A stretch of 64,000 nucleotides of DNA from assembly GCA_016188775.1 (NCBI GenBank), contig JACPHC010000010.1, positions 31,333 to 95,332 of the forward strand, written 5' to 3'. The stretch's first letter is position 1; each line of letters opens with the position of its first letter. The DNA is from Parcubacteria group bacterium. Its GTDB lineage: Bacteria > Patescibacteriota > Minisyncoccia > JACPHC01. The notes under the pieces are model-generated. The model worked only from the letters and a program-made list of their open reading frames with translations, ran no database searches and was not told where the DNA came from. Position numbers and translations under genes: made by a program. This document shows, piece by piece, positions 1-64,000 of the stretch.

Positions 1-2
1 AA

Positions 3-317
3 TGCGAATATTACGCTCTTGAAGGATTGTCCCAGCTTTTCAGCACCATCGATTTGGTCAGGGAGAATTTGGGCGCTAATCCTAAAATCTTGGGAGCGGT
101 TTTGACGATGTTTGATCGAAAATCGCGTTTGAGCCGCGCGGTCTCAAAAGAAATTAAAAATAATTTTCCCGGATATGTTTTTGAAGCGATGATTCCCCGA
201 AATATTTCTTTAGCCGAGGCGCCCAGTTTCGGCAAATCAATTTTTCGTTACGACCCTTATTCGCACGGCGCCAAGGCTTATAGGCAATTAGCCGAAGAAG
301 TGATTAAAATGGTATAA
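3..317 (+). CDS. parA: ParA/Soj-family partitioning ATPase, C-terminal part (5' end outside window)
   Basis: ORF 27..317 reads as a ParA/Soj C-terminus (…MFDRKSRLSRAV…AKAYRQLAEEV); frame is open to the window edge; parB starts 7 bp downstream. Confidence 0.8.
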   Translation, partial: CEYYALEGLSQLFSTIDLVRENLGANPKILGAVLTMFDRKSRLSRAVSKEIKNNFPGYVFEAMIPRNISLAEAPSFGKSIFRYDPYSHGAKAYRQLAEEVIKMV

Positions 318-323
318 TTAATT

Positions 324-1232
324 ATGGCCAAATCAAGATTGGGAAGGGGACTTTCGTCTCTTATTCCTCAAAAAAAATCAAAAGCCCAAAACGAGCGGGA
401 GAATTTTAACGGCAATGGCTATGAAAATAACGGGAAAACTGAAAGCATTTTTTGGATTGAAATTGAAAAAATCCAGGCGAATCCGGAACAGCCGCGTCAG
501 GAATTCGACAAGGAAAGCTTGGAAGAGCTGGCGGATTCAATTCGCCGCCATGGCATTATTCAGCCCTTGGTAGTGACGAAAATAGAGACGCCGAGCGCTA
601 AAGGCATTGATGTTTCTTATCAGTTAATTGCCGGCGAGCGTCGGCTGAAAGCCGCCAAAATGGCCGGACTTTATCAAGTGCCGTCAATTATTCGCCGGAT
701 GGAATCCGAAAAAGAAAAATTGGAAGTGGCTTTAGTTGAAAATATTCAAAGAAAAGATTTAAATCCGATGGAAAAAGCCGAGGCCTATTTACGGCTGGCT
801 AAGGAGTTTAATTTGACTCAAGCGGAAGTCGGCAAAAAGGTGGGTAAATCAAGGGAATCGGTGGCTAACGCCATTCGTTTGCTTGAATTGCCGTCGGATA
901 TGAAACAAGCGCTTCGCGAAGGGAGGATTTCCGAAGGCCACGCTCGGGCGATTTTGGCCGCCGGCAACCAAGATCATCAAAAAGAAATTTTTTCAGCGAT
1001 TTTAACCGGCGGAGTTTCAGTCAGAAAAACCGAAGAGTTGATCGCTTCCAAAAATATTAAAATAAAATTAGATGCCGATCCTTATGTCAAACAGCTGATC
1101 AGCCGCTTGGAAGACAGATTAAACACGAAAGTTAAATTAAAAGGAAAAACGCATCGCGGCGTTTTGGCCATTGATTATTATTCAAAAGAAGAATTGCAAA
1201 ATATAGCCGATAAAATCGCTCCGGAAGAATAA
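324..1232 (+). CDS. parB: ParB/Spo0J chromosome partitioning protein
   Basis: ParB box GERRLKAAKMAGL; HTH region (LTQAEVGKKVGKSRESVANAIRLL); directly downstream of parA. Confidence 0.9.
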   Translation: MAKSRLGRGLSSLIPQKKSKAQNERENFNGNGYENNGKTESIFWIEIEKIQANPEQPRQEFDKESLEELADSIRRHGIIQPLVVTKIETPSAKGIDVSYQLIAGERRLKAAKMAGLYQVPSIIRRMESEKEKLEVALVENIQRKDLNPMEKAEAYLRLAKEFNLTQAEVGKKVGKSRESVANAIRLLELPSDMKQALREGRISEGHARAILAAGNQDHQKEIFSAILTGGVSVRKTEELIASKNIKIKLDADPYVKQLISRLEDRLNTKVKLKGKTHRGVLAIDYYSKEELQNIADKIAPEE

Positions 1233-1259
1233 AAGCCCCTTTATTTCGGGGCTTTTTCA
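1232..1259 (+). terminator. rho-independent terminator after parB
   Basis: aaagcccc-ttatttc-ggggcttttt: GC stem followed by T-run immediately after the parB stop. Confidence 0.7.
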
Positions 1260-1462
1260 ATTTTATGAGCGCAGTCGCAGCAGGTTCGTGTTTTTTCGCT
1301 CCATTCAGCATTATTTATAATCATTTTTTTTGCAATTTGGGCACAATCTTTTTATTTCGTAATGACGTAAAAATTTTTCTCTTAAATATAAAGTTAATAC
1401 AAGAAAAAACACAAGAAATAAAATAAAAATTGTTGCCGCTATTCATGGTTTTTCAAAACGAT

Positions 1463-1705
1463 TCATCTTTCCTCCTTAATTTTTTTATATTCCTTTTCCG
1501 CGCAAGTTTGGCAAATTTTTATTTTTGGATCGTTTAACGACCAAGTTAAAAAATTAACTTCGGCCTTACAGGAGGGGCAGATGATTTTTATGATATATTG
1601 ACGAAGAGCTTTTTCTCTTAGCCATGCCGATAAAATTATTCCGAAAATTAAAAAGATTCCAAAAGCTCCAAGAGCTAACCATGGATTTAAAATAGTGTTT
1701 ATCAT
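1463..1705 (-). CDS. small membrane protein with C-terminal zinc ribbon
   Basis: N-terminal hydrophobic helix (LALGAFGIFLIFGIILSAWL) then CPSCK…CQTCAEKE (2x CxxC). Confidence 0.45.
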   Translation of the reverse strand: MINTILNPWLALGAFGIFLIFGIILSAWLREKALRQYIIKIICPSCKAEVNFLTWSLNDPKIKICQTCAEKEYKKIKEER

Positions 1706-1767
1706 TTTTTTTCTCCTCTTTGTTAAAGATCAATTTTTATAAAAGTACAATAATCAACCGTCAATCG

Positions 1768-3498
1768 TCAAGTTTTTACAATCAATTTATGGCTGATTTC
1801 CGCCACGCCTTTAATGCCTTTTATTTTTGTCACCAAGGGAGGCAGTTGGCTTTTTTCCCTTAATCTTAAAGTCAGGCAAAGAGGCGAGCCTTTTTCTTTT
1901 GATTCGTTGAAAATATTTTCAATGTTTATTTTTGAAGCCGAGACGACAGAGCTGACCTCCTTAATCAAACCGATTCTGTCTCTTTCAAAAACAATGCGAA
2001 GTTCGGCTCGAGGAATTTTTTCCGCCTCCCATTGGGAAAGTCCGGAAAATTTACTTTGCTTTATAATTTTTCTGATTCGGTTTTTGGCAAAGCTGGTCTG
2101 AACAAATTCAAACCAGTCCGGCGACGGCTTTTTATTTTTTTGAATGACAATTTCAACAACATCCCCGTTTTTTAATTTTGTGTTTAAAGGCGCTATCCGA
2201 TTGTTGATTTTGGCGCCGGCGCAGGCGTCGCCAATTTCGGTGTGAATTTGGTAGGCAAAATCAACCGGCGTTGAGCCTTCCGGTAGATCAATGATTTGGC
2301 CTTTGGGCGTTAAGACGAAAATCCGATCCTGAAAAAAATCAATTTTTAGTCTTTCCAAGAATTCCTCCGGCTTGGAAAATTCTTTTTGCCATTCGGAAAG
2401 TTGTTTGACCCAGGCTAAGTTTTGCTCATCCGTTTCTATTTTTTTCCCCGTTTTGCCGGATTCGGAATAAAGCCAGTGAGCCACGATGCCGTATTCGGCT
2501 TCAGCATGCATTTCTTGGGTGCGGATTTGAAATTCAACGATTTTTTCGTCTTGGCAAAAAACGGTCGTGTGCAGCGAACGATAGCCATTGGGTTTCGGCA
2601 GGGCGATGTAATCTTTAATCCGGCCCGGCAAAGGTTTCCAGATTTTGTGAATCGCGCCCAAGGCGCCGTAGCAGGAAGCGAGGTCGGGCAGTATCAGGCG
2701 AACCGCCACTAAATCGTGCATTAAGTCCAGGTTCATTTCGTGTTTTAAAAGTTTTTGCCAGAGACTGAAATAATGTTTGGCCCGGTAATCAAAACGCAAA
2801 GGCGTTATGTTTTCTTTTTTTAATTCGGCTAAAATTATCGGCGTCACTTTTTCCAAATATTTTTCCCTTTCTTCGTAGCGGTTGCCGACATTAGCCATAA
2901 TCCAGCTATATTCCTCGGGCCATAAATAGCCGAAAGCCAAATCTTCAAGTTTACCTTTAATTTCTCCAATGCCCAACCGGTGCGCTAGCGGGGCGTAGAT
3001 TTCAATGGTTTCTTGGGCGATGCGGCGCCGTTTTCTTTCCGGAACATAATGGAGCGTTTCCATGTTATGAAGTCGATCGGCCAGTTTGATCAGAATAACT
3101 CTGATGTCTTGGGCCATGGCCAAAATCATTTTTCTTAAATTTTCCGCTTCTCGGGCGACGCCGTGATATTTTATTTTTCCGAGTTTAGTCACGCCATTGA
3201 CCAAAAAAACTATATCTTTTCCAAAATGACGCTCAATTTCTTCCTGATCCATCGGATGAGCCGCGTCATCTTCCAGGGTGTCGTGAAGCAGAGAGGCGGC
3301 GATGGTCGCTCCATCAAGCTTGAGGCGGGTTAAAATTTTGGCCGCGGCCAGCGGATGGCCGATGTAGTCTTCGTCGGAATATCTTTTTTGCCCTTGGTGA
3401 GAAATTTTGGCAAATTGAAAAGCTTTCCGAATCATTTCTTCGTCTTGGGGCGATTGATTATATTTTTTAAAATCTTTGATTATTGGTTCTATGTTCAT
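1768..3498 (-). CDS. relA: bifunctional (p)ppGpp synthetase/hydrolase RelA/SpoT family
   Basis: HD hydrolase motif (HPLAAAKIL…LLHDTLEDD); RelA_SpoT synthetase region (RIKDYIALPKPNGYRSLHTTV); TGS/ACT-like C-terminus. Confidence 0.9.
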   Translation of the reverse strand: MNIEPIIKDFKKYNQSPQDEEMIRKAFQFAKISHQGQKRYSDEDYIGHPLAAAKILTRLKLDGATIAASLLHDTLEDDAAHPMDQEEIERHFGKDIVFLVNGVTKLGKIKYHGVAREAENLRKMILAMAQDIRVILIKLADRLHNMETLHYVPERKRRRIAQETIEIYAPLAHRLGIGEIKGKLEDLAFGYLWPEEYSWIMANVGNRYEEREKYLEKVTPIILAELKKENITPLRFDYRAKHYFSLWQKLLKHEMNLDLMHDLVAVRLILPDLASCYGALGAIHKIWKPLPGRIKDYIALPKPNGYRSLHTTVFCQDEKIVEFQIRTQEMHAEAEYGIVAHWLYSESGKTGKKIETDEQNLAWVKQLSEWQKEFSKPEEFLERLKIDFFQDRIFVLTPKGQIIDLPEGSTPVDFAYQIHTEIGDACAGAKINNRIAPLNTKLKNGDVVEIVIQKNKKPSPDWFEFVQTSFAKNRIRKIIKQSKFSGLSQWEAEKIPRAELRIVFERDRIGLIKEVSSVVSASKINIENIFNESKEKGSPLCLTLRLREKSQLPPLVTKIKGIKGVAEISHKLIVKT

Positions 3499-3499
3499 T

Positions 3500-5593
3500 T
3501 TACATTTCCTTAAAATCGCAGGTTTTGTTTGAGCACTTTATTTGATTTCTCAAAGTTTTGACCAAAAGGGAGCCGCATTGGGGACATTTTTGGCCGGTGG
3601 GTTCGTCCCAGAGGGCAAAATCGCATTCCGGATACCTGGAGCAGCCGTAAAAAAATTTTCCTTTTCTGGTCCGTTTTTTAACGATTTCGCCTTTTTCGCA
3701 TTTCAGGCATTTAAGGCCAATGGTATTTTTAATCGGTTTGGCGTTGCGGCATTCCGGAAAGCCGGTGCAAGCCAAAAATTTTCCGAATCGGGACATTTTT
3801 ATCACCATCGGTTTGCCGCATTTTTCGCAAACTTCTTCGGTTTTTTCCTCTATTTTTTCTTTTTTGACTTCCTCATATTTTTCTTCCAGATTTTTTTTGA
3901 AAGGGCCGTAAAAATCATTAAGCAGCGTTTCGTATTTTATTTCGCCTTCGGCGATTTTATCAAGCCCTTCTTCCATTTGGGCCGTAAATTCCAAATCAAC
4001 TATTTTGGGAAAATGTTGGACGAGAATTTTATTGACTAAAATTCCCATTTCGGTCGGAGCCAGTCTTTTTTGATCGTTTTTTTGAACATAGCCGCGTTCT
4101 TGGATAGTGGAAAGAGTCGGAGCGTAAGTGGAGGGGCGGCCAATGCCGTTTTTTTCCAACGTTTTAATCAAAGAAGCTTCGGAATATCGGGCCGGCGGTT
4201 CTGTAAAATGCTGGAGAGGTTTTAATTCAAGAAGTTTGAGTTCGTCTTTTTCTTTGAGTTCGGGCAGAATTATTTCTTCTTTTTTTGACGGGTAAATTTT
4301 TAAAAAGCCGTCGAATTTAATAATGGAACCGCTGGCCCGAAAGATGTGTAATTTTTTATCAACATCGTTTTTGGCCTCGATGTCGTAATGCGTGTTTGAG
4401 AAAACGGCGTCGCTCATTTGCGAGGCGACGAATCTTCTCCAGATGAGGTCATAGACCTTAAACTGGCGGCTGTCCAGATATTTTTGAACTGACTCGGGAG
4501 TTCTGATCGCTTCAGTCGGCCTAATGGCTTCGTGCGCTTCTTGGGCGGTTTTGGATTTGGTTTTGTATAATCTTTTTCGCCAATAATTTTCGCCCATCTC
4601 TTTTTTAATATAAGCTTCGGCCGATTCTTGGGCGGACTCGGCGATATTAAGCGAATCGGTTCTCATATAGGTGATCAGGCCGGTTGTCCCTTCTTCGCCG
4701 ATTTCAACGCCTTCATATAATTGCTGGGCGAGCATCATTGTTTGTTTGGCCGAGAAATGATATTTAGCCCAAGCTTCTTGTTGAAGGGTGCTGGTGGAAA
4801 AAGGCGGCGAGGGTGATTTATTTATTTCTTTTTTTTCAATTTTCGCGATCAGCCAATTCCTATTGGCTAAATTTTTTAAAATGTTTTCCGCCTCGTTTTT
4901 CGTTTTAATCGCGAATTTTTCCAAAACCTTATCGTCAATCTTGATCAGCAAAGCCTCAATCGTTATCTCGTCTTTTTTCGGTTTTAATAAAGCGGCGATC
5001 GTCCAGTATTCTTCCGGTTGGAAATTTTTAATTTCTTCTTCCCGTTCGACAATTAGCCGAACAGCGACAGATTGGACTCGGCCGGCTGACAAGCCTTTAG
5101 CCACCTTTTTCCATAAAAACGGAGAAAGCTCGTAGCCGACCAGGCGATCTAAAATTCTCCGGCCTTGCTGAGCGTTAACTAGATTCATATCAATTTCGCG
5201 AGAATGCTTTAGGGCGTTTTCAATGGCCGATTTGGTGATTTCATGAAAAACAATTCTTTCTATCGTTTTTTCTTTTTCTTTTTTCGTTTTGACCTCATCA
5301 AGGCCTAAGGCTTTGGCCAGGTGCCAGGCGATAGCTTCTCCTTCCCGGTCTTCGTCAGTGGCCAGAATAATATTTTCCGATTCTTCCGCCGCTTCTTTGA
5401 GTTCTTTAACGTGTTTTTTCGCTTTGGCGGGAATGATATATTTGGGAATAAAATTATGCTCGACATCCACGCCGATTTTACTTTTGGGCAGATCCCGGAC
5501 ATGGCCGTAAGAGGATTCAACGCGATAATCTTTCCCTAAAAATCGGGAAATTGTTTTGGCTTTGGTTGGTGATTCAACTATGACGAGTTTCAT
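3500..5593 (-). CDS. topA: DNA topoisomerase I
   Basis: Toprim N-terminus (KLVIVESPTKAKTI…ILATDEDREGEAIAWH); active-site Tyr region (GLITYMRTDS); three C-terminal CxxC zinc ribbons. Confidence 0.9.
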   Translation of the reverse strand: MKLVIVESPTKAKTISRFLGKDYRVESSYGHVRDLPKSKIGVDVEHNFIPKYIIPAKAKKHVKELKEAAEESENIILATDEDREGEAIAWHLAKALGLDEVKTKKEKEKTIERIVFHEITKSAIENALKHSREIDMNLVNAQQGRRILDRLVGYELSPFLWKKVAKGLSAGRVQSVAVRLIVEREEEIKNFQPEEYWTIAALLKPKKDEITIEALLIKIDDKVLEKFAIKTKNEAENILKNLANRNWLIAKIEKKEINKSPSPPFSTSTLQQEAWAKYHFSAKQTMMLAQQLYEGVEIGEEGTTGLITYMRTDSLNIAESAQESAEAYIKKEMGENYWRKRLYKTKSKTAQEAHEAIRPTEAIRTPESVQKYLDSRQFKVYDLIWRRFVASQMSDAVFSNTHYDIEAKNDVDKKLHIFRASGSIIKFDGFLKIYPSKKEEIILPELKEKDELKLLELKPLQHFTEPPARYSEASLIKTLEKNGIGRPSTYAPTLSTIQERGYVQKNDQKRLAPTEMGILVNKILVQHFPKIVDLEFTAQMEEGLDKIAEGEIKYETLLNDFYGPFKKNLEEKYEEVKKEKIEEKTEEVCEKCGKPMVIKMSRFGKFLACTGFPECRNAKPIKNTIGLKCLKCEKGEIVKKRTRKGKFFYGCSRYPECDFALWDEPTGQKCPQCGSLLVKTLRNQIKCSNKTCDFKEM

Positions 5594-5638
5594 TTTATTT
5601 CACCCGCCAAAATTTCTTTGAAATTTAGGCGGGTGAAT

Positions 5639-5857
5639 TTATATTACCATATAAATATCGCCGCCGATATTTTTAATATAGCCGTTAAGTTCCATCAGGA
5701 CTAAAGAAGTGATAATTTCATTAACGCTTCTTTCGCCTTTTTTTATAATTTCGTCAATATGAGTTGGCTCATTCATAAATTCAAGAATCTTTTTTTCCAA
5801 TTCATTTAAAGATTTTTTTTGTTTTTGTTCGGGATTTTCAAGGCCATATTCTTCCAA
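5639..5857 (-). pseudogene. dprA: DprA C-terminal winged-helix domain, separated from the dprA body by a frameshift
   Basis: Translation (LNELEKKILEFMNEPTHIDEIIKKGERSVNEIITSLVLMELNGYI) matches the DprA C-terminal domain; this frame is open upstream to a TGA at 5897-5899 and overlaps the dprA stop (5883-5885) in a different frame; ORF-track start is TTG. Confidence 0.6.
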
Positions 5858-5882
5858 GACATCGTTGGCTTCCCGGACAAGT

Positions 5883-6731
5883 TTAGCCCATTTTAATCAG
5901 CGAATTCGGACCGATTGAATTTTCGGAAAAGATTGAGCCGGGTACGGCAAAAACATCGCGGTTTTGTTCCAGTGCGATGTCGGCCGTAATCAGGGCTCCG
6001 CTTTTGGCCTTAGCTTCAACGACAATTACGCCCTTGGAAAGACCGGAGATAATTCGATTCCTTAAAGGAAAATTTTGCGGCCAAGCTCCGGTGCCCAGAG
6101 GAAATTCCGAGATTAAAGCGCCGTTTTTGGCGATTTTTTTGGCCAGTTTTAAATTTTCTTTGGGATAAAGGTGAGCCTCGTCAAGGCCGGAACCCAAAAC
6201 CGCGATTGTCCGGCCGCCCGCCGACAGAGCGGCTTCATGAGCCGAGGCATCAATGCCCAAGGCCAAGCCGCTTACGATTGTCAGTCCGGCTTCAGCTAGT
6301 TTTTCGCTTAATTTTCGAGCGGTAGTGTCGCCGTATTGGCTTAAACGTCTGGTGCCGACAATGGCAATGGCCAGTTCGTCTTTTGGGTCCAGATTTCCTT
6401 TTATATACAAGAGAGCCGGCGCTTGGGGAATTTCTTTAAGCCGTAAAGGATAATTTTTATCTTTGATCGTTAAAAGTTCAATTTCTTCATCGGCTAATTT
6501 TTTAAATTCTTTTTCCGGATTTATTTTTTCTCTCTTTTTTTCAAATTGTTCAATTAATTCTTTTGTCTGAAGAGACGTTTCTCCTCTGGCAAAAACCGCT
6601 TCCAATTTTTCTCCGGATCCTTCCCAGGCATTTTTTAAAGATTTAAAATTTTTCATCAATCGGGCGAATCTTTGCGGCCCGAAAAGCCCGGTCAGGCTAA
6701 AAGCGTTAAAATATATTTTTTCCAAATCCAT
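5883..6731 (-). CDS. dprA: DNA processing protein A (Smf), Rossmann-fold body
   Basis: DprA signature LALGIDASAHEAALSAGGRTIAVLGSGLD; ends KMG* roughly 70 aa short of a typical DprA. Confidence 0.8.
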   Translation of the reverse strand: MDLEKIYFNAFSLTGLFGPQRFARLMKNFKSLKNAWEGSGEKLEAVFARGETSLQTKELIEQFEKKREKINPEKEFKKLADEEIELLTIKDKNYPLRLKEIPQAPALLYIKGNLDPKDELAIAIVGTRRLSQYGDTTARKLSEKLAEAGLTIVSGLALGIDASAHEAALSAGGRTIAVLGSGLDEAHLYPKENLKLAKKIAKNGALISEFPLGTGAWPQNFPLRNRIISGLSKGVIVVEAKAKSGALITADIALEQNRDVFAVPGSIFSENSIGPNSLIKMG

Positions 6732-6820
6732 TGAAACAATTTATACCGTAATTTAGCAACGAATGCAAATATCTTTTTTATTATTTTAATATTAAGATTG
6801 AAAGCGCTTTGCTTTACTAT

Positions 6821-6866
6821 ATTTCACTACAATGACCTCACGATCGTGAGGTCATTGTAGTGAATA
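6821..6866. repeat. perfect 42-46 bp palindrome (family C copy 1), TTCACTACAAT-GAC-CTCACGATCGTGAG-GTC-ATTGTAGTGAA
   Basis: Perfect palindrome centred on CGATCG between the mfd stop and the dprA start; second copy at 61307-61350 has a compensated 3-nt change. Confidence 0.8.
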
Positions 6867-6887
6867 ATTTACACTACTGGACGCCAG

Positions 6888-8840
6888 TTATTTTTTTAGT
6901 TTTTCAATCGCTTCATTGAGCAGTTGATAATAAAGATTCAATCCAACGGCATTAACGCAGCCGGATTGTTTGGCGCCAAGGATATTCCCGGCGCCGCGAA
7001 TTTTCAGGTCGGCCGTCGCGATTTCATAGCCGGCTCCCAAATGAGACATCTGACGCAAAGTCTCCAGCCGCTTTTTGGCTTTTTCCGGAATGCTTAAAGA
7101 GCGGTAAAGAAAATAAGCAAAAGCTTGCCGGTTGCCCCGGCCTACCCGGCCTCTTAATTGGTGCGCTTCGGCCAGACCCAAAAGCGATCCTTCTTCAACG
7201 ATCAGGGTGTTGACATTGGCTAAATCCAGGCCGTTTTCAATGATGGTCGTGGCCATTAAAACTTGAATTTTTTTCTCTCGAAAGTCTTGAATGATTTTAA
7301 GCAGAGATTTCTCGTTCATTCGGCCGTGAGCCGTTTCTATTTTCGGCCAATTTCCATGGCGGTTTTTCTTTAAAATCTTGATCAGATTTTTCTTGGCCGC
7401 TTCAATGGTTTCAATTCGGTTATGCAAAAAGAAAACTTGGCCGCCTCTCTGAAGTTCGTAATTAATCGCCTCTTGAATTATTTTTTTTGAGAACGGCAGG
7501 ACAAAAGTTTTAATCGGAGTTCTGCCCAGGGGCGCCTCGTCAATTCGCGAAAGCGACCTTAACGAAGAAAGAGCCAAAGAAAGAGTGCGGGGGATAGGGG
7601 TGGCCGATAAGCTTAAAATATCCAAAACAGCGCGCATCTTTTTCATTTTTTCTTTTTGGCGCACGCCGAATTTTTGCTCCTCGTCAATTATCAAAAGTCC
7701 GAGATTTTTAAATTCGATGTCCGGAGAAAGCAGGCGGTGGGTGCCGATAATAATGTCAATTTTGCCGTTTTTTAAATCAGCCAGAGTCTGTTTTGTTTCT
7801 TTTTTGGAAAAAAGACGGGAAACGCGCTCGATATTCAAAGGGAATTTTTTAAGCCGATTTTTAAAAGTTTCAAAATGCTGTTGGGCCAGTATTGTCGTTG
7901 GCGAAATCAAGGCGACCTGCGATCCGTTTAGAGCTACTCGAAAGGCCGCGCGCAGCGCGACTTCGGTTTTTCCAAAGCCGACATCGCCGACGACAATTCT
8001 ATCCATTGGGCGTTGACTTTCCAAATCCTTAAAAATTTCACTAATCGTTTTCTTTTGGCTTTCGGTTTCTTGATATTCAAAAGAATCCGTTAGCATTATT
8101 TCTAGGTGTCGGTCCGGAACATAAGGTTTTCGGCCGACCATTTCTCTTTTGGCGTAAATAGCGATTAATTCTTTGGCAAATTCAATTATATTTTCTTTGA
8201 TTTTTTTTCTGGTATTTCCCCAGAGAGGGCTGCCCAAGCGGTGAATTTTGGGAGTTTCAAATCCAAGATACGGGCTGATTTTTTCTTTGAGTCCAAAAGG
8301 AACAAAAAGCAAATCCGGACGACCGCCGATTTTAGGCGGAGCGTATTCTATGATGAAATATTTATTTTGTTTTTTTTCTTGAACGCCCCGAAAGATTCCA
8401 ATGCCGTGATCCAAGTGGACGACATAATCGCCGAGATTAAAGACATCCTCTTTTGATTTTTTGGGCTTTTGCCCGGACAACGTTGTCGGCTCTATTTCAA
8501 TAATTTCTTCAAGCCGGTTGTTTTCAAAATCAAGCCTGATAATTTTTTCAGAGTTTATCGGAAAGATGTCAATAATGCCGCCTTGTTTGGAAAATTCGCC
8601 GGCGGAAAAAACTTTGGAAACTTTTTTGTAGCCCAAATCGTCAAATTGTTTTAAAAGCCGGCTGATGGCAATGTTGTCGTCTTTTCGCAAAAAAAGAGTG
8701 TTTTTTTGGAAAAAAATCTGGGTTTTGGCCGAATTTTTTATTTGATGAAAATTTTCCGAAAACCACAAAACGGGCTTTTCCAAAAAAGAGGGGGTAAGCC
8801 CGGCGATTAAAATTTCTTTTTGTCTGATTAAATTATTCAT
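6888..8840 (-). CDS. mfd: transcription-repair coupling factor Mfd-like helicase, short form lacking the UvrB-homology N-terminal module
   Basis: RNAP-interaction motif GDYVVHLDHGIGIF; Mfd-type Walker A GDVGFGKTEVALRAAF; DEEQKFGV; helicase C motifs (QLRGRVGRG); 650 aa versus ~1150 for canonical Mfd. Confidence 0.7.
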   Translation of the reverse strand: MNNLIRQKEILIAGLTPSFLEKPVLWFSENFHQIKNSAKTQIFFQKNTLFLRKDDNIAISRLLKQFDDLGYKKVSKVFSAGEFSKQGGIIDIFPINSEKIIRLDFENNRLEEIIEIEPTTLSGQKPKKSKEDVFNLGDYVVHLDHGIGIFRGVQEKKQNKYFIIEYAPPKIGGRPDLLFVPFGLKEKISPYLGFETPKIHRLGSPLWGNTRKKIKENIIEFAKELIAIYAKREMVGRKPYVPDRHLEIMLTDSFEYQETESQKKTISEIFKDLESQRPMDRIVVGDVGFGKTEVALRAAFRVALNGSQVALISPTTILAQQHFETFKNRLKKFPLNIERVSRLFSKKETKQTLADLKNGKIDIIIGTHRLLSPDIEFKNLGLLIIDEEQKFGVRQKEKMKKMRAVLDILSLSATPIPRTLSLALSSLRSLSRIDEAPLGRTPIKTFVLPFSKKIIQEAINYELQRGGQVFFLHNRIETIEAAKKNLIKILKKNRHGNWPKIETAHGRMNEKSLLKIIQDFREKKIQVLMATTIIENGLDLANVNTLIVEEGSLLGLAEAHQLRGRVGRGNRQAFAYFLYRSLSIPEKAKKRLETLRQMSHLGAGYEIATADLKIRGAGNILGAKQSGCVNAVGLNLYYQLLNEAIEKLKK

Positions 8841-9016
8841 TTTTAGATGGAGCGTAGGCTTGACTCGCGGAACCGTTGTCGGCTCGCCCCAGCGGCTCGC
8901 CGCAACTTAATTCTCGGCGCCAAAACTTTTGCTTCGCAAAAGACCAATCTTTTGGCGCCTCCGAGATATTCCGCTAAGCAAGTTTACGCTCCGTCTATTT
9001 TAAAATAATCATCCGT

Positions 9017-9553
9017 CTATTTAATTTTAATCTCAATATCTTCAATTGTTTCTTTAATGATCTTTTTTAAAGTTTTTTCTTCGTTGGGGGCGAATTTTTG
9101 CAAAACCAGTTTTTCCGCTTTCATTCTTCTTTTTTCTTTTGGCGGTCGAATGCCGACGCGAAAACGCCATAATTCATTGGTTTTTAAATTTTTAATAACT
9201 GACTCCACTCCTTTGTGGCCGGCCGAATGTTTGCCAAAAGAAATTTTGATTTTGCCGAATTCAATGTCTGAATCGTCGTGGACGACAAATATGTTCGCCG
9301 GTTTGATTTTGTAATATTTAGCCGCCAAGCCGGCCGATTTTCCGGAATTGTTCATAAAAGTTTCCGGCAGAAGAAGGATAATCCCGCTTTTTTTAATTTT
9401 TGTTTGAGCTATTTTTCCGAACGCTTTTTTGTCTTCACGAAATTCAATTCCCAGTTTTTTAGCCAGTGCTTCAACAACCCGTCTTCCTATGTTATGGCGG
9501 GTATTTTCATATTTTTTGCCCGGATTGCCTAAGCCGATGATGAGATATGACAT
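9017..9553 (-). CDS. pth: peptidyl-tRNA hydrolase
   Basis: MSYLIIGLGNPGKKYENTRHNIGRRVVEALA: canonical Pth N-terminus. Confidence 0.9.
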   Translation of the reverse strand: MSYLIIGLGNPGKKYENTRHNIGRRVVEALAKKLGIEFREDKKAFGKIAQTKIKKSGIILLLPETFMNNSGKSAGLAAKYYKIKPANIFVVHDDSDIEFGKIKISFGKHSAGHKGVESVIKNLKTNELWRFRVGIRPPKEKRRMKAEKLVLQKFAPNEEKTLKKIIKETIEDIEIKIK

Positions 9554-9601
9554 TGCAATTTTAGATAGATTATTATATAATTAAAAAATTAAAAAAGCAA
9601 A

Positions 9602-10177
9602 ATGGAAAAATTAAGAATAATGTTTAAAAATTTTTTCAGGCAGGCTTGGGAGATCGCGAAAATCATCGTTGTTTCTTTGGCCATTATCATTCCCGTCCGT
9701 TATTTTCTTGTCCAGCCGTTTCTTGTCAAAGGTTCTTCAATGGAGCCGAATTTTCAAGACGGCAATTATCTTTTAATTGACGAAATATCGCCGCGGCTGC
9801 GCGATTACGGGAGAGGGGATATTATTGTTTTTCGCTTTCCGCAAAATCATGGCATTTATTTGATTAAAAGAATCATCGGACTGCCTGGCGAGGAAGTGGA
9901 AATAGACAATGGCCGGATTTATGTTTGGGACGCCGTTGGCCTTAAAAAAATCGCTTTAATCGAGCCGTATTTGGCCAATGGCGTTTTAACTCTTGGCAGT
10001 TCCCGGATTACTTTGGGCCAAAACGAATATTTTGTTTTGGGAGACAATCGCGCCGCCAGTTCCGATTCGCGGAGTTGGGGTTCGGTTAAAAAAGATAATA
10101 TTGTCGGTAAGGTTTGGCTGCGCGCTTGGCCCATAGCCGAGGCCGGTTTTTTTGAAACCCCGAACTACAGACCATAG
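9602..10177 (+). CDS. lepB: signal peptidase I
   Basis: TM anchor, catalytic Ser box (GSSMEP), Lys box (YLIKRIIGLPGE), GDNRAASSDSRSWG. Confidence 0.85.
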   Translation: MEKLRIMFKNFFRQAWEIAKIIVVSLAIIIPVRYFLVQPFLVKGSSMEPNFQDGNYLLIDEISPRLRDYGRGDIIVFRFPQNHGIYLIKRIIGLPGEEVEIDNGRIYVWDAVGLKKIALIEPYLANGVLTLGSSRITLGQNEYFVLGDNRAASSDSRSWGSVKKDNIVGKVWLRAWPIAEAGFFETPNYRP

Positions 10178-10180
10178 GTC

Positions 10181-10333
10181 TTTCGCTTATAATGATTAAA
10201 GAAGTTATTCTAAAAATTTTTAAGGTCGAGGCGCTTTAATTAAATTATATAATCCGCCGAGGGTGCCTAAAAAATTTTAGAATAACTTCTTGCCATTATT
10301 CCGAAAAATTATTTCGCAAAAAGTTTTATTAAA
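10181..10333. repeat. family A hairpin element copy 1 (A1 subtype) forming the hisS 5' region
   Basis: cgcTTATAATgattaaa + 22-bp arm (gaagttattctaaaaattttta) + conserved core GGTCGAGGCGCTTTAATTAAATTATATAATCCGCCGAGGGTGCC + complementary arm + conserved tail running to the hisS ATG; near-identical copies at 50363-50512 and 52665-52815. Confidence 0.8.
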
Positions 10334-11617
10334 ATGCCTAAAAAAAGACAAAAAGAATTATTTCAGCCGGCCAAAGGAACTTTTGATATTTTGCCGGAAG
10401 ACGAGTGGTATTGGGACAAGATTTATAAAGCCGCGAGCAAAGCGGCCGATGTTTACGGGTTTGGCAAGATAGAGACGCCGATTTTTGAAAATACCAATCT
10501 GTTTTTAAGAAGCGTGGGCGAGACTACCGATATAGCGGAGAAACAAATGTATAGCTTTAAGACCAGAGGCGGGGATGCGCTCACTTTGAGACCGGAAGGA
10601 ACGGCGCCGATTAGCCGGGCTTTTATTTCCAACGGACTTTTTGAATTGCCTCAACCGCTGAAGCTTTGGTATTGGGGTCCCTTTTTTAGGCACGAAAGTC
10701 CGCAGCATTTAAGATACCGGGAGTTTCATCAGTTCGGTTTTGAAATTTTTGGCGACCGGGATTCGGTTTATGACGCTTTAATTATTCAGATTTTTGCCAA
10801 TATTTTAAAGGAACTCGGATGGGCTGATTTTGTCGTGGAGATCAATAGCGTGGGCTGTCAGACTTGCCGGCCGGATTTTCGGCGCCTTCTTTTAAATTAT
10901 TATCGTTCTCGCCAGCGGCTTTTGTGCAAGGACTGCAAAAGGCGGTTTGTTTCCAATCCTTTGCGGCTTTTAGATTGCAAAGAAGAAAAATGCGCCGAGT
11001 TGAAATCGCGCGCGCCGCAAATTATCGATCATCTTTGTTCCGCTTGTCGTCCGCATTTTAAATCCACGCTTGAATTTTTGGATGATCTGGAAATTCCTTA
11101 TATGCTGAATCCGCATCTGGTGCGCGGTTTGGATTATTATTCCAAAACCGTGTTTGAATTTGTTTCAACTTCAAAAGAAGATAAGATGGCTATCGCTTCC
11201 GGCGGGCGTTATGACAATTTGGTGGAATTATTGGGAGGAAAAAGCGCGCCGGCCGTCGGCGGAGCCGCGGGCATTGAACGGCTCATCGCCAGTTTAAAAG
11301 AAATCGGCGTTCAGCCGGAGCCGAAAGAAAATCCGAAAGTTTTTGTGGTTCAGCTCGGTTCTTTAGCCAAAAGAAAATCTCTTTCTTTGATTGAAGATTT
11401 AAGAAAAGCGGAAATCACTTTTGCCGAATCCCTGGGTCGGGATTCCATTAAAGCTCAACTCAAGATTGCTGATCGCCTCAAGGCGCAATTAGCGCTAATT
11501 ATCGGCCAAAAAGAATCTTTGGATAATACGATTATTATTCGAGAGATGGATTCCGGCAATCAGGAAACCGTGACACGAGCGAAAATTATTGATAGATTAA
11601 AAAAGAGATTAAGTTAA
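10334..11617 (+). CDS. hisS: histidyl-tRNA synthetase
   Basis: Class II aaRS motifs (YSFKTRGGDALTLRPEGTAPISRAF; GGRYDNL); anticodon-binding C-terminus; Cys-rich insertion (CQTCRPDF…CKDCKRR…CSACRPHF). Confidence 0.85.
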   Translation: MPKKRQKELFQPAKGTFDILPEDEWYWDKIYKAASKAADVYGFGKIETPIFENTNLFLRSVGETTDIAEKQMYSFKTRGGDALTLRPEGTAPISRAFISNGLFELPQPLKLWYWGPFFRHESPQHLRYREFHQFGFEIFGDRDSVYDALIIQIFANILKELGWADFVVEINSVGCQTCRPDFRRLLLNYYRSRQRLLCKDCKRRFVSNPLRLLDCKEEKCAELKSRAPQIIDHLCSACRPHFKSTLEFLDDLEIPYMLNPHLVRGLDYYSKTVFEFVSTSKEDKMAIASGGRYDNLVELLGGKSAPAVGGAAGIERLIASLKEIGVQPEPKENPKVFVVQLGSLAKRKSLSLIEDLRKAEITFAESLGRDSIKAQLKIADRLKAQLALIIGQKESLDNTIIIREMDSGNQETVTRAKIIDRLKKRLS

Positions 11618-11623
11618 AATTTT

Positions 11624-11992
11624 ATGGCTGTTATTTTCGATCCCAATTGTATTTTTTGTAAAATCGGCAGAAAAGAATTGTCGGCGGATATTTTGTTTGA
11701 AAATGACGCTTATGTCGTTTTTAAAGATATTCAGCCCAAAGCGCCGGTTCATCTTTTAGTGGCGACTAAAAATCATATCAGCTCGATAATGGAAATTCAG
11801 GAAAAGGACAAGGAATTGATCGGCGGTTTGATTTTGCTGGCGAAAAAAATCGCCCAAGATCAGGGAATCGCCGCCAGCGGTTTTAAATTGGTTTTTAATG
11901 TCGGTCGAGGAGGCGGGCAGGTAATCGATCACCTTCACCTTCATCTTTTGGGGGGCTGGGCGGTTCCGGCTCAAAAAAAAGTGGAAGTGTAG
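11624..11992 (+). CDS. HIT-family (histidine triad) hydrolase
   Basis: HLHLHLLGG histidine-triad motif near the C-terminus. Confidence 0.8.
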   Translation: MAVIFDPNCIFCKIGRKELSADILFENDAYVVFKDIQPKAPVHLLVATKNHISSIMEIQEKDKELIGGLILLAKKIAQDQGIAASGFKLVFNVGRGGGQVIDHLHLHLLGGWAVPAQKKVEV

Positions 11993-12022
11993 AAAATTTG
12001 AAAAGAGATAATTTTAAGCATT

Positions 12023-12253
12023 ATGCCAATCATTGTTAGAAAAAGAGAAAAAGAAACCCCCGGCGGTTTAGTTCGACGTTTTACTAAAATAGTCAAACAA
12101 AGCGGCTTTGTTTTGAAGACGAGAAAAAAAAGATTTTATAAAAAACCGCTGACTAAAAAGAAAAAACGGGACGCGGCTCTGGGTCGGGCTAAAACGGCCA
12201 AAGAAATGGAACGGCTGGAAAAATTGGGAAAGAAAAAAGAAACCAAAAGATAG
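12023..12253 (+). CDS. rpsU: ribosomal protein S21
   Basis: MPIIVRKREKE…RRFTKIVKQSG…KKRFYKKPLTKKKKRDAA: S21 pattern. Confidence 0.75.
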   Translation: MPIIVRKREKETPGGLVRRFTKIVKQSGFVLKTRKKRFYKKPLTKKKKRDAALGRAKTAKEMERLEKLGKKKETKR

Positions 12254-12261
12254 TTTTCAAT

Positions 12262-12750
12262 ATGTTAAAAGTTCAGCTTCAAAATGATTTAAAAACCGCC
12301 ATGAAAGCGGTTGATATTTCGCGCCGGACCGTTTTGCAGTCATTGCTGGCCGCGATTCGGAATAAAGAAATAGAAAAACGGAGCCGGATTAAAGAAGTTG
12401 CCGGAAAAAGCGACGAAGAACTTCGAACACTTTCCGAATTAAAAGACGATGAAATTATTTCCGTCATTGCCGCGGAGGTTAAAAAAAGAAAAGACGCTTT
12501 AACGCTTTACGAAAAAAGCGGACGTTTGGATTTAATTGAAAAAGAAAAATCCGAACTGGAAATTTTATCGGCTTATTTGCCCGAACAGCTTTCGGAAGAA
12601 GAAATTAGAATAGAAGTTAAAAAAATTATTGAAACTTTAAAAGCCGGTCCCGGCGATTTCGGCAAAGCAATGAAAGAAGTTTCAGCTCGCCTTAAAGGAA
12701 AAGCCGAGGGCGGCCTAGTCAGTAAAATCGTCAAAGAAATGCTGGGTTAA
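12262..12750 (+). CDS. GatB/YqeY-domain protein
   Basis: N-terminus MLKVQLQNDLKTAMKA…LQSLLAAIRNKEIEK matches the YqeY family. Confidence 0.7.
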   Translation: MLKVQLQNDLKTAMKAVDISRRTVLQSLLAAIRNKEIEKRSRIKEVAGKSDEELRTLSELKDDEIISVIAAEVKKRKDALTLYEKSGRLDLIEKEKSELEILSAYLPEQLSEEEIRIEVKKIIETLKAGPGDFGKAMKEVSARLKGKAEGGLVSKIVKEMLG

Positions 12751-12754
12751 TTTT

Positions 12755-13237
12755 ATGATTGTTCTCGAGATTAATAATTTAACCGCGGTAAAAATTAATA
12801 AAACTCAATTAAAAAAAACCGCTCAAAAAATCATTGGGGCGGTAAGCAAAGAAAAAATCGAATTTAAAAAATTTAAAAAAATTGAAATTAGCTTGGCCTT
12901 TGTCGGCGATTCCCGTATAAAAAAATTAAACAAAATTTGGAGAGGAAAAAATCGGATCACGGATGTTTTATCTTTTGGCGTTGAGGAAATTGAATTTAAA
13001 AACTCGCCGGTTGGCGATGTTTTTATTTCTCCGGATAACGTTAAGAGAATCGGCGAGATTGTTATAGATCCGCATCAGGCGAAAAAACAGGCCAAAAAAT
13101 TTGGCCATAGTCTTGATAAAGAAATTATCCGCCTTTTAGCTCACGGCATCTTGCATCTTTTAGGTTACGATCATGAAAATGATAAAGAAGCCCTTGAAAT
13201 GGAAAGGCTGGAAGAGAAAATTTTAATGGATTTTTAG
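12755..13237 (+). CDS. ybeY: rRNA maturation endoribonuclease YbeY
   Basis: HGILHLLGYDHEND zinc-binding motif. Confidence 0.85.
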   Translation: MIVLEINNLTAVKINKTQLKKTAQKIIGAVSKEKIEFKKFKKIEISLAFVGDSRIKKLNKIWRGKNRITDVLSFGVEEIEFKNSPVGDVFISPDNVKRIGEIVIDPHQAKKQAKKFGHSLDKEIIRLLAHGILHLLGYDHENDKEALEMERLEEKILMDF

Positions 13238-13297
13238 CATTGCAATTGATTTAATTTCCAGTTATTCTATACAATATAGAATAACTTTTTTATTTAT

Positions 13298-14527
13298 ATG
13301 GCGCGGGAAAAAATAATTGTGGGATTGGATATCGGCACTTCAACGATCCAGACGATTGTGGCCAAAAAAAGAAAAGGGACTCGGCCGCAAGTAATCGGAA
13401 TTGGCGAATCGGGCGCCCTGGGAATCAGGCGCGGCGTTGTTGTCAATATCAATGAAGCCATTAAAAGCATTAAAGCGTCGGTTATGCAGGCGGAACGCGC
13501 TTCCGGCGTTCCCGTCTCTCGAGTCTACGTCAGTCTGGGCGGATCTCATATTCAGATCGCTCCTTCCAAAGGAGTGGTGGCGGTTTCTCGGGCCGACGGC
13601 GAAGTGTCGGAAGATGACGTGGATCGAGTGATTCGCGCCGCCGAGTCAATTTCTTTGCCGGCTAATTATGAAATTTTGCATATCATACCGCGCCGTTTTC
13701 GTCTGGACAGCCAAGAAGACATTAAAGATCCCAAAGGCATGACTGGCATTCGGCTTGAAACCGAGGCTTTAGTTGTTGAAGCTTTTACTCCCTCGGTTAA
13801 AAATTTAACCAAGGCCGTGAATGAGGCCGGATTGAAAATAGAAGAGCTGATTTTTTCCAGTTTAGCCGCGGCTGAATCCAGTTTAAGTCAGCAGCAAAAA
13901 GAACTGGGCGTTATCGGCATTGATATCGGCGGCGGCACAACCGGTCTCGTGGTTTACGAAGAAGGAGATCTTTTGCACGCCGGGGTTATTCCCGTTGGAG
14001 GAACGCATTTAACCAATGATGTGGCTATCGGGCTTAGAACTTCCATTGAGACGGCTGAGCGAGTCAAGGTGGCGGCCGGCTACGCGGTGCCGGAAAAAAT
14101 CGGCAAACGCGATTTGATTGATTTAGCTAAATTTTCCAAACACGAAGAAGGCGAGACGCAGAAGCGGTATTTGGCGGAAATCATTGAAGCCCGGCTTTCG
14201 GAAATTTTCGAGCTGGCGAATAAAGAATTAAAAAAGATTAATCGTTTGGGCGAACTGCCCGCCGGAGCGGTTTTGTTGGGCGGCTCGGCTCATTTAAATG
14301 ACATCGCGGAACTCGCTAAAAAACGATTGAAACTGCCGGTAATCACCGGTCGGCCAATAGAACTTGACGGATTAGGCGATCGCCTGTCCAAACCGGAATA
14401 CGCTACGGCTGTTGGTTTGATTTTAATCGCTTCCAAGCACCTTGAGAATGAAGAAAACGGTTTTCCTTTCCGAAAAGCTCCTCCAATCAGCGGATTTTTC
14501 AGATGGCTTAAAAACTTCCTTCCCTAA
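13298..14527 (+). CDS. ftsA: cell division protein FtsA
   Basis: Actin-fold N-terminus IVGLDIGTSTIQTIVA; GIDIGGGTT; ftsZ downstream. Confidence 0.85.
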   Translation: MAREKIIVGLDIGTSTIQTIVAKKRKGTRPQVIGIGESGALGIRRGVVVNINEAIKSIKASVMQAERASGVPVSRVYVSLGGSHIQIAPSKGVVAVSRADGEVSEDDVDRVIRAAESISLPANYEILHIIPRRFRLDSQEDIKDPKGMTGIRLETEALVVEAFTPSVKNLTKAVNEAGLKIEELIFSSLAAAESSLSQQQKELGVIGIDIGGGTTGLVVYEEGDLLHAGVIPVGGTHLTNDVAIGLRTSIETAERVKVAAGYAVPEKIGKRDLIDLAKFSKHEEGETQKRYLAEIIEARLSEIFELANKELKKINRLGELPAGAVLLGGSAHLNDIAELAKKRLKLPVITGRPIELDGLGDRLSKPEYATAVGLILIASKHLENEENGFPFRKAPPISGFFRWLKNFLP

Positions 14528-14572
14528 ATTAATTTTTTGTGCTAAGATTGTTTCGTCCAGAAAAAAATAAAA

Positions 14573-15055
14573 ATGAAGAAAACAAAAATAATAACGGACA
14601 AGAAAGATATTGAAAAACTTCTCGTAAAACAGACTGCGGTAATTTTAAACGCGGTTGATGAGAAAATTTCAAAGCTTGACAAGTCAGTTGATGAGAAAAT
14701 TTCAAAGCTTGACAAGTCAGTTGATGAGAAAATTTCAAAGCTTGACAAGTCAGTTGATGAGAAAATTTCAAAGCTTGACAAGTCAGTTGATGAGAAAATT
14801 TCAAAGCTTGACAAGTCAGTTGATGAGAAAATTTCAAGACTTAGTTTGGAAATAATTAAAAGAGAAGCCCATATGGACGCGCGACTTGGAAAGCTTGAAG
14901 AAAGATTGACTAAAAAAATCGATCAGCTTACTACGGCATTAGATAAGTTTCTCACCCGTCTTACTGGACTCGAGCAAGAATTTATATTTATGAAGGAAGA
15001 TATAAAAAGAATAAAATCAATTTTAAAAGAGAAAATTGGAGTCGATTTAACTTAG
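14573..15055 (+). CDS. hypothetical coiled-coil protein with 11-residue tandem repeats (VDEKISKLDKS x5, then a diverged copy), lying between ftsA and ftsZ
   Basis: 160-aa ORF; five perfect 33-bp DNA repeats encode a perfect hendecad repeat; C-terminal heptad-like region (LGKLEERLTKKIDQLTTALDKFLTRLTGLEQE). Confidence 0.55.
   Translation: MKKTKIITDKKDIEKLLVKQTAVILNAVDEKISKLDKSVDEKISKLDKSVDEKISKLDKSVDEKISKLDKSVDEKISKLDKSVDEKISRLSLEIIKREAHMDARLGKLEERLTKKIDQLTTALDKFLTRLTGLEQEFIFMKEDIKRIKSILKEKIGVDLT
14654..14851 (+). repeat. 33-bp direct tandem repeat, 5 perfect units plus 1 diverged unit
   Basis: gttgatgagaaaatttcaaagcttgacaagtca repeated head-to-tail with no spacers, so not CRISPR; lies inside the 14573..15055 CDS. 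Confidence 0.95.
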
Positions 15056-15070
15056 GCTTATTTAATTATG

Positions 15071-15210
15071 CCCAGTAGTGAAATTTCGATAGATTTTTTT
15101 TCTGTCATTTGATTATCACTCTCTACTTGGCAAAATATATTTATTATTAACAATTCCGACTTCTTGTCTTAAGAAATCTTAATGACAGAATCGAAATTCT
15201 ACTACTGGGT
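15071..15210. repeat. family B ~140-bp inverted-repeat element copy 1, ending exactly at the ftsZ ATG
   Basis: cccagtagtgaaatttcgat…atcgaaattctactactggg terminal inverted repeats plus inner tctgtcat/atgacaga pairing; ~93% identical copy at 51255-51394. Confidence 0.8.
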
Positions 15211-16374
15211 ATGCCTCGCATTAAACCAAGCATCGAAACATTTGCCAAAATTAAAGTCATTGGCATTGGCGGTTCCGGCTCTAACGCGGTTGACCATATG
15301 ATTGAGCGGCGAATTCAAGGCGTGGAATTTATCGCCATCAACACCGACGCGCAGGATTTGCATCATTCCCGGGCGCCGATTAAAATTCATATCGGGAAAA
15401 ATTTGACCCATGGCTTGGGCGCGGGAATGAATCCCGAAGTCGGCGAAAAAGCGGCTGAAGAAAGCAAGGAGGAAATCCAGGAAGCTTTAAAGGGCGCGGA
15501 CATGATTTTTATCGCCGGCGGTTTTGGCGGCGGCACTTGTTCCGGGGCCTCCCCCGTGGTGGCGGAAATCGCCGATGGCACCGGCGCTTTAGTCGTGGCG
15601 GTCATTACCCGTCCTTTTAGTTTTGAAGGCGCTCACAGAACTCGGATTGCCGATGAAGCTTTTGGCCGGATTGAAAGCCGAGTGGACACTTTAATCAGAA
15701 TCAGCAATGACAAACTTTTATCTTTAATTGACAAAAAAACTCCTCTTTTGAGCGCTTTCAATATTGTCGATGAAGTTTTGCTTCAGGCGGTGCAGGGAAT
15801 TTCCGATATCATCACTTTGCCCGGCATTGTTAATGTGGATTTTGCCGATGTCAAGGCGATTATGGGTCAAGGCGGAGCCTCTCTTTTGGGCATTGGCAAG
15901 GCCTCGGGCCAAGAGCGGGCGATAGAAGCGGCTCGAGCCGCCATGCATTCTCCTCTTTTAGATATTTCCATTGACGGGGCCAAAGGGCTTTTGTTTAACG
16001 TCAGCGGCGGCCCGGATTTGGCTATGTATGAAATCAATGACGCGGCAAAATTGATTACCGAATCAATAGATAAAGACGCCAAAGTTATTTTCGGCGCGGT
16101 TGAGGACGCTCGCCTTAAAAAAGGCGAAATTAAAATCACGATTATTGCCACTGGTTTTGATGATAAACCTTCCAATACCGACGGTGAATTAGGGAAAAAT
16201 GTTTCCAATAAGCCGTTAATTAAGACTGTCGGAGCGGTGGAAAGTTTTTTTGCCAGGGAAAGCAAAGAGGACAAAAATGATAAGAAATCTGAAAATAACG
16301 TTAAGATTGAAGAGAAAAAAAAAGAAGAATCCGACGAGTGGGATATTCCGGCCTTTTTAAGGAGAAAGAAATAA
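15211..16374 (+). CDS. ftsZ: cell division GTPase FtsZ
   Basis: IKVIGIGGSGSNAV; tubulin signature GGGTCSGASPVVAEIA; acidic C-terminal tail. Confidence 0.92.
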   Translation: MPRIKPSIETFAKIKVIGIGGSGSNAVDHMIERRIQGVEFIAINTDAQDLHHSRAPIKIHIGKNLTHGLGAGMNPEVGEKAAEESKEEIQEALKGADMIFIAGGFGGGTCSGASPVVAEIADGTGALVVAVITRPFSFEGAHRTRIADEAFGRIESRVDTLIRISNDKLLSLIDKKTPLLSAFNIVDEVLLQAVQGISDIITLPGIVNVDFADVKAIMGQGGASLLGIGKASGQERAIEAARAAMHSPLLDISIDGAKGLLFNVSGGPDLAMYEINDAAKLITESIDKDAKVIFGAVEDARLKKGEIKITIIATGFDDKPSNTDGELGKNVSNKPLIKTVGAVESFFARESKEDKNDKKSENNVKIEEKKKEESDEWDIPAFLRRKK

Positions 16375-16445
16375 AAAAAGCTCGACTTATCCCCAGAAGA
16401 ACGCCTTGACGGCGTTTTTTGTTCGTCTAAAATAAAGATACTTAT

Positions 16446-18752
16446 ATGTTAAAAAATCCCATCAAACAAGTTGAAAAACGCGACGGCCGGATTGTTGATT
16501 TTGATCAGGCGAGAATCACCAGCGCTATTTACCGGGCCATGGAAGCGGCGAACGAAGGCGATTTGGGTCGGGACCCTCAAAAAGTTTCCGATCGCGTGGT
16601 CAAAGAGTTGATAAAAAAATATTCCAAAGGAGGGATTCCAAAAATAGAAGAAATTCAGGACGTCGCGGAAGAGTCTTTAATTTTATTGGATTTCCCCAAA
16701 GTCGCCAAGGCTTACATTCTTTACCGGCATGAGCGTTCGCTGGTTCGGGAGAAACAAAAATTTATTCCGGAGCGCGTTAAAAAATTAGCCAGCGAGTCTA
16801 AAAAATATTTCCGCAATCCTTTGGGCGAATTTATTTTTTACCGGACTTATTCGCGCTGGATCGAAGAAGAAAATCGAAGGGAAACTTGGATTGAAACGGT
16901 TGATCGCTATGTTAATTTTATGAAAGAAAATTTGGGCCAGCGGCTGAAAGAAGATGAATACGCGACGATTCGCGAGGCGATTTTAAATCAGGAAGTAATG
17001 CCTTCAATGCGGCTTTTATGGAGCGCGGGCAAAAGCGCTAAAGCCACTAATGTTTCGGCCTATAATTGTTCTTATTTAGCACCCTCAAAAATAGAGGATT
17101 TTGCCGAGATTATGTATCTACTGATGTGCGGCGCCGGAGTCGGGTTTTCCGTGGAATCGCAGACAGTTCAAGAATTGCCGATCGTCAAGCGTCAGAATGG
17201 AAAAATAAGAGAGGCTTACGCGATAGCCGACAGCAAAGAAGGCTGGGCCGACGCTTTGACTCTTGGTTTAAAAACTTGGTACGAAGGAGAGGATATTGAA
17301 TTTGATTTTTCCCAGCTTCGGCCGGCTGGAGCCCGTCTTAAAACCATGGGCGGCCGAAGTTCCGGCCCGGCTCCTTTGGTCGCTCTTTTGGATTTTACTC
17401 GGAATAAAATTTTGTCCAGACAGGGAAAGAGATTGAGCAATTTAGATGTTCACGATATTATCTGCAAAATCGCGGATTTGGTGGTGATGGGCGGCGTTCG
17501 GCGATCGGCCCTGATTTCTTTATCGGACCTTGACGATGAAGAGATGCGATTTGCCAAAACCGGACAATTTTACTTGACTGACCCGCAGAGAATGCTGGCT
17601 AATAATTCGGCTGTTTATAATTATCGGCCGACTTCAACCCAATTTTTGGACGAGTGGCTGGCTTTGGCCAAAAGCGGCACGGGCGAGCGGGGAATTTTTA
17701 ACCGCGGCAGTCTAAAAAATCAATTGCCGGAGAGGCGTTGGAAGGTTTTTGAGAAATATTGGCAGACGTCCGGCACTAATCCCTGCGGCGAAATTATTCT
17801 AAGATCGAAGCAATTTTGCAATCTTTCGGAAGTGGTGGCGCGAGCCCAAGATACCGAAGAAACTTTGCTTAGAAAAGTTGAAATAGCGGCGATTTTGGGA
17901 ACTTATCAATCAACTTTCATTAATTTTCCATATATTTCCAAAGATTGGAGGAAAAATTGCGAAGAAGAAAGGTTGCTGGGAGTTTCCATAACCGGCCAGT
18001 GGGATAGTTCGGCCGCCCGATCTCCGGAAATTTTACGAAAATTAAAAGTTCAAGCCGTTAAAACAAATCGTCAATACGCCAAGAAATTCGGCGTTAACGA
18101 ATCAACGTGCGTGACGTGCGTTAAGCCGTCCGGCACGGTTTCGCAATTGGTGGATGCCGCTTCGGGCATGCATCCGCGCCACGCCAAATATTATATTCGC
18201 CGGATCCGTATTTCCGCCACTGATCCGCTTTTCCAAATGTTAAAGGAACAAAAATTTCCCTATCAGCCGGAAGTGGGGCAATTGGAAAATTCCGCCACTA
18301 CTTACGTGTTGGATTTTCCGGTTAAAGCCCCCAAAAGCGCGGCTTTAAGAAACGATTTGACGGCTATGAGTCAGTTGGAGTATTGGAAAATTGTTAAAAT
18401 GAATTACACCGAGCATAATCCTTCCGTGACCATTACCGTTGACGACGGCGAATGGATTGAGGTGGCCAATTGGCTTTATCAAAACTGGGACATGCTGGGC
18501 GGTCTTTCTTTTTTGCCTAAAGAAAAACACGTTTATCAATTGGCTCCTTATGAAGAAATTACCGAAGAGAAATATGTTGAGTTAATGTCTAGAATGCCCG
18601 ATATTGATTTTTCCCAAATTATCGCTTACGAAAAAGAAGATCAGACAACCGGCGCCAAAGAATTGGCCTGCGTGGGCGGAGTTTGCGAAATTGATCCGGA
18701 AGAAGGCAGCGTGCCAACAGCAGAGACAAAAATTATCGCGGCCAGTTATTAA
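16446..18752 (+). CDS. nrdJ: ribonucleotide reductase with N-terminal ATP-cone, probably class II (B12-dependent)
   Basis: ATP-cone (VEKRDGRIVDFDQARITSAI); NPCGEI active-site motif; C-terminal Cys pair; no adjacent NrdB-like gene; class assignment is inference. Confidence 0.65.
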   Translation: MLKNPIKQVEKRDGRIVDFDQARITSAIYRAMEAANEGDLGRDPQKVSDRVVKELIKKYSKGGIPKIEEIQDVAEESLILLDFPKVAKAYILYRHERSLVREKQKFIPERVKKLASESKKYFRNPLGEFIFYRTYSRWIEEENRRETWIETVDRYVNFMKENLGQRLKEDEYATIREAILNQEVMPSMRLLWSAGKSAKATNVSAYNCSYLAPSKIEDFAEIMYLLMCGAGVGFSVESQTVQELPIVKRQNGKIREAYAIADSKEGWADALTLGLKTWYEGEDIEFDFSQLRPAGARLKTMGGRSSGPAPLVALLDFTRNKILSRQGKRLSNLDVHDIICKIADLVVMGGVRRSALISLSDLDDEEMRFAKTGQFYLTDPQRMLANNSAVYNYRPTSTQFLDEWLALAKSGTGERGIFNRGSLKNQLPERRWKVFEKYWQTSGTNPCGEIILRSKQFCNLSEVVARAQDTEETLLRKVEIAAILGTYQSTFINFPYISKDWRKNCEEERLLGVSITGQWDSSAARSPEILRKLKVQAVKTNRQYAKKFGVNESTCVTCVKPSGTVSQLVDAASGMHPRHAKYYIRRIRISATDPLFQMLKEQKFPYQPEVGQLENSATTYVLDFPVKAPKSAALRNDLTAMSQLEYWKIVKMNYTEHNPSVTITVDDGEWIEVANWLYQNWDMLGGLSFLPKEKHVYQLAPYEEITEEKYVELMSRMPDIDFSQIIAYEKEDQTTGAKELACVGGVCEIDPEEGSVPTAETKIIAASY

Positions 18753-18815
18753 TTTACGAATTATTTGTTTTGTCATTGCGAGTCGGGAGCGAAGCAATCT
18801 CGCGATTATTTTTTT

Positions 18816-18916
18816 AAAGCCGGTCTAATCCGGCGGTCGTAAACTTTTTGGGTGTTTTTACTCTTTGGAGTATTGATCCTGAAAAAGGATGAAGGCCGCC
18901 GGATTAGACCGGCTTT
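18816..18916. other. long hairpin (23-bp stem, ~55-nt loop with an inner hairpin) downstream of the RNR gene
   Basis: aaagccggtctaatccggcggtc … ggccgccggattagaccggcttt, nearly perfect complement; possible terminator or sRNA. Confidence 0.5.
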
Positions 18917-19062
18917 GTCTACTTCATGCTCTAATAATAATTTTTAATTATTTTTTTTATTTTGTTATAATATTTCAAGCATTTACTTGCTATCGCTTAT
19001 AAATGCTAAAATGGATAGTTTATAGTTTTAAGTTTAAAAATTATTAATCTATTTTAAAATCT

Positions 19063-19623
19063 ATGTCTTTTGGTCCAGGAGTTGTGCAACGGAAAATTTT
19101 ACTTCTACTTTTAGGCGGGTTATCTCTTAGTTTTTCCAGATCGCCGCGGCAATATTTTAGTATTCTTAAAGAAATAAGAAAAAAGTGGAAAAAAATAAAT
19201 CAGCAATCCTTGCAGCGAGCAATAAGAAGTTTATACAAGAATCGTCTCATCACTGAAAAATATAATCGTGACGGAACAATTACGCTTGCGCTTTCCGATG
19301 CCGGCCGTAAGCGCGCTTTGATTTTTAACCTAAATGAAATGTCAATCAAGAAACCGAAGACGTGGGATAAAAAATGGAGAATTATTTTGTTTGATATCCC
19401 TGAAAATAGAAAAAAAATACGGGAAGCTTTACGTTTTCATCTTCAACGTTTAGGTTTTAGACAATTGCAGAAAAGCGTTTTTGTTTATCCTTATCCTTGC
19501 GATGATGAGGTGGATTTTCTTATTGAATTTTATCAAATTAAATCTTTTGTCAGAAAAATGTTCGCTGTTTCGATTGATAATGAATTGTATTTTAAACAAA
19601 AGTTTTCTCTTTTTAATAGTTAG
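19063..19623 (+). CDS. PaaX-family-like transcriptional regulator, short form (winged HTH plus PaaX middle domain, no C-terminal domain)
   Basis: N-terminal wHTH-like region (…LALSDAGRKRA, compare PaaX YSLSDKG); WDKKWRIILFDIPENRKKIREALRFHLQRLGFRQLQKSVFVY resembles the PaaX WDGKWLLLL…GFG core and is Cas2-fold-like. Confidence 0.5.
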   Translation: MSFGPGVVQRKILLLLLGGLSLSFSRSPRQYFSILKEIRKKWKKINQQSLQRAIRSLYKNRLITEKYNRDGTITLALSDAGRKRALIFNLNEMSIKKPKTWDKKWRIILFDIPENRKKIREALRFHLQRLGFRQLQKSVFVYPYPCDDEVDFLIEFYQIKSFVRKMFAVSIDNELYFKQKFSLFNS

Positions 19624-19781
19624 TTGGCTAATTAGAATAGCAATTTGATTAGTTAATAACTACATTATAGATTTTATTTTTAGCACTTAATCGCGATAGC
19701 AAGTAAGTGCTAAAAATAGTTAATTTAGCTAGTAAAGATAATTAAACTAATACTTGATTTTATTTAATTAAATTTTTAATC

Positions 19782-21206
19782 TTGTCTAATATGTCTAAAT
19801 CTCGGATTTTTTTAATTTGGCTTCTTTGTTTTATTGCCGGAATTTTTTTCGCTTCTTATATCAGTTGGCCGAAATTATTTTTAATATTTTTATCCATTGT
19901 CTCTTCGGCGGTTATTCTGGTTTTTAGAAAAGAAAAAATTATTTTTATTTTTGCGGGCGGAATTTTGATTTTTAGCCTCGGATTTTTAAGAATCGCGGGA
20001 ATCGCGGAGAAAAAATCGACGCTTGATCAATATTTAGATAAAAAAATTATTAGCCGAGGAATAGTAATGGCCGAGCCAAAAACAAAAGGAGAATCAACCA
20101 GTTTTCTTTTGGAAATTAGGGGAGAAAAAATTCAAATCAGAACCCGAAATTATCCGATTATCAATTATGGCGACGAATTAGAAGTTCAGGGCCAGCTTAA
20201 ATCGGTTCAAAATTCCGCTATCCGCTACGCTCTCAATTGGCCCAAAATTGAAATTCAAAAAAAAGATCAAGGGAATTTTTTCAAATCCAGTCTTTTTAAA
20301 TTAAAAGAAAAATTCAGCCAAAATATTTCTCAAAATATGCCCGAACCCGAAGCCTCGCTGCTGGCCGGCTATATTTTCGGCTCCCGAAATCTTCCTTCGG
20401 ATGTCGAGCAAAATTTTAAAACCCTCGGCCTTTCCCATATCGTCGCGGTTTCCGGTTTTAATTTAAGCGTTATCGCGCTTTTTATCAGTCAAATTTTTAC
20501 TTATTTTAATTGGCCTCGTTTTTTGAAATTTTGGAGCGCCGTTTCCATTATTTTTCTTTTTGTTTTAATGATCGGTTTTCCGTCTTCGGCCATGCGGGCC
20601 GCGATTATGGCTATTTTAGTTTTAGTGGCGGAAAAAGAAGGCCGCTTGTACGAATCCGCTCATGCCATAATTTTTGCCGGCGCTCTGATGCTTTTATTGG
20701 ATCCTTTAATTTTGCGTTTTGACCTGGGGTTTTCTTTGTCGTTCTTAGCGACTTTGGGGCTGATTTTTCTCTCGCCGATTTTACCGAAATATCTGCCTCA
20801 ACTCGTTTCCCAGACTTTGGCCGCCCAAATTTTTGTTTTACCGGTTCTGCTTTTAAATTTCGGCGTCGTCTCTCCCTACAGTTTATTGGTTAATTTTTTG
20901 ATTTTGCCCTTGGTGCCTCTGGCCATGCTTTTAGGATTTTTAGCCGGCCTGACTGGTTTTATTTTTCAAATTTTGGCCGAAATTATCAGTTGGCTGGCTT
21001 GGCCGATTTTATTTTATCAAATTAAAATCGCTCAATTTTTTTCTTTTTTCCCTTACGCCAAGATTAATTTCGGAAAAATCAGTTTGATTTTCGCCTTTAT
21101 TTATTACGCGGCGATTGGATTTATTATTTTTAAAAATAGAAATAAAGTACCCACTTCCACTTGCGGCGCTGATGTTTTGTTGGGGCATAATAAGCAGGTA
21201 TCCTAA
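19782..21206 (+). CDS. comEC: ComEC/Rec2 DNA-uptake channel, membrane part (DUF4131 + competence domain)
   Basis: Polytopic membrane protein; competence-domain motif LSHIVAVSGFNLSVIALF; the stop codon lies inside a family A repeat. Confidence 0.75.
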   Translation: MSNMSKSRIFLIWLLCFIAGIFFASYISWPKLFLIFLSIVSSAVILVFRKEKIIFIFAGGILIFSLGFLRIAGIAEKKSTLDQYLDKKIISRGIVMAEPKTKGESTSFLLEIRGEKIQIRTRNYPIINYGDELEVQGQLKSVQNSAIRYALNWPKIEIQKKDQGNFFKSSLFKLKEKFSQNISQNMPEPEASLLAGYIFGSRNLPSDVEQNFKTLGLSHIVAVSGFNLSVIALFISQIFTYFNWPRFLKFWSAVSIIFLFVLMIGFPSSAMRAAIMAILVLVAEKEGRLYESAHAIIFAGALMLLLDPLILRFDLGFSLSFLATLGLIFLSPILPKYLPQLVSQTLAAQIFVLPVLLLNFGVVSPYSLLVNFLILPLVPLAMLLGFLAGLTGFIFQILAEIISWLAWPILFYQIKIAQFFSFFPYAKINFGKISLIFAFIYYAAIGFIIFKNRNKVPTSTCGADVLLGHNKQVS

Positions 21207-21280
21207 AAAATTTTTGAGGTCGAGGCTCTTTAATGAAATTATATAATCCGCCGAGGGGACCTAAAAATTTTTAGGATACC
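21197..21280. repeat. family A hairpin element copy 2 (A2 subtype)
   Basis: gtatcctaaaaaattttt-GAGGTCGAGGCTCTTTAATGAAATTATATAATCCGCCGAGGGGACC-taaaaatttttaggatac; arms differ from A1 copies but remain mutually complementary. Confidence 0.8.
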
Positions 21281-21362
21281 TACGAAATTAGAAAAGATAA
21301 AGGCGATTTAAAAAATCTATTTCCGAAGCCTTGCTATAAAGTATTCGGCGAATACGTAAAAA

Positions 21363-22259
21363 ATGCTTAAGAAAATTATTAAAAATAAAAAAGGTTTAAT
21401 TTTCGGCTTTTTCGGGTTTTTAATTTTAGCCAATTTTTTAATCTGGACTTCGGTTTTCAGTAAAGCCGAGAGCCGATTTTTGCGCGTTTATTTTTTTGAC
21501 GTCGGCCAGGGAGACGCGATTTTTATTGAAACTCCGGGAAACAATCAAATTCTCATTGATGGCGGGCCGACCGATAGAATTATGGAAAAATTAGGCCGAA
21601 CTATGCCATTTTACGACCATTCAATAGATTTGATTATTTTGACTCATCCGCACGCGGATCACGTCAGCGGCCTGATTAATGTTTTAAAAAATTATGAAGT
21701 CAAAATGATTTTAATGAGCGATGTCAGCTATAACACGGCCGAATATCAGGAATTTTTAAGGCTGGTTAAAGAGAAAAATATTCCGGTTATTTTTGCCGAA
21801 CCGATGCGTTGGCGCTTGTCCAGCGGCGTTATTTTAGATATCTTAAACCCAGCGCAAGATTTGCAAGGAATTAGTTTAAAAAATGTTCATGACGGGGCGG
21901 TGGTCGGTCAATTAAAATACGGCCGAAATATTTTTCTTTTGACTTCGGATATTGAAGAAAATATAGAAAAACAACTTGTTCTGGCTTATGGCGATTCCTT
22001 GAATTCCGATATTTTAAAAGTCGGACATCACGGATCGAAAACTTCATCCTCTCCGGAATTTTTGAAAACAGTTTCTCCAAAAATTTCAGTAATTTCGACT
22101 GGCCGGAAAAACCGTTACGGCCATCCGCATCAAATAACGCTTGATCGTTTGCGAGAAATTGGCAGCCAAATTTTTCGCGCTGATCTGGACGGAGATATTG
22201 AGATTAAAAGCAACGGTGATATAATGGAAATAGATCTGTCGCGTAATAATTTTCGGTAG
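21363..22259 (+). CDS. ComEC-type metallo-beta-lactamase domain protein (separate ORF)
   Basis: N-terminal TM helix; FFDVGQGDAIFIETP…LTHPHADHVSGL…VGHHGSKTSSS: MBL-fold motifs typical of the ComEC C-terminal domain. Confidence 0.75.
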   Translation: MLKKIIKNKKGLIFGFFGFLILANFLIWTSVFSKAESRFLRVYFFDVGQGDAIFIETPGNNQILIDGGPTDRIMEKLGRTMPFYDHSIDLIILTHPHADHVSGLINVLKNYEVKMILMSDVSYNTAEYQEFLRLVKEKNIPVIFAEPMRWRLSSGVILDILNPAQDLQGISLKNVHDGAVVGQLKYGRNIFLLTSDIEENIEKQLVLAYGDSLNSDILKVGHHGSKTSSSPEFLKTVSPKISVISTGRKNRYGHPHQITLDRLREIGSQIFRADLDGDIEIKSNGDIMEIDLSRNNFR

Positions 22260-22307
22260 AAAGGTTATTACGCGACAGATCTAAGAATTAAATGAAATAG
22301 AAATAAA

Positions 22308-22775
22308 ATGAAAGAACGAACCTTGATTATAATTAAACCCGACGCTCTCCAAAGAAATCTTTTGGGCGAGATTATTTCCCGTTTTGAGAAAAAAGGGTTA
22401 AAAATTATCGGTTTTAAAATGATGGAATTGGGCGACGTTCTTTTGGAAGAACATTACGCTCATCATAAAGATAAAAGTTTTTTTGCCGGTTTGAAACGTT
22501 TTATGAAAAGTTCGCCGGTGATTTTGACGGTTCTTGAGGGCCCGAATATCATCAAAAGCGTTAGATTGATAGTCGGTCCGACTCGGGGATACGAGGCTGA
22601 CGCCGGAAGCATTCGGGGAGATTTTTCAATGAGCGCCCAATACAATATCGTTCACGCTTCGGATTCCCTAGAAAACGCCGAAATAGAAATCAGAAGATTT
22701 TTTGCCCCGGGAGAGCTTTTCGATTATCCCAAAGTTGATTTTGAATGGATTTATTCGGAGGAAGAGATTAAATAA
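22308..22775 (+). CDS. ndk: nucleoside diphosphate kinase
   Basis: ERTLIIIKPDALQRNLLGEIISRFE; NIVHASDS active-site His region. Confidence 0.85.
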   Translation: MKERTLIIIKPDALQRNLLGEIISRFEKKGLKIIGFKMMELGDVLLEEHYAHHKDKSFFAGLKRFMKSSPVILTVLEGPNIIKSVRLIVGPTRGYEADAGSIRGDFSMSAQYNIVHASDSLENAEIEIRRFFAPGELFDYPKVDFEWIYSEEEIK

Positions 22776-22782
22776 TGTCGGA

Positions 22783-23523
22783 TCAGGGTTTAATAAGAGT
22801 ATAGAGTTCGTCGTAGAGTCGGTAAAAATCTGGAGAGCGTTTGTTTCTGGGCCGAGGAAGCGAATTTTCAATGATTTTTTCAATGCGTCCGGGCAGAGGA
22901 GTCAGAACCGCGATACGGTCGGCCAACTCCAAGGCCTCTTCAATATTGTGACTGACCATGACGATGGTCATTTTTCTTTCATTCCATATCTTCAGCAGAT
23001 CCTGCCGCAATTCTTCGGCAGTAAAGGAATCCAATTCGGAAAAAGGCTCATCCATAAAAATAATCTTGGGATTGGTGCAAAGCGCGCGAGCCAGACCGAC
23101 GCGTTGCCTCATTCCTCCGGAAAGTTCTCGGGGAAAAGCTTGAGAAAATTTTTCCAGCTTGAAAAGTTTAAGTTCTTCGCTGACTCGTTTATTCCGGTCG
23201 GCCGAAGAAAGATTTCGACTCATCAGTCCCAGTCCTATATTTTCTCGCACGGTCAGCCAGGGAAGAAGCGCGAATTGCTGGAACACAAAGCTGAAATCAG
23301 ATTTGGCGATTTCGCCGGATAGGCTAAGATTTCCTTCATAGGATTTTTCCAGTCCGCTCATAACGCGCAGAAGCGTTGATTTGCCGGCGCCCGAAGGTCC
23401 GAGAAAAATAAAAAATTCCCCGAGCCGGATTTCCAGGGATATGTTTTTTAGCGCGACGAGAGTTTCCCCGGGTTTTTCTTGAAAGGATTTGGAAATATTT
23501 TTTAATTCAAGAGCGGTATTCAT
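22783..23523 (-). CDS. ABC transporter ATP-binding protein (SsuB/TauB-like)
   Basis: Walker A GPSGAGKST; ABC signature LSGGMRQRVGLARAL; Walker B IIFMDEPFS. Confidence 0.85.
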   Translation of the reverse strand: MNTALELKNISKSFQEKPGETLVALKNISLEIRLGEFFIFLGPSGAGKSTLLRVMSGLEKSYEGNLSLSGEIAKSDFSFVFQQFALLPWLTVRENIGLGLMSRNLSSADRNKRVSEELKLFKLEKFSQAFPRELSGGMRQRVGLARALCTNPKIIFMDEPFSELDSFTAEELRQDLLKIWNERKMTIVMVSHNIEEALELADRIAVLTPLPGRIEKIIENSLPRPRNKRSPDFYRLYDELYTLIKP

Positions 23524-23526
23524 ATT

Positions 23527-24255
23527 TTATTCTTCCATTTTGTGATGGCTCCATTCCAACAGCGGAAGCCAGATTAATTTATTAACGCTGAAAATAAAAA
23601 TAAGGAATCCGAAAATTCCCAGAGCGGTAATAGGGATGTTGCGCGAAAAAGTTTCAAAAAAGCCGCCGAGGCCCGATTTTACGCCGGTAATAATTTCCGT
23701 CGCGACCAGCGCTTCCCATCCTTCGCCGAGCCCGATAATGGAGCCAGTGATAAGGCCGGGCATCGTTATCGGCAGAAGGAAAATTTTTAAATAATTGAAA
23801 CCCGAAAGGCCTGCTATTTCCGCTACCTCTTGCCAGTCGCGCTTAATCAGTTTTAATGAGCTGATGATTGAGAAAAAAATCGGCCAAATGACGGTAATAA
23901 TAAGGAAAAAAATAACCACGAAATTAGAATGTCCCCACAGAAAAACCGCCATTGGCAAAGCGGCGAAAGTGGGGAAACTCTGGAGCACGTCAAAAATTGG
24001 CAAAGCGATGACGGCTCTTTTCCCGTGATAAAATAAAACCGCGGAGAGCCAACCAATTATCGCGGCCAGGCCATAGGCCGCGGCCAGCCGTCCGGCCGAG
24101 ATGAAAAGATCGCTAAATAATTTTCCGGTCGTTATATGCGCCAATCGAGAAAACACGAGAAGAAACAAAAACGGCACAACGATAAAAAGTAAAGTAACGA
24201 GGATATGCGTTCTTGATTGGTAGATTTTAGCCCGTTTTGTTCGGCGAGAAATCAT
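23527..24255 (-). CDS. ABC transporter permease
   Basis: Six predicted TM helices; binding-protein-dependent transport permease-like; translationally coupled to the ATPase. Confidence 0.7.
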   Translation of the reverse strand: MISRRTKRAKIYQSRTHILVTLLFIVVPFLFLLVFSRLAHITTGKLFSDLFISAGRLAAAYGLAAIIGWLSAVLFYHGKRAVIALPIFDVLQSFPTFAALPMAVFLWGHSNFVVIFFLIITVIWPIFFSIISSLKLIKRDWQEVAEIAGLSGFNYLKIFLLPITMPGLITGSIIGLGEGWEALVATEIITGVKSGLGGFFETFSRNIPITALGIFGFLIFIFSVNKLIWLPLLEWSHHKMEE

Positions 24256-24297
24256 ACGGATATAATATAATTTTTTACCAGAAATAGCGAATGCCTC

Positions 24298-24326
24298 TTG
24301 CTTATCTTCCGGAGATTTTTTATACT
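24298..24326 (+). promoter_or_regulatory. sigma70-like promoter TTGCTT-17-TATACT
   Basis: -35 TTGCTT (24298-24303), 17-nt spacer, -10 TATACT (24321-24326); reading of the sequence only. Confidence 0.4.
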
Positions 24327-24471
24327 GATGCCAGCTTCACTCTAAGGAAGGTTTTAGGACATTCGAATCTCCAGGGAGGCCTATATCTTGTTGTTCCAGT
24401 TCTTTGGAACAGAACAACTTTGCGGCCACCCACTTGGATTTTTGCTAAAACCTCTTGAGAGTTAAGCGTAT

Positions 24472-24503
24472 AAAAAAGTCCCGATTGCATCGGGGCTTTT
24501 TGC
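24472..24503 (+). terminator. rho-independent terminator-like hairpin 40 bp upstream of the Clp ATPase gene
   Basis: aaaaaGTCCCGATtgcATCGGGGCttttt. Confidence 0.6.
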
Positions 24504-24544
24504 TGTTTTATATTTTTTAAAATTTTGTTAAAATAATCACACTT

Positions 24545-26992
24545 ATGTATCAATACCTTTTTTGGCATTACACCGGCGGCATCAAAGGATTTATTGAAAT
24601 TTGGGGCAATTTCATCGAGTTTTTTTGGAATTATTTTTCCATTAAATTGCTTTCCAAAACGCTTTTCGCTCATTGGCATCGGGATATTTCCAAAAGAGGC
24701 CGAGCTTTTCGTTTTGGAGATTTTTTCCAAACCTTGGCTTTTAACGTTCTTAGCCGAATTATCGGCGCCGTTGTTAGATTAGTTGTTATTTTTGTCGGCC
24801 TGTTTTTTGTCATTTTAGCGATGATACTCGGTTTTCTTTTTTTCATAGTCTGGCTGTTTTTACCCGTTTTTATCATCGGCTGTTTGATTCTGGCTTTTGT
24901 TTTATTAAAAAATAATAATGTTTTCGGCAGTTTATCGTTTTTTGTTTTCGCCGCCTTCGCCGCTTTTTTACCCTGGCGTTTTTATTTAATCGCCTCGGAA
25001 AAAACTCCTTCGGAGCTGACCGAAGAAGAAATTTTGAAATCTTCGTTATTTAATTTGATTTTGCAAAGAGCCGGTATTGATCCGAAAATCGTTGGAAAAA
25101 TAAACGCGGGGAATATTAAGGCGGTTTTGGAAGAACATAATATTGCCGAAGAAGATTTTAACGAGATTATAAGTTGGGTTTTTCGAGAATATTATAAAAA
25201 AAGAGAAGCGAGCCGATTTTGGACCAAAGAAAATTTGGCGCGTCGTCGCGGCCTTGGCAAAAATTGGGCTTACGGATACACGATTAATCTTGATAAATTT
25301 TCCAAAGACTTAGGCGAGTTCGGGGCGGGAAAATTGAAGACAGAGCTTATTGGCCGGGACGAAGACATAGAAATAATCGAGAGAATTCTTTCCCGGGCCG
25401 AGGAAAACAATATTTTGATGATTGGCGAGCCGGGCGCGGGAAGAAAAATGGTTATCCAGGGATTGGCTAATTTAGTTTATGAGGGTATGGTTTTGCCGCC
25501 GCTCAAACACAAAAGAATTTTGGAAATAAATCTTGAAGCGTTAATAGCCAGCGCCGGAGCCGACGGGAATCTCGAGAGTCAATTGGCGCTGGTATTCAAC
25601 GAAGCCGTTGGAGCCGGCAATATTATTTTAGTTATCAATGATTTTCATAATTTCGTGGGCGCGGCTTCCGGAGTCGGCAAAATGGATATTTCCAGTTTTT
25701 TGACGCCGTATCTTTCTTCAAAAAATATTCAGATTATCGGCATTACCGATTATAAAGGGCTTCACCGTAACATGGAGGCTAACCCCGGACTTTTGATGTA
25801 TTTTGAAAAAGTTGAAATCAAAGAACCGGATGAAAAAACTTCAATGCTTATTTTGGAAGATATAGTCGGCCGTTTTGAAAAAAGGAGCAATGTTTTGGTA
25901 ACTTATCCGGCCTTGAAAGAAATAGTCAAACAATCCGCTCGTTATTTAAGCGCCGTTCCTATGCCTGAGCGAGCCATTGATTTGTTGGATGAGTCTATGG
26001 TTTATGCCGCGACCAAAACGGACGACCGGTTTTTAAAAATTGAACATATAGATAAAATTCTTTCAGAGAAAACAAAAATACCAATCGGCGAAGTCGGCAA
26101 AAGCGAAAAAGAAAAATTATCTCAATTGGAAAAAATTTTGCATCAAAGAGTGATTGATCAAGAAGAGGCGATTGTGGCTATTTCTCGGGCGATGAGAAGA
26201 TCGCGTTTGGGCGTTGGGGAGACGAAAAAACCCATTGGGACTTTTCTTTTTCTCGGGCCGACCGGCGTTGGCAAGACCGAGACCGCCAAAGCCTTGAGCG
26301 AAGCTTATTTCGGTTCCGAAGAACGAATGGTCCGTTTTGATATGTCCGAATATCAAAATACCGCTGACATCGCTCGATTAATCGGCTCTCCGGAGGGCGA
26401 ACCCGGAGTTTTAACGACCCGAATCAAGGAAAATCCTTTTTCATTGGTTTTGCTCGATGAACTTGAAAAAGCGCACCCGAATATTTTAAATCTTTTTCTT
26501 CAAGTTTTGGATGAAGGATTTTTAACCGACGCTTGGGGCCGAAAGGTGAATTTTCGGAATACTATCATTATCGCCACTTCCAACGCCGGAGCGGAGTTTA
26601 TCAGGGAAATGATTGAGAAAAATATTAACCCGGTCAAAGAAAAAGAAAAATTAATGGACTTTTTGCAGATGAATTCTCTTTTTAAGCCGGAATTTTTGAA
26701 CCGTTTTGACGAGATTGTTATTTTTCACGCTCTATCAAAAGAAAATCTTGTCAAAATCGCGATTCTGCTTTTGCGAAATTTAGCCAAAAGATTGGCGGAA
26801 CAAAAAATTACTTTATCAATAACTCCGGCCTTGGCCGAACGGGTCGCCGAATTGGGCTATAGTCCGGAATACGGCGCCCGGCCAATGAAGCGAGTGATTC
26901 AGGATAGAGTGGAAGATTTGATTTCAAGAAAATTATTGGACGGATCGCTCAAAAAGGGCGACACTTTGGAAATAAAACCGGAGGAAATTTGA
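24545..26992 (+). CDS. Clp/Hsp100-family double-ring AAA+ ATPase with N-terminal transmembrane domain in place of the Clp_N domain
   Basis: N-terminal ~170 aa with several hydrophobic helices; D1 (IGRDEDIEIIERILSR…GEPGAGRK); D2 (GPTGVGKTETAKALS…SNAG); no IGF/IGL ClpP-docking tripeptide seen. Confidence 0.75.
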   Translation: MYQYLFWHYTGGIKGFIEIWGNFIEFFWNYFSIKLLSKTLFAHWHRDISKRGRAFRFGDFFQTLAFNVLSRIIGAVVRLVVIFVGLFFVILAMILGFLFFIVWLFLPVFIIGCLILAFVLLKNNNVFGSLSFFVFAAFAAFLPWRFYLIASEKTPSELTEEEILKSSLFNLILQRAGIDPKIVGKINAGNIKAVLEEHNIAEEDFNEIISWVFREYYKKREASRFWTKENLARRRGLGKNWAYGYTINLDKFSKDLGEFGAGKLKTELIGRDEDIEIIERILSRAEENNILMIGEPGAGRKMVIQGLANLVYEGMVLPPLKHKRILEINLEALIASAGADGNLESQLALVFNEAVGAGNIILVINDFHNFVGAASGVGKMDISSFLTPYLSSKNIQIIGITDYKGLHRNMEANPGLLMYFEKVEIKEPDEKTSMLILEDIVGRFEKRSNVLVTYPALKEIVKQSARYLSAVPMPERAIDLLDESMVYAATKTDDRFLKIEHIDKILSEKTKIPIGEVGKSEKEKLSQLEKILHQRVIDQEEAIVAISRAMRRSRLGVGETKKPIGTFLFLGPTGVGKTETAKALSEAYFGSEERMVRFDMSEYQNTADIARLIGSPEGEPGVLTTRIKENPFSLVLLDELEKAHPNILNLFLQVLDEGFLTDAWGRKVNFRNTIIIATSNAGAEFIREMIEKNINPVKEKEKLMDFLQMNSLFKPEFLNRFDEIVIFHALSKENLVKIAILLLRNLAKRLAEQKITLSITPALAERVAELGYSPEYGARPMKRVIQDRVEDLISRKLLDGSLKKGDTLEIKPEEI

Positions 26993-27348
26993 TGGTCGCG
27001 ATTACTGAACGAAGCTCGAACCTTTTTCGAGCGAAAATCGCTCGAATGATTTGAAACCCCACCCCAGCGTTTCCGCCCGCCGAAACTCGGCGAGCAAAGC
27101 AAAACAATTTTCTTTTCAATTCTTTAATTTTTCGCGCGACCTTTTTTCTTTTAAAAGGAATTGAAAATTGTTTTGCTTTGATGTCTTGATACCAAGACGG
27201 CGGAAACTCTTCCCACCCCATTGCGCTTACGGCGCAGAACAGGCGGGCAAAAATTCCTTCCCCCCAACCCCCTTCCTTTTTGCCCGCCCGCTGGAAACTC
27301 CCAGCGGATTTTTCGGGCGGCGGGCCCTCAAATTGAGTGGTGGGTGGA

Positions 27349-28791
27349 TTATGTTGATTTTGGGATTAGGTTTTCCGCAACTTTCCTGCCAAGATATGAT
27401 AGCATTTTTCCTTCCTCTTCAAAACTTGTAGCGTCTGCCCAGATTAAATTCGCAATTTTTTGTCCCACCACGACTTCCCACGGTTTTGCGCTACCTATTA
27501 TGCCCATTAGATCATTTCGTACTTCTTTAATATCGTAATTTTTTCTATTGTACCCATCTTCTTTAAATCCGTTCATTACGAAAAAATGCGCATGTTGTGA
27601 ATTTGCTTTAAGCCAAGTTTCAATTCGTTGTTTTAATTCATCCCAAGTAACACTTAACGCCTCCAGAACATCATCAGAGAGCAAAAGATTTTCAGCGTTT
27701 CTACAAGATAATTTCATTCTGACTATCGGCAATAAATCGTCAATTGTTTCCTCGCCATCATCCCTATCTCTCAAAGAGTATCCTTTGGCGTTATCGTAAA
27801 CGGTCTGAACAATCTTTTGCGTCTCTTGTTCAAAGTCATTTATGTTACTAACACTATCAACCGAACAAGGGTATATCTTGATTTTGCCGCCGGCTGACCG
27901 GACAGCTTGTTGCCAAATTCGTTCGTCGTCTTCACCCTCAACTAATAAAATTGGAGCTTCATTAAAGAAATTTGATAGTGGATGCGCTCCAAACACCGGC
28001 AAAACTTTTTTATAAACTTCCGAGATAACTTTAAAATCTAATTCTTTTTGGTCATATACCATAAATGCCAAATGTGTATCGGCGTAGGATTCTAAGGCTC
28101 CCAAAATGGCGGTGCTATGAGTAGCAATTACTACTTGAAAGTTATTTTCAGCAACCAATCCTTTCAAGAAGTGCATCAACCGTACCTGTAAATCTGGGTG
28201 CAAATGCACGTCCGGCTCATCAAGAAATAAGATATTTCCTTTATCCGCCAAACATTCTTTACCAAAGATCAGGCACTCAATTCCCAAAGAAATAAGCTCA
28301 CTTTCGCCACTACTAATTGCGTTCGCGTCTAATTTATTCGTTGTTCCTTTTCGATATATCTCAAATGTCGTTTCGTGTCTTTTTATTTCGATATTGTCCA
28401 GCAAAGAGTTAATTTTATTGACGTAGATATCAAAGGTATAATCATTTTGTTGTCTTTTCTCTTTTTCAATTTCTCTCAAAACCAAGGTCTCAAGTTTACG
28501 ATATTGAGCAACGCTTTGCTGCCTAAATCCTGTTGCCTGATTTCGTCTTCTTTGGCCCGAAAGCCAATTTATATCATTTGTCAGACTTTGTTCAACCCCA
28601 GCCTCATAAATTAGCGCACCGCCTCTTTCCGGTGTGATATATTTCGTTTTGTCATAAGTTCCAGTTTGTGAGGAAAGACCTTGCTCAACCAGCCGAAGCA
28701 TTGTGCTCTTACCAGAGCCGTTCTTACCCAAAACGATATTTATTTTGTTTATGTTTTTTAGCGTATAACCGCTAACATTTGAAATATCCAT
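27349..28791 (-). CDS. OLD-family (overcoming lysogenization defect) nuclease: ABC-type ATPase + Toprim
   Basis: Walker A GKNGSGKST; Walker B/H-loop ILFLDEPDVHLHP; C-terminal Toprim-like LLVEGEDDERI … RDRDDGEE. Confidence 0.65.
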   Translation of the reverse strand: MDISNVSGYTLKNINKINIVLGKNGSGKSTMLRLVEQGLSSQTGTYDKTKYITPERGGALIYEAGVEQSLTNDINWLSGQRRRNQATGFRQQSVAQYRKLETLVLREIEKEKRQQNDYTFDIYVNKINSLLDNIEIKRHETTFEIYRKGTTNKLDANAISSGESELISLGIECLIFGKECLADKGNILFLDEPDVHLHPDLQVRLMHFLKGLVAENNFQVVIATHSTAILGALESYADTHLAFMVYDQKELDFKVISEVYKKVLPVFGAHPLSNFFNEAPILLVEGEDDERIWQQAVRSAGGKIKIYPCSVDSVSNINDFEQETQKIVQTVYDNAKGYSLRDRDDGEETIDDLLPIVRMKLSCRNAENLLLSDDVLEALSVTWDELKQRIETWLKANSQHAHFFVMNGFKEDGYNRKNYDIKEVRNDLMGIIGSAKPWEVVVGQKIANLIWADATSFEEEGKMLSYLGRKVAENLIPKST

Positions 28792-28793
28792 AG

Positions 28794-29249
28794 TTATTTA
28801 ATAGCTTTAAGAATCTTATCAGTAACGATTTTGCTTTCAGACTTTATCTGATGCTCCCAAAATCGCAATACGATCCAACCATTTTTTCGCAGATAAGTCG
28901 TAGTTTTTCTGTCTCGTTTGCGATTGTTTTCTATCTTTTCCCGCCAAAAATCGTTCTTTAGCAAATGCTTCCAGCGTGGGCAATACCAACCGTGCCAGAA
29001 ATTACTATCAAGAAAAATACATACCTTATCTTTTTGAAAAACTATATCTGGTTTTCCCTTGATTGACACAACATTCGCTTGGAATTTTTTGTGAGTAGCT
29101 TTCCCCAAAGAAACTATGAATTCTCGCTCGAATTTTGTGTCTCTGGAACGGATTTTTGCCATTAATTCCGACCGCTTTTTTGTCGGGAGTAAGTCGTCGC
29201 TCCGTTCTTTTTTGAAGTTTCTATTTAGATAGTTTTTCGTCTTTTTCAT
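28794..29249 (-). CDS. vsr: very short patch repair endonuclease
   Basis: DTKFEREF…DIVFQKDKVCIFLDSNFWHGW: Vsr signature. Confidence 0.85.
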   Translation of the reverse strand: MKKTKNYLNRNFKKERSDDLLPTKKRSELMAKIRSRDTKFEREFIVSLGKATHKKFQANVVSIKGKPDIVFQKDKVCIFLDSNFWHGWYCPRWKHLLKNDFWREKIENNRKRDRKTTTYLRKNGWIVLRFWEHQIKSESKIVTDKILKAIK

Positions 29250-30286
29250 AGAAGTCCAGCGTCAAAAATATCGGAAGCTTTGACGCCGGACTTAACGAGG
29301 GAAAATTTATCGTTCAAGAGTTTTTTCCACTGCTTCAAGCGATCACTTTCCAATTTTTCGCTTCTCCAATAGTAAGCGATGGTTTTGGCGTCCATCTCCT
29401 TGATTTTTCTTTCAATCGCTTTCGCTCTAACTTGCAAGCGATAAGCCAGTTGTGGCACTACGACATTTTTGCCTTTCACTTTTAATTTAATTTGACCGCC
29501 AGCCGTGAACAAATCTCGCAAGTTTGCGGATACGGCGTTGTATTCGGCGATAAGATAGGCGGCCGCACGCTCAAACTTTGTCGAGCTGTTACCAAACATT
29601 TCAGGAAACAGAATCATCGCTTCAACCACGAAATTTTCTTTTTCTTTGTCGCTCAAACCTCTGAAAGGCTTAATGATAGGACTAACCGCTTTTCCGTCTC
29701 CGTCTTGATCTATCCACCACAATTCCTCACCCTCTTTTAGTTGTGAGCGATAATAATCCTTGATTTTTTGAATTGGGTTAGTGTCATTCCGTAGCGTGTC
29801 ATAATCAATTCCAATCTTATCGAAAATTGATTTACCTGAAGGCAAATCCATGTTTATTCGATAGCGGGGAGAATGGGTAACGCTAATTTCTGGCAGACAT
29901 TCTTGGTAGAGTCGGTAGCGAACATCCAACTCACCGCCGAATTTTCCAAATACGATATAAATTCTTTCAACATCTTCAATACGTGAAGATTCAAGAACGC
30001 TGTTTCCGGTTGATGTCCAATGATCGTTCGCCGTCATTTTAACTTCAACGCCAAAGTATTTGTTGGCGATGATGTCTGGAAAAGCGTGCGTTCCCGTTTG
30101 TTTAACTGTTCCTTCGAAAGTCGTGCCTTTCGCCGCTTCACGAATTTGCTCAAAAACTATCGTTTCAAAATAAGTCGGCGAGATATTTTTCTTGCCACTC
30201 AAAAAGACCAGCATTAACCCCCTTGATTTTTCAAGCAAGGCGATAAAGTCTTTTTCTTTGGCGTTGGGTTTCGCGACGTAAATCAT
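29246..30286 (-). CDS. type II restriction endonuclease candidate (PD-(D/E)xK)
   Basis: FPDIIANKYFGVEVKM contains PD…(E)VK; flanked by dcm upstream and vsr downstream with 4-bp overlaps. Confidence 0.5.
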   Translation of the reverse strand: MIYVAKPNAKEKDFIALLEKSRGLMLVFLSGKKNISPTYFETIVFEQIREAAKGTTFEGTVKQTGTHAFPDIIANKYFGVEVKMTANDHWTSTGNSVLESSRIEDVERIYIVFGKFGGELDVRYRLYQECLPEISVTHSPRYRINMDLPSGKSIFDKIGIDYDTLRNDTNPIQKIKDYYRSQLKEGEELWWIDQDGDGKAVSPIIKPFRGLSDKEKENFVVEAMILFPEMFGNSSTKFERAAAYLIAEYNAVSANLRDLFTAGGQIKLKVKGKNVVVPQLAYRLQVRAKAIERKIKEMDAKTIAYYWRSEKLESDRLKQWKKLLNDKFSLVKSGVKASDIFDAGLL

Positions 30287-30288
30287 AG

Positions 30289-31260
30289 TTATTTCAAATT
30301 TTTATCTAAAAACTTTTCAATCGCCGTGGCGACATGCCAAGCTAAAACAGGCGGCACGGCGTTGCCAATCTGCTTATAAGCCGAGGAAGTGGACGGATAA
30401 AACACAAAATCGTCTGGAAAAGATTGAATCCGTGCCGCCTCTCTCGCCGACAATCTCCTTTTTCCGTTCCAATGATACTCTATGTTTCCGTGGTGTTCCG
30501 TTCGCATTGTTGGCCCCGGCTTATCCGCCGAGACGACCGAATTCCCTTGCCCGTTATTCTTTTTTGCCTTTGACCAGTAGTGATTGGCGATATTCCCTTC
30601 CTCCGCTTTCTCTAAATCGCCAATTGCTTGTTTTAAGCTAACCCAGCTTTTTTCGTCCAAAATCGGTTTTGGATGTTCAAAAGGAGGAAGTTTGTCTTTT
30701 CTTGTTCCAACAATAATAACTCTCTCTCGTGTTTGCGGCACTCCGTAATCAGCGGCCGTGAGTAATTTATAAACGACATGGTATCCCAATTTTTCAAAAT
30801 CCTTAATAATCGTTTGTATCGCTTCACCGCCGTTCATTGTGAGAAGTCCTCGGACATTTTCAGCGACAAATAAAACAGGTTTAGTTCTCTTGATAACTTC
30901 CGCCATGCTTTGATAAAGCAATCCTCGTTTACTATTAAATCCTTTTCTCTTTCCGGCATGGCTAAAATCTTGACAAGGAAAGCCGCCAAGCACTATATCC
31001 ACTTTTTGCGGGATTGGTTTTTCAAAAAAGCCCGAATTGTGTTTGCCGTCAAGAATTTTTCCGATATCGCCGCAAACTATATCGTGCTTAAAGTATTTTC
31101 TAAAGGTGGCACAGGCGGCCTCGTCAATATCGTTCGCCCAAGCAATCTCAAAGTTTCTTTTCGCGTATTTTTTGCCTAAAAATTCAAAATCGCCGACGAA
31201 GCCAAGATCGAGGCCACCGCAGCCCGCAAAAAGTGAAATTATGGAAAATTGTTTCTTCAT
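30289..31260 (-). CDS. dcm: DNA (cytosine-5)-methyltransferase
   Basis: Motif I FAGCGGLDLGF; motif IV GFPCQDFS; motif VI ENVRGL. Confidence 0.9.
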   Translation of the reverse strand: MKKQFSIISLFAGCGGLDLGFVGDFEFLGKKYAKRNFEIAWANDIDEAACATFRKYFKHDIVCGDIGKILDGKHNSGFFEKPIPQKVDIVLGGFPCQDFSHAGKRKGFNSKRGLLYQSMAEVIKRTKPVLFVAENVRGLLTMNGGEAIQTIIKDFEKLGYHVVYKLLTAADYGVPQTRERVIIVGTRKDKLPPFEHPKPILDEKSWVSLKQAIGDLEKAEEGNIANHYWSKAKKNNGQGNSVVSADKPGPTMRTEHHGNIEYHWNGKRRLSAREAARIQSFPDDFVFYPSTSSAYKQIGNAVPPVLAWHVATAIEKFLDKNLK

Positions 31261-31262
31261 AC

Positions 31263-31358
31263 TTTTACTTGATTAAATCATCAACACCAACATCCAACGC
31301 TTTGGCAATCTTGATTAGTGTTTCAATTGTATGGGTTAAAAAGTATTTTTTTACTTTC
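31263..31358 (-). pseudogene. remnant of an XRE-type HTH regulator (possible RM controller-protein fragment)
   Basis: Minus-strand 31-aa ORF MKVKKYFLTHTIETLIKIAKALDVGVDDLIK resembles the C-terminal half of an HTH_3 domain; too short to be functional. Confidence 0.3.
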
Positions 31359-31520
31359 ATCAATTACAATGATAACAAATTTCAAAACACTTATCTAAAC
31401 AAAAACGGAGTTTTTACTTGTTGCGCGCGCACGGGAAGGGTGGGGCAAACGCAACTATTCAACTCAACGCGCGAGCGAAGCGAGCGCGTACCTTCTTCCG
31501 AAAACTCTCAATACCTAACT

Positions 31521-31594
31521 TGGTCGGACCACCCGGAATCGAACCGGGGCTATACCCACCCCAAGGGTACGGACTGCCACTATCCGATGGTCCG
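31521..31594 (-). tRNA. tRNA-Pro (anticodon GGG), CCA encoded
   Basis: Folds by hand into a cloverleaf: acceptor CGGACCA/TGGTCCG, D-loop AGTGGCA, anticodon stem TACCC/GGGTA with loop TTGGGGT, T-arm CCCGG-TTCGATT-CCGGG, 3' ACCA. Confidence 0.8.
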
Positions 31595-31625
31595 ATGAAA
31601 AAATAGACCCTATGGAGTGTAGGAT

Positions 31626-31874
31626 CTAATTTTTGAGAGATTTTTTGATTTTTTCCAGGCTCATTTTTCCTTGAGCGATTGTTTTTCTGCAGTTGGAACA
31701 GGTTTTAATCCTTTTGATTGTTTTTTTACCAATCGTCAAGGCCGACGGCAAGGCGACCCATTGAAGATTAGGGTATTTTCTTTTGCGGCTTGTTGGATTA
31801 TACTTGCCTCGAAGGAGTTGACGATGAGTGACCATCGTCGAGCTCTTTTTGCAAGTTGGACAAATGTTTGCCAT
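31626..31874 (-). CDS. rpmB: ribosomal protein L28
   Basis: MANICPTCKKSSTMVTHRQLLRGKYNPTSRKRKYPNLQWV: L28 pattern. Confidence 0.75.
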   Translation of the reverse strand: MANICPTCKKSSTMVTHRQLLRGKYNPTSRKRKYPNLQWVALPSALTIGKKTIKRIKTCSNCRKTIAQGKMSLEKIKKSLKN

Positions 31875-31991
31875 AATTATTCACCCGCCAAAATTTCTAT
31901 GAAATTTAGGCGGAAAAATTTAAGTCTAAAAAGAAGGATAAACTATTTTTTATTTTTTTGCAAACTCGCAGTGAAACCGCGAAGAGTATAA

Positions 31992-32675
31992 ATGAATTTT
32001 TTTATGGCCGATTTATTCGACACAATTAGAATTTTCATCATTCAAATTGTTTTTTTGATTTTTTCCGTGATGGTTCACGAAGTTTTTCACGGCCTGTCCG
32101 CTCATTGGATGGGAGACGAGACGGCTAAAATGGAAGGCCGTTTGACTCTCAATCCCTTAAAACACTTGGATCCGTTCGGTTCGATAATTTTGCCTTTGAT
32201 CTTGGGATTGGCCGCGCTTTTTGGGGCCGGCGGAATTATTTTCGGCTGGGCCAAGCCCGTGCCTTATAATCCCAATAATTTAAAATATAAAAAATACGGG
32301 CCTTCTTTAGTGGCCTTGGCCGGGCCAATGGCTAATTTTTTAATAGCCGTGTCGGCCGGCCTTTTAATCAGATTTTTTTTAAGTTCCAATTTTTCCCCCG
32401 CTTATTTTAATTTTTTAAGCGATTTTGTCAGCATCATCGCTTTCGTGGTTTTTATAAATTTACTGTTGGGAATTTTTAATCTTTTGCCGATTCCGCCGCT
32501 GGACGGCTCAAAACTTCTTTTTGCCGTTTTGCCGTCCAAGTTTGACGAGTTAAAAATTTCTCTCGAGCAATATGGTTTTATAATACTGCTTCTCTTTTTA
32601 TTTATCGGATTTCAAATCATTATTCCGCCGATTCTTTTTCTTTTTCGAATTATTACCGGCCAGCCTTTTATTTAA
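31992..32675 (+). CDS. membrane zinc metalloprotease, site-2-protease/M50-like
   Basis: HEVFH (HExxH) in the first TM region; polytopic membrane protein. Confidence 0.5.
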   Translation: MNFFMADLFDTIRIFIIQIVFLIFSVMVHEVFHGLSAHWMGDETAKMEGRLTLNPLKHLDPFGSIILPLILGLAALFGAGGIIFGWAKPVPYNPNNLKYKKYGPSLVALAGPMANFLIAVSAGLLIRFFLSSNFSPAYFNFLSDFVSIIAFVVFINLLLGIFNLLPIPPLDGSKLLFAVLPSKFDELKISLEQYGFIILLLFLFIGFQIIIPPILFLFRIITGQPFI

Positions 32676-32814
32676 AAACTTACGGAATTTTAATTTGACA
32701 TTAAAATTTTATTTTGTTAATTTTTATAAAGCGCTAAGCGCTTTATTTATTTAAAGGGCTTTCTCTAAATTTTCAAGCGCCAAGTGCGCAGAAAATTTAG
32801 ATAGAAAACCTTTA

Positions 32815-32914
32815 CCCAGCACATAATTTTACATTCATTCCGTATATTATAAAAAGTTTTTTCGCTATTATACTTATATTTATAATAACGACTATTGTAA
32901 AGTTATGTGCTGGG
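32815..32914. repeat. family D inverted-repeat element copy 1 upstream of rpsL
   Basis: cccagcacataa … ttatgtgctggg perfect 12-bp arms around ~75 nt; second copy at 42153-42258. Confidence 0.7.
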
Positions 32915-32975
32915 CGCTCAATGTGATAGTAAAATTTACTTCGCATTGAGGCTCGTAAATTTTAATCACAATGGC

Positions 32976-33404
32976 ATGCCTACAATCAATCAATTGGTTA
33001 AAAAAGGAAATCAAATCCGCAAATTAAGAAAGTTGAGAAAGAAAACTCGTTCGGTCGCTCTTTTGCGGGGTTTTAACGCGAAAAAAAATCGCGCGATTTT
33101 TTATCCTTCGCCTTTTAAACGCGGCGTATGCGTTAAAGTGACGACCACGACTCCGAAAAAACCGAATTCGGCTTTGCGAAAAGTGGCCAGAGTTCGTTTG
33201 ACTAACGGAATGGAAGTGACGGCCTATATTCCCGGGGAAGGCCACTCCTTGCAGGAGCACTCGGTGGTTTTGATCAGGGGCGGCCGGGTCAAGGATTTGC
33301 CGGGCGTGCGCTACCATATTGTCCGAGGCATTTTAGACACGACGGGCGTGGAAAACAGAAAACAGCAAAGAAGCAAATACGGCGCCAAGCAGCCCAAAAA
33401 ATAA
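32976..33404 (+). CDS. rpsL: ribosomal protein S12
   Basis: [11 protein letters not shown]…; ORF-track start at 32907 is probably too far upstream, ATG at 32976 is the likely start. Confidence 0.9.
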
Positions 33405-33413
33405 CATTAACGT

Positions 33414-33881
33414 ATGCGCAGAAAACAAAACATAAAAAGAAACTTATTGCCCGATCCGCTTTACAATGACGCCGCGGTCGCGAAAATGATCAATCATATT
33501 ATGAAAGAGGGAAAAAAGACAACGGCTCAAAAAATAGTCTGGCAAGCTTTGGATGAAATCAATAAGCAAACCAAAAAAGAGGCGCTGGAAATTTTTGATT
33601 TGGCCATTAAAAACGCCTCCCCGCTTTTAGAAGTTAAATCCCGTCGGATCGGCGGCGCGACTTATCAGGTTCCCCGCGAGGTCAGAGGCGAGCGGCGTTT
33701 GGCTCTGGCCATGCGTTGGATTATTAACGCGGCCCGGGCTAAAAAAGGAAAGCCAATGGCTTTAAAATTAGCCGATGAGCTGGTTTTGGCTTCCAAAAAC
33801 GAAGGTTCGGCGATTAAGAAAAGAAATGACACCCACCGAATGGCCGAAGCCAATAAGGCTTTTGCTCATTTTGCCTGGTAA
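33414..33881 (+). CDS. rpsG: ribosomal protein S7
   Basis: [19 protein letters not shown]…. Confidence 0.9.
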
Positions 33882-33889
33882 AAAGAAAT

Positions 33890-35995
33890 ATGGCTGATTA
33901 TCCGATTGAGAAAATTAGAAATATTGGCATTATTGCCCACATTGACGCCGGTAAAACCACCGTTTCCGAGCGCGTTTTATTTTATACCGGCGTCTCGCAT
34001 AAAATTGGCGAGGTTCATGAAGGCACGACCGTGCTGGACTGGATGGAACAGGAAAGAGAGCGGGGCATCACTATCACGGCCGCGGCCACCACTGTTTTTT
34101 GGATCCCTTCTTATTTAAAAGAACGAAAAAAAGATCAGGAATACAAAATTAATATTATTGACACGCCCGGCCACGTTGATTTTACCGTTGAAGTGGAAAG
34201 ATCTTTAAGGGTGCTTGACGGAGGCGTGGTAGTTTTTGACGGCGTAGCCGGAGTTGAGCCGCAGTCCGAGACCGTTTGGCGCCAGGCGGATAAATATCAC
34301 GTTCCGCGAATTTGTTTTATTAATAAATTAGACCGCATGGGCGCTTCTTTTGAGCGGTCTTTTGAATCAATTTTAGAGAGGTTGACCGATAAGGCCGTGG
34401 CAGTGGCTATTCCGATGGGCTTGGAAGAAAAATTTATGGGCGTGATTGATCTGATTCGTCAAAAAGCCGTTAGTTTTGAAGGCGAGGCTGGCGAACGAAT
34501 TGTTGAAAACGATATTCCGGCCAATTATATTGAAGAAGCTAAAAAATGGCGGGAGAAACTTTTGGAAAATTTAGCCGATGAGGATGACCTGATCGCGGAA
34601 AAATATCTTTCCGGCCAGGAATTATCAATTGAGGAAATTAAAAAATCTTTGAGAATAGCGACATTAAAAAGCCGATTAGTGCCGGTTTTTTGCGGCTCGG
34701 CCTTGCAGAATAAAGGCGTTCAGTTGGTCATTGACGGCGTGATTGATTATTTACCCAGTCCGGTTGACGTGCCGCCGGTTAAAGGCATTGATTCTAAAAC
34801 CGGCCAAGAAATTTTCAGAGAGCCGAAAGAAGATACTCCTTTTTCCGCCCTCGCTTTCAAAGTCGCCACTGATCCGTTTGTCGGATCACTGACTTATTTC
34901 CGGGTTTATTCCGGAACCTTGACAGCCGGTTCTTATTTGTTAAACTCTACAAAAAATGACAAAGAAAGAATCGGCCGCATCCTTCAGATGCACGCCAATG
35001 ATCGCCGCGACTTGAAAGATATTTCCGCCGGCAATATCGGCGCGGCGGTTGGTTTGAAAAATACCACGACCGGAGACACTTTAACCGATCCGGAGCACTC
35101 TGTTATTTTGGAAAAAATCACTTTTCCCGAGCCGGTGGTCGGTTTAAGCATTGAGCCTAAGACGAAAGCCGATCAGGAAAAACTCGGCTTGGCCTTAAAG
35201 AGGCTTTCCGAAGAAGATCCGACTTTCAAAATTAAAGGCGATCTGGAAACCGGCCAAACGATTATTTCCGGCATGGGCGAATTGCATCTTGAAATTATCG
35301 TTGATCGGATGAAGAGGGAATTTAAGGTCGAGGCTAATGTCGGCCGGCCGGAAGTGGCTTATAAAGAAAGCGTTAAAGGAACGGCTGAAGCTGAAGGCAA
35401 ATACATTCGCCAAAGCGGCGGTCGAGGTCAATACGGCCATGTTTGGTTGAGAGTCGAGCCCAGAGAGCGCGGTCAAGGTTTTGAGTTCATTAACGCGATA
35501 AAAGGAGGCGTTATTCCCCAGGAATTTATTTCGGCCATTGAAAAAGGCGTTCGGGAAGCCATGGATAAAGGCGTTTTTGCCGGCTATCCTTTGGTTGATT
35601 TCGCCGTCACGCTTTATGACGGCTCTTATCATGAGGTTGATTCATCCGAAGCGGCTTTCAAAATTGCCGGTTCCATCGCTTTGCAGGAGGCGGTCAGGAG
35701 ATCCAATCCTTATCTTCTCGAGCCGATTATGAAAGTGGAAGTTGTGACGCCTGAGAAGTTTTTGGGAGAAGTGACCGGCAATATCAATTCTAAACGCGGT
35801 CGAATCGAGAAAATGGAAGAGCGTATCAATATCAAAGTCATAGACGCTAAAGTTCCTTTGTCGGAAATGTTTGGTTACGCGACAACGCTTCGTTCAATGA
35901 CTGAAGGTCGCGCTTCATTCACGATGGAATTCGATCATTACGATGAAGTGCCGTCCGGTATCGCTCAATTAATCATTGAAGGTAAAAAGAAATAA
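33890..35995 (+). CDS. fusA: elongation factor G
   Basis: [16 protein letters not shown]…DTPGHVDF; full five-domain length. Confidence 0.95.
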
Positions 35996-36006
35996 ATAAA
36001 AAGCAT

Positions 36007-36234
36007 ATGGATGGTTTCGTCAATAAAATGAAAACATTGATCAAGAACGGCGGAGATCGTTTTATCGTGGTGGATAATAATGAGCCGACTTTTGTTATTC
36101 TTAGTCTTTCCGAATACGAACAACTGGTGAACGGGAAAAGTAGCAACGATGAAAAAAATATTCAGCTGGGAAAAGATCAGGCCTTGTTTCAAGACGATGA
36201 AATCTTCAATGATCTTGACTTATCTTTAGATTAA
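36007..36234 (+). CDS. Phd/YefM-type antitoxin-like small protein (orphan)
   Basis: …DRFIVVDNNEPTFVILSLSEYEQL resembles YefM [23 protein letters not shown]; no toxin gene adjacent. Confidence 0.45.
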   Translation: MDGFVNKMKTLIKNGGDRFIVVDNNEPTFVILSLSEYEQLVNGKSSNDEKNIQLGKDQALFQDDEIFNDLDLSLD

Positions 36235-36341
36235 CATTATGATGTTAAAATCGTCGATTATTAAAATTTTTTTATATTAAATTTAAATTAAAATTAAATT
36301 TTTCTAGATTCTAATTTTTAGTTTCTAGATTCTAATTTTTT

Positions 36342-37535
36342 ATGGCAGAAAAATTTGAAAGAACAAAACCTCATTTAAACGTCGGCACTATTGGTCACGT
36401 TGACCATGGTAAAACCACTTTGACCGCTTCTATTCTTCATGTTTTGAATTTGGCGGGTTTGCGGGCCCAGCAAAAGTCGGTTGATCAGATTGATTCCGCG
36501 CCGGAAGAAAAAGCCCGTGGGATTACTATCAATTTGGCTCACGTTGAATACGAATCGGAAAAACGGCATTACGCTCACGTGGACGCTCCGGGTCACGCCG
36601 ACTATATTAAAAATATGATTACGGGCGCGGCTCAAATGGACGGCGCGATTTTAGTGGTTTCGGCCGCCGACGGCCCTATGCCTCAAACCCGAGAGCATAT
36701 TCTTTTAGCTCGCCAAGTCGGCGTTCCGGCTTTAGTTGTTTTTCTTAATAAAGTTGATCAGGTTACCGATCCGGAATTGACTGATTTGGTTGAGACCGAA
36801 GTCCGCGAACTTTTAACCAAATACGAATATCCGGGAGACACGACTCCGATTATCCGCGGTTCGGCCCTGAAAGCCTTGGAAGCGAAATCTAAAGACGATC
36901 CGGCCGCCAAACCGATCCTTGATTTAATAAAAGCCTTGGATGAATATATCGTGGAGCCGGTTCGGGAAATAGATAAGCCGTTTCTGATGCCTATTGAAGA
37001 CGTTTTTTCCATTGAAGGACGAGGCACGGTTGTGACCGGCCGAATTGAAAGAGGTATTATGAAAATTAACGACGAGGTGGAAGTGATCGGCATTCGTCCG
37101 ACTCAAAAATCCGTTGTTACCGGCATTGAAATGTTCAATAAATCTTTGGATGAAGGAAGGGCCGGAGATAACGCCGGAATTCTTTTGCGCGGTCTTAAAA
37201 AGGAAGACGTGGAACGGGGTCAAGTTTTAGCCAAGCCCGGATCAGCCACGCCGCATTCGGAATTTGAAAGCGAAGTTTATATTTTAAGCAAAGAAGAAGG
37301 CGGACGGCACACTCCGTTTTTGGCCGGCTACAAACCTCAATTTTATATCCGAACTACCGATGTAACCGGCGAGGTTACTTTGCCGTCAGGCACGGAAATG
37401 GTTATGCCCGGAGATACTGTTAAATTCACGGTTAAATTAATATCCCCGGTCGCCTTGGAAGAAAAACAGAGATTCGCCATCAGAGAAGGCGGGAAAACGG
37501 TAGGCGCGGGCGTGGTCACCAAAATTCTTAAATGA
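36342..37535 (+). CDS. tuf: elongation factor Tu
   Basis: [10 protein letters not shown]…DAPGHADY…NKVD. Confidence 0.95.
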
Positions 37536-37584
37536 TAAATAAGCTTGGGCGTTAAAATTTATTAAATCTGAAAAAGTTCTTTTT

Positions 37585-37911
37585 ATGGCCAAAATGGAAG
37601 AAGCAATTAAACAGAGAATTCGAATTAAAATTCGGGCTTATGACTCGAAGATTATTGATACATCGGCCAAGCAGATTGTCGAGACGGCTGAGCGATACGG
37701 GGCCGAGGTGATCGGGCCGGTTCCTTTGCCAACCGAGATCCATAAATATACCGTTAATCGTTCCACTTTTGTCCATAAAGATTCCCGAGAGCAGTTTGAA
37801 ATGAGAATTCATAAACGCTTGATTGATATTTTAAATCCAACGGCTAAAACCGTTGACGCTCTGATGAATCTGAATTTGCCGGCCGGCGTTGATATAGAAA
37901 TTAAGATGTGA
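37585..37911 (+). CDS. rpsJ: ribosomal protein S10
   Basis: [40 protein letters not shown]. Confidence 0.9.
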
Positions 37912-38009
37912 TTTTAATCGCCAATAATGGATATTGTTTAAAATTAATTTTTATTTTTTAAGAAAGCCCCGCGTTTGGCGAGCGGCTAGATGCGGGGCTT
38001 TTAAATTGT

Positions 38010-38624
38010 ATGACTTTTATTCTTGGAAAAAAATTAGGAATGTCTCAAGTTTTTGACGCCAAAGGAAATGTTCAGCCCGTCACCGTTGTCGAGGCCGGGC
38101 CGATTGTTGTCACTCAAATCAGAACAAAAGAGAGGGACGGCTATCTCGCCACTCAGGTTGGTTTCGGAATTAAAAAGAAATTAAATAAGCCGGCCAAAGG
38201 GCATCTTAAAGATTTGGGAAATTTCGCTTATTTAAGAGAATTCAGGATTAAAAAAGACAGCGAGAAGACGGAATTGAAAACCGGAGATAAGATAGACGTT
38301 TCAATGTTTCAAGAAGGCGAGTTCGTTAAAGTGACCGGCGTTTCCAAAGGAAAAGGATTTCAGGGAGTGGTGAAGAGGCACGGTTTCAGGGGCGCTTCCA
38401 AAACTCACGGCACCAAACACGCTTTAAGACAGCCCGGCTCCATTGGCGCCACGTGGCCCCAGCGGGTAATCAAAGGAAGAAGAATGGCCGGGCGAATGGG
38501 TTATGATAAGGTGACGGTGAAGAATTTAAAAATTATCCAAATCGACACAGAGAATAATTTATTGGCTCTGAAAGGAGCGGTGCCGGGATCAAAAGGTTCG
38601 TTAGTTAGAATCATTAGTATTTAA
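38010..38624 (+). CDS. rplC: ribosomal protein L3
   Basis: LGKKLGMSQVFD…; in order within the S10 cluster. Confidence 0.9.
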   Translation: MTFILGKKLGMSQVFDAKGNVQPVTVVEAGPIVVTQIRTKERDGYLATQVGFGIKKKLNKPAKGHLKDLGNFAYLREFRIKKDSEKTELKTGDKIDVSMFQEGEFVKVTGVSKGKGFQGVVKRHGFRGASKTHGTKHALRQPGSIGATWPQRVIKGRRMAGRMGYDKVTVKNLKIIQIDTENNLLALKGAVPGSKGSLVRIISI

Positions 38625-38670
38625 AATAAATCAAAAAGCGAGGCGTATTTTTTAATAAATTTTAGTAATT

Positions 38671-39342
38671 ATGATTTCCGTTGATTATTACAATCAGAAA
38701 GGGGAAAAAGTCGGAACTCTGGATTTATCAGAGAAAATTTTTGGTTTGAAATTTAAAGCCGATTTGGTTCATCAGGTTTTGACGGCCGTGGAGGCGAATC
38801 AAAGAAAATCGATTGCCCATACAAAAAATAGAGCGGAAGTTTCGGGCGGAGGCAAAAAGCCCTGGAAACAGAAAGGCACGGGCCGGGCGCGCCAAGGCTC
38901 AATCCGTTCACCGATTTTTCGTCACGGCGGCGTTGTTTTTGGGCCGAGAAAAGAAAAAAATTTCAGCCAAGACATCAATAAAAAAATGCGAAGAAAAGCT
39001 CTGTTGATGGTTCTTTCGGCCAAATTAAACGACCAAGAAATTTTATTTTTAGATAATATTAAAATTAAAGAACCAAAGACAAGATTGATGGCTGAATTTT
39101 TCAATAATTTTTTGAGCAAAGTAATTTACTCGTCCGGCAGGCGGGAAGGAGAAATTAAAAAACCAACTTTTCTTTTGAGCGCGAGCGAGCAAGGGAAAGA
39201 ACTTTTGAGAGGAACTCGAAATATTCCTTCAGCTGTTTTTTTAAGGCCTCAAGACTTGAATTTAAAAGAAGTTTTGGCTAAAAAATTTTTGATTTTCACC
39301 AAAGACGCGGTTTCGGTGATTGAAAAAACTTTTGTTAAATAA
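38671..39342 (+). CDS. rplD: ribosomal protein L4
   Basis: KPWKQKGTGRARQGSIRSPIFRHGG. Confidence 0.9.
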   Translation: MISVDYYNQKGEKVGTLDLSEKIFGLKFKADLVHQVLTAVEANQRKSIAHTKNRAEVSGGGKKPWKQKGTGRARQGSIRSPIFRHGGVVFGPRKEKNFSQDINKKMRRKALLMVLSAKLNDQEILFLDNIKIKEPKTRLMAEFFNNFLSKVIYSSGRREGEIKKPTFLLSASEQGKELLRGTRNIPSAVFLRPQDLNLKEVLAKKFLIFTKDAVSVIEKTFVK

Positions 39343-39347
39343 ATTTT

Positions 39348-39764
39348 ATGTTAAAAGGCATTAAGAAAATTTTTTCTGACCAGGCGAGTCAATCGGAATC
39401 AAAGATTGTCGTCCCCGCGGGAGACCTCTCGCGAGTTAAAAATGAAAAAGGCTATTTTAAAGACGCGCCGGAAACATTACGGGGAAGCGAGCTGAGTCTT
39501 TTAGTTTTGCGGCCGATTATAACGGAAAAAAGCACTTCTTTGGAAACGGAGGGAAAATATGTTTTTGAAGTTTTACCGAAATCAACAAAACAGGAAGTTA
39601 AAAAAGCGATTGAAAAATTTTATTCCGTTAAAGTGAATTCGGTCAGAATGATCAATACTCACGGAAAAGTTCGAAAAGTTGGCCGTCACGAAGGCAGAGT
39701 CTCGGGCAAAAGGAAAGCGATTGTCACTATCAATAAAGAACAAAAAATTGATCTGACGATTTAA
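39348..39764 (+). CDS. rplW: ribosomal protein L23 with N-terminal extension
   Basis: …LRPIITEKSTSLETEGKYVFEV…; position between L4 and L2. Confidence 0.8.
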   Translation: MLKGIKKIFSDQASQSESKIVVPAGDLSRVKNEKGYFKDAPETLRGSELSLLVLRPIITEKSTSLETEGKYVFEVLPKSTKQEVKKAIEKFYSVKVNSVRMINTHGKVRKVGRHEGRVSGKRKAIVTINKEQKIDLTI

Positions 39765-39769
39765 ATATT

Positions 39770-40594
39770 ATGAAGATTTACAATCCCACAACCAATGCCA
39801 GAAGGAATATGACCGGAGTGGATTACGGTGTTTTAAGCAAGGTTCGGCCGACAAAATCTCTTGTCAGGCCTCTTAAAAAAACCGGCGGACGAAATTCACA
39901 AGGCCGGATTACTTCCCGTCATCGCGGCGGAGGAAATAAAAGACTTTATCGAATGATTGATTTTGGCGAAAATAAAAGAGACGTCAAAGCAAAAGTTTTA
40001 ACGCTTGAATACGATCCGAACCGAACGGCTTTTATAGCCTTGATTCAATACGCGGACAATGAAAAAAGATATATTTTGGCCCCGTTTGACCTGAAAGTCG
40101 GAGATGAAATTATTTTCAGTGAAAGCGCGCCTTTAAAAATCGGCAACCGCCTTCCTTTAACAAAAATTCCGGTTGGTACTTTTGTTTATAATGTTGAATT
40201 GGTGGCTGGGAATGGCGGACAATTAGGACGTTCGGCCGGTTCTTCTTTGCAAGTAATGGCTCAAGAAGGCGGCTGGACTCATTTGCTTTTGCCCTCTTCG
40301 GAAATTCGCCGCGTCTCCGGCGATTCTTGGGCGAGCCTTGGAACCTTGTCAAACCCGGAATGGAATATTATAAATTGGGGAAAGGCCGGAAAATCCAGAT
40401 GGAAAGGAATTCGGCCTCATGTTCGAGGCAGCGTGATGAACCCGAGAGATCATCCGCACGGCGGCGGCGAAGGCAAAACAACCATCGGTCTCAAAGGGCC
40501 GAAGACTCCGTGGGGAAAGCCGGCTCGGGGAGTGAAAACCAGAAAAAGAAAAAAATCGTCAAATAAATTTATAATGAGAAGAAGAATCAAATAA
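39770..40594 (+). CDS. rplB: ribosomal protein L2
   Basis: …[16 protein letters not shown]…HPHGGGEGK. Confidence 0.95.
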
Positions 40595-40595
40595 C

Positions 40596-40922
40596 ATGGC
40601 CAGAAGCGTTAAAAAAGGTCCGTGGGTGGATCCAAAATTATTAAAAAAGATAGGCCGACTCAAATTCGGCGATAAAACTTTGATTAAAACCTGGTCGCGA
40701 AATTCAATGATTAGCCCGGAAATGATCGGTTTTAACATCGGAGTTCATAACGGTAAGAATTTTATCGAGGTTGTGATTACCGAAGAAATGGTCGGCCATA
40801 AGCTTGGCGAATTTTCTCCAACCAGAAAATTCACCAGACACGGCGGTAAGATGCAGAGAGAAATAGAGGCCAAAGCCAAAGCGGCTGAATCGGTCAAAGC
40901 GGAGACGCCCGAGAAAAAATAA
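40596..40922 (+). CDS. rpsS: ribosomal protein S19
   Basis: [19 protein letters not shown]. Confidence 0.9.
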
Positions 40923-40934
40923 TTTTAAATCAAA

Positions 40935-41441
40935 ATGAATGAAGTCAAAGCCCAATTAAATTCTTTAAGAATGAGCCCAAGAAAGGTTCGTTTGGTTGTT
41001 GATCTTCTTCGGGGGCTCGACGCCGGTCAAGCGAAATCGGTTTTACGATTTGTCGTCAAGAAAACCGCCAAACCTCTGCTCAAGCTTTTAAATTCAGCGA
41101 CCGCCAACGCCGAACACAATTTCGGACTGAATAAAAATAATCTTTATGTTTCGGAAATTAAAGTTGACGCCGGCCGGACCTTGAAGCGATTTAGACCCAG
41201 AGCTTTCGGCCGGGCTTCGGCTATCGGCAAAAGAACTTCAAAAATATCTCTGGTTTTAAAAGAAAAATTGGGACCGTCTTTAGGAACGGTTTCCAAGGTT
41301 CAGGCGGTTAAGGAATCTTCGGATAAAAAATCGGAAAAAATAGAGAAACGGCCTAAATACGCGAGACCGGAAACGCAAGAGAAGCAAAAAATAAATCAGC
41401 CTATTTTAAAGAAGAAAATTTTTCAAAGAAAAACCATTTAA
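40935..41441 (+). CDS. rplV: ribosomal protein L22 with C-terminal extension
   Basis: LRMSPRKVRLVVDLLRG. Confidence 0.85.
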   Translation: MNEVKAQLNSLRMSPRKVRLVVDLLRGLDAGQAKSVLRFVVKKTAKPLLKLLNSATANAEHNFGLNKNNLYVSEIKVDAGRTLKRFRPRAFGRASAIGKRTSKISLVLKEKLGPSLGTVSKVQAVKESSDKKSEKIEKRPKYARPETQEKQKINQPILKKKIFQRKTI

Positions 41442-41445
41442 TATT

Positions 41446-42096
41446 ATGGGACAAAAAACACATCCAATTGGTTTTAGAACCGGCTACGTTTTTCCCTGGC
41501 AATCCCGCTGGTTTTCAAAAAAGGATTTTAATAAAATCCTGCAAGAGGATTTTAAAATTCGAAGTTTTATCAATGAACGTTTTTCTCGGGCCGGCCTCAA
41601 GGCTGTTGAGATTGAACGAACTTCAAGTACTCTTTTGATAACGATTCATACTTCCAAGCCCGGTGTTTTGATTGGCCGAGGCGGAGAGGGAATAGAGAAA
41701 ATCAGAGGAGAATTAAAAAAACTTTTTAATAGAAAAGGAAATCGCGTTAAAGAAAAAGATTTTCGTCTCAACGTCGAAGAAGTCAGAGCGCCGGAAACGC
41801 AAGCCCTGATAGTGGCTTCTAACGTAGCGCAGGATCTTGAAAAGCGTTTGCCTTTTCGGAGAGTGATGCGGAAAACGGTAGATTCGGTCTCCGGCCAAAA
41901 AGACGTCAAAGGAGTGAAGATCCTTTTGTCCGGCCGGCTAAATGGCGCGGAAATCGCCCGATCCGAATGGCTTAAAAAGGGCGAGCTTCCTTTGAGCACG
42001 TTAAGAGCCAATATTGATTACGCCGGTCAAACGGCCTTCACGACTTACGGAACCATTGGCATAAAAGTTTGGATTTATAAAGGAGAAATATTTTAA
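41446..42096 (+). CDS. rpsC: ribosomal protein S3
   Basis: MGQKTHPIGFRTGY…KH domain. Confidence 0.9.
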   Translation: MGQKTHPIGFRTGYVFPWQSRWFSKKDFNKILQEDFKIRSFINERFSRAGLKAVEIERTSSTLLITIHTSKPGVLIGRGGEGIEKIRGELKKLFNRKGNRVKEKDFRLNVEEVRAPETQALIVASNVAQDLEKRLPFRRVMRKTVDSVSGQKDVKGVKILLSGRLNGAEIARSEWLKKGELPLSTLRANIDYAGQTAFTTYGTIGIKVWIYKGEIF

Positions 42097-42152
42097 AGGC
42101 TTGACCTAAAAATTCGAGCCGAAGACGAAGAATTTTTAGCTGTCAAACTTTA

Positions 42153-42258
42153 CCCAGCACATAAATTTATGAAAATATCTTTAAACAAAAATCAATCACT
42201 GGAACCAATAAATTTTATTTTATTAAACGGTCGTCGGGTTGAATTTATGCGCCGGGTG
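42153..42258. repeat. family D inverted-repeat element copy 2 in the S3-L16 spacer
   Basis: cccagcacataaattt … aatttatgcgccgggt (arms with 2 mismatches) around ~75 nt; the interior is unrelated to copy 1. Confidence 0.65.
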
Positions 42259-42278
42259 CTTAATTAGAACACATTAGC

Positions 42279-42686
42279 ATGTTATCGCCAAAAAAAGTAA
42301 AACATAGAAAATGGCATAAGGGTCGTTCCCGCGCCAAAGTCGCCGCCAGGGGCGCTAAATTAAGTTTTGGCAGTTTTGGAATTAAAGCTGAAGGAGAGCA
42401 GTGGATTAATGCCAGACAAATTGAAGCGGCGCGCCGAGCTATTATCCATTTTATTGAAAAACGCGGCAAAATTTGGGTCAGAATTTTCCCGGACAAACCA
42501 GTGACGACTAAAGGCAATGAAGTGCCGATGGGTCACGGAAAAGGCGCGGTTGATCGTTACGTGGCGCCGGTTAAGCCGGGGCAAGTTATTTTTGAAATCG
42601 ACGGCGTCACTAAAGAAATAGCTCAAAAGGCCATGTATCGAGCGGCGGCGAAATTGCCGGTTAAAACAAGATTTATTTCAAGATAA
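42279..42686 (+). CDS. rplP: ribosomal protein L16
   Basis: MLSPKKVKHRKWHKGR…. Confidence 0.9.
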   Translation: MLSPKKVKHRKWHKGRSRAKVAARGAKLSFGSFGIKAEGEQWINARQIEAARRAIIHFIEKRGKIWVRIFPDKPVTTKGNEVPMGHGKGAVDRYVAPVKPGQVIFEIDGVTKEIAQKAMYRAAAKLPVKTRFISR

Positions 42687-42710
42687 AATTATGATAAATA
42701 TGATAAATAA

Positions 42711-42791
42711 GTATCCTAAAAATTTTTGAGGTCGAGGCACTTTAATGAAATTATATAATCTGCCGAGGGTACCTAAAAATTTTTAGGATAC
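42711..42791. repeat. family A hairpin element copy 3 (A2 subtype) in the L16-L29 spacer
   Basis: gtatcctaaaaatttttGAGGTCGAGGCACTTTAATGAAATTATATAATCTGCCGAGGGTACCtaaaaatttttaggatac. Confidence 0.8.
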
Positions 42792-42803
42792 TTATTAAAC
42801 ATT

Positions 42804-42986
42804 ATGAAAATAAAAAAATTAAAAAATAAATCTTTTGAGGAATTAAAAAAAACGCTTGCCGCCGCAAGAGCTAAATTGAAATCTTTGCGATTTGAAAGAG
42901 CTCTGGGCGGAAAGATAAAAGACAATCAAGAGATGAAGAAAACTAAAAAAGAAATTGCCAGAGTTTTAACTTTAATAAATTTATGA
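42804..42986 (+). CDS. rpmC: ribosomal protein L29
   Basis: [31 protein letters not shown]. Confidence 0.85.
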
Positions 42987-43216
42987 GTAAAAGAATTTTA
43001 AAAGGCCAAATAGTTTCGGAAAAAATGGATAAGACGCGGGTTGTTTTAGTGGAAAGATTAAAAGAGCATCCGAAGTATAAAAAGCGCTATAAAATTAGCC
43101 GCCGTTATAAAGCGCATGATGAAAAAAACGAATATCATATCGGCGATCAAGTTTATATTGAGGAAACAAAGCCGATGTCTCGGGATAAAAGATGGATTGT
43201 TGTGAAAAAAATTTGA
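42983..43216 (+). CDS. rpsQ: ribosomal protein S17
   Basis: …[30 protein letters not shown]…. Confidence 0.85.
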
Positions 43217-43227
43217 ACTAATTTTTT

Positions 43228-43593
43228 ATGATTCAAACTCGCACAATGTTAAAAGTGGCTGATAACACGGGAGCGAAAATCGCTCAGTGCATTCGAGTTT
43301 TCGGAGGCTCCAAAAGAAAATACGGCCAGCTGGGCGATATTATTAAAGTGGTGATCAAAAAAGCCGAGCCGAGAAAAATAGTTAAAGCCAAAGAAAAACA
43401 CAGAGCCGTTATCGTTCGCCAACGTAAAACTTATCGCCGAGCCGATGGTTCTTACATCCGTTTCGATGATAACGCCATTGTTTTGTTGGACGGCCAAGAG
43501 CCGAAAGGCAGTCGAGTTTTCGGCCCGATTCCGAGAGAAATAAGGGAAAAAGGTTTTATAAAAATCGTTTCTTTAGCGGAAGAAATAGTGTAA
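43228..43593 (+). CDS. rplN: ribosomal protein L14
   Basis: MIQTRTMLKVADNTGAK. Confidence 0.95.
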   Translation: MIQTRTMLKVADNTGAKIAQCIRVFGGSKRKYGQLGDIIKVVIKKAEPRKIVKAKEKHRAVIVRQRKTYRRADGSYIRFDDNAIVLLDGQEPKGSRVFGPIPREIREKGFIKIVSLAEEIV

Positions 43594-43594
43594 C

Positions 43595-43900
43595 ATGAAA
43601 ATAAAAAAAGGAGACAATGTGTTAATTATCGCGGGAAAAGATAAGGGTAAAAAAGCCCCGGTGATTAAGGTTTTTCCAAAAAATAAATCTATTTTAGTTG
43701 AAGGAGTAAATTTGGTAAAAAAGCACCGGAAACCGAAAAAATCCGGCGAAAAAGGCGAAATTATAATTTTGCCCCGGCCTTTTTCCGTTTCCCGCGTTAT
43801 GTTGGTCTGTCCAAGATGTTCGAAGCCCGCCCGCGTTGGAATTAAAATCGAAGGAAATAAAAAAAACCGTTTTTGTAAAAAATGTCAAACGTCAATTTAA
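43595..43900 (+). CDS. rplX: ribosomal protein L24 (KOW) with C-terminal CxxC…CxxC tail
   Basis: MKIKKGDNVLIIAGKDKGKK…; C-terminus CPRCSKPARVG…CKKCQ. Confidence 0.85.
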   Translation: MKIKKGDNVLIIAGKDKGKKAPVIKVFPKNKSILVEGVNLVKKHRKPKKSGEKGEIIILPRPFSVSRVMLVCPRCSKPARVGIKIEGNKKNRFCKKCQTSI

Positions 43901-44442
43901 ATTTAAAAGATAAATACGAGAAGAAAGTGATCGCGGAAATGATGGAAAAATTCGGATATAAAAGCCGTCTTAATGTTCCGCGTCTGGAAAAAGTCGCGAT
44001 TAACGTCGGCATTGGCAGACTGGCTCAAGCCAAAGACGAGAAAAAAATAGAACGAATCAAAAACAGTTTCGCCTTGATCGCGGGCCAAAAACCGGCCTTA
44101 GCTCGGGCTCGAAAAGCGATTGCCGGCTTCAAAACAAGACAAGGAATGGTCATCGGTTTTTTCGCTATTTTAAGAGGAAATCGAATGTATGATTTTTTAG
44201 ACAGACTTATTTATATCGCTTTGCCGCGGACTCGAGATTTTCGCGGCTTGGAAGAAAAATCCATTGATCAGGGAGGAAATTTGACTATTGGCGTAAAAGA
44301 GCATATTGTTTTTCCGGAAATACAAGCCGAGTCTCAAGAAACTATGTTCGGTTTTCAAATTACCGTTGTCTCCAACGCTAAAAAAAGAGAAGAAGCGGTC
44401 GAATTATTTAGATTACTCGGTTTCCCCATTAAAAATGGCTAA
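43882..44442 (+). CDS. rplE: ribosomal protein L5
   Basis: …[14 protein letters not shown]…. Confidence 0.9.
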
Positions 44443-44620
44443 AGAATCACAAATTGCCAGAGCCCTGAAAACCCCCAAGTTTTCCACTCGGGTTATTCGG
44501 CGCTGTTTTATTTGCGGACGACGGAGGGGCTATATCAGAAAATTCGGCCTTTGCCGGATAGACTTCCGTTCCCTGGCTTTAAAAGGGGAAATTCCGGGCA
44601 TTAAAAAATCTTCGTGGTAA
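44435..44620 (+). CDS. rpsZ: ribosomal protein S14 type Z (zinc-binding, 61 aa)
   Basis: [41 protein letters not shown]; ORF-track start at 44306 is too far upstream, ATG at 44435 fits. Confidence 0.85.
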
Positions 44621-44631
44621 TCCCGTTAGAA

Positions 44632-44714
44632 ATTAAAAAGGCAAAATCAATGTTTTATAGCATAAAAAAGTCAAATAATAATTATAATAATCTTGTTAGA
44701 AATTTTCTAACGGG
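44632..44714. repeat. family E inverted-repeat element copy 1 in the S14-S8 spacer
   Basis: cccgttagaaatt … aattttctaacggg 12-bp arms around ~57 nt; second copy at 56016-56080. Confidence 0.65.
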
Positions 44715-44729
44715 ACTATTCCTAACGAG

Positions 44730-45119
44730 ATGAACGATCCTATTTCAGATATGTTAGCGCGAATAAAAAACGCTCAAGCGGTTCAAAAAGAAACCGTGAC
44801 GGTTCCGTTTTCCGAAATTAAATGGCGGATCGCTGAAATTCTTAAAGCCAACCATTATATAGATGACATTGAAAAAAAAGGCAAGACCGTTAAACGTTTT
44901 ATCGCCATAACTTTGAAATATATTGACGGAAAACCGGCCATTGTCAGTTTAAGGCGAGTTTCCAAGCCGGGACAAAGATTGTATATTCAGTCAAAAGACT
45001 TGAGGCCGTTTAAGAGCGGATTTGGGTTAAGAATTATTTCCACCTCAAAAGGACTGATGACTAATCTGGAAGCAAAAAATTTGAAATTAGGCGGAGAATT
45101 AATTTGTGAAGTTTGGTAA
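44730..45119 (+). CDS. rpsH: ribosomal protein S8
   Basis: MNDPISDMLARIKNA. Confidence 0.9.
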   Translation: MNDPISDMLARIKNAQAVQKETVTVPFSEIKWRIAEILKANHYIDDIEKKGKTVKRFIAITLKYIDGKPAIVSLRRVSKPGQRLYIQSKDLRPFKSGFGLRIISTSKGLMTNLEAKNLKLGGELICEVW

Positions 45120-45663
45120 TATGAGTCGAATCGGTAAAAAATCTATTTTAATTCCGACGGGCGTTAATGTCGCGATTGTTGACGATGTAGTTAAAGTTGA
45201 AGGCCCGAAAGGAAAATTGGAACGACATTTGAGTCCGGGGATTAAAGCTGAAGTTAAGGATAACGGTATTTTTGTTTTTCCAACCGGCAAAAACGGAATG
45301 TCCCGTCTTTGGGGTCTTGAACGCAGTCTTTTAGCCAATATAGTAGCGGGAGTTTCTCAAGGATTTGAAAAAATATTGGAATTTGAAGGCATTGGATTTA
45401 AAGCGGAAATTCAGGGCGATGATTTAGTTTTAAGTTTGGGCTTTAGTCATCCGATACGAATTAAAACTCCGGCCGGAATTGCTCTTAAAGTTGCTAAAAA
45501 CATGATTTATATTTCAGGCATTAACAAAGAATTGGTTGGCGAGACGGCGGCGAAAATTCGCGCTCTTAAAAAACCCGAACCCTACAAAGGCAAAGGCATC
45601 AGATATCAAGGAGAGATTATTAGAAGAAAAGCCGGCAAAAAAGCCGTTGCTTCGGCCGGTTAA
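45106..45663 (+). CDS. rplF: ribosomal protein L6
   Basis: SRIGKKSILIPTGVNVAIV…. Confidence 0.9.
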   Translation: MKFGNMSRIGKKSILIPTGVNVAIVDDVVKVEGPKGKLERHLSPGIKAEVKDNGIFVFPTGKNGMSRLWGLERSLLANIVAGVSQGFEKILEFEGIGFKAEIQGDDLVLSLGFSHPIRIKTPAGIALKVAKNMIYISGINKELVGETAAKIRALKKPEPYKGKGIRYQGEIIRRKAGKKAVASAG

Positions 45664-45672
45664 TAAAATGAT

Positions 45673-46026
45673 ATGTCTAATCTTCGTGTAAAAAATCAAA
45701 GCCATAGAATAAGAAGACATAAAAAAGTCCGGGCTGTCATTTCGGGCAGCGCCGAGATACCTCGTCTTTATGTTTTTCGTTCCTCTAAACATATTTACGC
45801 CGCCATTGTGGATGATAAAACGAGCAGAACCTTGACCCAAGTTTCAGATTTAGACATTAAAAAAGGTTTAAAGAGCGAAAAGGCCGGTTTGATTGGAAAA
45901 AAAATAGCCGAGGCGGCTAAGAAAATAAAAATTAAGAAAGTGGTTTTTGATCGCGGCGGCTATAAATATCACGGACGGATCAAGCAATTGGCCGAGGCGG
46001 CCAGACTGGGAGGATTAGAATTTTAA
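45673..46026 (+). CDS. rplR: ribosomal protein L18
   Basis: …[19 protein letters not shown]…[26 protein letters not shown]. Confidence 0.9.
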
Positions 46027-46036
46027 GACCTTTTAT

Positions 46037-46552
46037 ATGGATACTAATAAAGAAAAAGAAATAAAAAAAGAAACAAAATTTTCCGGCGGAAAAAGGCTTG
46101 AAAAAGACGCTTTTGATTCCAAGGTCCTGGATTTAAGAAGAGTGGCGCGGGTGGTGGCTGGCGGACGGCGTTTTAGTTTTCGGGCGACGGTCGTGGCCGG
46201 CAATCGCAAAGGCGAGGTCGGAGTGGGTATAGCCAAAGGCTTGGATGTCCAGCAATCGGTTAATAAAGCGACTCGAATGGCTAAAAAAGATTTAATTCGG
46301 GTTTCGTTCAGAAACGGCACTATCGTTCACGAGGTGGACGGAAAATTTGGGTCGGCTTTCGTTCGGCTCAAGCCGGCCGCCAAGGGACGCGGGATTATCG
46401 CCGGTGGGGCGGTTAGGACCGTTTTATCCTTGGCCGGCCTGTCCGACGTCACTTCCAAAATTATTTCCACTTCTTCCAATAAATTAAATATCGCCCGCGC
46501 GACTTTGGAAGCGTTAAAGCATTTAAAAAATAAAAATAGACCTACTGCTTAA
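46037..46552 (+). CDS. rpsE: ribosomal protein S5
   Basis: …VLDLRRVARVVAGGRRFSFRATVVAGN…. Confidence 0.9.
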   Translation: MDTNKEKEIKKETKFSGGKRLEKDAFDSKVLDLRRVARVVAGGRRFSFRATVVAGNRKGEVGVGIAKGLDVQQSVNKATRMAKKDLIRVSFRNGTIVHEVDGKFGSAFVRLKPAAKGRGIIAGGAVRTVLSLAGLSDVTSKIISTSSNKLNIARATLEALKHLKNKNRPTA

Positions 46553-46710
46553 TAACCTTTTCTACTCCAATGATAATTTTTCGGCTACAAACAACTCACC
46601 GCTCGTCAATGAATACGTTGCGTTCACTTCCTCGCGTTTCGTTGTTTTCGCTCGAAAAATTATCATTTCGCTACGAAAAATTATTAAGCAGTGGGTCTAA
46701 ATAAAAACAT

Positions 46711-47112
46711 ATGCAGCTCCATCAAATTCAGCCAATTCATAAAGGCAAAAAATCAAGGAGAATCGGCCGAGGGGGAAAGCGGGGCAGTTATTCCGGCCGG
46801 GGCATTAAGGGTCAAAGATCCAGAGCGGGCGCTCGGATCAGGCCGGCTATCCGCGATTTAATTTTACGGCTGCCGAAATTAAGAGGCGCCCGTTTTAAAT
46901 CTCTCAAAGAAAAATCCGTCGCTTTAAATATCAAAAAAATCGGAAGATATTTTTCCGATGGAGATAAAATTAATCTCGAGGCGTTAGAGAAGGCCGGACT
47001 AATAAATCGTTTTGGCGGGAAATTGCCGGAGGTGAAGATTATTGGCCAAAATTTTTCCGGTAAAAAATTTGAATTTGAAGGGATAAAATTATCTAAGAGT
47101 ATTAATAAATGA
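46711..47112 (+). CDS. rplO: ribosomal protein L15
   Basis: MQLHQIQPIHKGKKSRRIGRGGKRGSYSGRG. Confidence 0.9.
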   Translation: MQLHQIQPIHKGKKSRRIGRGGKRGSYSGRGIKGQRSRAGARIRPAIRDLILRLPKLRGARFKSLKEKSVALNIKKIGRYFSDGDKINLEALEKAGLINRFGGKLPEVKIIGQNFSGKKFEFEGIKLSKSINK

Positions 47113-48374
47113 AAATTCCGCGCGTTTTACAAGATCCGGATTTAAGAAAAAAGATTTTTTGGGTTTTAGCGATCCTGGCGGTTTTTAGATTGGCGGCTTC
47201 TATTCCGGTTCCCGGAGTCAATCCGGACGCTCTGCGGGCTTTTTTCGCCCAGAATCAATTTTTTAATCTTTTAAATTTATTTTCCGGCGGCGGACTGGAG
47301 AATCTTTCCATTGTTATGCTGGGCGTGGGGCCTTATATCACCGCCTCGATTATTATGCAGCTTTTTACGATTATTTTTCCTAAGCTTAAAGAGATGCATG
47401 AGGAATCGGGCGAGCAGGGCCGGGCTAAATTTAATCAATACACGCGTTATTTGACAGTCCCTTTAGCTTTCCTTCAGGCTTTTGGACTTATAAAATTGCT
47501 TTCCCGACAGGGAGTTTTTGGAGAGACGACAACTTTTTCTTTTATCACTAATCTTGTTGTCGTGGTGGCCGGCACTTTATTTTTAATGTGGCTGGGCGAA
47601 ATTATTTCCGAATATAAAATCGGCAACGGCATTTCTCTTTTGATCTTTGCCGGCATTGTCGCCCGTCTGCCAAGAGAAATTTTGAATCTAGCTTTAAGTT
47701 TCAATGTTTCCCAGTTGCCTTACATTATCGGTTTTGTTTTAATCGGCCTTTTAGTTATCGCGGCGGTGGTATTTGTCACCGAAGGTGAAAGAGATATTCC
47801 GGTTTCTTACGCCAAACGGGTTCGGGGAACGCGGATGTACGGCGGAATTTCCACTCATCTGCCGCTTCGGGTTAATCAGGCCGGAGTGATCCCGATTATT
47901 TTCGCTCTTTCGATTATACTTTTGCCGGGTATGATTGCCACTTTTTTATCAGCGGCTAAATTTGAAACTCTGGCTAAAATCGCCTCCAGTCTCGCCAATC
48001 TTTTCAATCGCCAGAGCTTTTACGGCGGCCTTTATTTTATTCTGGTTGTTGTTTTCACGTATTTTTACACGGCCATCGCTTTTGATCCCAAAAAAATATC
48101 CGAAAACATCCAGAAACAAGGCGGATTTATTCCCGGGATTCGGCCGGGCAGCCACACGGTTGATTATTTGTATAAAATAGTCAATCGGATTACTTTAGTC
48201 GGCGCTATTTTTCTCGGACTAATCGCGATTTTGCCGTTTATCGTTCAGACTTTTACCAAAATTAGCACTATTACCATTGGCGGCACCTCGCTTTTAATCG
48301 TGGTCAGCGTTGTTTTGGAAACAATTAAACAAATTGAAGCGCAAATGGTCATGCGCGAATATGATACCGTTTAA
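47109..48374 (+). CDS. secY: preprotein translocase SecY
   Basis: 10-TM profile; …GVNPDAL…GIMPYITASIIMQL-like segment. Confidence 0.9.
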   Translation: MKIPRVLQDPDLRKKIFWVLAILAVFRLAASIPVPGVNPDALRAFFAQNQFFNLLNLFSGGGLENLSIVMLGVGPYITASIIMQLFTIIFPKLKEMHEESGEQGRAKFNQYTRYLTVPLAFLQAFGLIKLLSRQGVFGETTTFSFITNLVVVVAGTLFLMWLGEIISEYKIGNGISLLIFAGIVARLPREILNLALSFNVSQLPYIIGFVLIGLLVIAAVVFVTEGERDIPVSYAKRVRGTRMYGGISTHLPLRVNQAGVIPIIFALSIILLPGMIATFLSAAKFETLAKIASSLANLFNRQSFYGGLYFILVVVFTYFYTAIAFDPKKISENIQKQGGFIPGIRPGSHTVDYLYKIVNRITLVGAIFLGLIAILPFIVQTFTKISTITIGGTSLLIVVSVVLETIKQIEAQMVMREYDTV

Positions 48375-48969
48375 AAAAGGAATTGTTATAGCTTTTTTGG
48401 GGCGTTCCGGGTCCGGCAAAGGAACGCAAGCGAATCTTTTGGCGAAAAAATTTAATTTGAGAATTATTTCGACGGGCAATCTGGCTCGCGATTTTTCCAA
48501 AGAGAAATCAATGAGCGGAAAATTAATCGCTCAAATCCTGGAAAAAGGCGGATTTTTGCCTCATTGGCTGGCCAGTTTTTTATGGATGAGAGAAATAATC
48601 CAGAGTCAAGAACCTTTTTTGAGAATAGCGTTTGAAGGGTCGCCCAGAAAATCGGGCGAAGCTCGCGATATTGACGAGGTTTTTAATTTTTACGGCTTGA
48701 AAAATAATATTATCGCGTTTTATATTAATATCTCTCGCCAAGAAGCGATTAAAAGATTGCTTGCCAGGGGACGGGAAGATGATACAAAAAAAGCCATTGA
48801 AAATCGGTTGGATGAATTTGAAAAATTTGTCATTCCGGTTATTGAATATTACAAAAAAACTAAAAGACTAATCACCATTAACGGTCAACAGAGCGTGGAA
48901 GATGTTTTTAAAGAAATCGTCAAAAAACTAAAAGTAAAGAATGATTGCTCGATCCGAAAACGAAATTAA
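48361..48969 (+). CDS. adk: adenylate kinase
   Basis: IVIAFLGRSGSGKGTQANLLAKKF (P-loop); ORF-track start at 48310 is probably too far upstream. Confidence 0.8.
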   Translation: MIPFKKGIVIAFLGRSGSGKGTQANLLAKKFNLRIISTGNLARDFSKEKSMSGKLIAQILEKGGFLPHWLASFLWMREIIQSQEPFLRIAFEGSPRKSGEARDIDEVFNFYGLKNNIIAFYINISRQEAIKRLLARGREDDTKKAIENRLDEFEKFVIPVIEYYKKTKRLITINGQQSVEDVFKEIVKKLKVKNDCSIRKRN

Positions 48970-49702
48970 AAAATTAAGAGAAGCCGGCGGTATTTTAGCC
49001 GTGATTTTAAACGATGTCGCTAAGAAAGTTGTTCCCGGCATCTCGACTTTTGAACTTGATCAATACGCCGAAGAAGCTATTTTAAAATCCGGCAGTCAGC
49101 CGTCTTTTAAGGGTTATCGTCCGTGGGGCGTGGCAACGGCTTATCCGGCCAGTCTTTGCGTTTCCGTAAACGATACGGTTGTTCACGGATTGCCTTCTCA
49201 AAGACGCTTGAAAGAGGGAGAGATTATTAGTCTTGATTTAGGCTTGGAATGGCAAGGGCTTTTCGTGGACGCGGCCTTGACCGTTTCGGTCGGAATTCCC
49301 TTGCCGGAAATAAAGAGATTTTTGGAAATTACAAAACATTCTCTTGACATTGGCGTTGAAAAAGCGAGAGTCGGCAATCATATCGGCGATATCGGAGCCG
49401 CTATTGCCGATTACGCGGAAAAAGCGGGTTATTCAATAATTCGCGAACTGGTCGGACACGGCGTGGGAGAAGCGGTGCACGAGCCGCCGCAAATCCCGAA
49501 TTTTGGCCGGCCCGGCTCCGGCCCTTTGATCTTGGAAGGCATGGTTCTGGCCATTGAACCGATGGTCAGTCTTGGAAAATTTGACGTGATTTTAGCCGAT
49601 GACGGCTGGAGCTGGAAAACTAAAGACGGCAGTTTGGCGGCTCATTTTGAGCATACGATTTTGGTGACTAAAGAAGGGCCGGAGATTCTAACTAAAATCT
49701 AA
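48941..49702 (+). CDS. map: methionine aminopeptidase type I
   Basis: …VVHGLPS…DLGLEWQGLFVDAA…ELVGHGVGEAVHEPP…. Confidence 0.9.
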   Translation: MIARSENEIKKLREAGGILAVILNDVAKKVVPGISTFELDQYAEEAILKSGSQPSFKGYRPWGVATAYPASLCVSVNDTVVHGLPSQRRLKEGEIISLDLGLEWQGLFVDAALTVSVGIPLPEIKRFLEITKHSLDIGVEKARVGNHIGDIGAAIADYAEKAGYSIIRELVGHGVGEAVHEPPQIPNFGRPGSGPLILEGMVLAIEPMVSLGKFDVILADDGWSWKTKDGSLAAHFEHTILVTKEGPEILTKI

Positions 49703-49716
49703 TTTGTAAAATTTTA

Positions 49717-49906
49717 CAGCGTTGTTTACATTATCCTGCAGGTAATGAGCGCGAAAACACGCTATCAAATTTCCCAGCGAGAAATTTTCGCTTGTTTTCG
49801 GGCTCGCTCGTCTCCCTGCGGGAGACACCTGCCCGCTCGCCTTGCGAGACAGCTTTCTTAGCTCATTACCTGCAGGATACAATACATAAAAGTGTAAACA
49901 ACGCTC
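49717..49906. other. ~190-bp structured element with long two-part terminal inverted repeat and GC-rich hairpin interior
   Basis: cagcgttgtttaca…ttatcctgcaggtaatgagc at the left pairs with gctcattacctgcaggatac…tgtaaacaacgctc at the right; inner hairpins tctccctgcgggaga and gcgagaaattttcgc. Confidence 0.55.
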
Positions 49907-49928
49907 GGAATTCTTAAATCTAATTATT

Positions 49929-50312
49929 ATGCGTTATCTTGGTGTTGATTTTGGGACGAAAAAAATCGGTCTGGCTATTTCCGACGAGAAAGGCCAGATG
50001 GCTTTTCCGCTTCAGACGATCCTTTATAAAAGCGATCGTTTTGTTTTCGCTCGGCTTAAAGAAATTGTTGAAAAAAATCAAATTGAGCGGATTGTGGCCG
50101 GATTACCCGTCAGCATTCAAAAAACTCAAACGGATATTTCAAAGAAAGTTGAAAGATTCGCTCAAAAACTTTCCCAATCGACTGATCTTTCCGTTGATTT
50201 TGAACGGGAATTTATGACTACTAAAATCGCCAAAATCAGTTCGTCTAAAAAAATTGACGAAGCCTCGGCGGCCTTGATTCTCCAAAGTTATTTGGACAGA
50301 AAGAATCGTTAA
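49929..50312 (+). CDS. ruvX: Holliday junction resolvase-like YqgF/RuvX
   Basis: MRYLGVDFGTKKIGLAISDE. Confidence 0.85.
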   Translation: MRYLGVDFGTKKIGLAISDEKGQMAFPLQTILYKSDRFVFARLKEIVEKNQIERIVAGLPVSIQKTQTDISKKVERFAQKLSQSTDLSVDFEREFMTTKIAKISSSKKIDEASAALILQSYLDRKNR

Positions 50313-50362
50313 GGTATAATAATATTATAGACTTCTTGCGAAATAATTTTTTAAAAATCCAT

Positions 50363-50512
50363 TTCCTTCGCTTATAATGATTAAAGAAGTTATTCTAAAA
50401 ATTTTTAAGGTCGAGGCGCTTTAATTAAATTATATAATCCGCCGAGGGTGCCTAAAAAATTTTAGAATAACTTCTTGTTATTATTCTGAAAAATTATTTC
50501 GCAAAAAGTCTT
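50363..50512. repeat. family A hairpin element copy 4 (A1 subtype) forming the 5' region of the GT2 gene
   Basis: Same TTATAAT + arm + core + arm + conserved tail as copy 1; ends at the ATG of the 50513 gene. Confidence 0.85.
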
Positions 50513-51262
50513 ATGAAACCATATTTATCAATTATTATTCCGGCTTATTACGAAGAGCATCGGATTGAAAAAACGCTTCGCGAGTCGGATAAATATCTGC
50601 GATCTCAAAAATACGATTACGAAATTTTAGTCGTTAACGACGGTTCAAAAGACAAAACCGCTGATGTCGTGAAAAGGCTTGTTTCGGAAATCGCGAATTT
50701 AAGATTGATTGACAATAAAATCAATCAAGGCAAGGGTAGCGTGGTTAGGCAAGGAATGCTGGAGGCTCAAGGCCAGTTTCGGCTTTTTATGGACGCGGAT
50801 AATTCAGTTTCTTTAGATCAGGTCGCGAATTTTTTTCCTCGTCTTTGCGGCGCCAAAAACGCCGGTTCGGAATGTTTTGATATTGTTATTGGCTCGATTG
50901 AGGTGGAGGGCGCTAAAATCGAAGAGCAGTCCCAGTGGTATCGGAGAGCTTTGGGGAGATTTTCCAAATATTTAATCAGATTGATTTCCGGCCTTCGGGA
51001 GATTCACGATTCCCAGCGGGGTTTTAAAATTTTTTCGGAAAAGGCCGCTTTGCGAATATTTCCCAAACAGACAATCGCGCGCTGGGGTTTTGATATTGAA
51101 ATTTTGCTTATTGCCAAGCGTCAAGGATTTAAAATCAAAGAGGTGCCGGTGGTTTGGATTAATCCGCCGGAATCCAAAGTGACTTTAAAGGCTTATATTA
51201 AAACTTTCGGCGAGCTTTTGAAAATCAAATGGAATGATATAAGAGGAAGATATGCCCAGTAG
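50513..51262 (+). CDS. family 2 glycosyltransferase (dolichyl/polyprenyl-phosphate glycosyltransferase-like)
   Basis: LSIIIPAYYEE…VVNDGSKDKT…DAD: GT-A fold motifs. Confidence 0.8.
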   Translation: MKPYLSIIIPAYYEEHRIEKTLRESDKYLRSQKYDYEILVVNDGSKDKTADVVKRLVSEIANLRLIDNKINQGKGSVVRQGMLEAQGQFRLFMDADNSVSLDQVANFFPRLCGAKNAGSECFDIVIGSIEVEGAKIEEQSQWYRRALGRFSKYLIRLISGLREIHDSQRGFKIFSEKAALRIFPKQTIARWGFDIEILLIAKRQGFKIKEVPVVWINPPESKVTLKAYIKTFGELLKIKWNDIRGRYAQ

Positions 51263-51394
51263 TGAAATTTCGATAGATTTCTTTTCTGTCATCTGATTAT
51301 TACTCTCTACTTGGCAAAGTATATTTATTATTAACAATTCCGACTTCTTGTCTTAAGAAATCTTAATGACAGAATCGAAATTCTACTACTGAGT
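51255..51394. repeat. family B inverted-repeat element copy 2, ending at the galT ATG
   Basis: cccagtagtgaaatttcgat … atcgaaattctactactgagt. Confidence 0.8.
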
Positions 51395-52411
51395 ATGTCC
51401 GGTAAAAATCAAATTCAAAAATCCGTTTCCGAATTACGGCAAGATTTGGTTTCCGGCGATTGGGTGGTTATTGCCACCGGTCGGGCCAAAAGGCCGAATT
51501 TTTTTAAAGAAAAAAAGATTATGCCGGATCAACCGGTCCAAGCTTGCCCTTTTGAAAATCCGCAAAAATCAACTCACGGCGACCCTTTCTATGTTAGTCC
51601 GAATTTAAAAAATTGGTGGGTGCAGGTGGTTGGCAATAAATATCCGGCTTTTGGCCCGGGCAATTGCCTTATTTTGACTAAAAACGGGCCGTATTCTCAA
51701 ATAGACGGAGCCGGTTTTCACGAATTAGTGATTACTCGCGATCACAAAAGAAGCATTGCCGAAATGTCGGCTAAAGAAGTGGAAGCGATAATTTTAGCCT
51801 ATAAAAATCGTTATTCAGAACATTCCAAAAGCGAATGCGTGGAATATATTTCTATTTTTCACAATCACGGCCCGGCGGCCGGCGCTTCCATTTCCCATCC
51901 CCATTCGCAAATTATCGCTATTCCGGTCGTGCCGCCTGACGTGGGTCGGTCATTGAACGGTTCGGCCGATTATTTTAAAAAAAATAAAAAGCGCGTTCAT
52001 GACGTGATGCTGGATTTTGAAATGAAAGAGCAAACGAGAATCGTTTACGAAAATAAAGATTTTGTTTCGCTTTGCCCTTTTGTTTCCCGCTCCATTTTTG
52101 AAGTTCGGATTTTTCCCAAAAAACACAATCCTTATTTTGAAGATATAAAAACCGAAGAAGTTAAAACTTTAGCCGATATTTTACAAAAAACGCTAAGCAA
52201 GATTTTTAAGGGATTAAATAATCCTTCTTATAATTTTTTTATTCATACCAGTCCGACCAAGGATCGGGAATTTTACGATCATTATCATTGGCATATTGAA
52301 ATTTTGCCTCGGGCTTCGGTTTGGGGCGGAGTGGAGTTGGGCATTGGCATTGAAATTTTAACCGTTTTGCCCGAAGACGCGGCCGAATACTTGCGCGGCA
52401 TAAAAATATAG
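51395..52411 (+). CDS. galT: galactose-1-phosphate uridylyltransferase family (HIT superfamily)
   Basis: …CPFENPQ…ISHPHSQIIAIPVVP: HxHxQ nucleotidyl-transfer motif. Confidence 0.7.
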   Translation: MSGKNQIQKSVSELRQDLVSGDWVVIATGRAKRPNFFKEKKIMPDQPVQACPFENPQKSTHGDPFYVSPNLKNWWVQVVGNKYPAFGPGNCLILTKNGPYSQIDGAGFHELVITRDHKRSIAEMSAKEVEAIILAYKNRYSEHSKSECVEYISIFHNHGPAAGASISHPHSQIIAIPVVPPDVGRSLNGSADYFKKNKKRVHDVMLDFEMKEQTRIVYENKDFVSLCPFVSRSIFEVRIFPKKHNPYFEDIKTEEVKTLADILQKTLSKIFKGLNNPSYNFFIHTSPTKDREFYDHYHWHIEILPRASVWGGVELGIGIEILTVLPEDAAEYLRGIKI

Positions 52412-52502
52412 ACTTTTTTCAAAATAATTTTTCAGAAATAAATCGCTTCGGAAACGGATTTTTAAAATCGCCATAGCCATGAGATCGTACAAAAATTCAA
52501 TC

Positions 52503-52638
52503 ATTTGTCATTGCGAGAAGCGAAGAGACGAAGCAATCTCATTTGTCATTGCGAGGAGGAATGAAGCGACGAAGCAATCTCTAAAATCAGCCAAGAAATG
52601 AGATTTCTTCGGCGATTCCATCGCCTCGCAATGACGAT
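52503..52638. repeat. family F: two direct ~40-bp repeats (TTTGTCATTGCGAG…GCGAAGCAATCTC) plus an inverted partial copy
   Basis: Units 52503-52540 and 52541-52581 abut; cctcgcaatgacgat at 52624-52638 is the reverse complement of the unit start; a related unit lies at 18768-18808; no spacers, so not CRISPR. Confidence 0.7.
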
Positions 52639-52664
52639 TGTTTCGCAATATTTTAAAAATCTAT

Positions 52665-52815
52665 TTCCTTCGCTTATAATGATTAAAGAGATTATTCTAA
52701 AAATTTTTAAGGTCGAGGCTCTTTAATTAAATTATATAATCCGCCGAGGGTACCTGAAAAATTTTAGAATAACTTCTTGTTATTATTTCGAAAAATTATT
52801 TCGCAAAAAAGTTTT
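52665..52815. repeat. family A hairpin element copy 5 (A1 subtype) forming the tpiA 5' region
   Basis: Same architecture as copies 1 and 4; ends at the ATG at 52816. Confidence 0.85.
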
Positions 52816-53556
52816 ATGAAAAAAATTATTATTGCCAATTGGAAAATGAATCCCCAAAGCGCCAAAGAGGCGATTAGTCTTTTTGATCAAGTTATTAAAG
52901 CGGCCGCCCGATTAAAAAATCTTGATTTAATTTTTTGTCCGCCTTTTGTTTGGCTTGGCGTCATTTCGGAAAAATTGAAAAAAATAAAAAAGATCCTGCC
53001 TGCCGCAGGCAGGATCTTTTTGGGAGCCCAGGATATTTTTTGGCAATCCAGGGGCGCTTTTACCGGCGAAATTTCCGGCCCGATGCTGAAAAATTTAGAC
53101 TGTCAATATGTCATTATCGGCCATTCGGAGCGGCGATGGATAATCGGAGAGACCAATGAAATCGTCAATAAAAAATTTTTAGCCGCTCTGAATTTCGGTC
53201 TCATTCCCATTTTGGCCGTGGGAGAGAAAGAAAGAAAAAAGGATTTTCTGGATTTTTTGAAAAATCAACTTGAAGAATCAATAAAAGACGTTTCGAAAGA
53301 AGCGAAATTTATTATCGCTTACGAACCGGTCTGGGCGATTGGAACCGGTCTTCCCGATCGGCCCGAAGATACTGAATTAGCGGTTAATTTTATTAAAAAA
53401 ATAGCGGGAGAAAATTTGATTTTATACGGCGGTTCGGTGACATCAAAAAATATCAAGAGTTTTTTGGAAAAAGCCGGAGTGGACGGCGCCTTGGTGGGCG
53501 GAGCGAGTTTGGACGCGAAAGAATTCGCCAAGATATTAAAAATTGCCAATTTATGA
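52816..53556 (+). CDS. tpiA: triosephosphate isomerase
   Basis: MKKIIIANWKMN…AYEPVWAIGTG; ORF-track start at 52777 lies inside the repeat element. Confidence 0.9.
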   Translation: MKKIIIANWKMNPQSAKEAISLFDQVIKAAARLKNLDLIFCPPFVWLGVISEKLKKIKKILPAAGRIFLGAQDIFWQSRGAFTGEISGPMLKNLDCQYVIIGHSERRWIIGETNEIVNKKFLAALNFGLIPILAVGEKERKKDFLDFLKNQLEESIKDVSKEAKFIIAYEPVWAIGTGLPDRPEDTELAVNFIKKIAGENLILYGGSVTSKNIKSFLEKAGVDGALVGGASLDAKEFAKILKIANL

Positions 53557-54719
53557 TTCGCTCCATCACTAAAGTTAAATTAAAAAATAAGAAAGTTCTT
53601 GTTAGGGTTGATTTTAACGTGCCAATTAAAAACGGCAAAGTTGTTGACGATTTCCGAATCAAAGAAGCGATTCCAACGATTCAATATGTTTTAAAAAAAG
53701 GAGGGAGTATTATCGTAGCGGCTCATTTGGGCCGGCCTCAAGGGAAAATTGTTCCGGAATTAAGCATGAAGCCGGTGGCGAAAAAACTTTCCCAGCTTAT
53801 TAAAAGAAAAGTGGATTTTATCGCTGATTCTCCGGATTCAAAAAATATTTTTGAAAAGATTAAAAAAAGGGGGGAAATATTTTTTTTGGAAAATTTGCGT
53901 TTTAGCGGCCAAGAAGAAGCGAATGATGAAAATTTTGCCCGGCATTTAGCCGGCCTGGCTGACGTTTACGTCAATGAAGCGTTTTCCGATTCTCATCGAA
54001 CTCACTCTTCCATTGTCGGCGTTCCGAAATTTTTGCCTTCCTGTGCCGGACTTTTGTTTATGAAAGAATACAGGGCGCTTTCAAGGGCTCTGCATCAAAA
54101 GAAACGACCTTACGTGGTGATTATGGGCGGGGCAAAAGTGGCGACTAAATTTCCGTATTTAGTGAAATTTTTTACCATTGCCGATGAGGTAATTTTAGGC
54201 GGTATCATCGCCAACACCTTTTTAAAAGCCAAAGGGCTTTCGGTCGGTAAATCTTTATTTGAAGAAGAAGTGGCCGAAGAGGCCAGAAAAATGGAAATTA
54301 CTTCTCTCAAGCTTCATTTGCCGGTTGATGTCGTGGTTTCAATAAATTTATCCGGGCGAGGCGAGGTTTTCGCTCGAGGAGCCGGCGGAGTTTTAAAAAA
54401 TGAGTATATTTTGGATATCGGACCGGATTCAGTATTGCTTTTTGAAAGCATTATTAAAAAAGCGAAAATGATTATTTGGAACGGGCCGATGGGACTGACC
54501 GAAGTTCCGAAATTCGCCAAAGGGACCGAGGCTATTGCTTTGGCTGTTGCCAAGGCCAAAGCTTGGAGTTTGGTTGGCGGCGGGGACGTTATCGCCGCGA
54601 TTGACAAATTAGGCCTTCGGCATAAAATGAATCATATTTCCACGGCCGGCGGCGCCATGCTTGCCTATTTAGCCGGCGAGAAATTACCTGGAGTGGAAGC
54701 GTTAAAAAATCAAAATTAA
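53553..54719 (+). CDS. pgk: phosphoglycerate kinase
   Basis: …KVLVRVDFNVP…; overlaps the tpiA stop by 4 bp. Confidence 0.9.
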   Translation: MIRSITKVKLKNKKVLVRVDFNVPIKNGKVVDDFRIKEAIPTIQYVLKKGGSIIVAAHLGRPQGKIVPELSMKPVAKKLSQLIKRKVDFIADSPDSKNIFEKIKKRGEIFFLENLRFSGQEEANDENFARHLAGLADVYVNEAFSDSHRTHSSIVGVPKFLPSCAGLLFMKEYRALSRALHQKKRPYVVIMGGAKVATKFPYLVKFFTIADEVILGGIIANTFLKAKGLSVGKSLFEEEVAEEARKMEITSLKLHLPVDVVVSINLSGRGEVFARGAGGVLKNEYILDIGPDSVLLFESIIKKAKMIIWNGPMGLTEVPKFAKGTEAIALAVAKAKAWSLVGGGDVIAAIDKLGLRHKMNHISTAGGAMLAYLAGEKLPGVEALKNQN

Positions 54720-54721
54720 AA

Positions 54722-55558
54722 ATGCCTAAAATTTTAGTCACTCATATTAATCCTCATTTGGACGATATCGCCGCTTTTTGGCTTTTTCAGCGTTTCCATC
54801 CGGATTTTCAAGACGCTGAATTGAAATTTTTAAGCCAGCATCACAGTCCGACCTGGGAAAATAAACCCGTTGATTCCGATCTGGACGTGATTCATCTTGG
54901 CGTGGGACGGGGAATGTTTGATGAGCACCGAGGCCTGCCGGACGAATCAACCACATCTTTAGTTTGGAAGTGGCTCAAAGAAAAAAAATTAGGACCCCAA
55001 GAAGAAATTTTGGAAAAAGCGATTGATAAGTTTGTGGAGCAGGTGCGGCTTGAAGACACCGGACATTTCATTCAAAGAGAATTCAGTCTGCCTTCCGTTA
55101 TTTCCGGCCTCAATATTTTTTTTCGCGATTCTATAAAAACTTCGAAAACTATTTTTCCCATTTTGGACGGACTGGTTGAATTTTTGAAGACCGAAGTTAT
55201 TTTGGATCAGGATTGGCCCAAGAGAATTGAGTTTGAAACGGCTTGGGGGAAAGGGGTGGCTTTGGAAAGTCAATCCCGGCCGTATGATTACGGTTATCAT
55301 CGAGGATTTGAGATTGTCATTTCCCTCAATCCCGTCAATGGTTGGCGAAGCATTCGGGCCAAAGGTCCAAGCAATATTGATTTGACGCCGGTTTATGGAA
55401 AATTAAAAGAAATTGATCTCAAAACCGACTGGTATTTTCACCATTCCAAAAAAATGATTATTAATGGCGGCGATGTGGCGCCCGAGGTCAAAGTTTCCCG
55501 ATTATCACTTTCCGAGTTAATTAAAATTGTCGTTCAATCCAAGCCCTCCGCCTTATAG
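54722..55558 (+). CDS. hypothetical protein, possibly MYG1/UPF0160-like metal-dependent hydrolase
   Basis: ILVTHINPHLDDIAAFWLF and GMFDEHRG resemble MYG1 motifs; weak. Confidence 0.35.
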   Translation: MPKILVTHINPHLDDIAAFWLFQRFHPDFQDAELKFLSQHHSPTWENKPVDSDLDVIHLGVGRGMFDEHRGLPDESTTSLVWKWLKEKKLGPQEEILEKAIDKFVEQVRLEDTGHFIQREFSLPSVISGLNIFFRDSIKTSKTIFPILDGLVEFLKTEVILDQDWPKRIEFETAWGKGVALESQSRPYDYGYHRGFEIVISLNPVNGWRSIRAKGPSNIDLTPVYGKLKEIDLKTDWYFHHSKKMIINGGDVAPEVKVSRLSLSELIKIVVQSKPSAL

Positions 55559-55672
55559 GGCCTATTTTTAGCTATTTTTTGCAAAGGAATCACAAAATCG
55601 TTTAAGAAATAATCTTCGCGCATAACATAACTATTGCGCTTATTCTATTTTTTCGTTATCATTTGAATAAGT

Positions 55673-56008
55673 ATGCAAAAGAGAAATATTTATGGCGAGC
55701 GAAGTCGAATCACCAAGCAAATAAAGAAAGAGCTAAAAGATAAAAAAGCGCTTGTTCAGTGCGCGGAGAATTTCAATGTGATAGGCGATTTTACCCGGCT
55801 TAAGGTTTGTTATCTTCTATGCCATCATAAGGGGCTGTCGGTCGGAGAAATCGCCGATGTTGTGGGAATTTCAATATCGGCCGTCTCGCACACCCTCAAA
55901 AAATTGCAGGAGGCTAAAATTGCTGAAAGTTATCGAGTTCACCGCAATGTCTATTATCAACTAAAAAAGTCGCCATTTACCAACATCATAAAAAGCCAAT
56001 TTAAATAA
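55673..56008 (+). CDS. ArsR/SmtB-family metalloregulator
   Basis: wHTH …LKVCYLLCHHKGLSVGEIADVVGISISAVSHTLKKLQEAKIAES; candidate metal-sensing Cys (CYLLCHH). Confidence 0.8.
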   Translation: MQKRNIYGERSRITKQIKKELKDKKALVQCAENFNVIGDFTRLKVCYLLCHHKGLSVGEIADVVGISISAVSHTLKKLQEAKIAESYRVHRNVYYQLKKSPFTNIIKSQFK

Positions 56009-56015
56009 CATGAAC

Positions 56016-56080
56016 CCCGTTAGAAACTAAAAAGCGGGACAATAAAATTATGACTAAGCAAAATAAAATTTCTAACGGGG
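56016..56080. repeat. family E inverted-repeat element copy 2, overlapping the merA start
   Basis: ccccgttagaaa … tttctaacgggg. Confidence 0.65.
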
Positions 56081-57513
56081 TGGAAGCATTTGATTATCAA
56101 TTTATTATAGTCGGGGGCGGAGCCGCGGGTTTCGCGGCCGCCATCAAGGCGGATTCTTTGAAAATTAAAACTTTGATGATTTCGGGCGGAAAAGTGCCTC
56201 TTGGCGGCACATGCATCAATGTCGGCTGCATGCCGTCTAAAAGATTGCTTGCCGTGGCGGAGGCCTACTGGAATGCTAAACACAGCAAATTTGATGGAGT
56301 ACAAAATTCCGCGCCAAAATTAAATTTTGAAGAAGTCGTCAAATCAAAAGACGCTCTTATCGGTAAACTTCAAAGCAAGGCGTACGCCGGCACTCTTAAA
56401 TTTTTGGTTTACGTGACGCTTAAAGAAGGAGACGCGAAATTTATTGATGAGCGCGCGATCGAAGTAAATGGCGAGAAAATCACGGGGGAAAAGTTCCTTA
56501 TTTCAACGGGGTCATCCGCTTTTATTCCGCCGATTTCCGGATTGGATAGCGTGGATTATTTGACCAATATTGAAGCGTTGAGTTTAAAAGAATTGCCGAA
56601 ATCAATGATTATTTTAGGTGGCGGGCCCCTGGGTCTTGAATTTTCCCAAATCTATAGCCGTTTTGGAACAAAGGTTACGGTCTTGCAATCAGCTGAAAGA
56701 ATTGCCGACCGCGAAGAGCCGGAATTATCCAATTTTCTCCGAAAAAAATTAGAAGAGGAAGGAATTACAATCTATACTTCCGCGCGAACTAAAAGTGTTA
56801 GCCGGCGCGATGGCTTTATCGAGGTTCAAACAGATGTGCGCGGTAAAGAAATTATAATCAAGGCGGAAAAAATTTTGGTGGCAACTGGAGTAAGAGCCAA
56901 TACTCAATCTTTGAACCTCGAAAGCATCGGTGTCGGTATCGGCAAAAAAGGAGGAGTAATAACCAACGAATTTTTACAGACAGACCTCCCTCATATATTT
57001 GCGGCTGGCGATGTTGTGGACCAGTATGGCGATGAGGTTAATCCCAAATTAGAGACAACCGCCGGAAGAGAGGGCTTTGTCGCCGCGTCCAATCTTCTCG
57101 AAAATAAGGGCATCAAAATAGATTTTCGCTCTACTCCGCGTGCTATTTTCACCGACCCGTCGCTCGTCAGCGTCGGCCTTACCGATGCCCAAATCGTCAA
57201 GCAAAGCGGGCTTACCTGTGGCTGCCGCGCTCTGAGCTTGGAACTTGTTCCAAAAGCGCATATTTTAGAAGCGGCGGACGGCTTAATTAAAATGGCAATA
57301 GACGCCAAAACAGAAGAAGTTATCGGTATCCACATGGCGGGAGCAAGAGCGGACGAAATTATTTCAATGGCAAGTTTTATTATCAAGAACAGAATGAAGT
57401 TGGACGACATTATTGAAAACACGTTTATCTTTCCGACTATGGCCGAATCAATCAAATGGGTCGCCCAATCCTTCAGGAAAGATGTCAGCAAACTTTCCTG
57501 CTGCACGGAATAG
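56050..57513 (+). CDS. merA: mercuric reductase (core, without NmerA domain)
   Basis: FAD site FIIVGGGAAGFAAA; redox-active GGTCINVGCMPSK; C-terminal vicinal Cys pair (KLSCCTE) characteristic of MerA. Confidence 0.7.
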   Translation: MTKQNKISNGVEAFDYQFIIVGGGAAGFAAAIKADSLKIKTLMISGGKVPLGGTCINVGCMPSKRLLAVAEAYWNAKHSKFDGVQNSAPKLNFEEVVKSKDALIGKLQSKAYAGTLKFLVYVTLKEGDAKFIDERAIEVNGEKITGEKFLISTGSSAFIPPISGLDSVDYLTNIEALSLKELPKSMIILGGGPLGLEFSQIYSRFGTKVTVLQSAERIADREEPELSNFLRKKLEEEGITIYTSARTKSVSRRDGFIEVQTDVRGKEIIIKAEKILVATGVRANTQSLNLESIGVGIGKKGGVITNEFLQTDLPHIFAAGDVVDQYGDEVNPKLETTAGREGFVAASNLLENKGIKIDFRSTPRAIFTDPSLVSVGLTDAQIVKQSGLTCGCRALSLELVPKAHILEAADGLIKMAIDAKTEEVIGIHMAGARADEIISMASFIIKNRMKLDDIIENTFIFPTMAESIKWVAQSFRKDVSKLSCCTE

Positions 57514-57517
57514 AATT

Positions 57518-57961
57518 ATGGAGAATAAAAAAGCGCCGGAATTTATAACCGATGACGAGAAATGGCTGAATTCAAGGCCGTTGAAACTCGCTGATCTAAA
57601 AGGCAAGATAGTATTGATTAAATTCTGGACTTTTATGTGCTCGTGGTGTCAGCAGGATTTGCCGGGCATTATGGAACTTGAAAAGAAATATAAAGACAAG
57701 GGGTTGGCGGTAATTGGTATCCATTCACCAGAGACAACTTTTGAAAGAGACATCGAAGCCCTTAAAAAACAGATGAAAGTTTTAAAAGTGGATTTTCCGG
57801 TGCTTACCGATAATGCCCAACAAAACTGGAAAGCCTATAAAGTTGAGAATTGGCCGGCGTATTATCTGATTGATAAGGAGGGAAACATCGCGTTTCACAT
57901 TCTTGGTCCGGGGATCGAAGGCCGGCTAGAAAATAAGATTAAGGAAATTCTCGGCATATGA
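57518..57961 (+). CDS. thioredoxin-fold thiol:disulfide oxidoreductase (TlpA/redoxin-like)
   Basis: FWTFMCSWCQ CxxC motif; start ATG 57518 chosen just after the merA stop. Confidence 0.7.
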   Translation: MENKKAPEFITDDEKWLNSRPLKLADLKGKIVLIKFWTFMCSWCQQDLPGIMELEKKYKDKGLAVIGIHSPETTFERDIEALKKQMKVLKVDFPVLTDNAQQNWKAYKVENWPAYYLIDKEGNIAFHILGPGIEGRLENKIKEILGI

Positions 57962-58668
57962 ATAAAAAAGAGGCAATTCCCGCCATTACCCGAGGTCAAA
58001 TGCGCGAAATTGACCGATTGATGATGGATGGCCTTGGCATTTCTTTTTTTATGATGGCCGAAAATGCGGCGCGTGAAATCGCGCGCGTGGCGCGCGATCA
58101 GGCGGGAAATGGCCGTCGGGTTCTGGTTCTTGCCGGAACCGGCGGCAATGGCGGAGACGGCTTAATCACGGCAAGAAGATTGTCGGGGTGGGGATACGAA
58201 CCTCGCGTTATTCTTGTCGGCGGCCGCGTTAGAGACGAGATAAATATATTGAGTTCCATATTGGTAAAAATGAAGATTTTTATACAGAGCAATTCTCTAG
58301 GAATAAATGAATTGTTTGCGTGGGCGGATATTATCGTCGATTCCTTGTTGGGCTACGGAGCTTCAGGAAATCCGCGAGGGGAAATGGTTAAATTGATAGA
58401 AATGGCCAATAACTCCGGAAAAACAATTGTCTCCGTTGATATGCCCACGGGGCTTGACGCTGATACGGGAGCGCCCGCTGAATTTACAATTAAGGCGCGT
58501 CATACCGTATCCATTGGACTTCCCAAGGTAGGGCTTTTAAAAGATGCCGCAAGTTTATATGTTGGAAAATTATGGCTATGCGATATTGGCATCCCACCAT
58601 CTCTCTATAAGGAGATTGGCGTCGAGGTGGGGCCTATATTCCGCGATGATACGCTTATTAGTATTTAA
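57958..58668 (+). CDS. YjeF N-terminal domain protein (NAD(P)H-hydrate epimerase)
   Basis: VLVLAGTGGNGGDGLITARRL. Confidence 0.75.
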   Translation: MNKKEAIPAITRGQMREIDRLMMDGLGISFFMMAENAAREIARVARDQAGNGRRVLVLAGTGGNGGDGLITARRLSGWGYEPRVILVGGRVRDEINILSSILVKMKIFIQSNSLGINELFAWADIIVDSLLGYGASGNPRGEMVKLIEMANNSGKTIVSVDMPTGLDADTGAPAEFTIKARHTVSIGLPKVGLLKDAASLYVGKLWLCDIGIPPSLYKEIGVEVGPIFRDDTLISI

Positions 58669-58679
58669 TTATAAATTTT

Positions 58680-58940
58680 ATGGAACAAACAAATCACAAA
58701 ATAACCATTTACTCGACTTCTACCTGTCCTTCCTGCAAAATGCTAAAATCTTATCTTCAGGAAAAAGGATTTGAGTATGAAAATAAAGATGTGGGGGAAG
58801 ACGCGAAAGCCCGCGAAGAGATGATGGAAAAAAGCGGCGGACTTTTGAGTACGCCGACGATGGAAATTGACGGAAAAGTAATTGTTGGTTTTGACAAGGA
58901 AAAAGTTGATGTTTTGCTGGGGATAAACTCCCATGCCTAA
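58680..58940 (+). CDS. glutaredoxin-like protein (NrdH/YruB-like)
   Basis: ITIYSTSTCPSCKMLKSYLQEKGFEYENKDV. Confidence 0.8.
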   Translation: MEQTNHKITIYSTSTCPSCKMLKSYLQEKGFEYENKDVGEDAKAREEMMEKSGGLLSTPTMEIDGKVIVGFDKEKVDVLLGINSHA

Positions 58941-58943
58941 TGT

Positions 58944-59213
58944 TTGAACATTACCACCAGCGGCGCGATTACCGCGGGTGAAAAATCAGAGTTTGGGAAA
59001 CTCACGAATATAATTCTTTTAACTCGCGCTAGGGAAGAAGCTTGTAAAATTTGCGCTACTTTCAATTTGGCTCCTACGATGAGCGCATTAGTTGAGTCGG
59101 CCTTAGGAGACGCGATTTCAAGAGCGCTTCAGGAAATGAAAGGATTTAAACAAGAACATTTTGCTAAATTTCATCTCGGAGGCGCGCTTGGCAAGCTAGA
59201 TAAAACAGCTTGA
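58944..59213 (+). pseudogene. fragment of a SIS-domain (KpsF/GutQ-like sugar-phosphate isomerase) gene
   Basis: …PTMSALVESALGDAISRALQEMKGFKQEHFAKFHLGGALGKL matches the SIS C-terminal half; only 89 aa with a TTG start, so probably a remnant. Confidence 0.45.
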
Positions 59214-59234
59214 TTTTATTTCTAAATTTTATAT

Positions 59235-59256
59235 CATTTGAATAATTATTCAAATG
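59235..59256. promoter_or_regulatory. perfect 22-bp palindrome CATTTGAATAATTATTCAAATG upstream of the aroE-like gene; the half-site is shared with the arsR upstream region (55657-55670)
   Basis: Perfect dyad; tatcatttgaataa recurs ~15 bp upstream of the arsR start. Confidence 0.4.
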
Positions 59257-59271
59257 TTGATACATTAAACA

Positions 59272-60756
59272 ATGACAAGCTGTTGCGAAGAACCACAATT
59301 TAACAAGGAGGGCGGAGAAGTGGAAAAAATGGACGTTGACAAACATGAAAAGCCGGCAATCGCGCAAGAGCTTTGGTTTCAAGAAGACGAAAAAGAGCTT
59401 GTCGCAAAACACAGCATTGGCGCAACCGTAAGAGCCGGTGACAGAACCGCGAAAACCGCCGACCTCAAGGGCGGATATCAGGAAGGCGGATTTGTTAACT
59501 TGAAAATTCAAAAAAATGACGGCAGTTTTGATCCCCTAGAGACAAGAGTGATAGTCTACTCCGTTGTGAAAAAGATGTTGGAAGAAATTGAGCCGGAAGA
59601 TTTAGAAGGTACGCCATTGCTCCAAAAAACCAAAGCAGATCTCATTGAAAAATTAAAACGGCTTTACGGAAGAGATTTTACCGACAACGATGTTGTTACG
59701 ATTGTGCGATTTGAATACGCGGATAACTTAAAAGAGGCCGGTGATTTAATCAGGGTAAAAACCTTGACTTACGCTCATGAGCCGAAAGAAAACCCAAAAA
59801 ACATGGACATCCCTTCGTATACCATTCCGCTCATAGAGCATGACTATCCTGCCAAAACGCCGGTAATGTGGAATGCGGCATACCGAAAATTCGGAATTGA
59901 TGCTGGAAATATTATGCTGGTCGGCGATTCGCAGAGCGCTGGCCACATATTGGATGTGTTCCGCAAAGACGCGAAATACAGAGGCGGCGGGGCTGGCGTT
60001 GGCTTTAAAAATGAAGTTATTACTTACCTTGACGAACTTGAACCGCTAGCAAAAGAGATTGGCGCCGTGAACTTTATCATGAAAACGCCGGAAGGAAAGC
60101 TCAAGGGTTTTAATACTGACGGAATAGGCTATGCGCAGAGTTTGGAAGAAGTATTCAAGCAGAGACAAGAAGAATTGCGGGGCAAAAAAGCAGTTGTTTT
60201 GGGCGCTGGCGGAGCCGGCAACGCGGTCGCCTTCGCTCTTGCAGAAAAAGGCATGAGGGTTGTGATTCTCAATAGAACTGTCGCGAAAGCCCGCGATTTA
60301 GCGGATAAGATAAATAGATACTTCAAGAAAATGAGAATAAATGAGACGTTGAGATTCGGCGGTGAAGAATTGATTGCCGCAGAAATAAGAGATGCCGATG
60401 CAGTAATTAATGTTTCAACAAAAGGCTCGGCCGGAGAACTGGAAAAGTATTCAGCTTTAGCTCCGGCTGTATTGCCGGCAAGCCAAGAAAACATCCAAGA
60501 AAATCTCGATCGGACAAAAGAGCTGTTGCGTGTCATACCCCAAGATGCTATTATCAGTGATATTGTGCTGGGCAAAGAAGCTACTCCATTACTAAAATCC
60601 GCCAAAGCTGCCGGATTTGAAACTCTTGATGGCATTCCAATGGTAATCAATCAAGGAGTGGAAGCGTTTTGGCTGCTCTATGACAAAGAGCTTCAATCAA
60701 AAAACATTACCAAAGAACAAGTTGCCGAAGTTATGAAACGAGCCGCAAGCTCTTAA
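59272..60756 (+). CDS. aroE: shikimate dehydrogenase-family protein with ~180-aa N-terminal extension of unknown function
   Basis: C-terminal ~300 aa: …MWNAAYRKFGIDA…NTDGIGYAQSL…GKKAVVLGAGGAGNAVAFALAEKG…NRTVAKARDLA. Confidence 0.6.
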   Translation: MTSCCEEPQFNKEGGEVEKMDVDKHEKPAIAQELWFQEDEKELVAKHSIGATVRAGDRTAKTADLKGGYQEGGFVNLKIQKNDGSFDPLETRVIVYSVVKKMLEEIEPEDLEGTPLLQKTKADLIEKLKRLYGRDFTDNDVVTIVRFEYADNLKEAGDLIRVKTLTYAHEPKENPKNMDIPSYTIPLIEHDYPAKTPVMWNAAYRKFGIDAGNIMLVGDSQSAGHILDVFRKDAKYRGGGAGVGFKNEVITYLDELEPLAKEIGAVNFIMKTPEGKLKGFNTDGIGYAQSLEEVFKQRQEELRGKKAVVLGAGGAGNAVAFALAEKGMRVVILNRTVAKARDLADKINRYFKKMRINETLRFGGEELIAAEIRDADAVINVSTKGSAGELEKYSALAPAVLPASQENIQENLDRTKELLRVIPQDAIISDIVLGKEATPLLKSAKAAGFETLDGIPMVINQGVEAFWLLYDKELQSKNITKEQVAEVMKRAASS

Positions 60757-60772
60757 ATTTTCAGGCACCTTC

Positions 60773-61210
60773 ATGTTATTGAGGGTGCTTTTTTATATGA
60801 TTATTCATGAAAAATTAATTATCTATACCGACGGCGGAGCCCGGGGCAATCCCGGACCGGCGGCTCTGGGCGCGGTGGTTCAAACCGCTGAAGGGAAATT
60901 GGTAAAAACTTATTCGGAGTATTTGGGAGAAAAAACTAATAATCAGGCCGAATACGAGGCGCTGATTTTCGCTCTGCGGAAAGTCAAGATATACAAGCCC
61001 AAAGAAATTACCTGTTTTTTAGACAGCGAGTTGGTGGTCAAGCAACTAAACGCCGAATATAAAATTAAAGACCCGGATCTTGGGCCGCTTTTTATTAAAG
61101 TTTGGAATTTAAAACTGGATTTTGAAAAAGTGATTTTTAATCATATTTCGCGCGAAAAAAACAAAGAAGCGGATAAATTGGTTAATCAAAAATTAGATCA
61201 GAAAATATAA
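60773..61210 (+). CDS. rnhA: ribonuclease HI
   Basis: IYTDGGARGNPGPAALGAV…NNQAEYEALIFAL. Confidence 0.85.
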   Translation: MLLRVLFYMIIHEKLIIYTDGGARGNPGPAALGAVVQTAEGKLVKTYSEYLGEKTNNQAEYEALIFALRKVKIYKPKEITCFLDSELVVKQLNAEYKIKDPDLGPLFIKVWNLKLDFEKVIFNHISREKNKEADKLVNQKLDQKI

Positions 61211-61306
61211 AATGTCGCCGCATATTATTCTTCAAATTTTTTTACATATTTTTAAACGATCGTTTGAAAAGAAGAAGGGATTTTAAAAAAATAAAGGATT
61301 TAAAAT

Positions 61307-61350
61307 TTTCACTACAATCAACTCACGATCGTGAGTTGATTGTAGTGAAA
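61307..61350. repeat. perfect palindrome, family C copy 2 (TTCACTACAAT-CAA-CTCACGATCGTGAG-TTG-ATTGTAGTGAA)
   Basis: Same outer and core sequence as 6821-6866 with the internal triplet swapped and compensated. Confidence 0.8.
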
Positions 61351-61441
61351 TAAATGAAATAGTGGAATAAAATAAAGCAAATTAATATTTGGGTCATGAT
61401 AAATTTTGATGTGGATAAGTAATATGGTATAATAATTATCT

Positions 61442-61756
61442 ATGGGAAAAATCAATTTAAAAGAATTAATCATTATTTTACTTTTAACTTCGTTTATTCT
61501 TTTTGTCGGCGTAGCCATTGGCTTGTCTGTTGGTTGGATCCAGGGCGATGCGATAGGATTGAAAGAAGGAATAGCTAAAGGTTTTGAACAGGGAAAATTG
61601 GAAGGCCAGGCGATTTTGCGCGCCGAGTTAAAGGCCGAGGCGGAAAAAGCGGCGGCCGAAGCGGCTAATCCTTTTAAAGAAACAACCGTTAATCCTTTTG
61701 AAAAAGCTATTACTAATCCTTTTGAAAATATCAAATTAAATCCCTTTGACCGGTAG
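61442..61756 (+). CDS. small membrane-anchored protein with 4x NPF(E/K/D) C-terminal repeats
   Basis: N-terminal TM helix; Ala/Glu-rich helix; NPFKE, NPFEK, NPFEN, NPFD repeats. Confidence 0.45.
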   Translation: MGKINLKELIIILLLTSFILFVGVAIGLSVGWIQGDAIGLKEGIAKGFEQGKLEGQAILRAELKAEAEKAAAEAANPFKETTVNPFEKAITNPFENIKLNPFDR

Positions 61757-61790
61757 GTCTGTTGCGTAATGGTTAGCAAAATTAATTGCT

Positions 61791-63737
61791 ATGAACGAGT
61801 TTAAAAAATATTTTTTCGTCTTTTTTTTAATTTTCGGGGTTTTATTTTTTTTGGGTGTTTTCACACCTGATTTTTTTGTCTTGGCTTCCTCTCCTTTTGA
61901 TATTACTTATCCGATTTCCGAGCTGTCTAGTTGCGCCACTCAAGACGAGTGTCGGGTTTATTGCGATAATTTGGCTAATAAAGACGTTTGTTTCGCTTTT
62001 GCTCAAAAGCACGGTTTTGTTTCCAAAGACGACGCGGAAAAGATTAAAAATTTGCCTTTGGTCGGTCCGGGCGGCTGTCAGGGCGAGAATCAGTGCCGAG
62101 AATTTTGCGGCAAATCGGAAAATCAAAATGAATGCTTTAATTTTGCCAAGACAAACGGCTTGATTTCTCAGGATGAAATTCGGCGTTTTGAAAAATTTAA
62201 CAAAATTAAAGGGCCGGCTGGCTGCCGCGGTTTTGAAGAATGCCATCAAGCTTGCGGCGATCCCCGGAATGCTCGGGCTTGTTTGGAAATTTCCAGAAAA
62301 GAAGGACTGATTGAAGAAAAAGAGTTCGGACTTTTAGAAGATGTTTTGGAAAAAGGCGGCCCGGGGGGGTGTTTGGGTCCGGAAGAGTGTCAGATCTATT
62401 GCCAAGATTCAAATCATCTCGCCGAATGCGTTAATTTTGCCAAAGAACATCATTTTATATCCGAAGCAGAAGCGGCCAAAATTCAGGCTTTGCCTCAAAT
62501 CGGTCCGGGCGGTTGTCAAGGGGAGGTTTGCCGAACTTATTGCCAAGTTCCGGCTCATCAGACGGAATGTATAAATTTTGCCGTGGAAAATGGATTTATG
62601 TCTGAAGAAGAAGCTCTCCATGCGAGAAAAGCCATGGAAGCGATGCGGGCCGGCGGACCCGGAGGATGTTCGGGCCCGGATGAATGCCGAGTTTATTGCG
62701 AAAATCCGGACAATTTTGAAGCATGCGCTGGATTTGGAGAAAAAAATGGTTTGGTAAACAAAGAAGACATTAGGCGCGGTCGGGAATTTTCAAGAACTAT
62801 TCGAGAGAAAGGCGGCCCCGGCGGTTGCCATAAGCCTGAAGAATGCCGAGTTTATTGCGAAAATCTGGATCACGGAGATGAATGTTTTGAGTTTGGAAAG
62901 AAACAGGGGCTTATTCGCGAAGAAGATATTAAAAATTTTGAACGCGGAAAAGAGATCCGGAAAAAAGTAATGGAAACCGGCGGCCCCGGCGGATGCAAAT
63001 CCGATAATGAGTGCCGCTCTTATTGCCAAGATTCTTCTCGTGCCGAAGAGTGTCTCGCTTTCGCGGTTGAGCATGGCGGAATTCCTCCCGAAGACGCCAA
63101 AATGATGCTCGAAAATTTTGTCCGTGAAACTCATCGGCCGGAATTCGGTCCTCCGTCGAGAGATTTTGAAAAATTTGAGCAGGAAAAATTTAGAAGATTT
63201 GATGAATTTCGAGGATTAGAACGTCAATTTCGACAAGGTCCGGCGACTCAATTTCAAGGCGGTCCGGGCGGTTGTTTGAGTCCGGAAGAATGCATCAAAT
63301 TTTGTTCCGATCCGGCCAATCGCGATACTTGCGCTCATTTTGGTCCGCCTTCCGGAGGTCCGCCGTCAGGAGAAATATTTAAACAAGTTCCTTCCGGTTC
63401 TGAATCCGAATTTAGAAATATTGAGCCGTTTATACTGCCCAAAAATACGCCTTATCCGCGAATGATGCCGCCAACCGAGGTCGCTTCTCCTTTTTCCCCG
63501 GATTTAATAAATCCTCAATATCCGCAATACGCGCCTCGGCAATTTGGCCCCGGCGGTTGCGCTTCAGAGGCTGAATGCAAAGCTTACTGTTCGGATCCGG
63601 CGCGCGCCACTGAATGCGGAATTTATGTTCCGCCTTCGATAACTCCAGAGTTAAAAAATTCTTCCTCGCCTCAAAGCGGTTTTCTAAGATTTTTATCCGC
63701 GATGTTAGGCGTTATTTTGCCCGGATTTAGATATTAA
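61791..63737 (+). CDS. secreted/membrane-anchored cysteine-rich modular repeat protein (~10 modules GPGGC-x4-EC-x2-YC-x7-EC-x2-FA…G[LF]I…EE)
   Basis: N-terminal signal/TM (FFVFFLIFGVLFFLGVF); ~48-aa modules with 4 Cys each; Pro-rich C-terminal region and a hydrophobic C-terminus (FLRFLSAMLGVILPGF). Confidence 0.6.
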   Translation: MNEFKKYFFVFFLIFGVLFFLGVFTPDFFVLASSPFDITYPISELSSCATQDECRVYCDNLANKDVCFAFAQKHGFVSKDDAEKIKNLPLVGPGGCQGENQCREFCGKSENQNECFNFAKTNGLISQDEIRRFEKFNKIKGPAGCRGFEECHQACGDPRNARACLEISRKEGLIEEKEFGLLEDVLEKGGPGGCLGPEECQIYCQDSNHLAECVNFAKEHHFISEAEAAKIQALPQIGPGGCQGEVCRTYCQVPAHQTECINFAVENGFMSEEEALHARKAMEAMRAGGPGGCSGPDECRVYCENPDNFEACAGFGEKNGLVNKEDIRRGREFSRTIREKGGPGGCHKPEECRVYCENLDHGDECFEFGKKQGLIREEDIKNFERGKEIRKKVMETGGPGGCKSDNECRSYCQDSSRAEECLAFAVEHGGIPPEDAKMMLENFVRETHRPEFGPPSRDFEKFEQEKFRRFDEFRGLERQFRQGPATQFQGGPGGCLSPEECIKFCSDPANRDTCAHFGPPSGGPPSGEIFKQVPSGSESEFRNIEPFILPKNTPYPRMMPPTEVASPFSPDLINPQYPQYAPRQFGPGGCASEAECKAYCSDPARATECGIYVPPSITPELKNSSSPQSGFLRFLSAMLGVILPGFRY

Positions 63738-64000
63738 AAAAGTAAGTTGACGTTTAGTTTTTGCTTTCTCAAGTGTTTTAACTTGCTCACAAATATCCTC
63801 TTTGAGCAAATCAAACTCCTTTATGAAGGGCCGACTGGCAAGCTCAGGAATCGACTTTCCATGCTCCAGATGGAGCTTTATCCATTGTTCTTTTATTGTG
63901 GCCCTACAATGAAGGTATATTTTGTTTATTGTAGCTATTCCGCATTATATGCGTGGAAGCATTTTGATCAAGAACTCAGACAATTGCATATGACTTATTA

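Follow-up and report, generated by a model that had tools for sequence, protein, structure and literature searches.

Perfect CGATCG-centred palindromes of a Parcubacteria genome as candidate target sites of PaaX-like proteins

The window considered here, a stretch of 64,000 nt from contig JACPHC010000010.1 of a Parcubacteria group bacterium (GCA_016188775.1), carries two long palindromes, termed Family C, which share their outer arms and core and differ in between by changes that are mirrored on both arms. The locus raises the question of what such symmetry serves, and whether it is read in DNA, in RNA or by a dispersing element. The features concerned are as follows.

5883..6731, minus strand: dprA (DNA_processg_A), the gene downstream of copy 1
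6823..6864, no strand: Family C copy 1, TTCACTACAATGACCTCACGATCGTGAGGTCATTGTAGTGAA, a perfect 42-bp palindrome
6888..8840, minus strand: Mfd-like helicase, the gene upstream of copy 1
61251..61262, no strand: 12-bp palindrome AAACGATCGTTT, some 72 nt ahead of the copy 2 centre
61307..61350, no strand: Family C copy 2, a perfect 44-bp palindrome with spacer CAA and the arms and core of copy 1
61442..61756, plus strand: 104-aa NPF-repeat ORF, the gene downstream of copy 2

Copy 1 consists of the outer arm TTCACTACAAT, the spacer GAC and the core CTCACGA/TCGTGAG. The two palindromes with common arms and core were confirmed on the sequence, with copy 2 proving longer than first described (positions 61308-61349, TTCACTACAATCAACTCACGATCGTGAGTTGATTGTAGTGAA, are perfect and the symmetry runs on to 44 bp, 61307-61350). 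The original prediction also described a compensated triplet swap; the mirroring holds, but not the swap of a full triplet, GAC and CAA having the middle A in common so that two positions differ. Allowing up to 3 mismatches, exactly two Family C matches were detected in the window and none in 100 dinucleotide-preserving shuffles, while CGATCG itself was not enriched (13 observed versus 21.9 expected). The gene context of both copies was as claimed, and both are ‘orphan’ sites: copy 1 lies between the Mfd-like gene (23 nt past the stop of this 650-aa gene) and dprA (91 nt ahead of its start at 6731, minus strand), and copy 2 lies 97 nt past the RNase H stop (61210, plus strand) and 92 nt ahead of the 104-aa NPF-repeat ORF (61442, plus strand), which is followed by a 648-aa Cys-rich ORF. 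The distance from centre to ATG is 112.5 nt for dprA and 113.5 nt for the 104-aa ORF, and a strong extended -10 promoter-like site precedes the latter at 61406-61433. A longer repeated module was rejected, as nothing but A/T-rich runs aligns between the flanks of the two copies; what is repeated is the palindrome alone. The nearby 12-bp palindrome AAACGATCGTTT may be a minimal relative of Family C, the L093 sites having the centre AAACGATCGT. Logan unitigs L001 and L002 start within copy 2, 8 nt left of its centre.

One metagenome scan with a 26-bp search pattern returned 73 loci, and near-perfect dyads centred on CGATCG were seen in many uncultivated bacteria, comprising CPR and some others; the few loci with a named organism belonged to Patescibacteria. 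Perfect dyads made up 56 of the 72 non-redundant sites, with arms of 13–26 nt extending far beyond the 26-bp search pattern, and mismatches gathered at few positions (8, 10, 14 and 15 from the centre). The original prediction was to be given up if no other copies existed and the dyad was not conserved in relatives; relatives do exist. Identical units of 34–42 bp were present at 4–9 unrelated loci within a single metagenome sample or sample series (Ga0315288/Ga0315293 has 9 loci with the 38-bp unit TTAGTCAATAGTCTCACGATCGTGAGACTATTGACTAA, Ga0209417 has 6 with a 34-bp unit, and a 42-bp unit recurs at 4 loci), and the palindrome variants were sample- or lineage-specific. Viral contigs gave no match to the core pattern, and 8 matches to an outer-arm scan of the same contigs (CACTACAATN{14,26}ATTGTAGTG) were discarded, their interiors being non-palindromic and their count about that of chance. 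These palindromes break k-mer assemblies, which we infer would explain why many L003-type genes are found on contigs of about 1 kb.

The earlier view that the symmetry itself is under selection was supported: across 59 distinct sites, changes occurred on both sides in 19 of 20 symmetric position pairs, and complementary cells reached 89.5% compared with 58.6% in shuffles and 33–42% when the partners were slid. Among the three options then offered, a protein-binding DNA dyad is favoured and a REP-like element fits in its dispersal, whereas RNA hairpins, acting as 3'-end stabilisers, RNase III sites or non-canonical bidirectional terminators in which mirrored changes keep the pairing, appear quite improbable. 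Hairpins would accord with this strong covariation, with very stable predicted folds (-31 to -32 kcal/mol, z about -10; for copy 1 as RNA, -32.3 kcal/mol, z -9.7), with the distance of only 23 nt between the mfd stop and copy 1, and with the many sites lying exactly between convergent stop codons. They are disfavoured because non-Watson-Crick cells show no excess of G·U pairs (G·U and U·G account for 7 of 39 in the inner 14 pairs, about the chance share), because the central CGATCG that would form the ‘loop’ is invariant and self-complementary, because no family of Rfam 15 matched at gathering score in the whole window, and because no U-tract lies in a useful orientation. Furthermore, sequence beyond mere pairing is conserved across lineages, and hairpins would leave the link to a DNA-binding protein and the paralogue-specific cores unexplained. 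An intrinsic (rho-independent) terminator was rejected for want of a U-tract in useful orientation: the search made no call at copy 1, and its one call at copy 2 falls on the minus strand, where no gene ends; in other lineages the T runs stand ahead of the stem and the A runs behind it, opposite to what a terminator needs. Ordinary-looking G+C-rich stems with flanking A and T runs do occur elsewhere in the window (I13, I19).

When the flanking ORFs were clustered, a single large group emerged, 17 entries from about 7 loci, made up of proteins with PaaX_M, with or without PaaX_C, which match TIGR02277 (PaaX) below cut-off (30–55 bits versus 264 bits). In a Pfam scan of the 102 non-redundant neighbours, for which 25 of the 112 matched families were examined, ranked by number of members, PaaX_M came top with 6 members, the co-occurring PaaX_C had 3 and all others had at most 2; PaaX_M was matched in the partner proteins at E 1e-15 to 1e-25. 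No transposase was among these 25 top-ranked families, and the IS200/IS605 TnpA suggested earlier as a partner was unsupported, the recurrent partner being a PaaX-like winged-helix (wHTH)/Cas2-like protein. PaaX_C was confined to the non-CPR proteins of about 270 aa, and was absent from those of the window, L003, L045, L096 and L099. This is a large family, in which clustering at 50% identity leaves 5,614 clusters for E ≤ 0.001 and, of these, 3,092 for E ≤ 1e-10, with some members named ‘Cas2’ by NCBI, some ‘PaaX’ by JGI and many ‘hypothetical’, and literature on the motif, on PaaX in Patescibacteria and on PaaX with Cas2 gave no account of an association between palindromes and PaaX.

Proceeding from sites to proteins, a gene bracketed by two palindromes was seen at L003, L012, L045, L060 and L076. 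In the reverse test, with loci fetched by protein similarity only and both flanks visible, bracketing was found in 7 of 7 loci (the window gene, L090/91, L092, L093-95, L096, L097/98 and L099), while L100 shows the downstream copy only. The upstream dyad lies 0–56 nt before the start codon at the window gene, L003, L012, L045, L048, L060, L090, L092, L096 and L099, a position that would suit autoregulation through an inverted repeat in the promoter of the regulator itself. As the PaaX-like neighbour is recurrent and usually bracketed, the palindromes are most likely binding sites of PaaX-like proteins.

The window has a PaaX-like gene of its own, bracketed by an inverted-repeat pair other than Family C.

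18978..19007, no strand: upstream inverted repeat, AGCATTTA-CTTGCTATCGCTTA-TAAATGCT
19063..19623, plus strand: PaaX-like gene, 186 aa, with N-terminal winged helix and Cas2-like PaaX_M, without PaaX_C
19675..19718, no strand: downstream quasi-palindrome with 20-nt arms, 90% complementary, centre GATA
19782..21206, plus strand: comEC (Competence and DUF4131), following the PaaX-like gene and the quasi-palindrome

The protein matched the palindrome-linked proteins (hmmsearch E 1e-25) and Pfam PaaX_M (E 3.8e-22), and had 1213 homologues at E ≤ 1e-10; the named ones among the 120 best of these were Patescibacteria/Parcubacteria MAGs. A structure search with its AF2 model (pLDDT 77.6) gave 8a39 (E. 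coli W PaaX) as the best PDB match, followed by Rv0674 and Cas2, and both the model and weak MarR/HxlR-type matches speak for the wHTH. A PDB sequence search with the protein alone returned nothing and a search with the profile gave marginal MarR/HxlR wHTH matches. PADLOC assigned no defence system and gave nothing beyond weak matches to the Cas2 N terminus. The upstream repeat follows directly on a perfect extended -10 (TGTTATAAT, 18963-18971), an arrangement that we count in favour of the binding-site reading, and ends 56 nt before the ATG. Orthologues L090 and L092 keep the inner CTTGCTATCGC of this repeat with different, mirrored outer arms. The inner motif recurs, reversed in orientation, in the downstream quasi-palindrome, which lies about 65–75 nt before comEC.

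Taking sequence and gene order together, we consider it rather probable that the window palindromes are orphan copies of a dispersed dyad class that serves as dsDNA targets of PaaX-like proteins. Such a dyad would be built of the CGATCG centre, a core (here CTCACGA/TCGTGAG), a 3-nt spacer and lineage-specific outer arms, and might be bound by a symmetric dimer or by two dimers on inner and outer half-sites. The PaaX-like protein would autorepress at its own promoter, and the orphan sites (mfd/dprA and rnhA/104-aa ORF), which may stem from copy-and-paste of a discrete unit and not from point mutation, could regulate from upstream or act as a roadblock or insulator between transcription units. 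The mirrored differences (GAC/GTC versus CAA/TTG) would then reflect identical subunits reading both arms and not RNA pairing, with template-switch self-correction of long palindromes possibly adding to them; mirrored changes also separate two sites of one genome, for which a single homodimer reading both arms is an insufficient explanation by itself. The window copies are probably bound by an L003-type paralogue whose gene lies beyond the window, and no cognate protein for the TTCACTACAAT arms was found. Several observations count against operators or binding sites: unit identity, spacer positions included, exceeds the needs of binding specificity; no conserved regulon emerges, the downstream genes varying by lineage; about 112 nt separate each window copy from the start codon that follows, and the best promoter-like site lies over 50 nt downstream of the copies, without overlap; and many of the intergenic sites (by crude ORF calls, which miscalled window copy 2 as convergent, 19 convergent, 3 divergent and 20 tandem) fall where a promoter would be unexpected, several of them lying within 12 nt of two stop codons.

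REP/RAYT systems are short extragenic palindromes, dispersed in tens to hundreds of copies per genome, with a genome-specific consensus and no target-site duplications, in which the RAYT gene is flanked by repeats and paralogues have repeat families of their own. A selfish system of this kind, with non-autonomous hairpin or cruciform elements mobilised or maintained by the bracketed PaaX-like/Cas2-like gene, seems rather unlikely here, even though it would account for identical units at unrelated loci of one sample or series with sample- or lineage-specific variants, for a partner gene between two copies whose paralogues have their own variants, for the bias of sites to convergent and 3'-end intergenic positions, for the variable but symmetric segments in both protein families and for the invariant Asp of the FDIPE motif in the Cas2-like domain. 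The nearest usable relatives at the dprA locus (57–59% amino-acid identity) read pth-dprA-topA-relA without mfd and without the palindrome, which likewise suits a mobile element and shows that the site is not tied to dprA across Parcubacteria. Against it, known transposase and HUH domains are lacking, transposases being absent from the 25 top-ranked neighbour families, and target-site duplications, under strict and relaxed tests, were found at 1 of 60 sites, as in controls apart from L058, where a 10–11-bp direct repeat (TTAAATTATGA) flanks the palindrome and duplicates a stop/start junction, the sole insertion-like footprint and a point in favour of such a system. The density is low (2 per 64 kb in the window), the partner is PaaX-like instead of a Y1/HUH transposase, a GTAG head is missing, and, unlike the imperfect REP palindromes, those here are perfect and keep their core across lineages. 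The related contigs L012 and L060 keep both sites and their 883-bp spacing, with different flanks just upstream of the site; a 184-aa family retains both repeats in a conserved RmuC...X-rplU synteny; and the characterised member of the protein family is a repressor. Identical 34–42-bp perfect dyads at unrelated intergenic sites, without a recognisable transposase, pose a puzzle. Quasi-palindromes can be perfected by templated mutation, and the mismatches clustered at positions 8, 10, 14 and 15 would suit functionless by-products of template switching, with the window copies as a chance duplicate; this is hardly credible given a core conserved over many metagenomes, sites restricted to intergenic DNA and a non-random protein association whose bracketing held in the reverse test.

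The PaaX-like proteins and palindromes could also form an unrecognised REP/RAYT-like system of CPR, in which a non-transposase protein would recognise cruciform or hairpin DNA and copy, symmetrise or disperse perfect palindromes of 34–64 bp; compatibly with this, PaaX-like proteins could be major regulators of TF-poor CPR genomes, the window sites standing before the DNA-uptake genes comEC and dprA. We regard these two ideas, taken jointly, as unlikely.

The target-site reading is closest to E. coli PaaX, whose operators at the Pa, Pz and Px promoters, its own among them, span about 39 bp as a long inverted repeat, TGATTC(N27)GAATCA, through which it autorepresses (PMC9493321). Fold and domains (wHTH, Cas2-like PaaX_M) are common to E. 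coli PaaX and the window protein, both have a long inverted repeat at the regulator's own promoter, and the PaaX half-site resembles the outer arms CACGAAT/ATTCGTG of one non-CPR lineage. The CPR proteins, however, are about 184–214 aa and lack PaaX_C, and Family C differs from TGATTC-N27-GAATCA in half-site sequence, orientation and spacing; moreover, the sites here are perfect dyads on both sides of the gene, with dispersed identical copies, many between convergent genes. A PaaX-family regulator would control genes of phenylacetate catabolism in response to phenylacetyl-CoA, but no paa gene families were present among the 25 top-ranked neighbour families or the window genes checked.

Other known elements were considered and rejected. 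For IS200/IS605 or PATE-type hairpins, no TnpA/TnpB-type family recurs among the 25 top-ranked neighbour families, and there is no internal sequence between arms and no asymmetric left or right end. The CIRCE/HrcA operator (TTAGCACTC-N9-GAGTGCTAA) is an inverted repeat conserved across phyla, and the window's downstream repeat reads TTAGCACTT...AAGTGCTAA; its spacer is 14–16 nt and not 9, orthologue arms differ (CCACTTA, CCATATA) and there is no chaperone operon, and the resemblance was treated as coincidence. HIP1 of cyanobacteria (GCGATCGC) is a CGATCG-centred 8-mer occurring about once per kb, also inside genes, and cores reading CGCGATCGCG exist in L078 and L099, but CGATCG is not enriched in the window (13 versus 21.9 expected) and the unit here is 34–64 bp and intergenic. 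For parS/ParB (a TGTTTCACGTGAAACA-like 16-bp dyad), the window has no site with up to 3 mismatches, and the Family C core has 4 extra central bp.

CPR/Patescibacteria have tiny genomes with few recognisable regulators, and to our knowledge almost none of their regulation has been characterised. Each PaaX-like gene flanked by its own long palindrome provides a concrete, testable protein-site pair. In GCA_964374025.1, two flanking copies of ...ACTCACGATCGTGAGT... accompany P0247 and two of ...GCAACGCGATCGCGTTGC... its paralogue P0258; the arms TATACAAAT are common to both palindrome sets, and the putative recognition helices are near-identical. Natural specificity swaps thus occur within one genome, as with CTCACGATCGTGAG versus AACGCGATCGCGTT.

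The two long palindromes of the window centred on CGATCG (Family C) are real and match the sequences originally described: copy 1 (6823-6864) is perfect over 42 bp, and copy 2 is likewise perfect, its symmetry extending further to 44 bp (61307-61350). The Family C pattern (≤3 mismatches) occurred twice in the window and not at all in 100 shuffles. The compensated triplet swap between the copies was upheld in that the change is mirrored on the opposite arm, but just two of the three positions differ (GAC vs CAA). The gene context was also as originally stated, with copy 1 between an Mfd-like gene and dprA and copy 2 upstream of the NPF/Cys-rich pair:

Genes neighbouring the Family C palindromes
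Stop at 6888, minus strand: Mfd-like gene (copy 1)
Start at 6731, minus strand: dprA (copy 1)
Stop at 61210: RNase H gene (copy 2)
Start at 61442: 104-aa NPF-repeat ORF, then a 648-aa Cys-rich ORF (copy 2)

At 13 occurrences vs 21.9 expected, CGATCG is no commoner in the window than chance would have it, and a HIP1-like word bias was therefore rejected. The Family C centres lie 112.5 nt (copy 1) and 113.5 nt (copy 2) upstream of the next start codon. The best promoter-like site at copy 2 is at 61406-61433, with the palindrome upstream and not overlapping it. Both dprA (6731) and the 104-aa ORF (61442) carry a -10-like GGTATAA(A/T) whose last base lies 8-9 nt upstream of the ATG, a position that suggests leaderless mRNAs. 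The dprA gene itself is split into DNA_processg_A (282 aa) and a DprA winged helix (72 aa), on two ORFs with 25 nt between them; in many relatives one protein of 362-368 aa holds both domains, and the split may be genuine or reflect a frameshift, a pseudogene or faulty assembly:

The split dprA
5639-5857 and 5883-6731, minus strand: the two dprA ORFs

In a scan of genome contigs, L003, from a Candidatus Spechtbacterales MAG, was the one locus recovered; it has two such palindromes spaced 720 bp apart. A metagenome scan with the 26-bp pattern AATNNNCTCACGATCGTGAGNNNATT, in which the core and an AAT (positions 11-13, counted outwards from the centre) were fixed, returned 73 stretches; conservation of core and AAT thus partly reflects site retrieval. 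Nearly all of the stretches continue as perfect palindromes far past the 26-bp pattern, and among 72 non-redundant sites, 56 are perfect, with arms of 13-26 nt. The outer arms vary by lineage, the left and right arm of one site mostly matching. Perfect palindromes with related cores occur at the same loci (TTCACGATCGTGAA, CCACGATCGTGG, CGCGATCGCG, GACGATCGTC), which points to a wider class centred on CGATCG. Identical units of 34-42 bp were found at 4-9 loci with unrelated flanks within one metagenome sample or one series of samples; as independent point mutation cannot plausibly build such long units locus by locus, we infer that they were copied whole.

When all site-adjacent ORFs were clustered, one large cluster emerged (17 entries, ~7 loci), whose members are PaaX-like proteins, with a putative winged helix and the Pfam PaaX_M 'central Cas2-like domain' (E down to 5e-24); PaaX_C was found in members of ~270 aa, and matches to TIGR02277 (PaaX) were sub-threshold. 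Among 102 neighbouring proteins, non-redundant at 90% identity, PaaX_M was the top Pfam family with 6 members, the co-occurring PaaX_C had 3 and every other family at most 2; from a frequency of PaaX-like genes in CPR genomes that we take to be ~1-3 per 1,000, just 0.1-0.3 would be expected. The transposase partner originally suggested was not borne out, there being no transposase family among the 25 neighbour families listed, while PaaX_M recurs instead. At five loci (L003, L012, L045, L060, L076) palindromes bracket the PaaX-like gene: one precedes its start codon by 0-50 nt, and the other follows its stop at 3-60 nt. The protein family is large, with 5,614 clusters at 50% identity (E ≤ 0.001).

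The reverse test, in which loci were picked by protein similarity alone, gave bracketing in all seven loci with both flanks visible; at the eighth (L100), the downstream site was seen and no other. Two orthologue loci of the window gene (L090/91 and L092) share with it the inner CTTGCTATCGC and have different but mirrored outer arms, and L093-95 are bracketed by palindromes centred on ACGATCGT. The paralogues P0247 (locus L096, of the subfamily named from L003) and P0258 (locus L099), from the same genome, have TATACAAATACTCACGATCGTGAGTATTTGTATA and CTTTATACAAATGCAACGCGATCGCGTTGCATTTGTATAAAG, respectively, on both flanks. The flanks of L097 are quasi-palindromes with the arms of these two loci, the centre CGCTATAGCG and an unmirrored spacer. 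Five L003-type proteins have a nearly identical putative recognition helix (DPEQVRxSIYKLKRN) and common outer arms, and their cores vary by paralogue. L099 carries further sites:

Further sites of L099, core CTCACGATCG(T/C)GAG
6467-6514
16878-16915
18485-18524

One of the seven loci lies in the window itself, whose PaaX-like gene is bracketed by another inverted-repeat pair:

The PaaX-like gene of the window and its flanking repeats
19063-19623: PaaX-like gene (profile match E 1e-25; Pfam match)
18978-19007 and 19682-19711: AGCAYTTA-N14-TAARTGCT, its sole two occurrences in the window

The AF2 model of the protein (pLDDT 77.6) has E. coli W PaaX (8a39) as its best PDB match, with Rv0674 and Cas2 proteins next in rank. 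A perfect extended -10 (TGTTATAAT, 18963-18971) directly adjoins the upstream repeat, an arrangement consistent with autorepression. The downstream repeat (19677-19716) reads TTAGCACTT...AAGTGCTAA, near CIRCE half-sites, with a spacer of 14-16 nt; this resemblance is probably coincidental because orthologues carry other arms. Directly downstream of gene and repeat lies comEC (19782-21206), separated from its metallo-beta-lactamase part (21363-22259); DNA-uptake genes follow two of the four palindromic window sites (comEC, dprA), a post hoc remark, and the comEC neighbourhood is not kept in orthologues, whose next gene downstream is rplU.

The original claim of selection on the dyad itself gained support from an alignment of 59 distinct sites (48-mers placed by centre): 19 of 20 symmetric pairs have changes on both sides, and 89.5% of cells are complementary, vs 58.6% when shuffled and 33-42% with slid partners. 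The central six bases, fixed by the search pattern, are self-complementary and invariant, and mismatches, if any, concentrate at four distances from the centre (positions 8, 10, 14 and 15), of which 8 and 10 are the 'spacer' positions at which the two window copies differ. Taken together, these features speak more for a dyad symmetry at the DNA level than for an RNA stem-loop. RNA hairpins, one of the options originally offered, are predicted to be highly stable (-31 to -32 kcal/mol), but no U-tract is so oriented as to be of use, no Rfam family matches and there is no G·U signal (G·U/U·G in 7 of 39 non-Watson-Crick cells of the inner 14 pairs, about the 2-in-12 chance share); we hold this option to be improbable.

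Most simply, the dyads would be cognate sites of PaaX-like proteins on double-stranded DNA. For E. coli PaaX, the characterised member, the binding site is a long inverted repeat, TGATTC(N27)GAATCA, and the protein is an autorepressor (PMC9493321). A protein cognate to the TTCACTACAAT arms was not found among the loci examined; on this reading the full MAG is predicted to hold a second PaaX-like gene, of the L003 type and with Family C copies on both sides, and more orphan palindromes (of the form CTCACGATCGTGAG or TTCACTACAAT-N20-ATTGTAGTGAA) away from such genes. Classical operator function cannot explain all sites, since many lie between convergent genes (19 convergent, 3 divergent and 20 tandem, by the crude ORF calls used for metagenome loci, with window copy 2 miscalled), the genes that follow the sites change from lineage to lineage, and the dprA relatives examined have no palindrome. 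Several sites are wedged between two stop codons. Sites that an operator role does not explain may serve as roadblocks or insulators, or be neutral places where a dispersing element has landed. A selfish system of the REP/RAYT type would account for the clonal units, the bracketing of the gene by copies, the paralogue-specific variants, the 3'-end bias of sites and one insertion-like footprint: at L058 (73-136), a 44-bp palindrome is bordered on each side by a direct repeat of 10-11 bp (TTAAATTATGA), by which the stop/start junction of two adjacent genes is doubled. However, this footprint occurs in 1 of 60 sites, with no general target-site duplication; a transposase domain is absent, sites are kept between the related contigs L012 and L060, and repeats are retained where synteny is conserved. 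We therefore regard such a system as unlikely, and continue to favour duplex sites of PaaX-like proteins.

The proteins are PaaX-like in domain and fold, but the CPR forms lack PaaX_C, lie far from paa genes and have different sites, and are thus not PaaX equivalogues. The arrangement would be a variation on a known theme, a regulator with a dyad operator; what is unusual is the perfect symmetry of 34-64 bp, the gene bracketing and the dispersal of identical copies, which keep the REP-like reading alive. No paper linking Patescibacteria PaaX-like proteins with such palindromes was found in the literature searches.

Other inverted repeats were seen in the window. One at 22231-22283 is perfect (19-nt arms, 15-nt loop, TAGATCTGTCGCGTAATAA...TTATTACGCGACAGATCTA), overlaps the Lactamase_B ORF at its end, just upstream of ndk, and is unlike Family C in sequence; another, at 5592-5644 (25-nt arms, 84% complementary, CACCCGCC...GGCGGGTG core), is situated between the ORF of DprA_WH and the start of topA. 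The window contains parB (324-1232), and no parS-like site (TGTTTCACGTGAAACA, ≤3 mismatches) was found anywhere in the 64 kb. Logan unitigs L001/L002 begin within copy 2, 8 nt to the left of the palindrome centre, contigs of ~1 kb carry many of the L003-type PaaX-like genes, and the palindromes appear systematically to fragment short-k assemblies. In a gene-poor stretch of L096 (7342-9228) there are two LAGLIDADG homing-endonuclease ORFs, which may represent introns of an rRNA gene.

Follow-up and report, generated by a model that had tools for sequence, protein, structure and literature searches.

Correia elements (CREEs) occur as hundreds of near-identical copies that share a conserved inverted repeat of 26 bp and an IHF site and that duplicate a TA target. 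Rickettsia palindromic elements (RPEs) and mitochondrial GC clusters, which form GC-rich islands in AT-rich DNA, are comparable to the element dealt with here, and 6S RNA is a rod-like molecule with a large central bubble. As far as they are described in PMC2649163, Correia elements are located in transcribed spacers, can create promoters, and are bound or cleaved by RNase III. Palindromes of the ERIC/IRU type are regarded as selfish insertions that incidentally affect how stable an mRNA is (PMC2229807, PMC3184786), and the effects of MITEs and ERIC sequences on mRNA have been reviewed (PMC2229807, PMC3184786, PMC10969869).

The stretch of 64 kb of Parcubacteria DNA that was analysed here (the window) contains, between the pth and mfd genes, a spacer that had been described in the initial annotation as GC-rich, highly structured and a candidate ncRNA. 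The first two attributes are confirmed, since the 154-nt core of the spacer has the top stability in the 64 kb (z of -8.9) and its GC content is 0.53-0.55, as compared to ~0.41 around it. As for the third, the sequence is indeed exceptional and a role at the RNA level in cis is plausible, but a conserved stand-alone regulatory RNA is unsupported. The reading that we favour, and to which we give about an even chance, is that a non-coding nested palindrome, rich in GC, was inserted in this lineage specifically; it would be an orphan, and any effect it has would be exerted in cis on the mRNA of pth and mfd. The features of the locus are as follows, P1 to P4 being the helices obtained by folding.

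9017..9553, minus strand: pth (peptidyl-tRNA hydrolase), upstream gene of the operon; Pfam Pept_tRNA_hydro, E 8e-54
6888..8840, minus strand: mfd (transcription-repair coupling factor), short, 650 aa; Pfam domains UvrB_inter, CarD_TRCF_RID, DEAD and Helicase_C; its ATG is separated from the base of P1 by 3 nt that contain no Shine-Dalgarno sequence
8841..9016, no strand assigned: whole pth-mfd spacer, 176 nt, the exact gap from the pth stop codon (9017-9019) to the mfd ATG (8840); absent in the relatives L040 and L041, whose spacer is 2 nt
8844..8997, no strand assigned: nested-palindrome core of 154 nt, which folds as a Y on both strands (MFE folding); TAGAYGGAGCGTARRCTTG is the string by which copies of it would be recognised
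8844..8862, plus strand: 5' arm of P1, the left terminal inverted repeat, TAGATGGAGCGTAGGCTTG (repeat search and folding)
8979..8997, plus strand: 3' arm of P1, the right terminal inverted repeat, CAAGTTTACGCTCCGTCTA; 16 of 19 pairs Watson-Crick and three G·U on the plus strand
8867..8872, plus strand: P2, GCGGAA, pairing with TTCCGC (UUCCGC in RNA) at 8969-8974 and closing the three-way junction (MFE folding)
8875..8906, plus strand: P3, hairpin GTTG-T-CGGC-TC-GCC-CCAGC-GGC-TC-GCCG-CAAC (MFE folding)
8912..8966, plus strand: P4, long hairpin, GGCGCCAAAA/TTTTGGCGCC with the apex CTTTTGC-TTC-GCAAAAG (MFE folding)
8998..9016, minus strand: AT-rich unstructured segment of 19 nt, ACGGATGATTATTTTAAAA, adjoining the pth stop
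9012..9022, minus strand: 11-nt direct repeat AAATAGACGGA, copy 1, which takes in the pth stop TAG (TAGACGGAT is also listed)
8990..9000, minus strand: the same 11-nt repeat, copy 2, which starts the 5' arm of the element on this strand
9008..9036, minus strand: weak sigma-70-like match TTGAGA-17-GATGAT, 9/12; 5 sites found against 2.4 expected in shuffles
8843..8947, minus strand: ORF of 34 codons inside the element, TTG start, GGAGG 10 nt upstream
8847..9008, plus strand: ORF of 53 codons spanning the element, judged non-coding (no Pfam match, no homologue)

An outer inverted repeat of ~17 bp with three mismatches had been annotated, and it was found as GATGGAGCGTAGGCTTG / GACGGAGCGTAAACTTG at 8846-8862 / 8979-8995; 0.06 such matches are expected by chance, and none of 100 shuffles reached 2. 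It can be extended to 19 bp (8844-8862 / 8979-8997), and its three mismatches are all transitions, which appear as G·U pairs on the plus strand and as A·C on the minus strand. Both the MFE and the centroid structures consist of P1 (19 bp), a small internal loop, P2 (6 bp), and then P3 and P4, so that the nested hairpins of the initial annotation, including cttttgc-ttc-gcaaaag, were recovered as P2, P3 and P4. P1, 2 bp and P2 stack to ~27 bp. The rod with a long closing stem that had been proposed is therefore right as to the stem, which is real and 19 bp long, but not as to the rod, the shape being that of a Y with a three-way junction. Within P3 the direct repeat GGCTCGCC occurs twice, and a symmetric internal loop reads UC/UC on the plus strand and tandem GA/GA on the minus strand. 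P4 contains a 7-nt asymmetric loop, ACCAATC, and its apex on the minus strand is GCGAAGC, with a GAA triloop. Beyond the stem, the tail is UAUUUUAA on the plus strand and CUAAAAAUG on the minus strand.

The RNA MFE is -79.7 kcal/mol on the plus strand (z -8.86) and -79.1 kcal/mol on the minus strand (z -6.50), with 0 of 200 shuffles as low in either case, and folding with DNA parameters gave z values of -8.0 and -7.3. The element is the lowest-energy 160-nt window of the entire 64 kb, in which the mean is -37.4 (sd 8.7), and its structure persists when it is folded in the mRNA context. For the 154-nt core alone the values are -79.5 (plus) and -77.1 (minus), and 56 of its 59 pairs are Watson-Crick, only three being G·U. 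A fold that is nearly equal on the two strands and made up of Watson-Crick pairs to this extent characterises a DNA palindrome or a recent insert, and not an RNA long selected on one strand. That the three mismatches of P1 should all fall as G·U on the plus strand has a chance probability of 0.25 (1 in 4, either strand), and the features of the minus strand, namely the tandem G·A loop in P3 and the GCGAAGC triloop hairpin in P4, point the other way. An assembly artefact was considered and rejected, two independent Logan contigs, each with one half of the element joined to pth or to mfd and with the break between them at 8946-8950, being in 100% agreement with the window.

A search of the whole window against Rfam 15 gave no match at the gathering threshold, and a local search of positions 8700-9150 at E<10 gave only noise, with no model of 6S, SRP, tmRNA or RNase P. 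This agrees with the initial annotation in that no SRP, tmRNA or RNase P motif had been recognised in the spacer, and it tells against its 6S-type reading, as do the three-way junction and the nearest relatives, which do not have the spacer. On the basis of these sequence searches, the element is not a known RNA. A second copy was not found in the 64-kb window, in which the repeat finder, patterns of the inverted repeat and of P3, and a covariance model built from the single sequence (R2) returned only self-matches. A pattern with both inverted repeats at a spacing of 101-131 nt had 0 matches in 241 million JGI metagenome records, a single inverted-repeat pattern had 0 in viral contigs, blastn against phages and plasmids gave 0 matches, and blastn-short against all the fetched loci gave nothing except the Logan contigs of the source itself. 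The R2 model matched only the element itself in 473 kb of fetched Parcubacteria DNA. Two matches of a P4 pattern in viral contigs were discarded as chance palindromes, and a weak match of R2 to one locus (L079, 21 bits) was discarded as an unrelated direct repeat. With respect to the host lineage, no Mfd of intermediate identity, above 69% and below 100%, was found among 5.8 billion proteins, either with the full protein or with its N-terminal 150 aa as query, and the best relative in a search of genome contigs was 52% identical. No homologue of the element that could show covariation was found.

The closest loci available (L040 and L041) show the same hisS-lepB-pth-mfd synteny as the window, with Mfd 69% and Pth 68% identical, and their junction reads ...AAATAGatATG..., with the stop of pth and the start of mfd 2 nt apart; the comparison with this empty site is thus made with relatives that are only 69% identical in Mfd. 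In relatives outside the clade bearing the RNA family described below, pth and mfd overlap by 8 nt (L135) or are separated by a 59-nt unstructured spacer (L136), and the junction behaves as a variable hotspot among relatives. A neighbour-joining tree of Mfd groups the window with the loci with 2-nt spacers, and the RNA-bearing loci form a separate clade. The tight spacers in relatives, together with this grouping, indicate that a tight, translationally coupled pth-mfd pair is, as judged from these sequences, likely the ancestral state, and that the 154-bp element would have been gained in the lineage of the window. Conservation in relatives, which had been put forward as a check of the candidate ncRNA, was not observed, the two closest lacking the spacer and no homologue having been found; together with the lack of an Rfam hit, this counts against that candidate.

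Several other features argue for an insertion. The element is bounded by 19-bp terminal inverted repeats that are complementary at 16 of 19 positions, it is short (154 bp, thus <300 bp), its 53-aa ORF has neither a Pfam match nor a homologue, and the site is empty in the closest relatives (TAGatATG). It is flanked at both ends by AAAA on the minus strand; this AAAA/TTTT is possibly a 4-bp target duplication, a 4-bp A-run being weak as evidence in AT-rich DNA. A second nested palindrome of like architecture is located at 49713-49905 (-90.0/-95.1), which shows no sequence relation to the element (score 16 against a shuffle mean of 18), and a 44-bp REP-like palindrome is present in two copies in the window (D16/I3). 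This genome does thus accumulate palindromic intergenic elements. Other observations speak against the insertion. Only one copy is seen in the 64 kb, and mobile palindromic elements are defined by repetition. The 11-nt direct repeat linking the region of the pth stop to the first arm of the element is unexplained by simple transposition, and the interior, with three perfect GC-rich helices at a junction, is more elaborate than that of most MITEs. The three G·U pairs of P1 on the plus strand hint at the other strand, with the chance probability already given, the pth-mfd junction of another clade is occupied by a functional RNA, so that one may be present here too, and a structure of -79 kcal/mol only 3 nt away from the start codon of a conserved repair gene seems a high cost for an insert that is purely selfish. 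All in all, the element is more probably a stray palindromic insert on the operon mRNA than a conserved regulatory RNA gene.

If it is such an insert, it would have landed in an ancestrally tight, translationally coupled pth-mfd junction, and it would be transcribed on the minus strand within the pth-mfd mRNA or from a weak promoter at the 3' end of pth. The promoter-like match on this strand, whose second hexamer (GATGAT) sits inside the AT-rich segment at 8998..9016, is weak, but if real it would place a transcript start just before the element. Since there are only 3 nt between the base of P1 and the mfd AUG, which leaves no room for a promoter, mfd would be transcribed through the element. 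Intrinsic terminators were not called at the element on either strand, and no U-tract directly follows the stem on the minus strand (CUAAAAAUG), so that read-through to mfd is expected. The RNA would form a very stable Y whose basal helix stops 3 nt upstream of the mfd AUG. It is possible that translational coupling of pth and mfd was thereby lost, that initiation at mfd became reduced or structure-dependent, its start being without a Shine-Dalgarno sequence and at the foot of a stable structure, and that the pth message acquired a stabilising hairpin at its 3' end. The long coaxial P1-P2 helix might also be a site for RNase III, an enzyme that cleaves dsRNA helices of ~20 bp or more, by analogy with Correia elements. 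The 34-codon ORF of the minus strand, whose stop codon UAA leaves 2 nt to the mfd AUG, could be a uORF that restores coupling or could be due to chance, as it is within chance expectation. The insertion mechanism, the transcription of the element and all of its effects on expression are what we infer.

An unexpected counterpart occupies the same junction in another clade. In other Parcubacteria, whose Mfd is ~50-56% identical to that of the window, a long pth-mfd spacer harbours a conserved structured element of ~125-165 nt, here denoted R1, which folds far better antisense to pth and mfd (-76.6 vs -52.8 in L047; -88.8 vs -75.3 in L045), the strand asymmetry amounting to 7-24 kcal/mol. A pattern built from three examples retrieved 83 loci from JGI metagenomes, flanked by pth and/or mfd in all but two cases, one of which is a chance match (L128) and the other a contig with too little flank (L103), and the orientation of R1 is constant wherever the contig carries mfd or pth. 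In an alignment of 53 distinct sequences (A3), five helices comprise 54 pairs, with 93.3% of the cells paired and compensatory changes at 33 pairs; the observed values were reached in 0 of 500 shuffles, and slid controls fall to 34-50% paired. The strand of R1 is fixed by the count of 312 G·U against 51 A·C cells (11% G·U pairs). A promoter with 12/12 matches to the consensus, TTGACA-16-TATAAT, overlaps the mfd start and is located back-to-back with an 11/12 mfd promoter, and variable small ORFs, or none, are found between the 3' end of R1 and pth. The hairpin loop GAUCCCUCCUUAA is invariant in 53/53 aligned sequences, bearing in mind that the retrieval pattern itself demanded ATCCCTCCT, and it resembles the 3' tail of 16S rRNA. 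R1, which is absent from Rfam, is an undescribed, strongly covarying RNA family of ~160 nt at the pth-mfd junction.

The element of the window is in an R1-type location, between pth and mfd, and it is similar to R1 in length (154 vs ~160 nt), in its closing helix of ~20 bp, and in that, by a small margin, its better-folding strand is the one antisense to pth and mfd. It differs in lacking the 54 covarying pairs, the loop GAUCCCUCCUUAA, the 12/12 promoter and the strong strand asymmetry of R1, the energies of its two strands being -79.5 and -77.1 kcal/mol with three G·U on the plus strand. The topology is also different: P2 of the element encloses two hairpins, whereas P1 of R1 encloses a two-hairpin domain and a third hairpin. 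A covariance model of R1 (162 positions, 54 pairs) gave no match to the element with default filters and, with filters off, a best score of 1.0 bit on a 17-nt hairpin apex, and a local alignment with the R1 consensus was within shuffle expectation (P = 0.08). The invariant loop of R1 hairpin B, AUCCCUCCU, is absent from the element, which has only CCUCC in the 3' strand of P4. Recognisable membership of the element in R1 was rejected on the grounds of the covariance model, the alignment statistics, the topology, the absence of a CCCUCC loop and of a plus-strand promoter, and the separate clade. A likeness of the window arms to the 3' arm of R1 (TAGAC(C)GGAG) was likewise set aside, the arm and the orientation being wrong and the 9-mer showing no enrichment in the window (15 occurrences against 11.9 expected).

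The alternative that survives best, although we consider it unlikely, is a plus-strand gene for an independent small RNA, antisense to pth and mfd, which would be a functional analogue of R1 or a relative diverged beyond recognition. The shared junction, the similar size and the similarly long closing stem are consistent with it, as are the three G·U pairs in P1, the sequence UAUUUU after the plus-strand stem, the CCUCC at 8958-8962 (plus strand), which recalls the invariant CCCUCC loop, and the fact that structured RNAs typically stand out as GC-rich islands where the genome is AT-rich. However, the R1 model scores at most 1 bit with the filters off, the local similarity is not beyond chance and the arrangement of helices is unlike that of R1. 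A sigma-70-like promoter on the plus strand was found neither within 260 nt upstream of the element nor near 8800-8845, in contrast to the 12/12 consensus in R1. Furthermore, the fold is symmetric between the strands, and the element is missing from the sister lineages, the RNA-bearing loci forming a clade apart. It may also be, though this is likewise unlikely, that the pth-mfd junction of Parcubacteria has been filled at least twice independently by structured RNAs of ~155 nt, the element being a second, unrelated orphan class of functional RNA. It would then do the job of R1; examples would be the insulation or tuning of mfd with respect to pth, or a trans-acting effect on translation.

Also improbable is the reading in which the minus strand evolved to regulate mfd in cis, as a leader or as an intercistronic riboregulator, for which the possible modes are a structure-gated start codon, uORF-coupled initiation, a processing site, or an element binding a ligand or a protein. 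The mfd AUG located 3 nt from the base of P1 without a Shine-Dalgarno sequence and the persistence of the structure in the mRNA context would fit such a leader. On the sense strand alone, P1 is weakened by the three A·C mismatches, and this strand also carries the tandem G·A internal loop of P3 and the GAA triloop (GCGAAGC) of P4. The 34-codon uORF, with GGAGG 10 nt upstream of its start, ends with a 2-nt gap to the AUG that equals the pth-mfd spacing of the relatives, and an RNA initiated at the weak promoter-like site would have its 5' end exactly at the element. Against this, neither the uORF nor the promoter match goes beyond what chance would produce, no conservation testifies to selection, Rfam gave no match to a riboswitch or leader, and the relatives manage mfd without a leader. 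The symmetric fold, moreover, argues for a recent origin at the DNA level rather than for an optimised RNA.

A site acting as DNA, that is, a hairpin or cruciform for a recombinase or transposase (attC-like or REP/RAYT-like) or for a replication or segregation protein, is considerably less probable. Equal foldability of both strands, also with DNA parameters, would suit this function, and so would the hotspot behaviour of the junction in relatives and the d(GCGAAGC) motif on the minus strand, which is a stable mini-hairpin. GCTCGC is over-represented, the element and the palindrome at 49713-49905 holding 4 of the 9 plus-strand occurrences in the window. The attC core sites RYYYAAC/GTTRRRY are, however, absent at the ends of the element, which read TAGAYGG...CCRTCTA, and no GTTRRRY is present within it. 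The tetranucleotides GTAG and CGTC are inside the arms and not at the ends, where REPs, as defined in PMC3733652, have them. Neither repeat copies nor an adjacent recombinase or RAYT gene were found. A replication origin was considered as well and discarded, the GC-skew profile showing no switch at 9 kb. Finally, a small protein (of 53 aa on the plus strand or 34 aa on the minus strand) is scarcely credible in spite of the open frames on both strands, since the nested base-pairing explains the sequence and the 53-aa ORF has no Pfam match and, among 5.8 billion proteins, no homologue with three 5-residue words in common, and a conserved protein is effectively refuted.

If the element is indeed an orphan palindromic insertion, it would mean that even candidate-phyla-radiation genomes of ~1 Mb acquire elaborate palindromic inserts, in this case in the middle of a conserved coupled operon, and the 3-nt distance between a structure of about -79 kcal/mol and the start codon of the transcription-repair coupling factor would amount to a natural experiment in operon uncoupling. 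The element by itself matters modestly, and the R1 family is the better target for RNA discovery; the most valuable outcome of this work is that undescribed covarying family, with its loop mimicking the 16S tail, at the pth-mfd junction of many other Parcubacteria.

Among the systems already described, 6S RNA (RF00013) is similar to the element in length (~150-190 nt) and in having a long closing stem; it is distinguished from it by the three-way junction on a 19-bp stem, the absence of a 6S match at E<10 and the lack of conservation of the element. ERIC/IRU sequences share with it the condition of imperfect palindromes of ~100-150 bp in transcribed spacers (PMC2229807, PMC3184786). ERIC/IRU, RPEs and GC clusters are, however, multi-copy families recognisable by sequence, whereas a second copy of the element was not found. 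Unlike CREEs, the element is single-copy, has no similarity to anything searched and has a branched GC-rich interior, and its cleavage by RNase III would be only by analogy. The Correia elements of Neisseria (CREE/NEMIS) are nevertheless, in the description of PMC2649163, like it in size (~100-155 bp), in being non-coding, in their terminal inverted repeats and in their location in intergenic co-transcribed spacers, and their inverted repeats give rise in the mRNA to a long hairpin that can be bound or cut by RNase III and can alter the expression of adjacent genes (PMC2649163). By analogy, then, the element resembles in kind the small palindromic insertions of the MITE, Correia, ERIC or RPE type, although present here as a single copy.

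Besides the single-copy GC-rich nested palindrome of the pth-mfd spacer (8844-8997; hereafter the element), the window contains other structured or repeated segments, most of them intergenic:

49713-49905, second nested palindrome, intergenic, with a plus-strand ORF on either side
18816-18916, 24-bp hairpin whose interior is structured, lying in the 310-nt spacer that follows ORF 16446..18752(+)
27181-27340, GC-rich (0.59) structured spacer separating two minus-strand ORFs
10160-10322, 21206-21287, 42666-42828, 50345-50507 and 52647-52809, five-copy intergenic repeat family
6822-6881 and 61307-61366, 44-bp perfect palindrome in two copies

The second nested palindrome matches the element in architecture, being closed by a long inverted repeat (14+19 bp) around a GC-rich interior made up of short perfect hairpins, and it folds alike on both strands (-90.0/-95.1 kcal/mol). 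No sequence similarity was found between the two, and the motif GCTCGC is enriched in both. The fold of 18816-18916 is strongly asymmetric between strands (-75.7 on the plus strand vs -56.5 on the minus strand), so that this segment probably acts at the RNA level, on the coding strand, for example as a 3' UTR or a terminator-like structure. The spacer at 27181-27340 has a folding energy of -72 to -76 kcal/mol. In the Logan assemblies of run SRR12113424, contigs break within the element itself, at 8946-8950 (end at 8946, start at 8950, with a 5-nt overlap, both contigs being 100% identical to the window), which suggests a coverage drop or an assembly difficulty at the hairpin.

Copies of the five-copy family, which span 82-163 nt, are 62-94% identical to the reference copy and include GAGGTCGAGGC...TATATAATCCGCCGAGGG. 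Plus-strand genes, hisS among them, begin a short distance downstream of these copies, which may represent a recurrent promoter or leader module. The first copy of the 44-bp palindrome (TTTCACTACAAT....CACGATCGTG....ATTGTAGTGAA), at 6822-6881, follows the mfd stop codon at a distance of 7 nt, and the two copies carry compensatory stem differences (GACC/GGTC vs CAAC/GTTG); it is therefore REP- or terminator-like. Repeats are also present inside coding sequence, namely a tandem array of 33-nt units at 14621-14875 (six overlapping 90-nt copies with a spacing of 33 nt) within a plus-strand ORF, and a separate Cys-rich coding repeat set at 61900-63320 in ORF 61791..63737.

Outside the window, a conserved RNA of about 160 nt, antisense to both genes, was observed at the pth-mfd junction of another Parcubacteria clade, in 83 JGI metagenome loci (including one chance match, L128, and one locus with too little flank, L103):

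L043-L131 (e.g. L047:1794-1953 and L060:709-872, both minus strand), pth-mfd antisense RNA
L122:974-1022 and 1429-1539, minus strand, antisense RNA plus mini-hairpin arrangement

In an alignment of 53 distinct sequences, compensatory changes occur at 33 of the 54 pairs. The hairpin loop GAUCCCUCCUUAA, which the retrieval pattern itself constrained, is invariant and resembles the 16S 3' tail. The promoter (12/12 consensus) stands back-to-back with that of mfd. This RNA has no entry in Rfam 15, and is hitherto undescribed. At L122 it is followed downstream by a mini-hairpin consisting only of P1, the closing stem, with an exact 24-nt repeat of the 3' arm of the RNA. Between the RNA and this mini-hairpin lies a single 101-aa ORF, with another SD-led ORF farther on, and the arrangement looks like a cassette or attachment site. 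The ORFs separating the RNA from pth are highly variable among loci and absent in some; the variants include a Zn-ribbon-like protein of 52 aa, a 62-aa family, and proteins of about 165 aa with a putative GGDEF motif, seen by eye in ORF translations.

As for genes of the window, ARAGORN predicted a tRNA-Pro(GGG) at 31521-31594 on the minus strand, but no tRNA was listed when the window was scanned with Rfam at gathering threshold. Throughout the group, Mfd (window 6888-8840 and relatives P0001-P0120) is about 640-700 aa long and keeps the UvrB-interaction, RID and helicase modules; the Mfd of model bacteria has about 1,100-1,200 aa.

Follow-up and report, generated by a model that had tools for sequence, protein, structure and literature searches.

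Five copies of a hairpin-forming sequence, here called family A, stand at gene junctions of the window, a stretch of 64,000 nucleotides from an uncultured Parcubacteria genome that was analysed at its full length. The question raised by this locus is whether the hairpin is a selected RNA structure or belongs to a MITE, the two options put forward in an earlier note on the same DNA.

The hairpin and its five copies

The five copies claimed earlier were borne out. The 39-nt core GGTCGAGGCNCTTTAATNAAATTATATAATCNGCCGAGG was found at positions 10224, 21218, 42730, 50409 and 52711, always on the + strand and with 0 matches in 100 shuffles, and a covariance model trained on them recovered exactly these five in the window (91–118 bits on the + strand, 33–51 bits on the − strand), the next-best matches scoring 25 bits or less. 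The genes called at the junctions were also right, namely S26 peptidase/hisS for c1, ComEC/MBL for c2, L16/L29 for c3, RuvX/GT2 for c4 and GalT-like/TIM for c5. The core lies between arms of 19–24 bp (19–22 bp in c2 and c3) that, as had been proposed, are complementary within each copy and covary, with 97.6% of cells paired across the copies versus 35–55% when the partner was slid, and with six pairs altered on both sides. The folding check gave stable structures, with z-scores of −2.8 to −7.1 on the + strand, and the copies were found to have no coding capacity, stops interrupting all six frames. The covariation of the arms is real; alone, it is no demonstration of selection at the RNA level. 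The arms covary and the core is nearly invariant, with Fisher p values of 0.03–0.7 for the difference between them, at which better conservation of the core as a sign of selection is weakly supported, and this argument was set aside. Covarying arms around a near-invariant core are atypical of repeats recognised by a DDE transposase, a point that counts against a MITE. On inspection, two candidate motifs were rejected: a K-turn reading of the GA/GA motif in the core, whose 3-nt bulge, lying 3' of GA on its strand, does not have the polarity of a standard K-turn, and an integron attC-like site, for which the R''/R' boxes are misplaced.

One explanation of the hairpin is a cis-acting RNA module selected by the host, for instance one that stabilises the 5' end, is processed by RNase III or acts as a leader bound by a protein; it would have spread by duplication through its benefit to the genes downstream, its mobility being incidental. 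The stem is kept through compensatory changes, and all five copies run in the direction of the flanking genes and hence of transcription, for which about 3% would be expected under random insertion, so that their co-orientation hints at selection or strand bias. G-U wobble cells number 6 on the + strand versus 2 on the − strand, the core has a symmetric CGAG/CGAG tandem G-A motif beside a GGCG/CGCC stem, and c3, located within a ribosomal protein operon, is therefore certainly transcribed. Against such a module, the + and − strands fold nearly equally well, covariation of the arms could arise without selection (e.g., by mismatch correction in a palindrome), the alignment comprises five sequences of two subtypes only, and the downstream genes are functionally unrelated. 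The search for a known leader RNA also failed to identify one, with no match to Rfam 15 at gathering thresholds over the window and, at relaxed E-values, generic long-hairpin microRNA models that scored far below threshold.

The arms might instead be read as DNA sites, with a 14–16-bp palindrome CCTAAAAATTTTTAGG in each arm and the pair flanking an AT-rich TATAAT core in an operator-like arrangement, for a dimeric regulator or a nucleoid protein. Sites resembling CTAAAAATTTTTAG number 13 in the window versus 3.5 expected, 10 of them being the arms of the five copies, and the TATAAT of the core is perfect. Nevertheless, the palindromic part is A5T5, self-complementary by composition, the flanking bases of the arms are true covarying inverted repeats, the scan found no −35 partner for the core TATAAT, relatives do not have the sites and no candidate regulator was found. 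This explanation was considered very improbable.

Positions of family-A copies and their parts in the window
Feature	Position	Strand	Description
c1	10179..10327	+	left-truncated A1 copy, S26 signal peptidase gene/hisS junction
c1, −10-like TATAAT	10188-10193
c1, inner hairpin	10199-10291
c2	21196..21281	+	solo A2 hairpin between comEC and MBL gene
comEC stop TAA	21204-21206		within c2 left arm
c3	42706..42796	+	solo A2 hairpin in rplP/rpmC junction, end 7 nt 5' of rpmC ATG
c4	50329..50511	+	183-bp A1 long form, ruvX/GT2 junction
c4, flanking TAT	50326-50328 and 50512-50514		3-bp target duplication
c4, terminal repeats	left 50329-50356, right 50484-50511		28-nt inverted repeat, 89% complementary
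c4, promoter-like TTTAAA-17-TATAAT	50350..50378	+	consensus scan 10/12, faces downstream gene
c4, inner hairpin	50384..50476	+	24-bp arms, core 50409-50447
c5	52410..52814	+	405-bp A1 long form filling galT-like/tpiA junction, TAT on both sides
c5, terminal repeats	left about 52410-52441, right about 52783-52814		20–30 nt, 73–90% complementary
c5, extra internal palindromic segment	about 52434-52646		~210 bp, includes hairpin 52522-52618
c5, promoter-like TTTAAA-17-TATAAT	52652-52680	+	consensus scan 10/12
c5, inner family-A hairpin	52686-52778	+

Outer termini and empty sites

The A1 copies (c1, c4 and c5) are part of a larger element with outer terminal inverted repeats of 28–32 bp, AGACTTYTTGCGAAATAATTTTT..., a motif confined in the window to the ends of these elements. 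This outer repeat had been overlooked, so that c4 starts at 50329 and not at 50363, and c5 at 52410 and not at 52665. The hairpin arms, which had been proposed as MITE terminal inverted repeats, are internal and do not form the termini, and the conserved 40-nt tail reported up to the start codons is present in the A1 copies and was recognised as the right terminal repeat. Both termini are kept in c4 and c5 only. No left terminal repeat was found for c1, which has the right one alone, ending at about 10327 and followed by TAT, TAAA and the hisS ATG at 10334; the homology of this copy begins at 10179, and over 155 nt it matches c4 with 96% identity.

A MITE was defined here by a non-coding length of about 50–800 bp, terminal inverted repeats of at least 10–15 bp, a target duplication of 2–10 bp, several copies whose presence varies among related genomes, and mobilisation by the transposase of an autonomous element with matching ends. 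The non-coding c4 and c5 measure 183 and 405 bp, with terminal repeats of 28 and 20–30 nt, respectively, those of c5 pairing 52412-52441 with 52783-52812, and TAT is found on both sides of each, versus a single TAT in the empty site of the relative. The GT2 start codon at c4 is formed by the right TAT together with G, and at c5 the upstream gene gains a new TAG stop from the first two bases of the element, AG.

The search for empty sites in related genomes gave clean ones in relatives L063, L065, L066 and L067. The order RuvX-GT2-GalT-TIM-PGK is conserved in L065, with proteins 64–77% identical, and its three successive spacers are 16, −8 and −4 nt versus 200, 132 and 404 nt in the window. The element is thus absent from the 16-nt RuvX/GT2 spacer of L065 (c4 site), and the GalT and TIM genes (c5 site) share 4 nt in L065 and have a 7-nt spacer in L066. 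Excision of the element with one TAT gives the junction of the relative, ...ATATTATGAAACC..., in collinear form; RuvX and GalT have C-termini equal in length to those of the relative, and GT2 exceeds its counterpart there by one residue. At the rplP/rpmC junction, where a copy within the ribosomal operon had been reported and is confirmed as c3, the spacer is 0 nt in L067, and L058 has 83 nt of unrelated sequence. Spacer comparison and covariance-model searches together showed family A to be absent from relatives at four of the five sites (c2–c5), which gives 5 copies in 64 kb and empty sites at 4/5 junctions.

The c2 hairpin provides the comEC stop codon, as had been claimed, but it does not separate ComEC from an MBL domain of its own. 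A fused MBL is lacking in all 120 Patescibacteria ComEC homologues among the matches listed, and in L063, the nearest relative, comEC and the MBL gene are separate, with a gap of 9 nt. A split of a once-fused comEC by the element was rejected on these unfused homologues and the L063 arrangement, and because in-silico excision gives no single reading frame. The c2 hairpin is embedded in some 290 nt specific to the window (about 21075-21362), for which no division into units was found; segment 21302-21329 of this insert is homologous, in the inverted direction, to an internal module of c5. No convincing target duplication was recognised at c2 or c3.

The insertions of c4 and c5 are textbook MITE insertions. 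Since there are clean empty sites, terminal inverted repeats and a TAT target duplication, the MITE option of the earlier note is preferred to the RNA option, which is not the supported one; these three features, the repetition, the covariation of the hairpin and the preserved reading frames were all observed directly. Against the RNA module stands its absence at the orthologous junctions in every relative examined; these relatives have tight or overlapping genes there and clearly need no such RNA. The RNA module was judged improbable. Family A is best explained, with a probability of roughly 0.8, as a lineage-specific non-coding mobile element (a MITE) of this genome, with an internal hairpin module and insertions at T/ATG. 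The mobile unit would be bounded by the 28–32-bp terminal repeats, on which a transposase, probably a DDE-type enzyme, would act in trans, inserting the element at TAT and duplicating 3 bp. The hairpin would be an internal module of this unit, found alone at two further junctions. Where genes are packed, the element may land in the few bases that separate them, or survive nowhere else. In two cases its place is exactly T/ATG, where the right copy of TAT keeps the downstream start codon, and at c5 its first bases make the new stop of the upstream gene. A second repeat, family B, unrelated to family A, also has a target duplication (TATG) and an empty site, and because it behaves like family A, transposition at start codons appears to be active in this genome.

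Promoters, leaders and termination

The A1 copies had been suggested to supply a promoter and leader to unrelated genes. For c4 and c5 a promoter is possible, given the 10/12 consensus matches (table); c1 was found to have no −35, and c2 and c3 gave no promoter-like match. The −10 of c4 ends about 6 nt ahead of the base of the inner hairpin. By its sequence, the internal TTTAAA-17-TATAAT may act as a promoter, from which transcripts would start at the hairpin base and leave the leader unpaired. Read-through transcripts would instead fold into long duplexes, which may occlude the start region or serve as RNase III substrates; the folds suggest that the left and right terminal repeats pair and might thereby hinder translation. 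In the predicted folds, pairing of the leader at −25 to −1 was 0.93 (c4) and 0.85 (c5) in read-through RNA versus 0.41 and 0.60, respectively, with the internal start. The right terminal repeat would become a new AU-rich leader of the downstream gene, presumably tolerated since this organism makes little use of Shine-Dalgarno sites, which were found upstream of 3 of 70 genes.

A further reading, tentative and rather unlikely, is that family A is a portable promoter–leader cassette for leaderless, Shine-Dalgarno-free genes, which would target the start-codon T/ATG and bring a promoter with a protective 5' hairpin, an AU-rich unstructured leader (the right terminal repeat) and an upstream stop, its core being under RNA-level or protein-binding selection. 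If so, an insertion where operon genes overlap would cost almost nothing or would even rewire their expression.

The long stable stems (−22 to −33 kcal/mol), their intergenic position and a moderately U-rich stretch, CUUCUUGUUAUUAUU, 3' of the A1 copies would suit intrinsic terminators or attenuators. The terminator scan was negative at all five copies, however, and AU-rich stems of 19–24 bp with a 45-nt apical region are unlike those of intrinsic terminators. Termination at c3, inside the ribosomal protein operon, would be harmful, and the junction genes overlap in relatives; such a role is hardly credible.

Relation to known elements and meaning for the genome

Bacterial MITEs are non-autonomous class II elements (definition in PMC11602168; reviews PMC3184786 and PMC10969869), and family A is a new example of this known kind of element: 183–405 bp, non-coding, with 28–32-bp terminal repeats and a 3-bp duplication, multicopy, intergenic and variable in presence. 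Unlike MITEs in general, it has a second, internal long hairpin of near-invariant core that also occurs alone, and it is inserted exactly at start codons, where genes are packed or overlap and Shine-Dalgarno sites are barely used. A scan of 29 ORFs of the window revealed neither a cognate transposase nor a parent insertion sequence or autonomous partner with matching terminal repeats.

The Correia elements of Neisseria (CREE/NEMIS; PMC2649163) are similar in combining an inverted repeat with a directional core of about 100–155 bp, often 5' of genes, in that they may carry or create promoters, and in their transcript, a long hairpin and potential RNase III substrate. RNase III cleavage, IHF binding and promoter activity have been demonstrated for CREE (PMC2649163); for family A we only infer them. 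Family A differs in occurring in another phylum, in its TAT duplication and in having no sequence similarity to CREE, the Correia terminal repeat giving 0 matches at up to 3 mismatches. The likeness is thus one of function alone. REPs are GC-rich hairpins of 20–40 nt that lack terminal repeats and target duplications and owe their mobility to a Y1 transposase (RAYT), of which none was seen in the 29 ORFs scanned. Unlike REPs, family A has AU-rich stems and a clear signature of terminal repeats and duplication. The REP/BIME mosaics of enterobacteria, ERIC, and RUP and BOX of pneumococcus (PMC3184786, PMC3049150) are comparable as intergenic palindromic units that combine in mosaic or nested form; they also stand within operons, where they can alter the stability of mRNA.

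Family A was absent from 185,579 GTDB species genomes, JGI metagenomes and IMG/VR, where relaxed core patterns hit only gammaproteobacteria and GC-rich phages, by chance or within coding sequence, and BLAST against phages and plasmids found no match; this absence is as expected for a young, lineage-specific repeat. No description of MITEs in Candidate Phyla Radiation genomes was found in the literature searched.

Small size and streamlining are regarded as typical of Candidate Phyla Radiation genomes. The window nevertheless holds hairpin elements of several families, occupying about 3% of the sequence and wedging apart genes that overlap in relatives, even in the ribosomal protein operon. Short-read assemblies of these genomes are broken at such repeats, and Logan contigs of the same organism end inside the element. 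The precise insertions at start codons, with both reading frames kept, show how a Shine-Dalgarno-free genome can tolerate insertion and are natural test cases for translation start in these organisms.

Empty sites and target duplication of family A

The decisive evidence on the nature of family A, the hairpin repeat with five copies (c1−c5), was provided by empty sites. A comparison with related genomes, suggested in the earlier note, revealed such sites for c4 and c5 in L065, a 5.8-kb contig of a relative, and for c5 also in a second contig, L066. L065 is fully syntenic with the window (RuvX-GT2-GalT-TIM-PGK-hypothetical, proteins 64–77% identical), and its RuvX/GT2 spacer measures 16 nt versus 200 nt in the window, where it holds c4. 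Similarly, the GalT/TIM spacer, which holds c5, is 404 nt long in the window versus −4 nt in L065 and 7 nt in L066. The c4 site reads ...TATAAATAT-TAT-GAAACCG in the relative and ...AATAATAT-TAT[AGACTT...AAGTCT]TAT-GAAACCA in the window (square brackets enclose the element), and the c5 site reads GAAGA-TAT-GAAACT, with the stop TGA overlapping the start ATG, and AAAAA-TAT[ AGACTTTTTT...AAAAAAGTTT ]TAT-GAAAAAA (outer brackets enclose the element), respectively. In both cases, removal of the element and one TAT gave the junction of the relative. The first two bases of c5 make a TAG stop from the left TAT, and the GalT-like protein therefore ends in ...KI* at a length equal to that in the relative, while the start codon of tpiA is kept by the right TAT and G.

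Local BLAST and an inverted-repeat search showed that c4 and c5 each bear a second, outer inverted repeat, with a terminal consensus starting AGACTTYTTGCGAAATAATTTTT, and TAT was found on each side of both of these complete copies. The sizes were 183 bp for c4 and 405 bp for c5, the latter being longer because of an extra internal segment of ~210 bp that is itself palindromic, and c1 has the right terminus only, with homology to c4 from 10179, two bases past the peptidase gene stop. The earlier note had located the copies correctly, but the element is larger than it described, as the outer repeats of c4 and c5 were missing from it; the conserved 40-nt tail that it reported up to the start codon is present, and proved to be the right arm of the outer inverted repeat. 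A MITE, a small non-coding mobile DNA element, is defined by inverted repeats at its termini, a target duplication (here of 3 bp), a copy number above one and the existence of empty sites (PMC11602168), and the features tested were found in family A. The element was shown to be a mobile, non-coding, palindromic insertion at TAT between genes that leaves both neighbours intact.

L16, ComEC and TIM match proteins on a 126-kb contig of an NCBI Parcubacteria group bacterium MAG at 100% identity. The nearest relatives, sought among 5.8 billion proteins, are distant (L16 86%, ComEC 62% and TIM 63–65% identical), and all of these matches lie on short contigs in the Logan assemblies of SRR22387819 and SRR22387820. 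The Logan contigs that belong to the organism of the window (SRR12113419-24) break within the element, with L031 and L032 starting and L062 and L064 ending there, which is the behaviour of a repeat in k-mer assembly. Family A was absent from the GTDB genomes, JGI metagenomes, IMG/VR, phages and plasmids searched, and no transposase domain was found among the 29 window ORFs scanned.

The hairpin module and the solo copies

Across the whole window, the 39-nt core GGTCGAGGCNCTTTAATNAAATTATATAATCNGCCGAGG was recovered at the five places named in the earlier note, all on the + strand, and had no match in 100 shuffled sequences; Pfam agreed with the earlier gene calls at the five junctions. A covariance model built from c1−c5 and run against the window found these copies alone (91–118 bits on the + strand, 33–51 bits on the − strand), the remaining matches (≤25 bits) being generic hairpins. 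The arms around each core measure 19–24 bp, and their reported complementarity and covariation were borne out, with standard pairs in 97.6% of alignment cells, compared with 35–55% when the partner was slid by 1–3 columns, and six pairs changed on both sides in the five-copy alignment. These changes include TTATTC/GAATAA in the A1 copies (c1, c4 and c5) versus GTATCC/GGATAC in the A2 copies (c2 and c3). Also among them are a G:C to A:T exchange that separates c2 from c3 and a G:C to A:U exchange within the inner GGCN/NGCC stem. On the + strand, the folding proposed earlier was likewise stable, with energies of −22 to −33 kcal/mol and z scores between −2.8 and −7.1; folding was about equally good on the − strand.

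Such covariation could also be expected of an RNA module selected by the host, a rival reading with which the orientation of all five copies along transcription and the count of G-U cells in the stem (six on the + strand versus two potential ones on the − strand) agree. Nevertheless, the module is absent from the four comparable junctions of relatives, the genes that it would serve are unrelated in function and no Rfam match was found for family A. Moreover, arm covariation is also explicable by correction within a palindrome, and the arms show only a weak excess of divergence over the core. There is little support for the arms as operator sites or for the hairpins as terminators.

The solo hairpins c2 and c3 are insertions too, since the corresponding junctions of relatives are short or unrelated. 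In the nearest relative at c2 (contig L063; MBL 66% and ComEC 63% identical), comEC and the MBL-fold gene lie 9 nt apart, versus ~290 nt of additional sequence, c2 included, in the window; the rplP/rpmC junction that holds c3 measures 0 nt in L067, a 70%-identical relative, and consists of an unrelated 83-nt sequence in L058, an 86%-identical one. The ancestral TGA of comEC is GGA in the window, the frame continues into c2, and the ComEC C-terminus (21072-21206) is 44 residues longer than that of the nearest homologue. The earlier note was right that c2 supplies the comEC stop, a TAA within its left arm, but not that it separates ComEC from its MBL domain. All 120 ComEC homologues among the matches listed (about 390–560 residues) have no domains other than DUF4131 and Competence, so separate comEC and MBL genes are ancestral and a splitting role for c2 was ruled out; its excision in silico did not restore one reading frame. 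No target duplication could be defined from the flanks of c2 and c3. Local BLAST found part of the c2 flank to be homologous, in opposite orientation, to an internal module of c5, so the solo copies may be remnants or rearranged parts of larger elements rather than independent transposons.

Family B and other features of the window

Family B, unrelated to family A, is a second MITE family, with 20-bp terminal repeats (CCCAGTAGTGAAATTTCGAT) and TATG flanking both sides of both copies. Its GT2/GalT site (132 nt in the window) is empty in L065, where the genes overlap by 8 nt (spacer −8 nt), and the element provides the GT2 stop codon, making GT2 one residue longer. The rpsC/rplP spacer of the ribosomal protein operon is 182 nt long versus 3 nt in two relatives. 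The TCCCGTTAGAAA arm also occurs in L058 (1887-1935, contig end) immediately past rpmC, a place at which the genes of the window have no spacer but an overlap, and this family appears to be common to both genomes at differing sites. Together, such elements make up ~3% of the window. Two pairs of near-identical perfect palindromes, which could be operators or terminators, and several coding features were also recorded.

Repeat elements and other features of the window
Feature	Position	Description	Setting
c1 core	10224		S26 peptidase/hisS
c2 core	21218		ComEC/MBL
c3 core	42730		L16/L29
c4 core	50409		RuvX/GT2
c5 core	52711		GalT-like/TIM
c4 outer inverted repeat	50329-50356, 50484-50511	28 nt, 89% complementary	
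c5 outer inverted repeat	52412-52441, 52783-52812		
c5 internal hairpin	52522-52618		extra segment
Family B copy	15071-15209	139 bp	exactly at ftsZ start codon
Family B copy	51255-51393	139 bp	exactly at GalT-like gene start codon
rpsC/rplP spacer	42097-42278		
Small hairpin	42106-42139		rpsC/rplP spacer
CCCAGCACATAA-arm element	42153-42256	~100 nt	rpsC/rplP spacer
CCCAGCACATAA-arm element	32815-32914	100 nt	upstream of rpsL
TCCCGTTAGAAA-arm hairpin elements	44621-44715, 56015-56080		
Single-copy hairpins	18816-18916, 27095-27180, 46569-46667, 49747-49805	13-21-bp arms, 33-69-nt centres	intergenic
Palindrome pair	5599-5637, 31885-31913	TTCACCCGCCAAAATTTC...GAAATTTAGGCGGGTGAA	immediately 5' of two − strand genes, topA and an 82-residue ORF
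Palindrome pair	6823-6864, 61307-61350	TTTCACTACAATGACCTCACG then CGTGAGGTCATTGTAGTGAA	two other spacers
Restriction-modification-like island and tRNA-Pro (GGG) gene	27349-31260, 31521-31594	island on − strand: AAA ATPase, Vsr endonuclease, 346-residue protein without Pfam match, C5 cytosine methyltransferase	tRNA gene beside island
Coding tandem repeat	14621-14875	33 nt, six times	160-residue ORF
Cys-rich protein	61791-63737	648 residues, diverged ~160-nt repeats	no Pfam match on record
parA and parB	1-1232	contig L059 also cited	window left edge

Translation starts and proposed working

Shine-Dalgarno motifs were found upstream of 3 of the 70 genes in the whole window (30 nt before each start), and (TGG)TATAAT lies 5–8 nt before ATG in several genes (examples are parB at 324, an ORF at 61442 and GT2 in its state prior to insertion), which suggests that leaderless or short-leader mRNAs are widespread in the organism. 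A trans-acting transposase would recognise the 28–32-bp termini and make a 3-bp staggered cut; insertion between T and ATG would cost no ribosome-binding site and would place 183–405 nt of structured RNA before the gene. A native TGGACA-16-TATAAT lies directly left of c4, and a consensus scan found TTTAAA-17-TATAAT (10 of 12 matches) inside c4 and c5, from which a transcript would start with the family A hairpin; no −35 was found for c1 in the promoter scan, nor any promoter-like match in c2 and c3. Folding of the read-through RNA is predicted to pair the left terminus with the right one, and the last 25 nt ahead of ATG are paired at 0.93 (c4) and 0.85 (c5), compared with 0.41 and 0.60, respectively, in RNA starting after the internal site. 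The lower pairing suggests that a promoter and a leader may come with the element itself, in line with the proposal of the earlier note. Alternatively, RNase III may cleave long duplexes of the element RNA, as shown for the Correia elements of Neisseria (PMC2649163).

Family A resembles Correia elements in its inverted repeat and directional core 5' of genes, its promoter-like content and its long RNA hairpin, but shares no sequence with them (no match to a Correia terminal-repeat query). The literature searches returned no account of MITEs from bacteria of the Candidate Phyla Radiation. The interest of family A lies in a hairpin module nested within a larger element, and in insertions into operon genes that overlap, placed exactly at start codons and preserving the reading frames, in a streamlined genome where Shine-Dalgarno sequences are hardly used.
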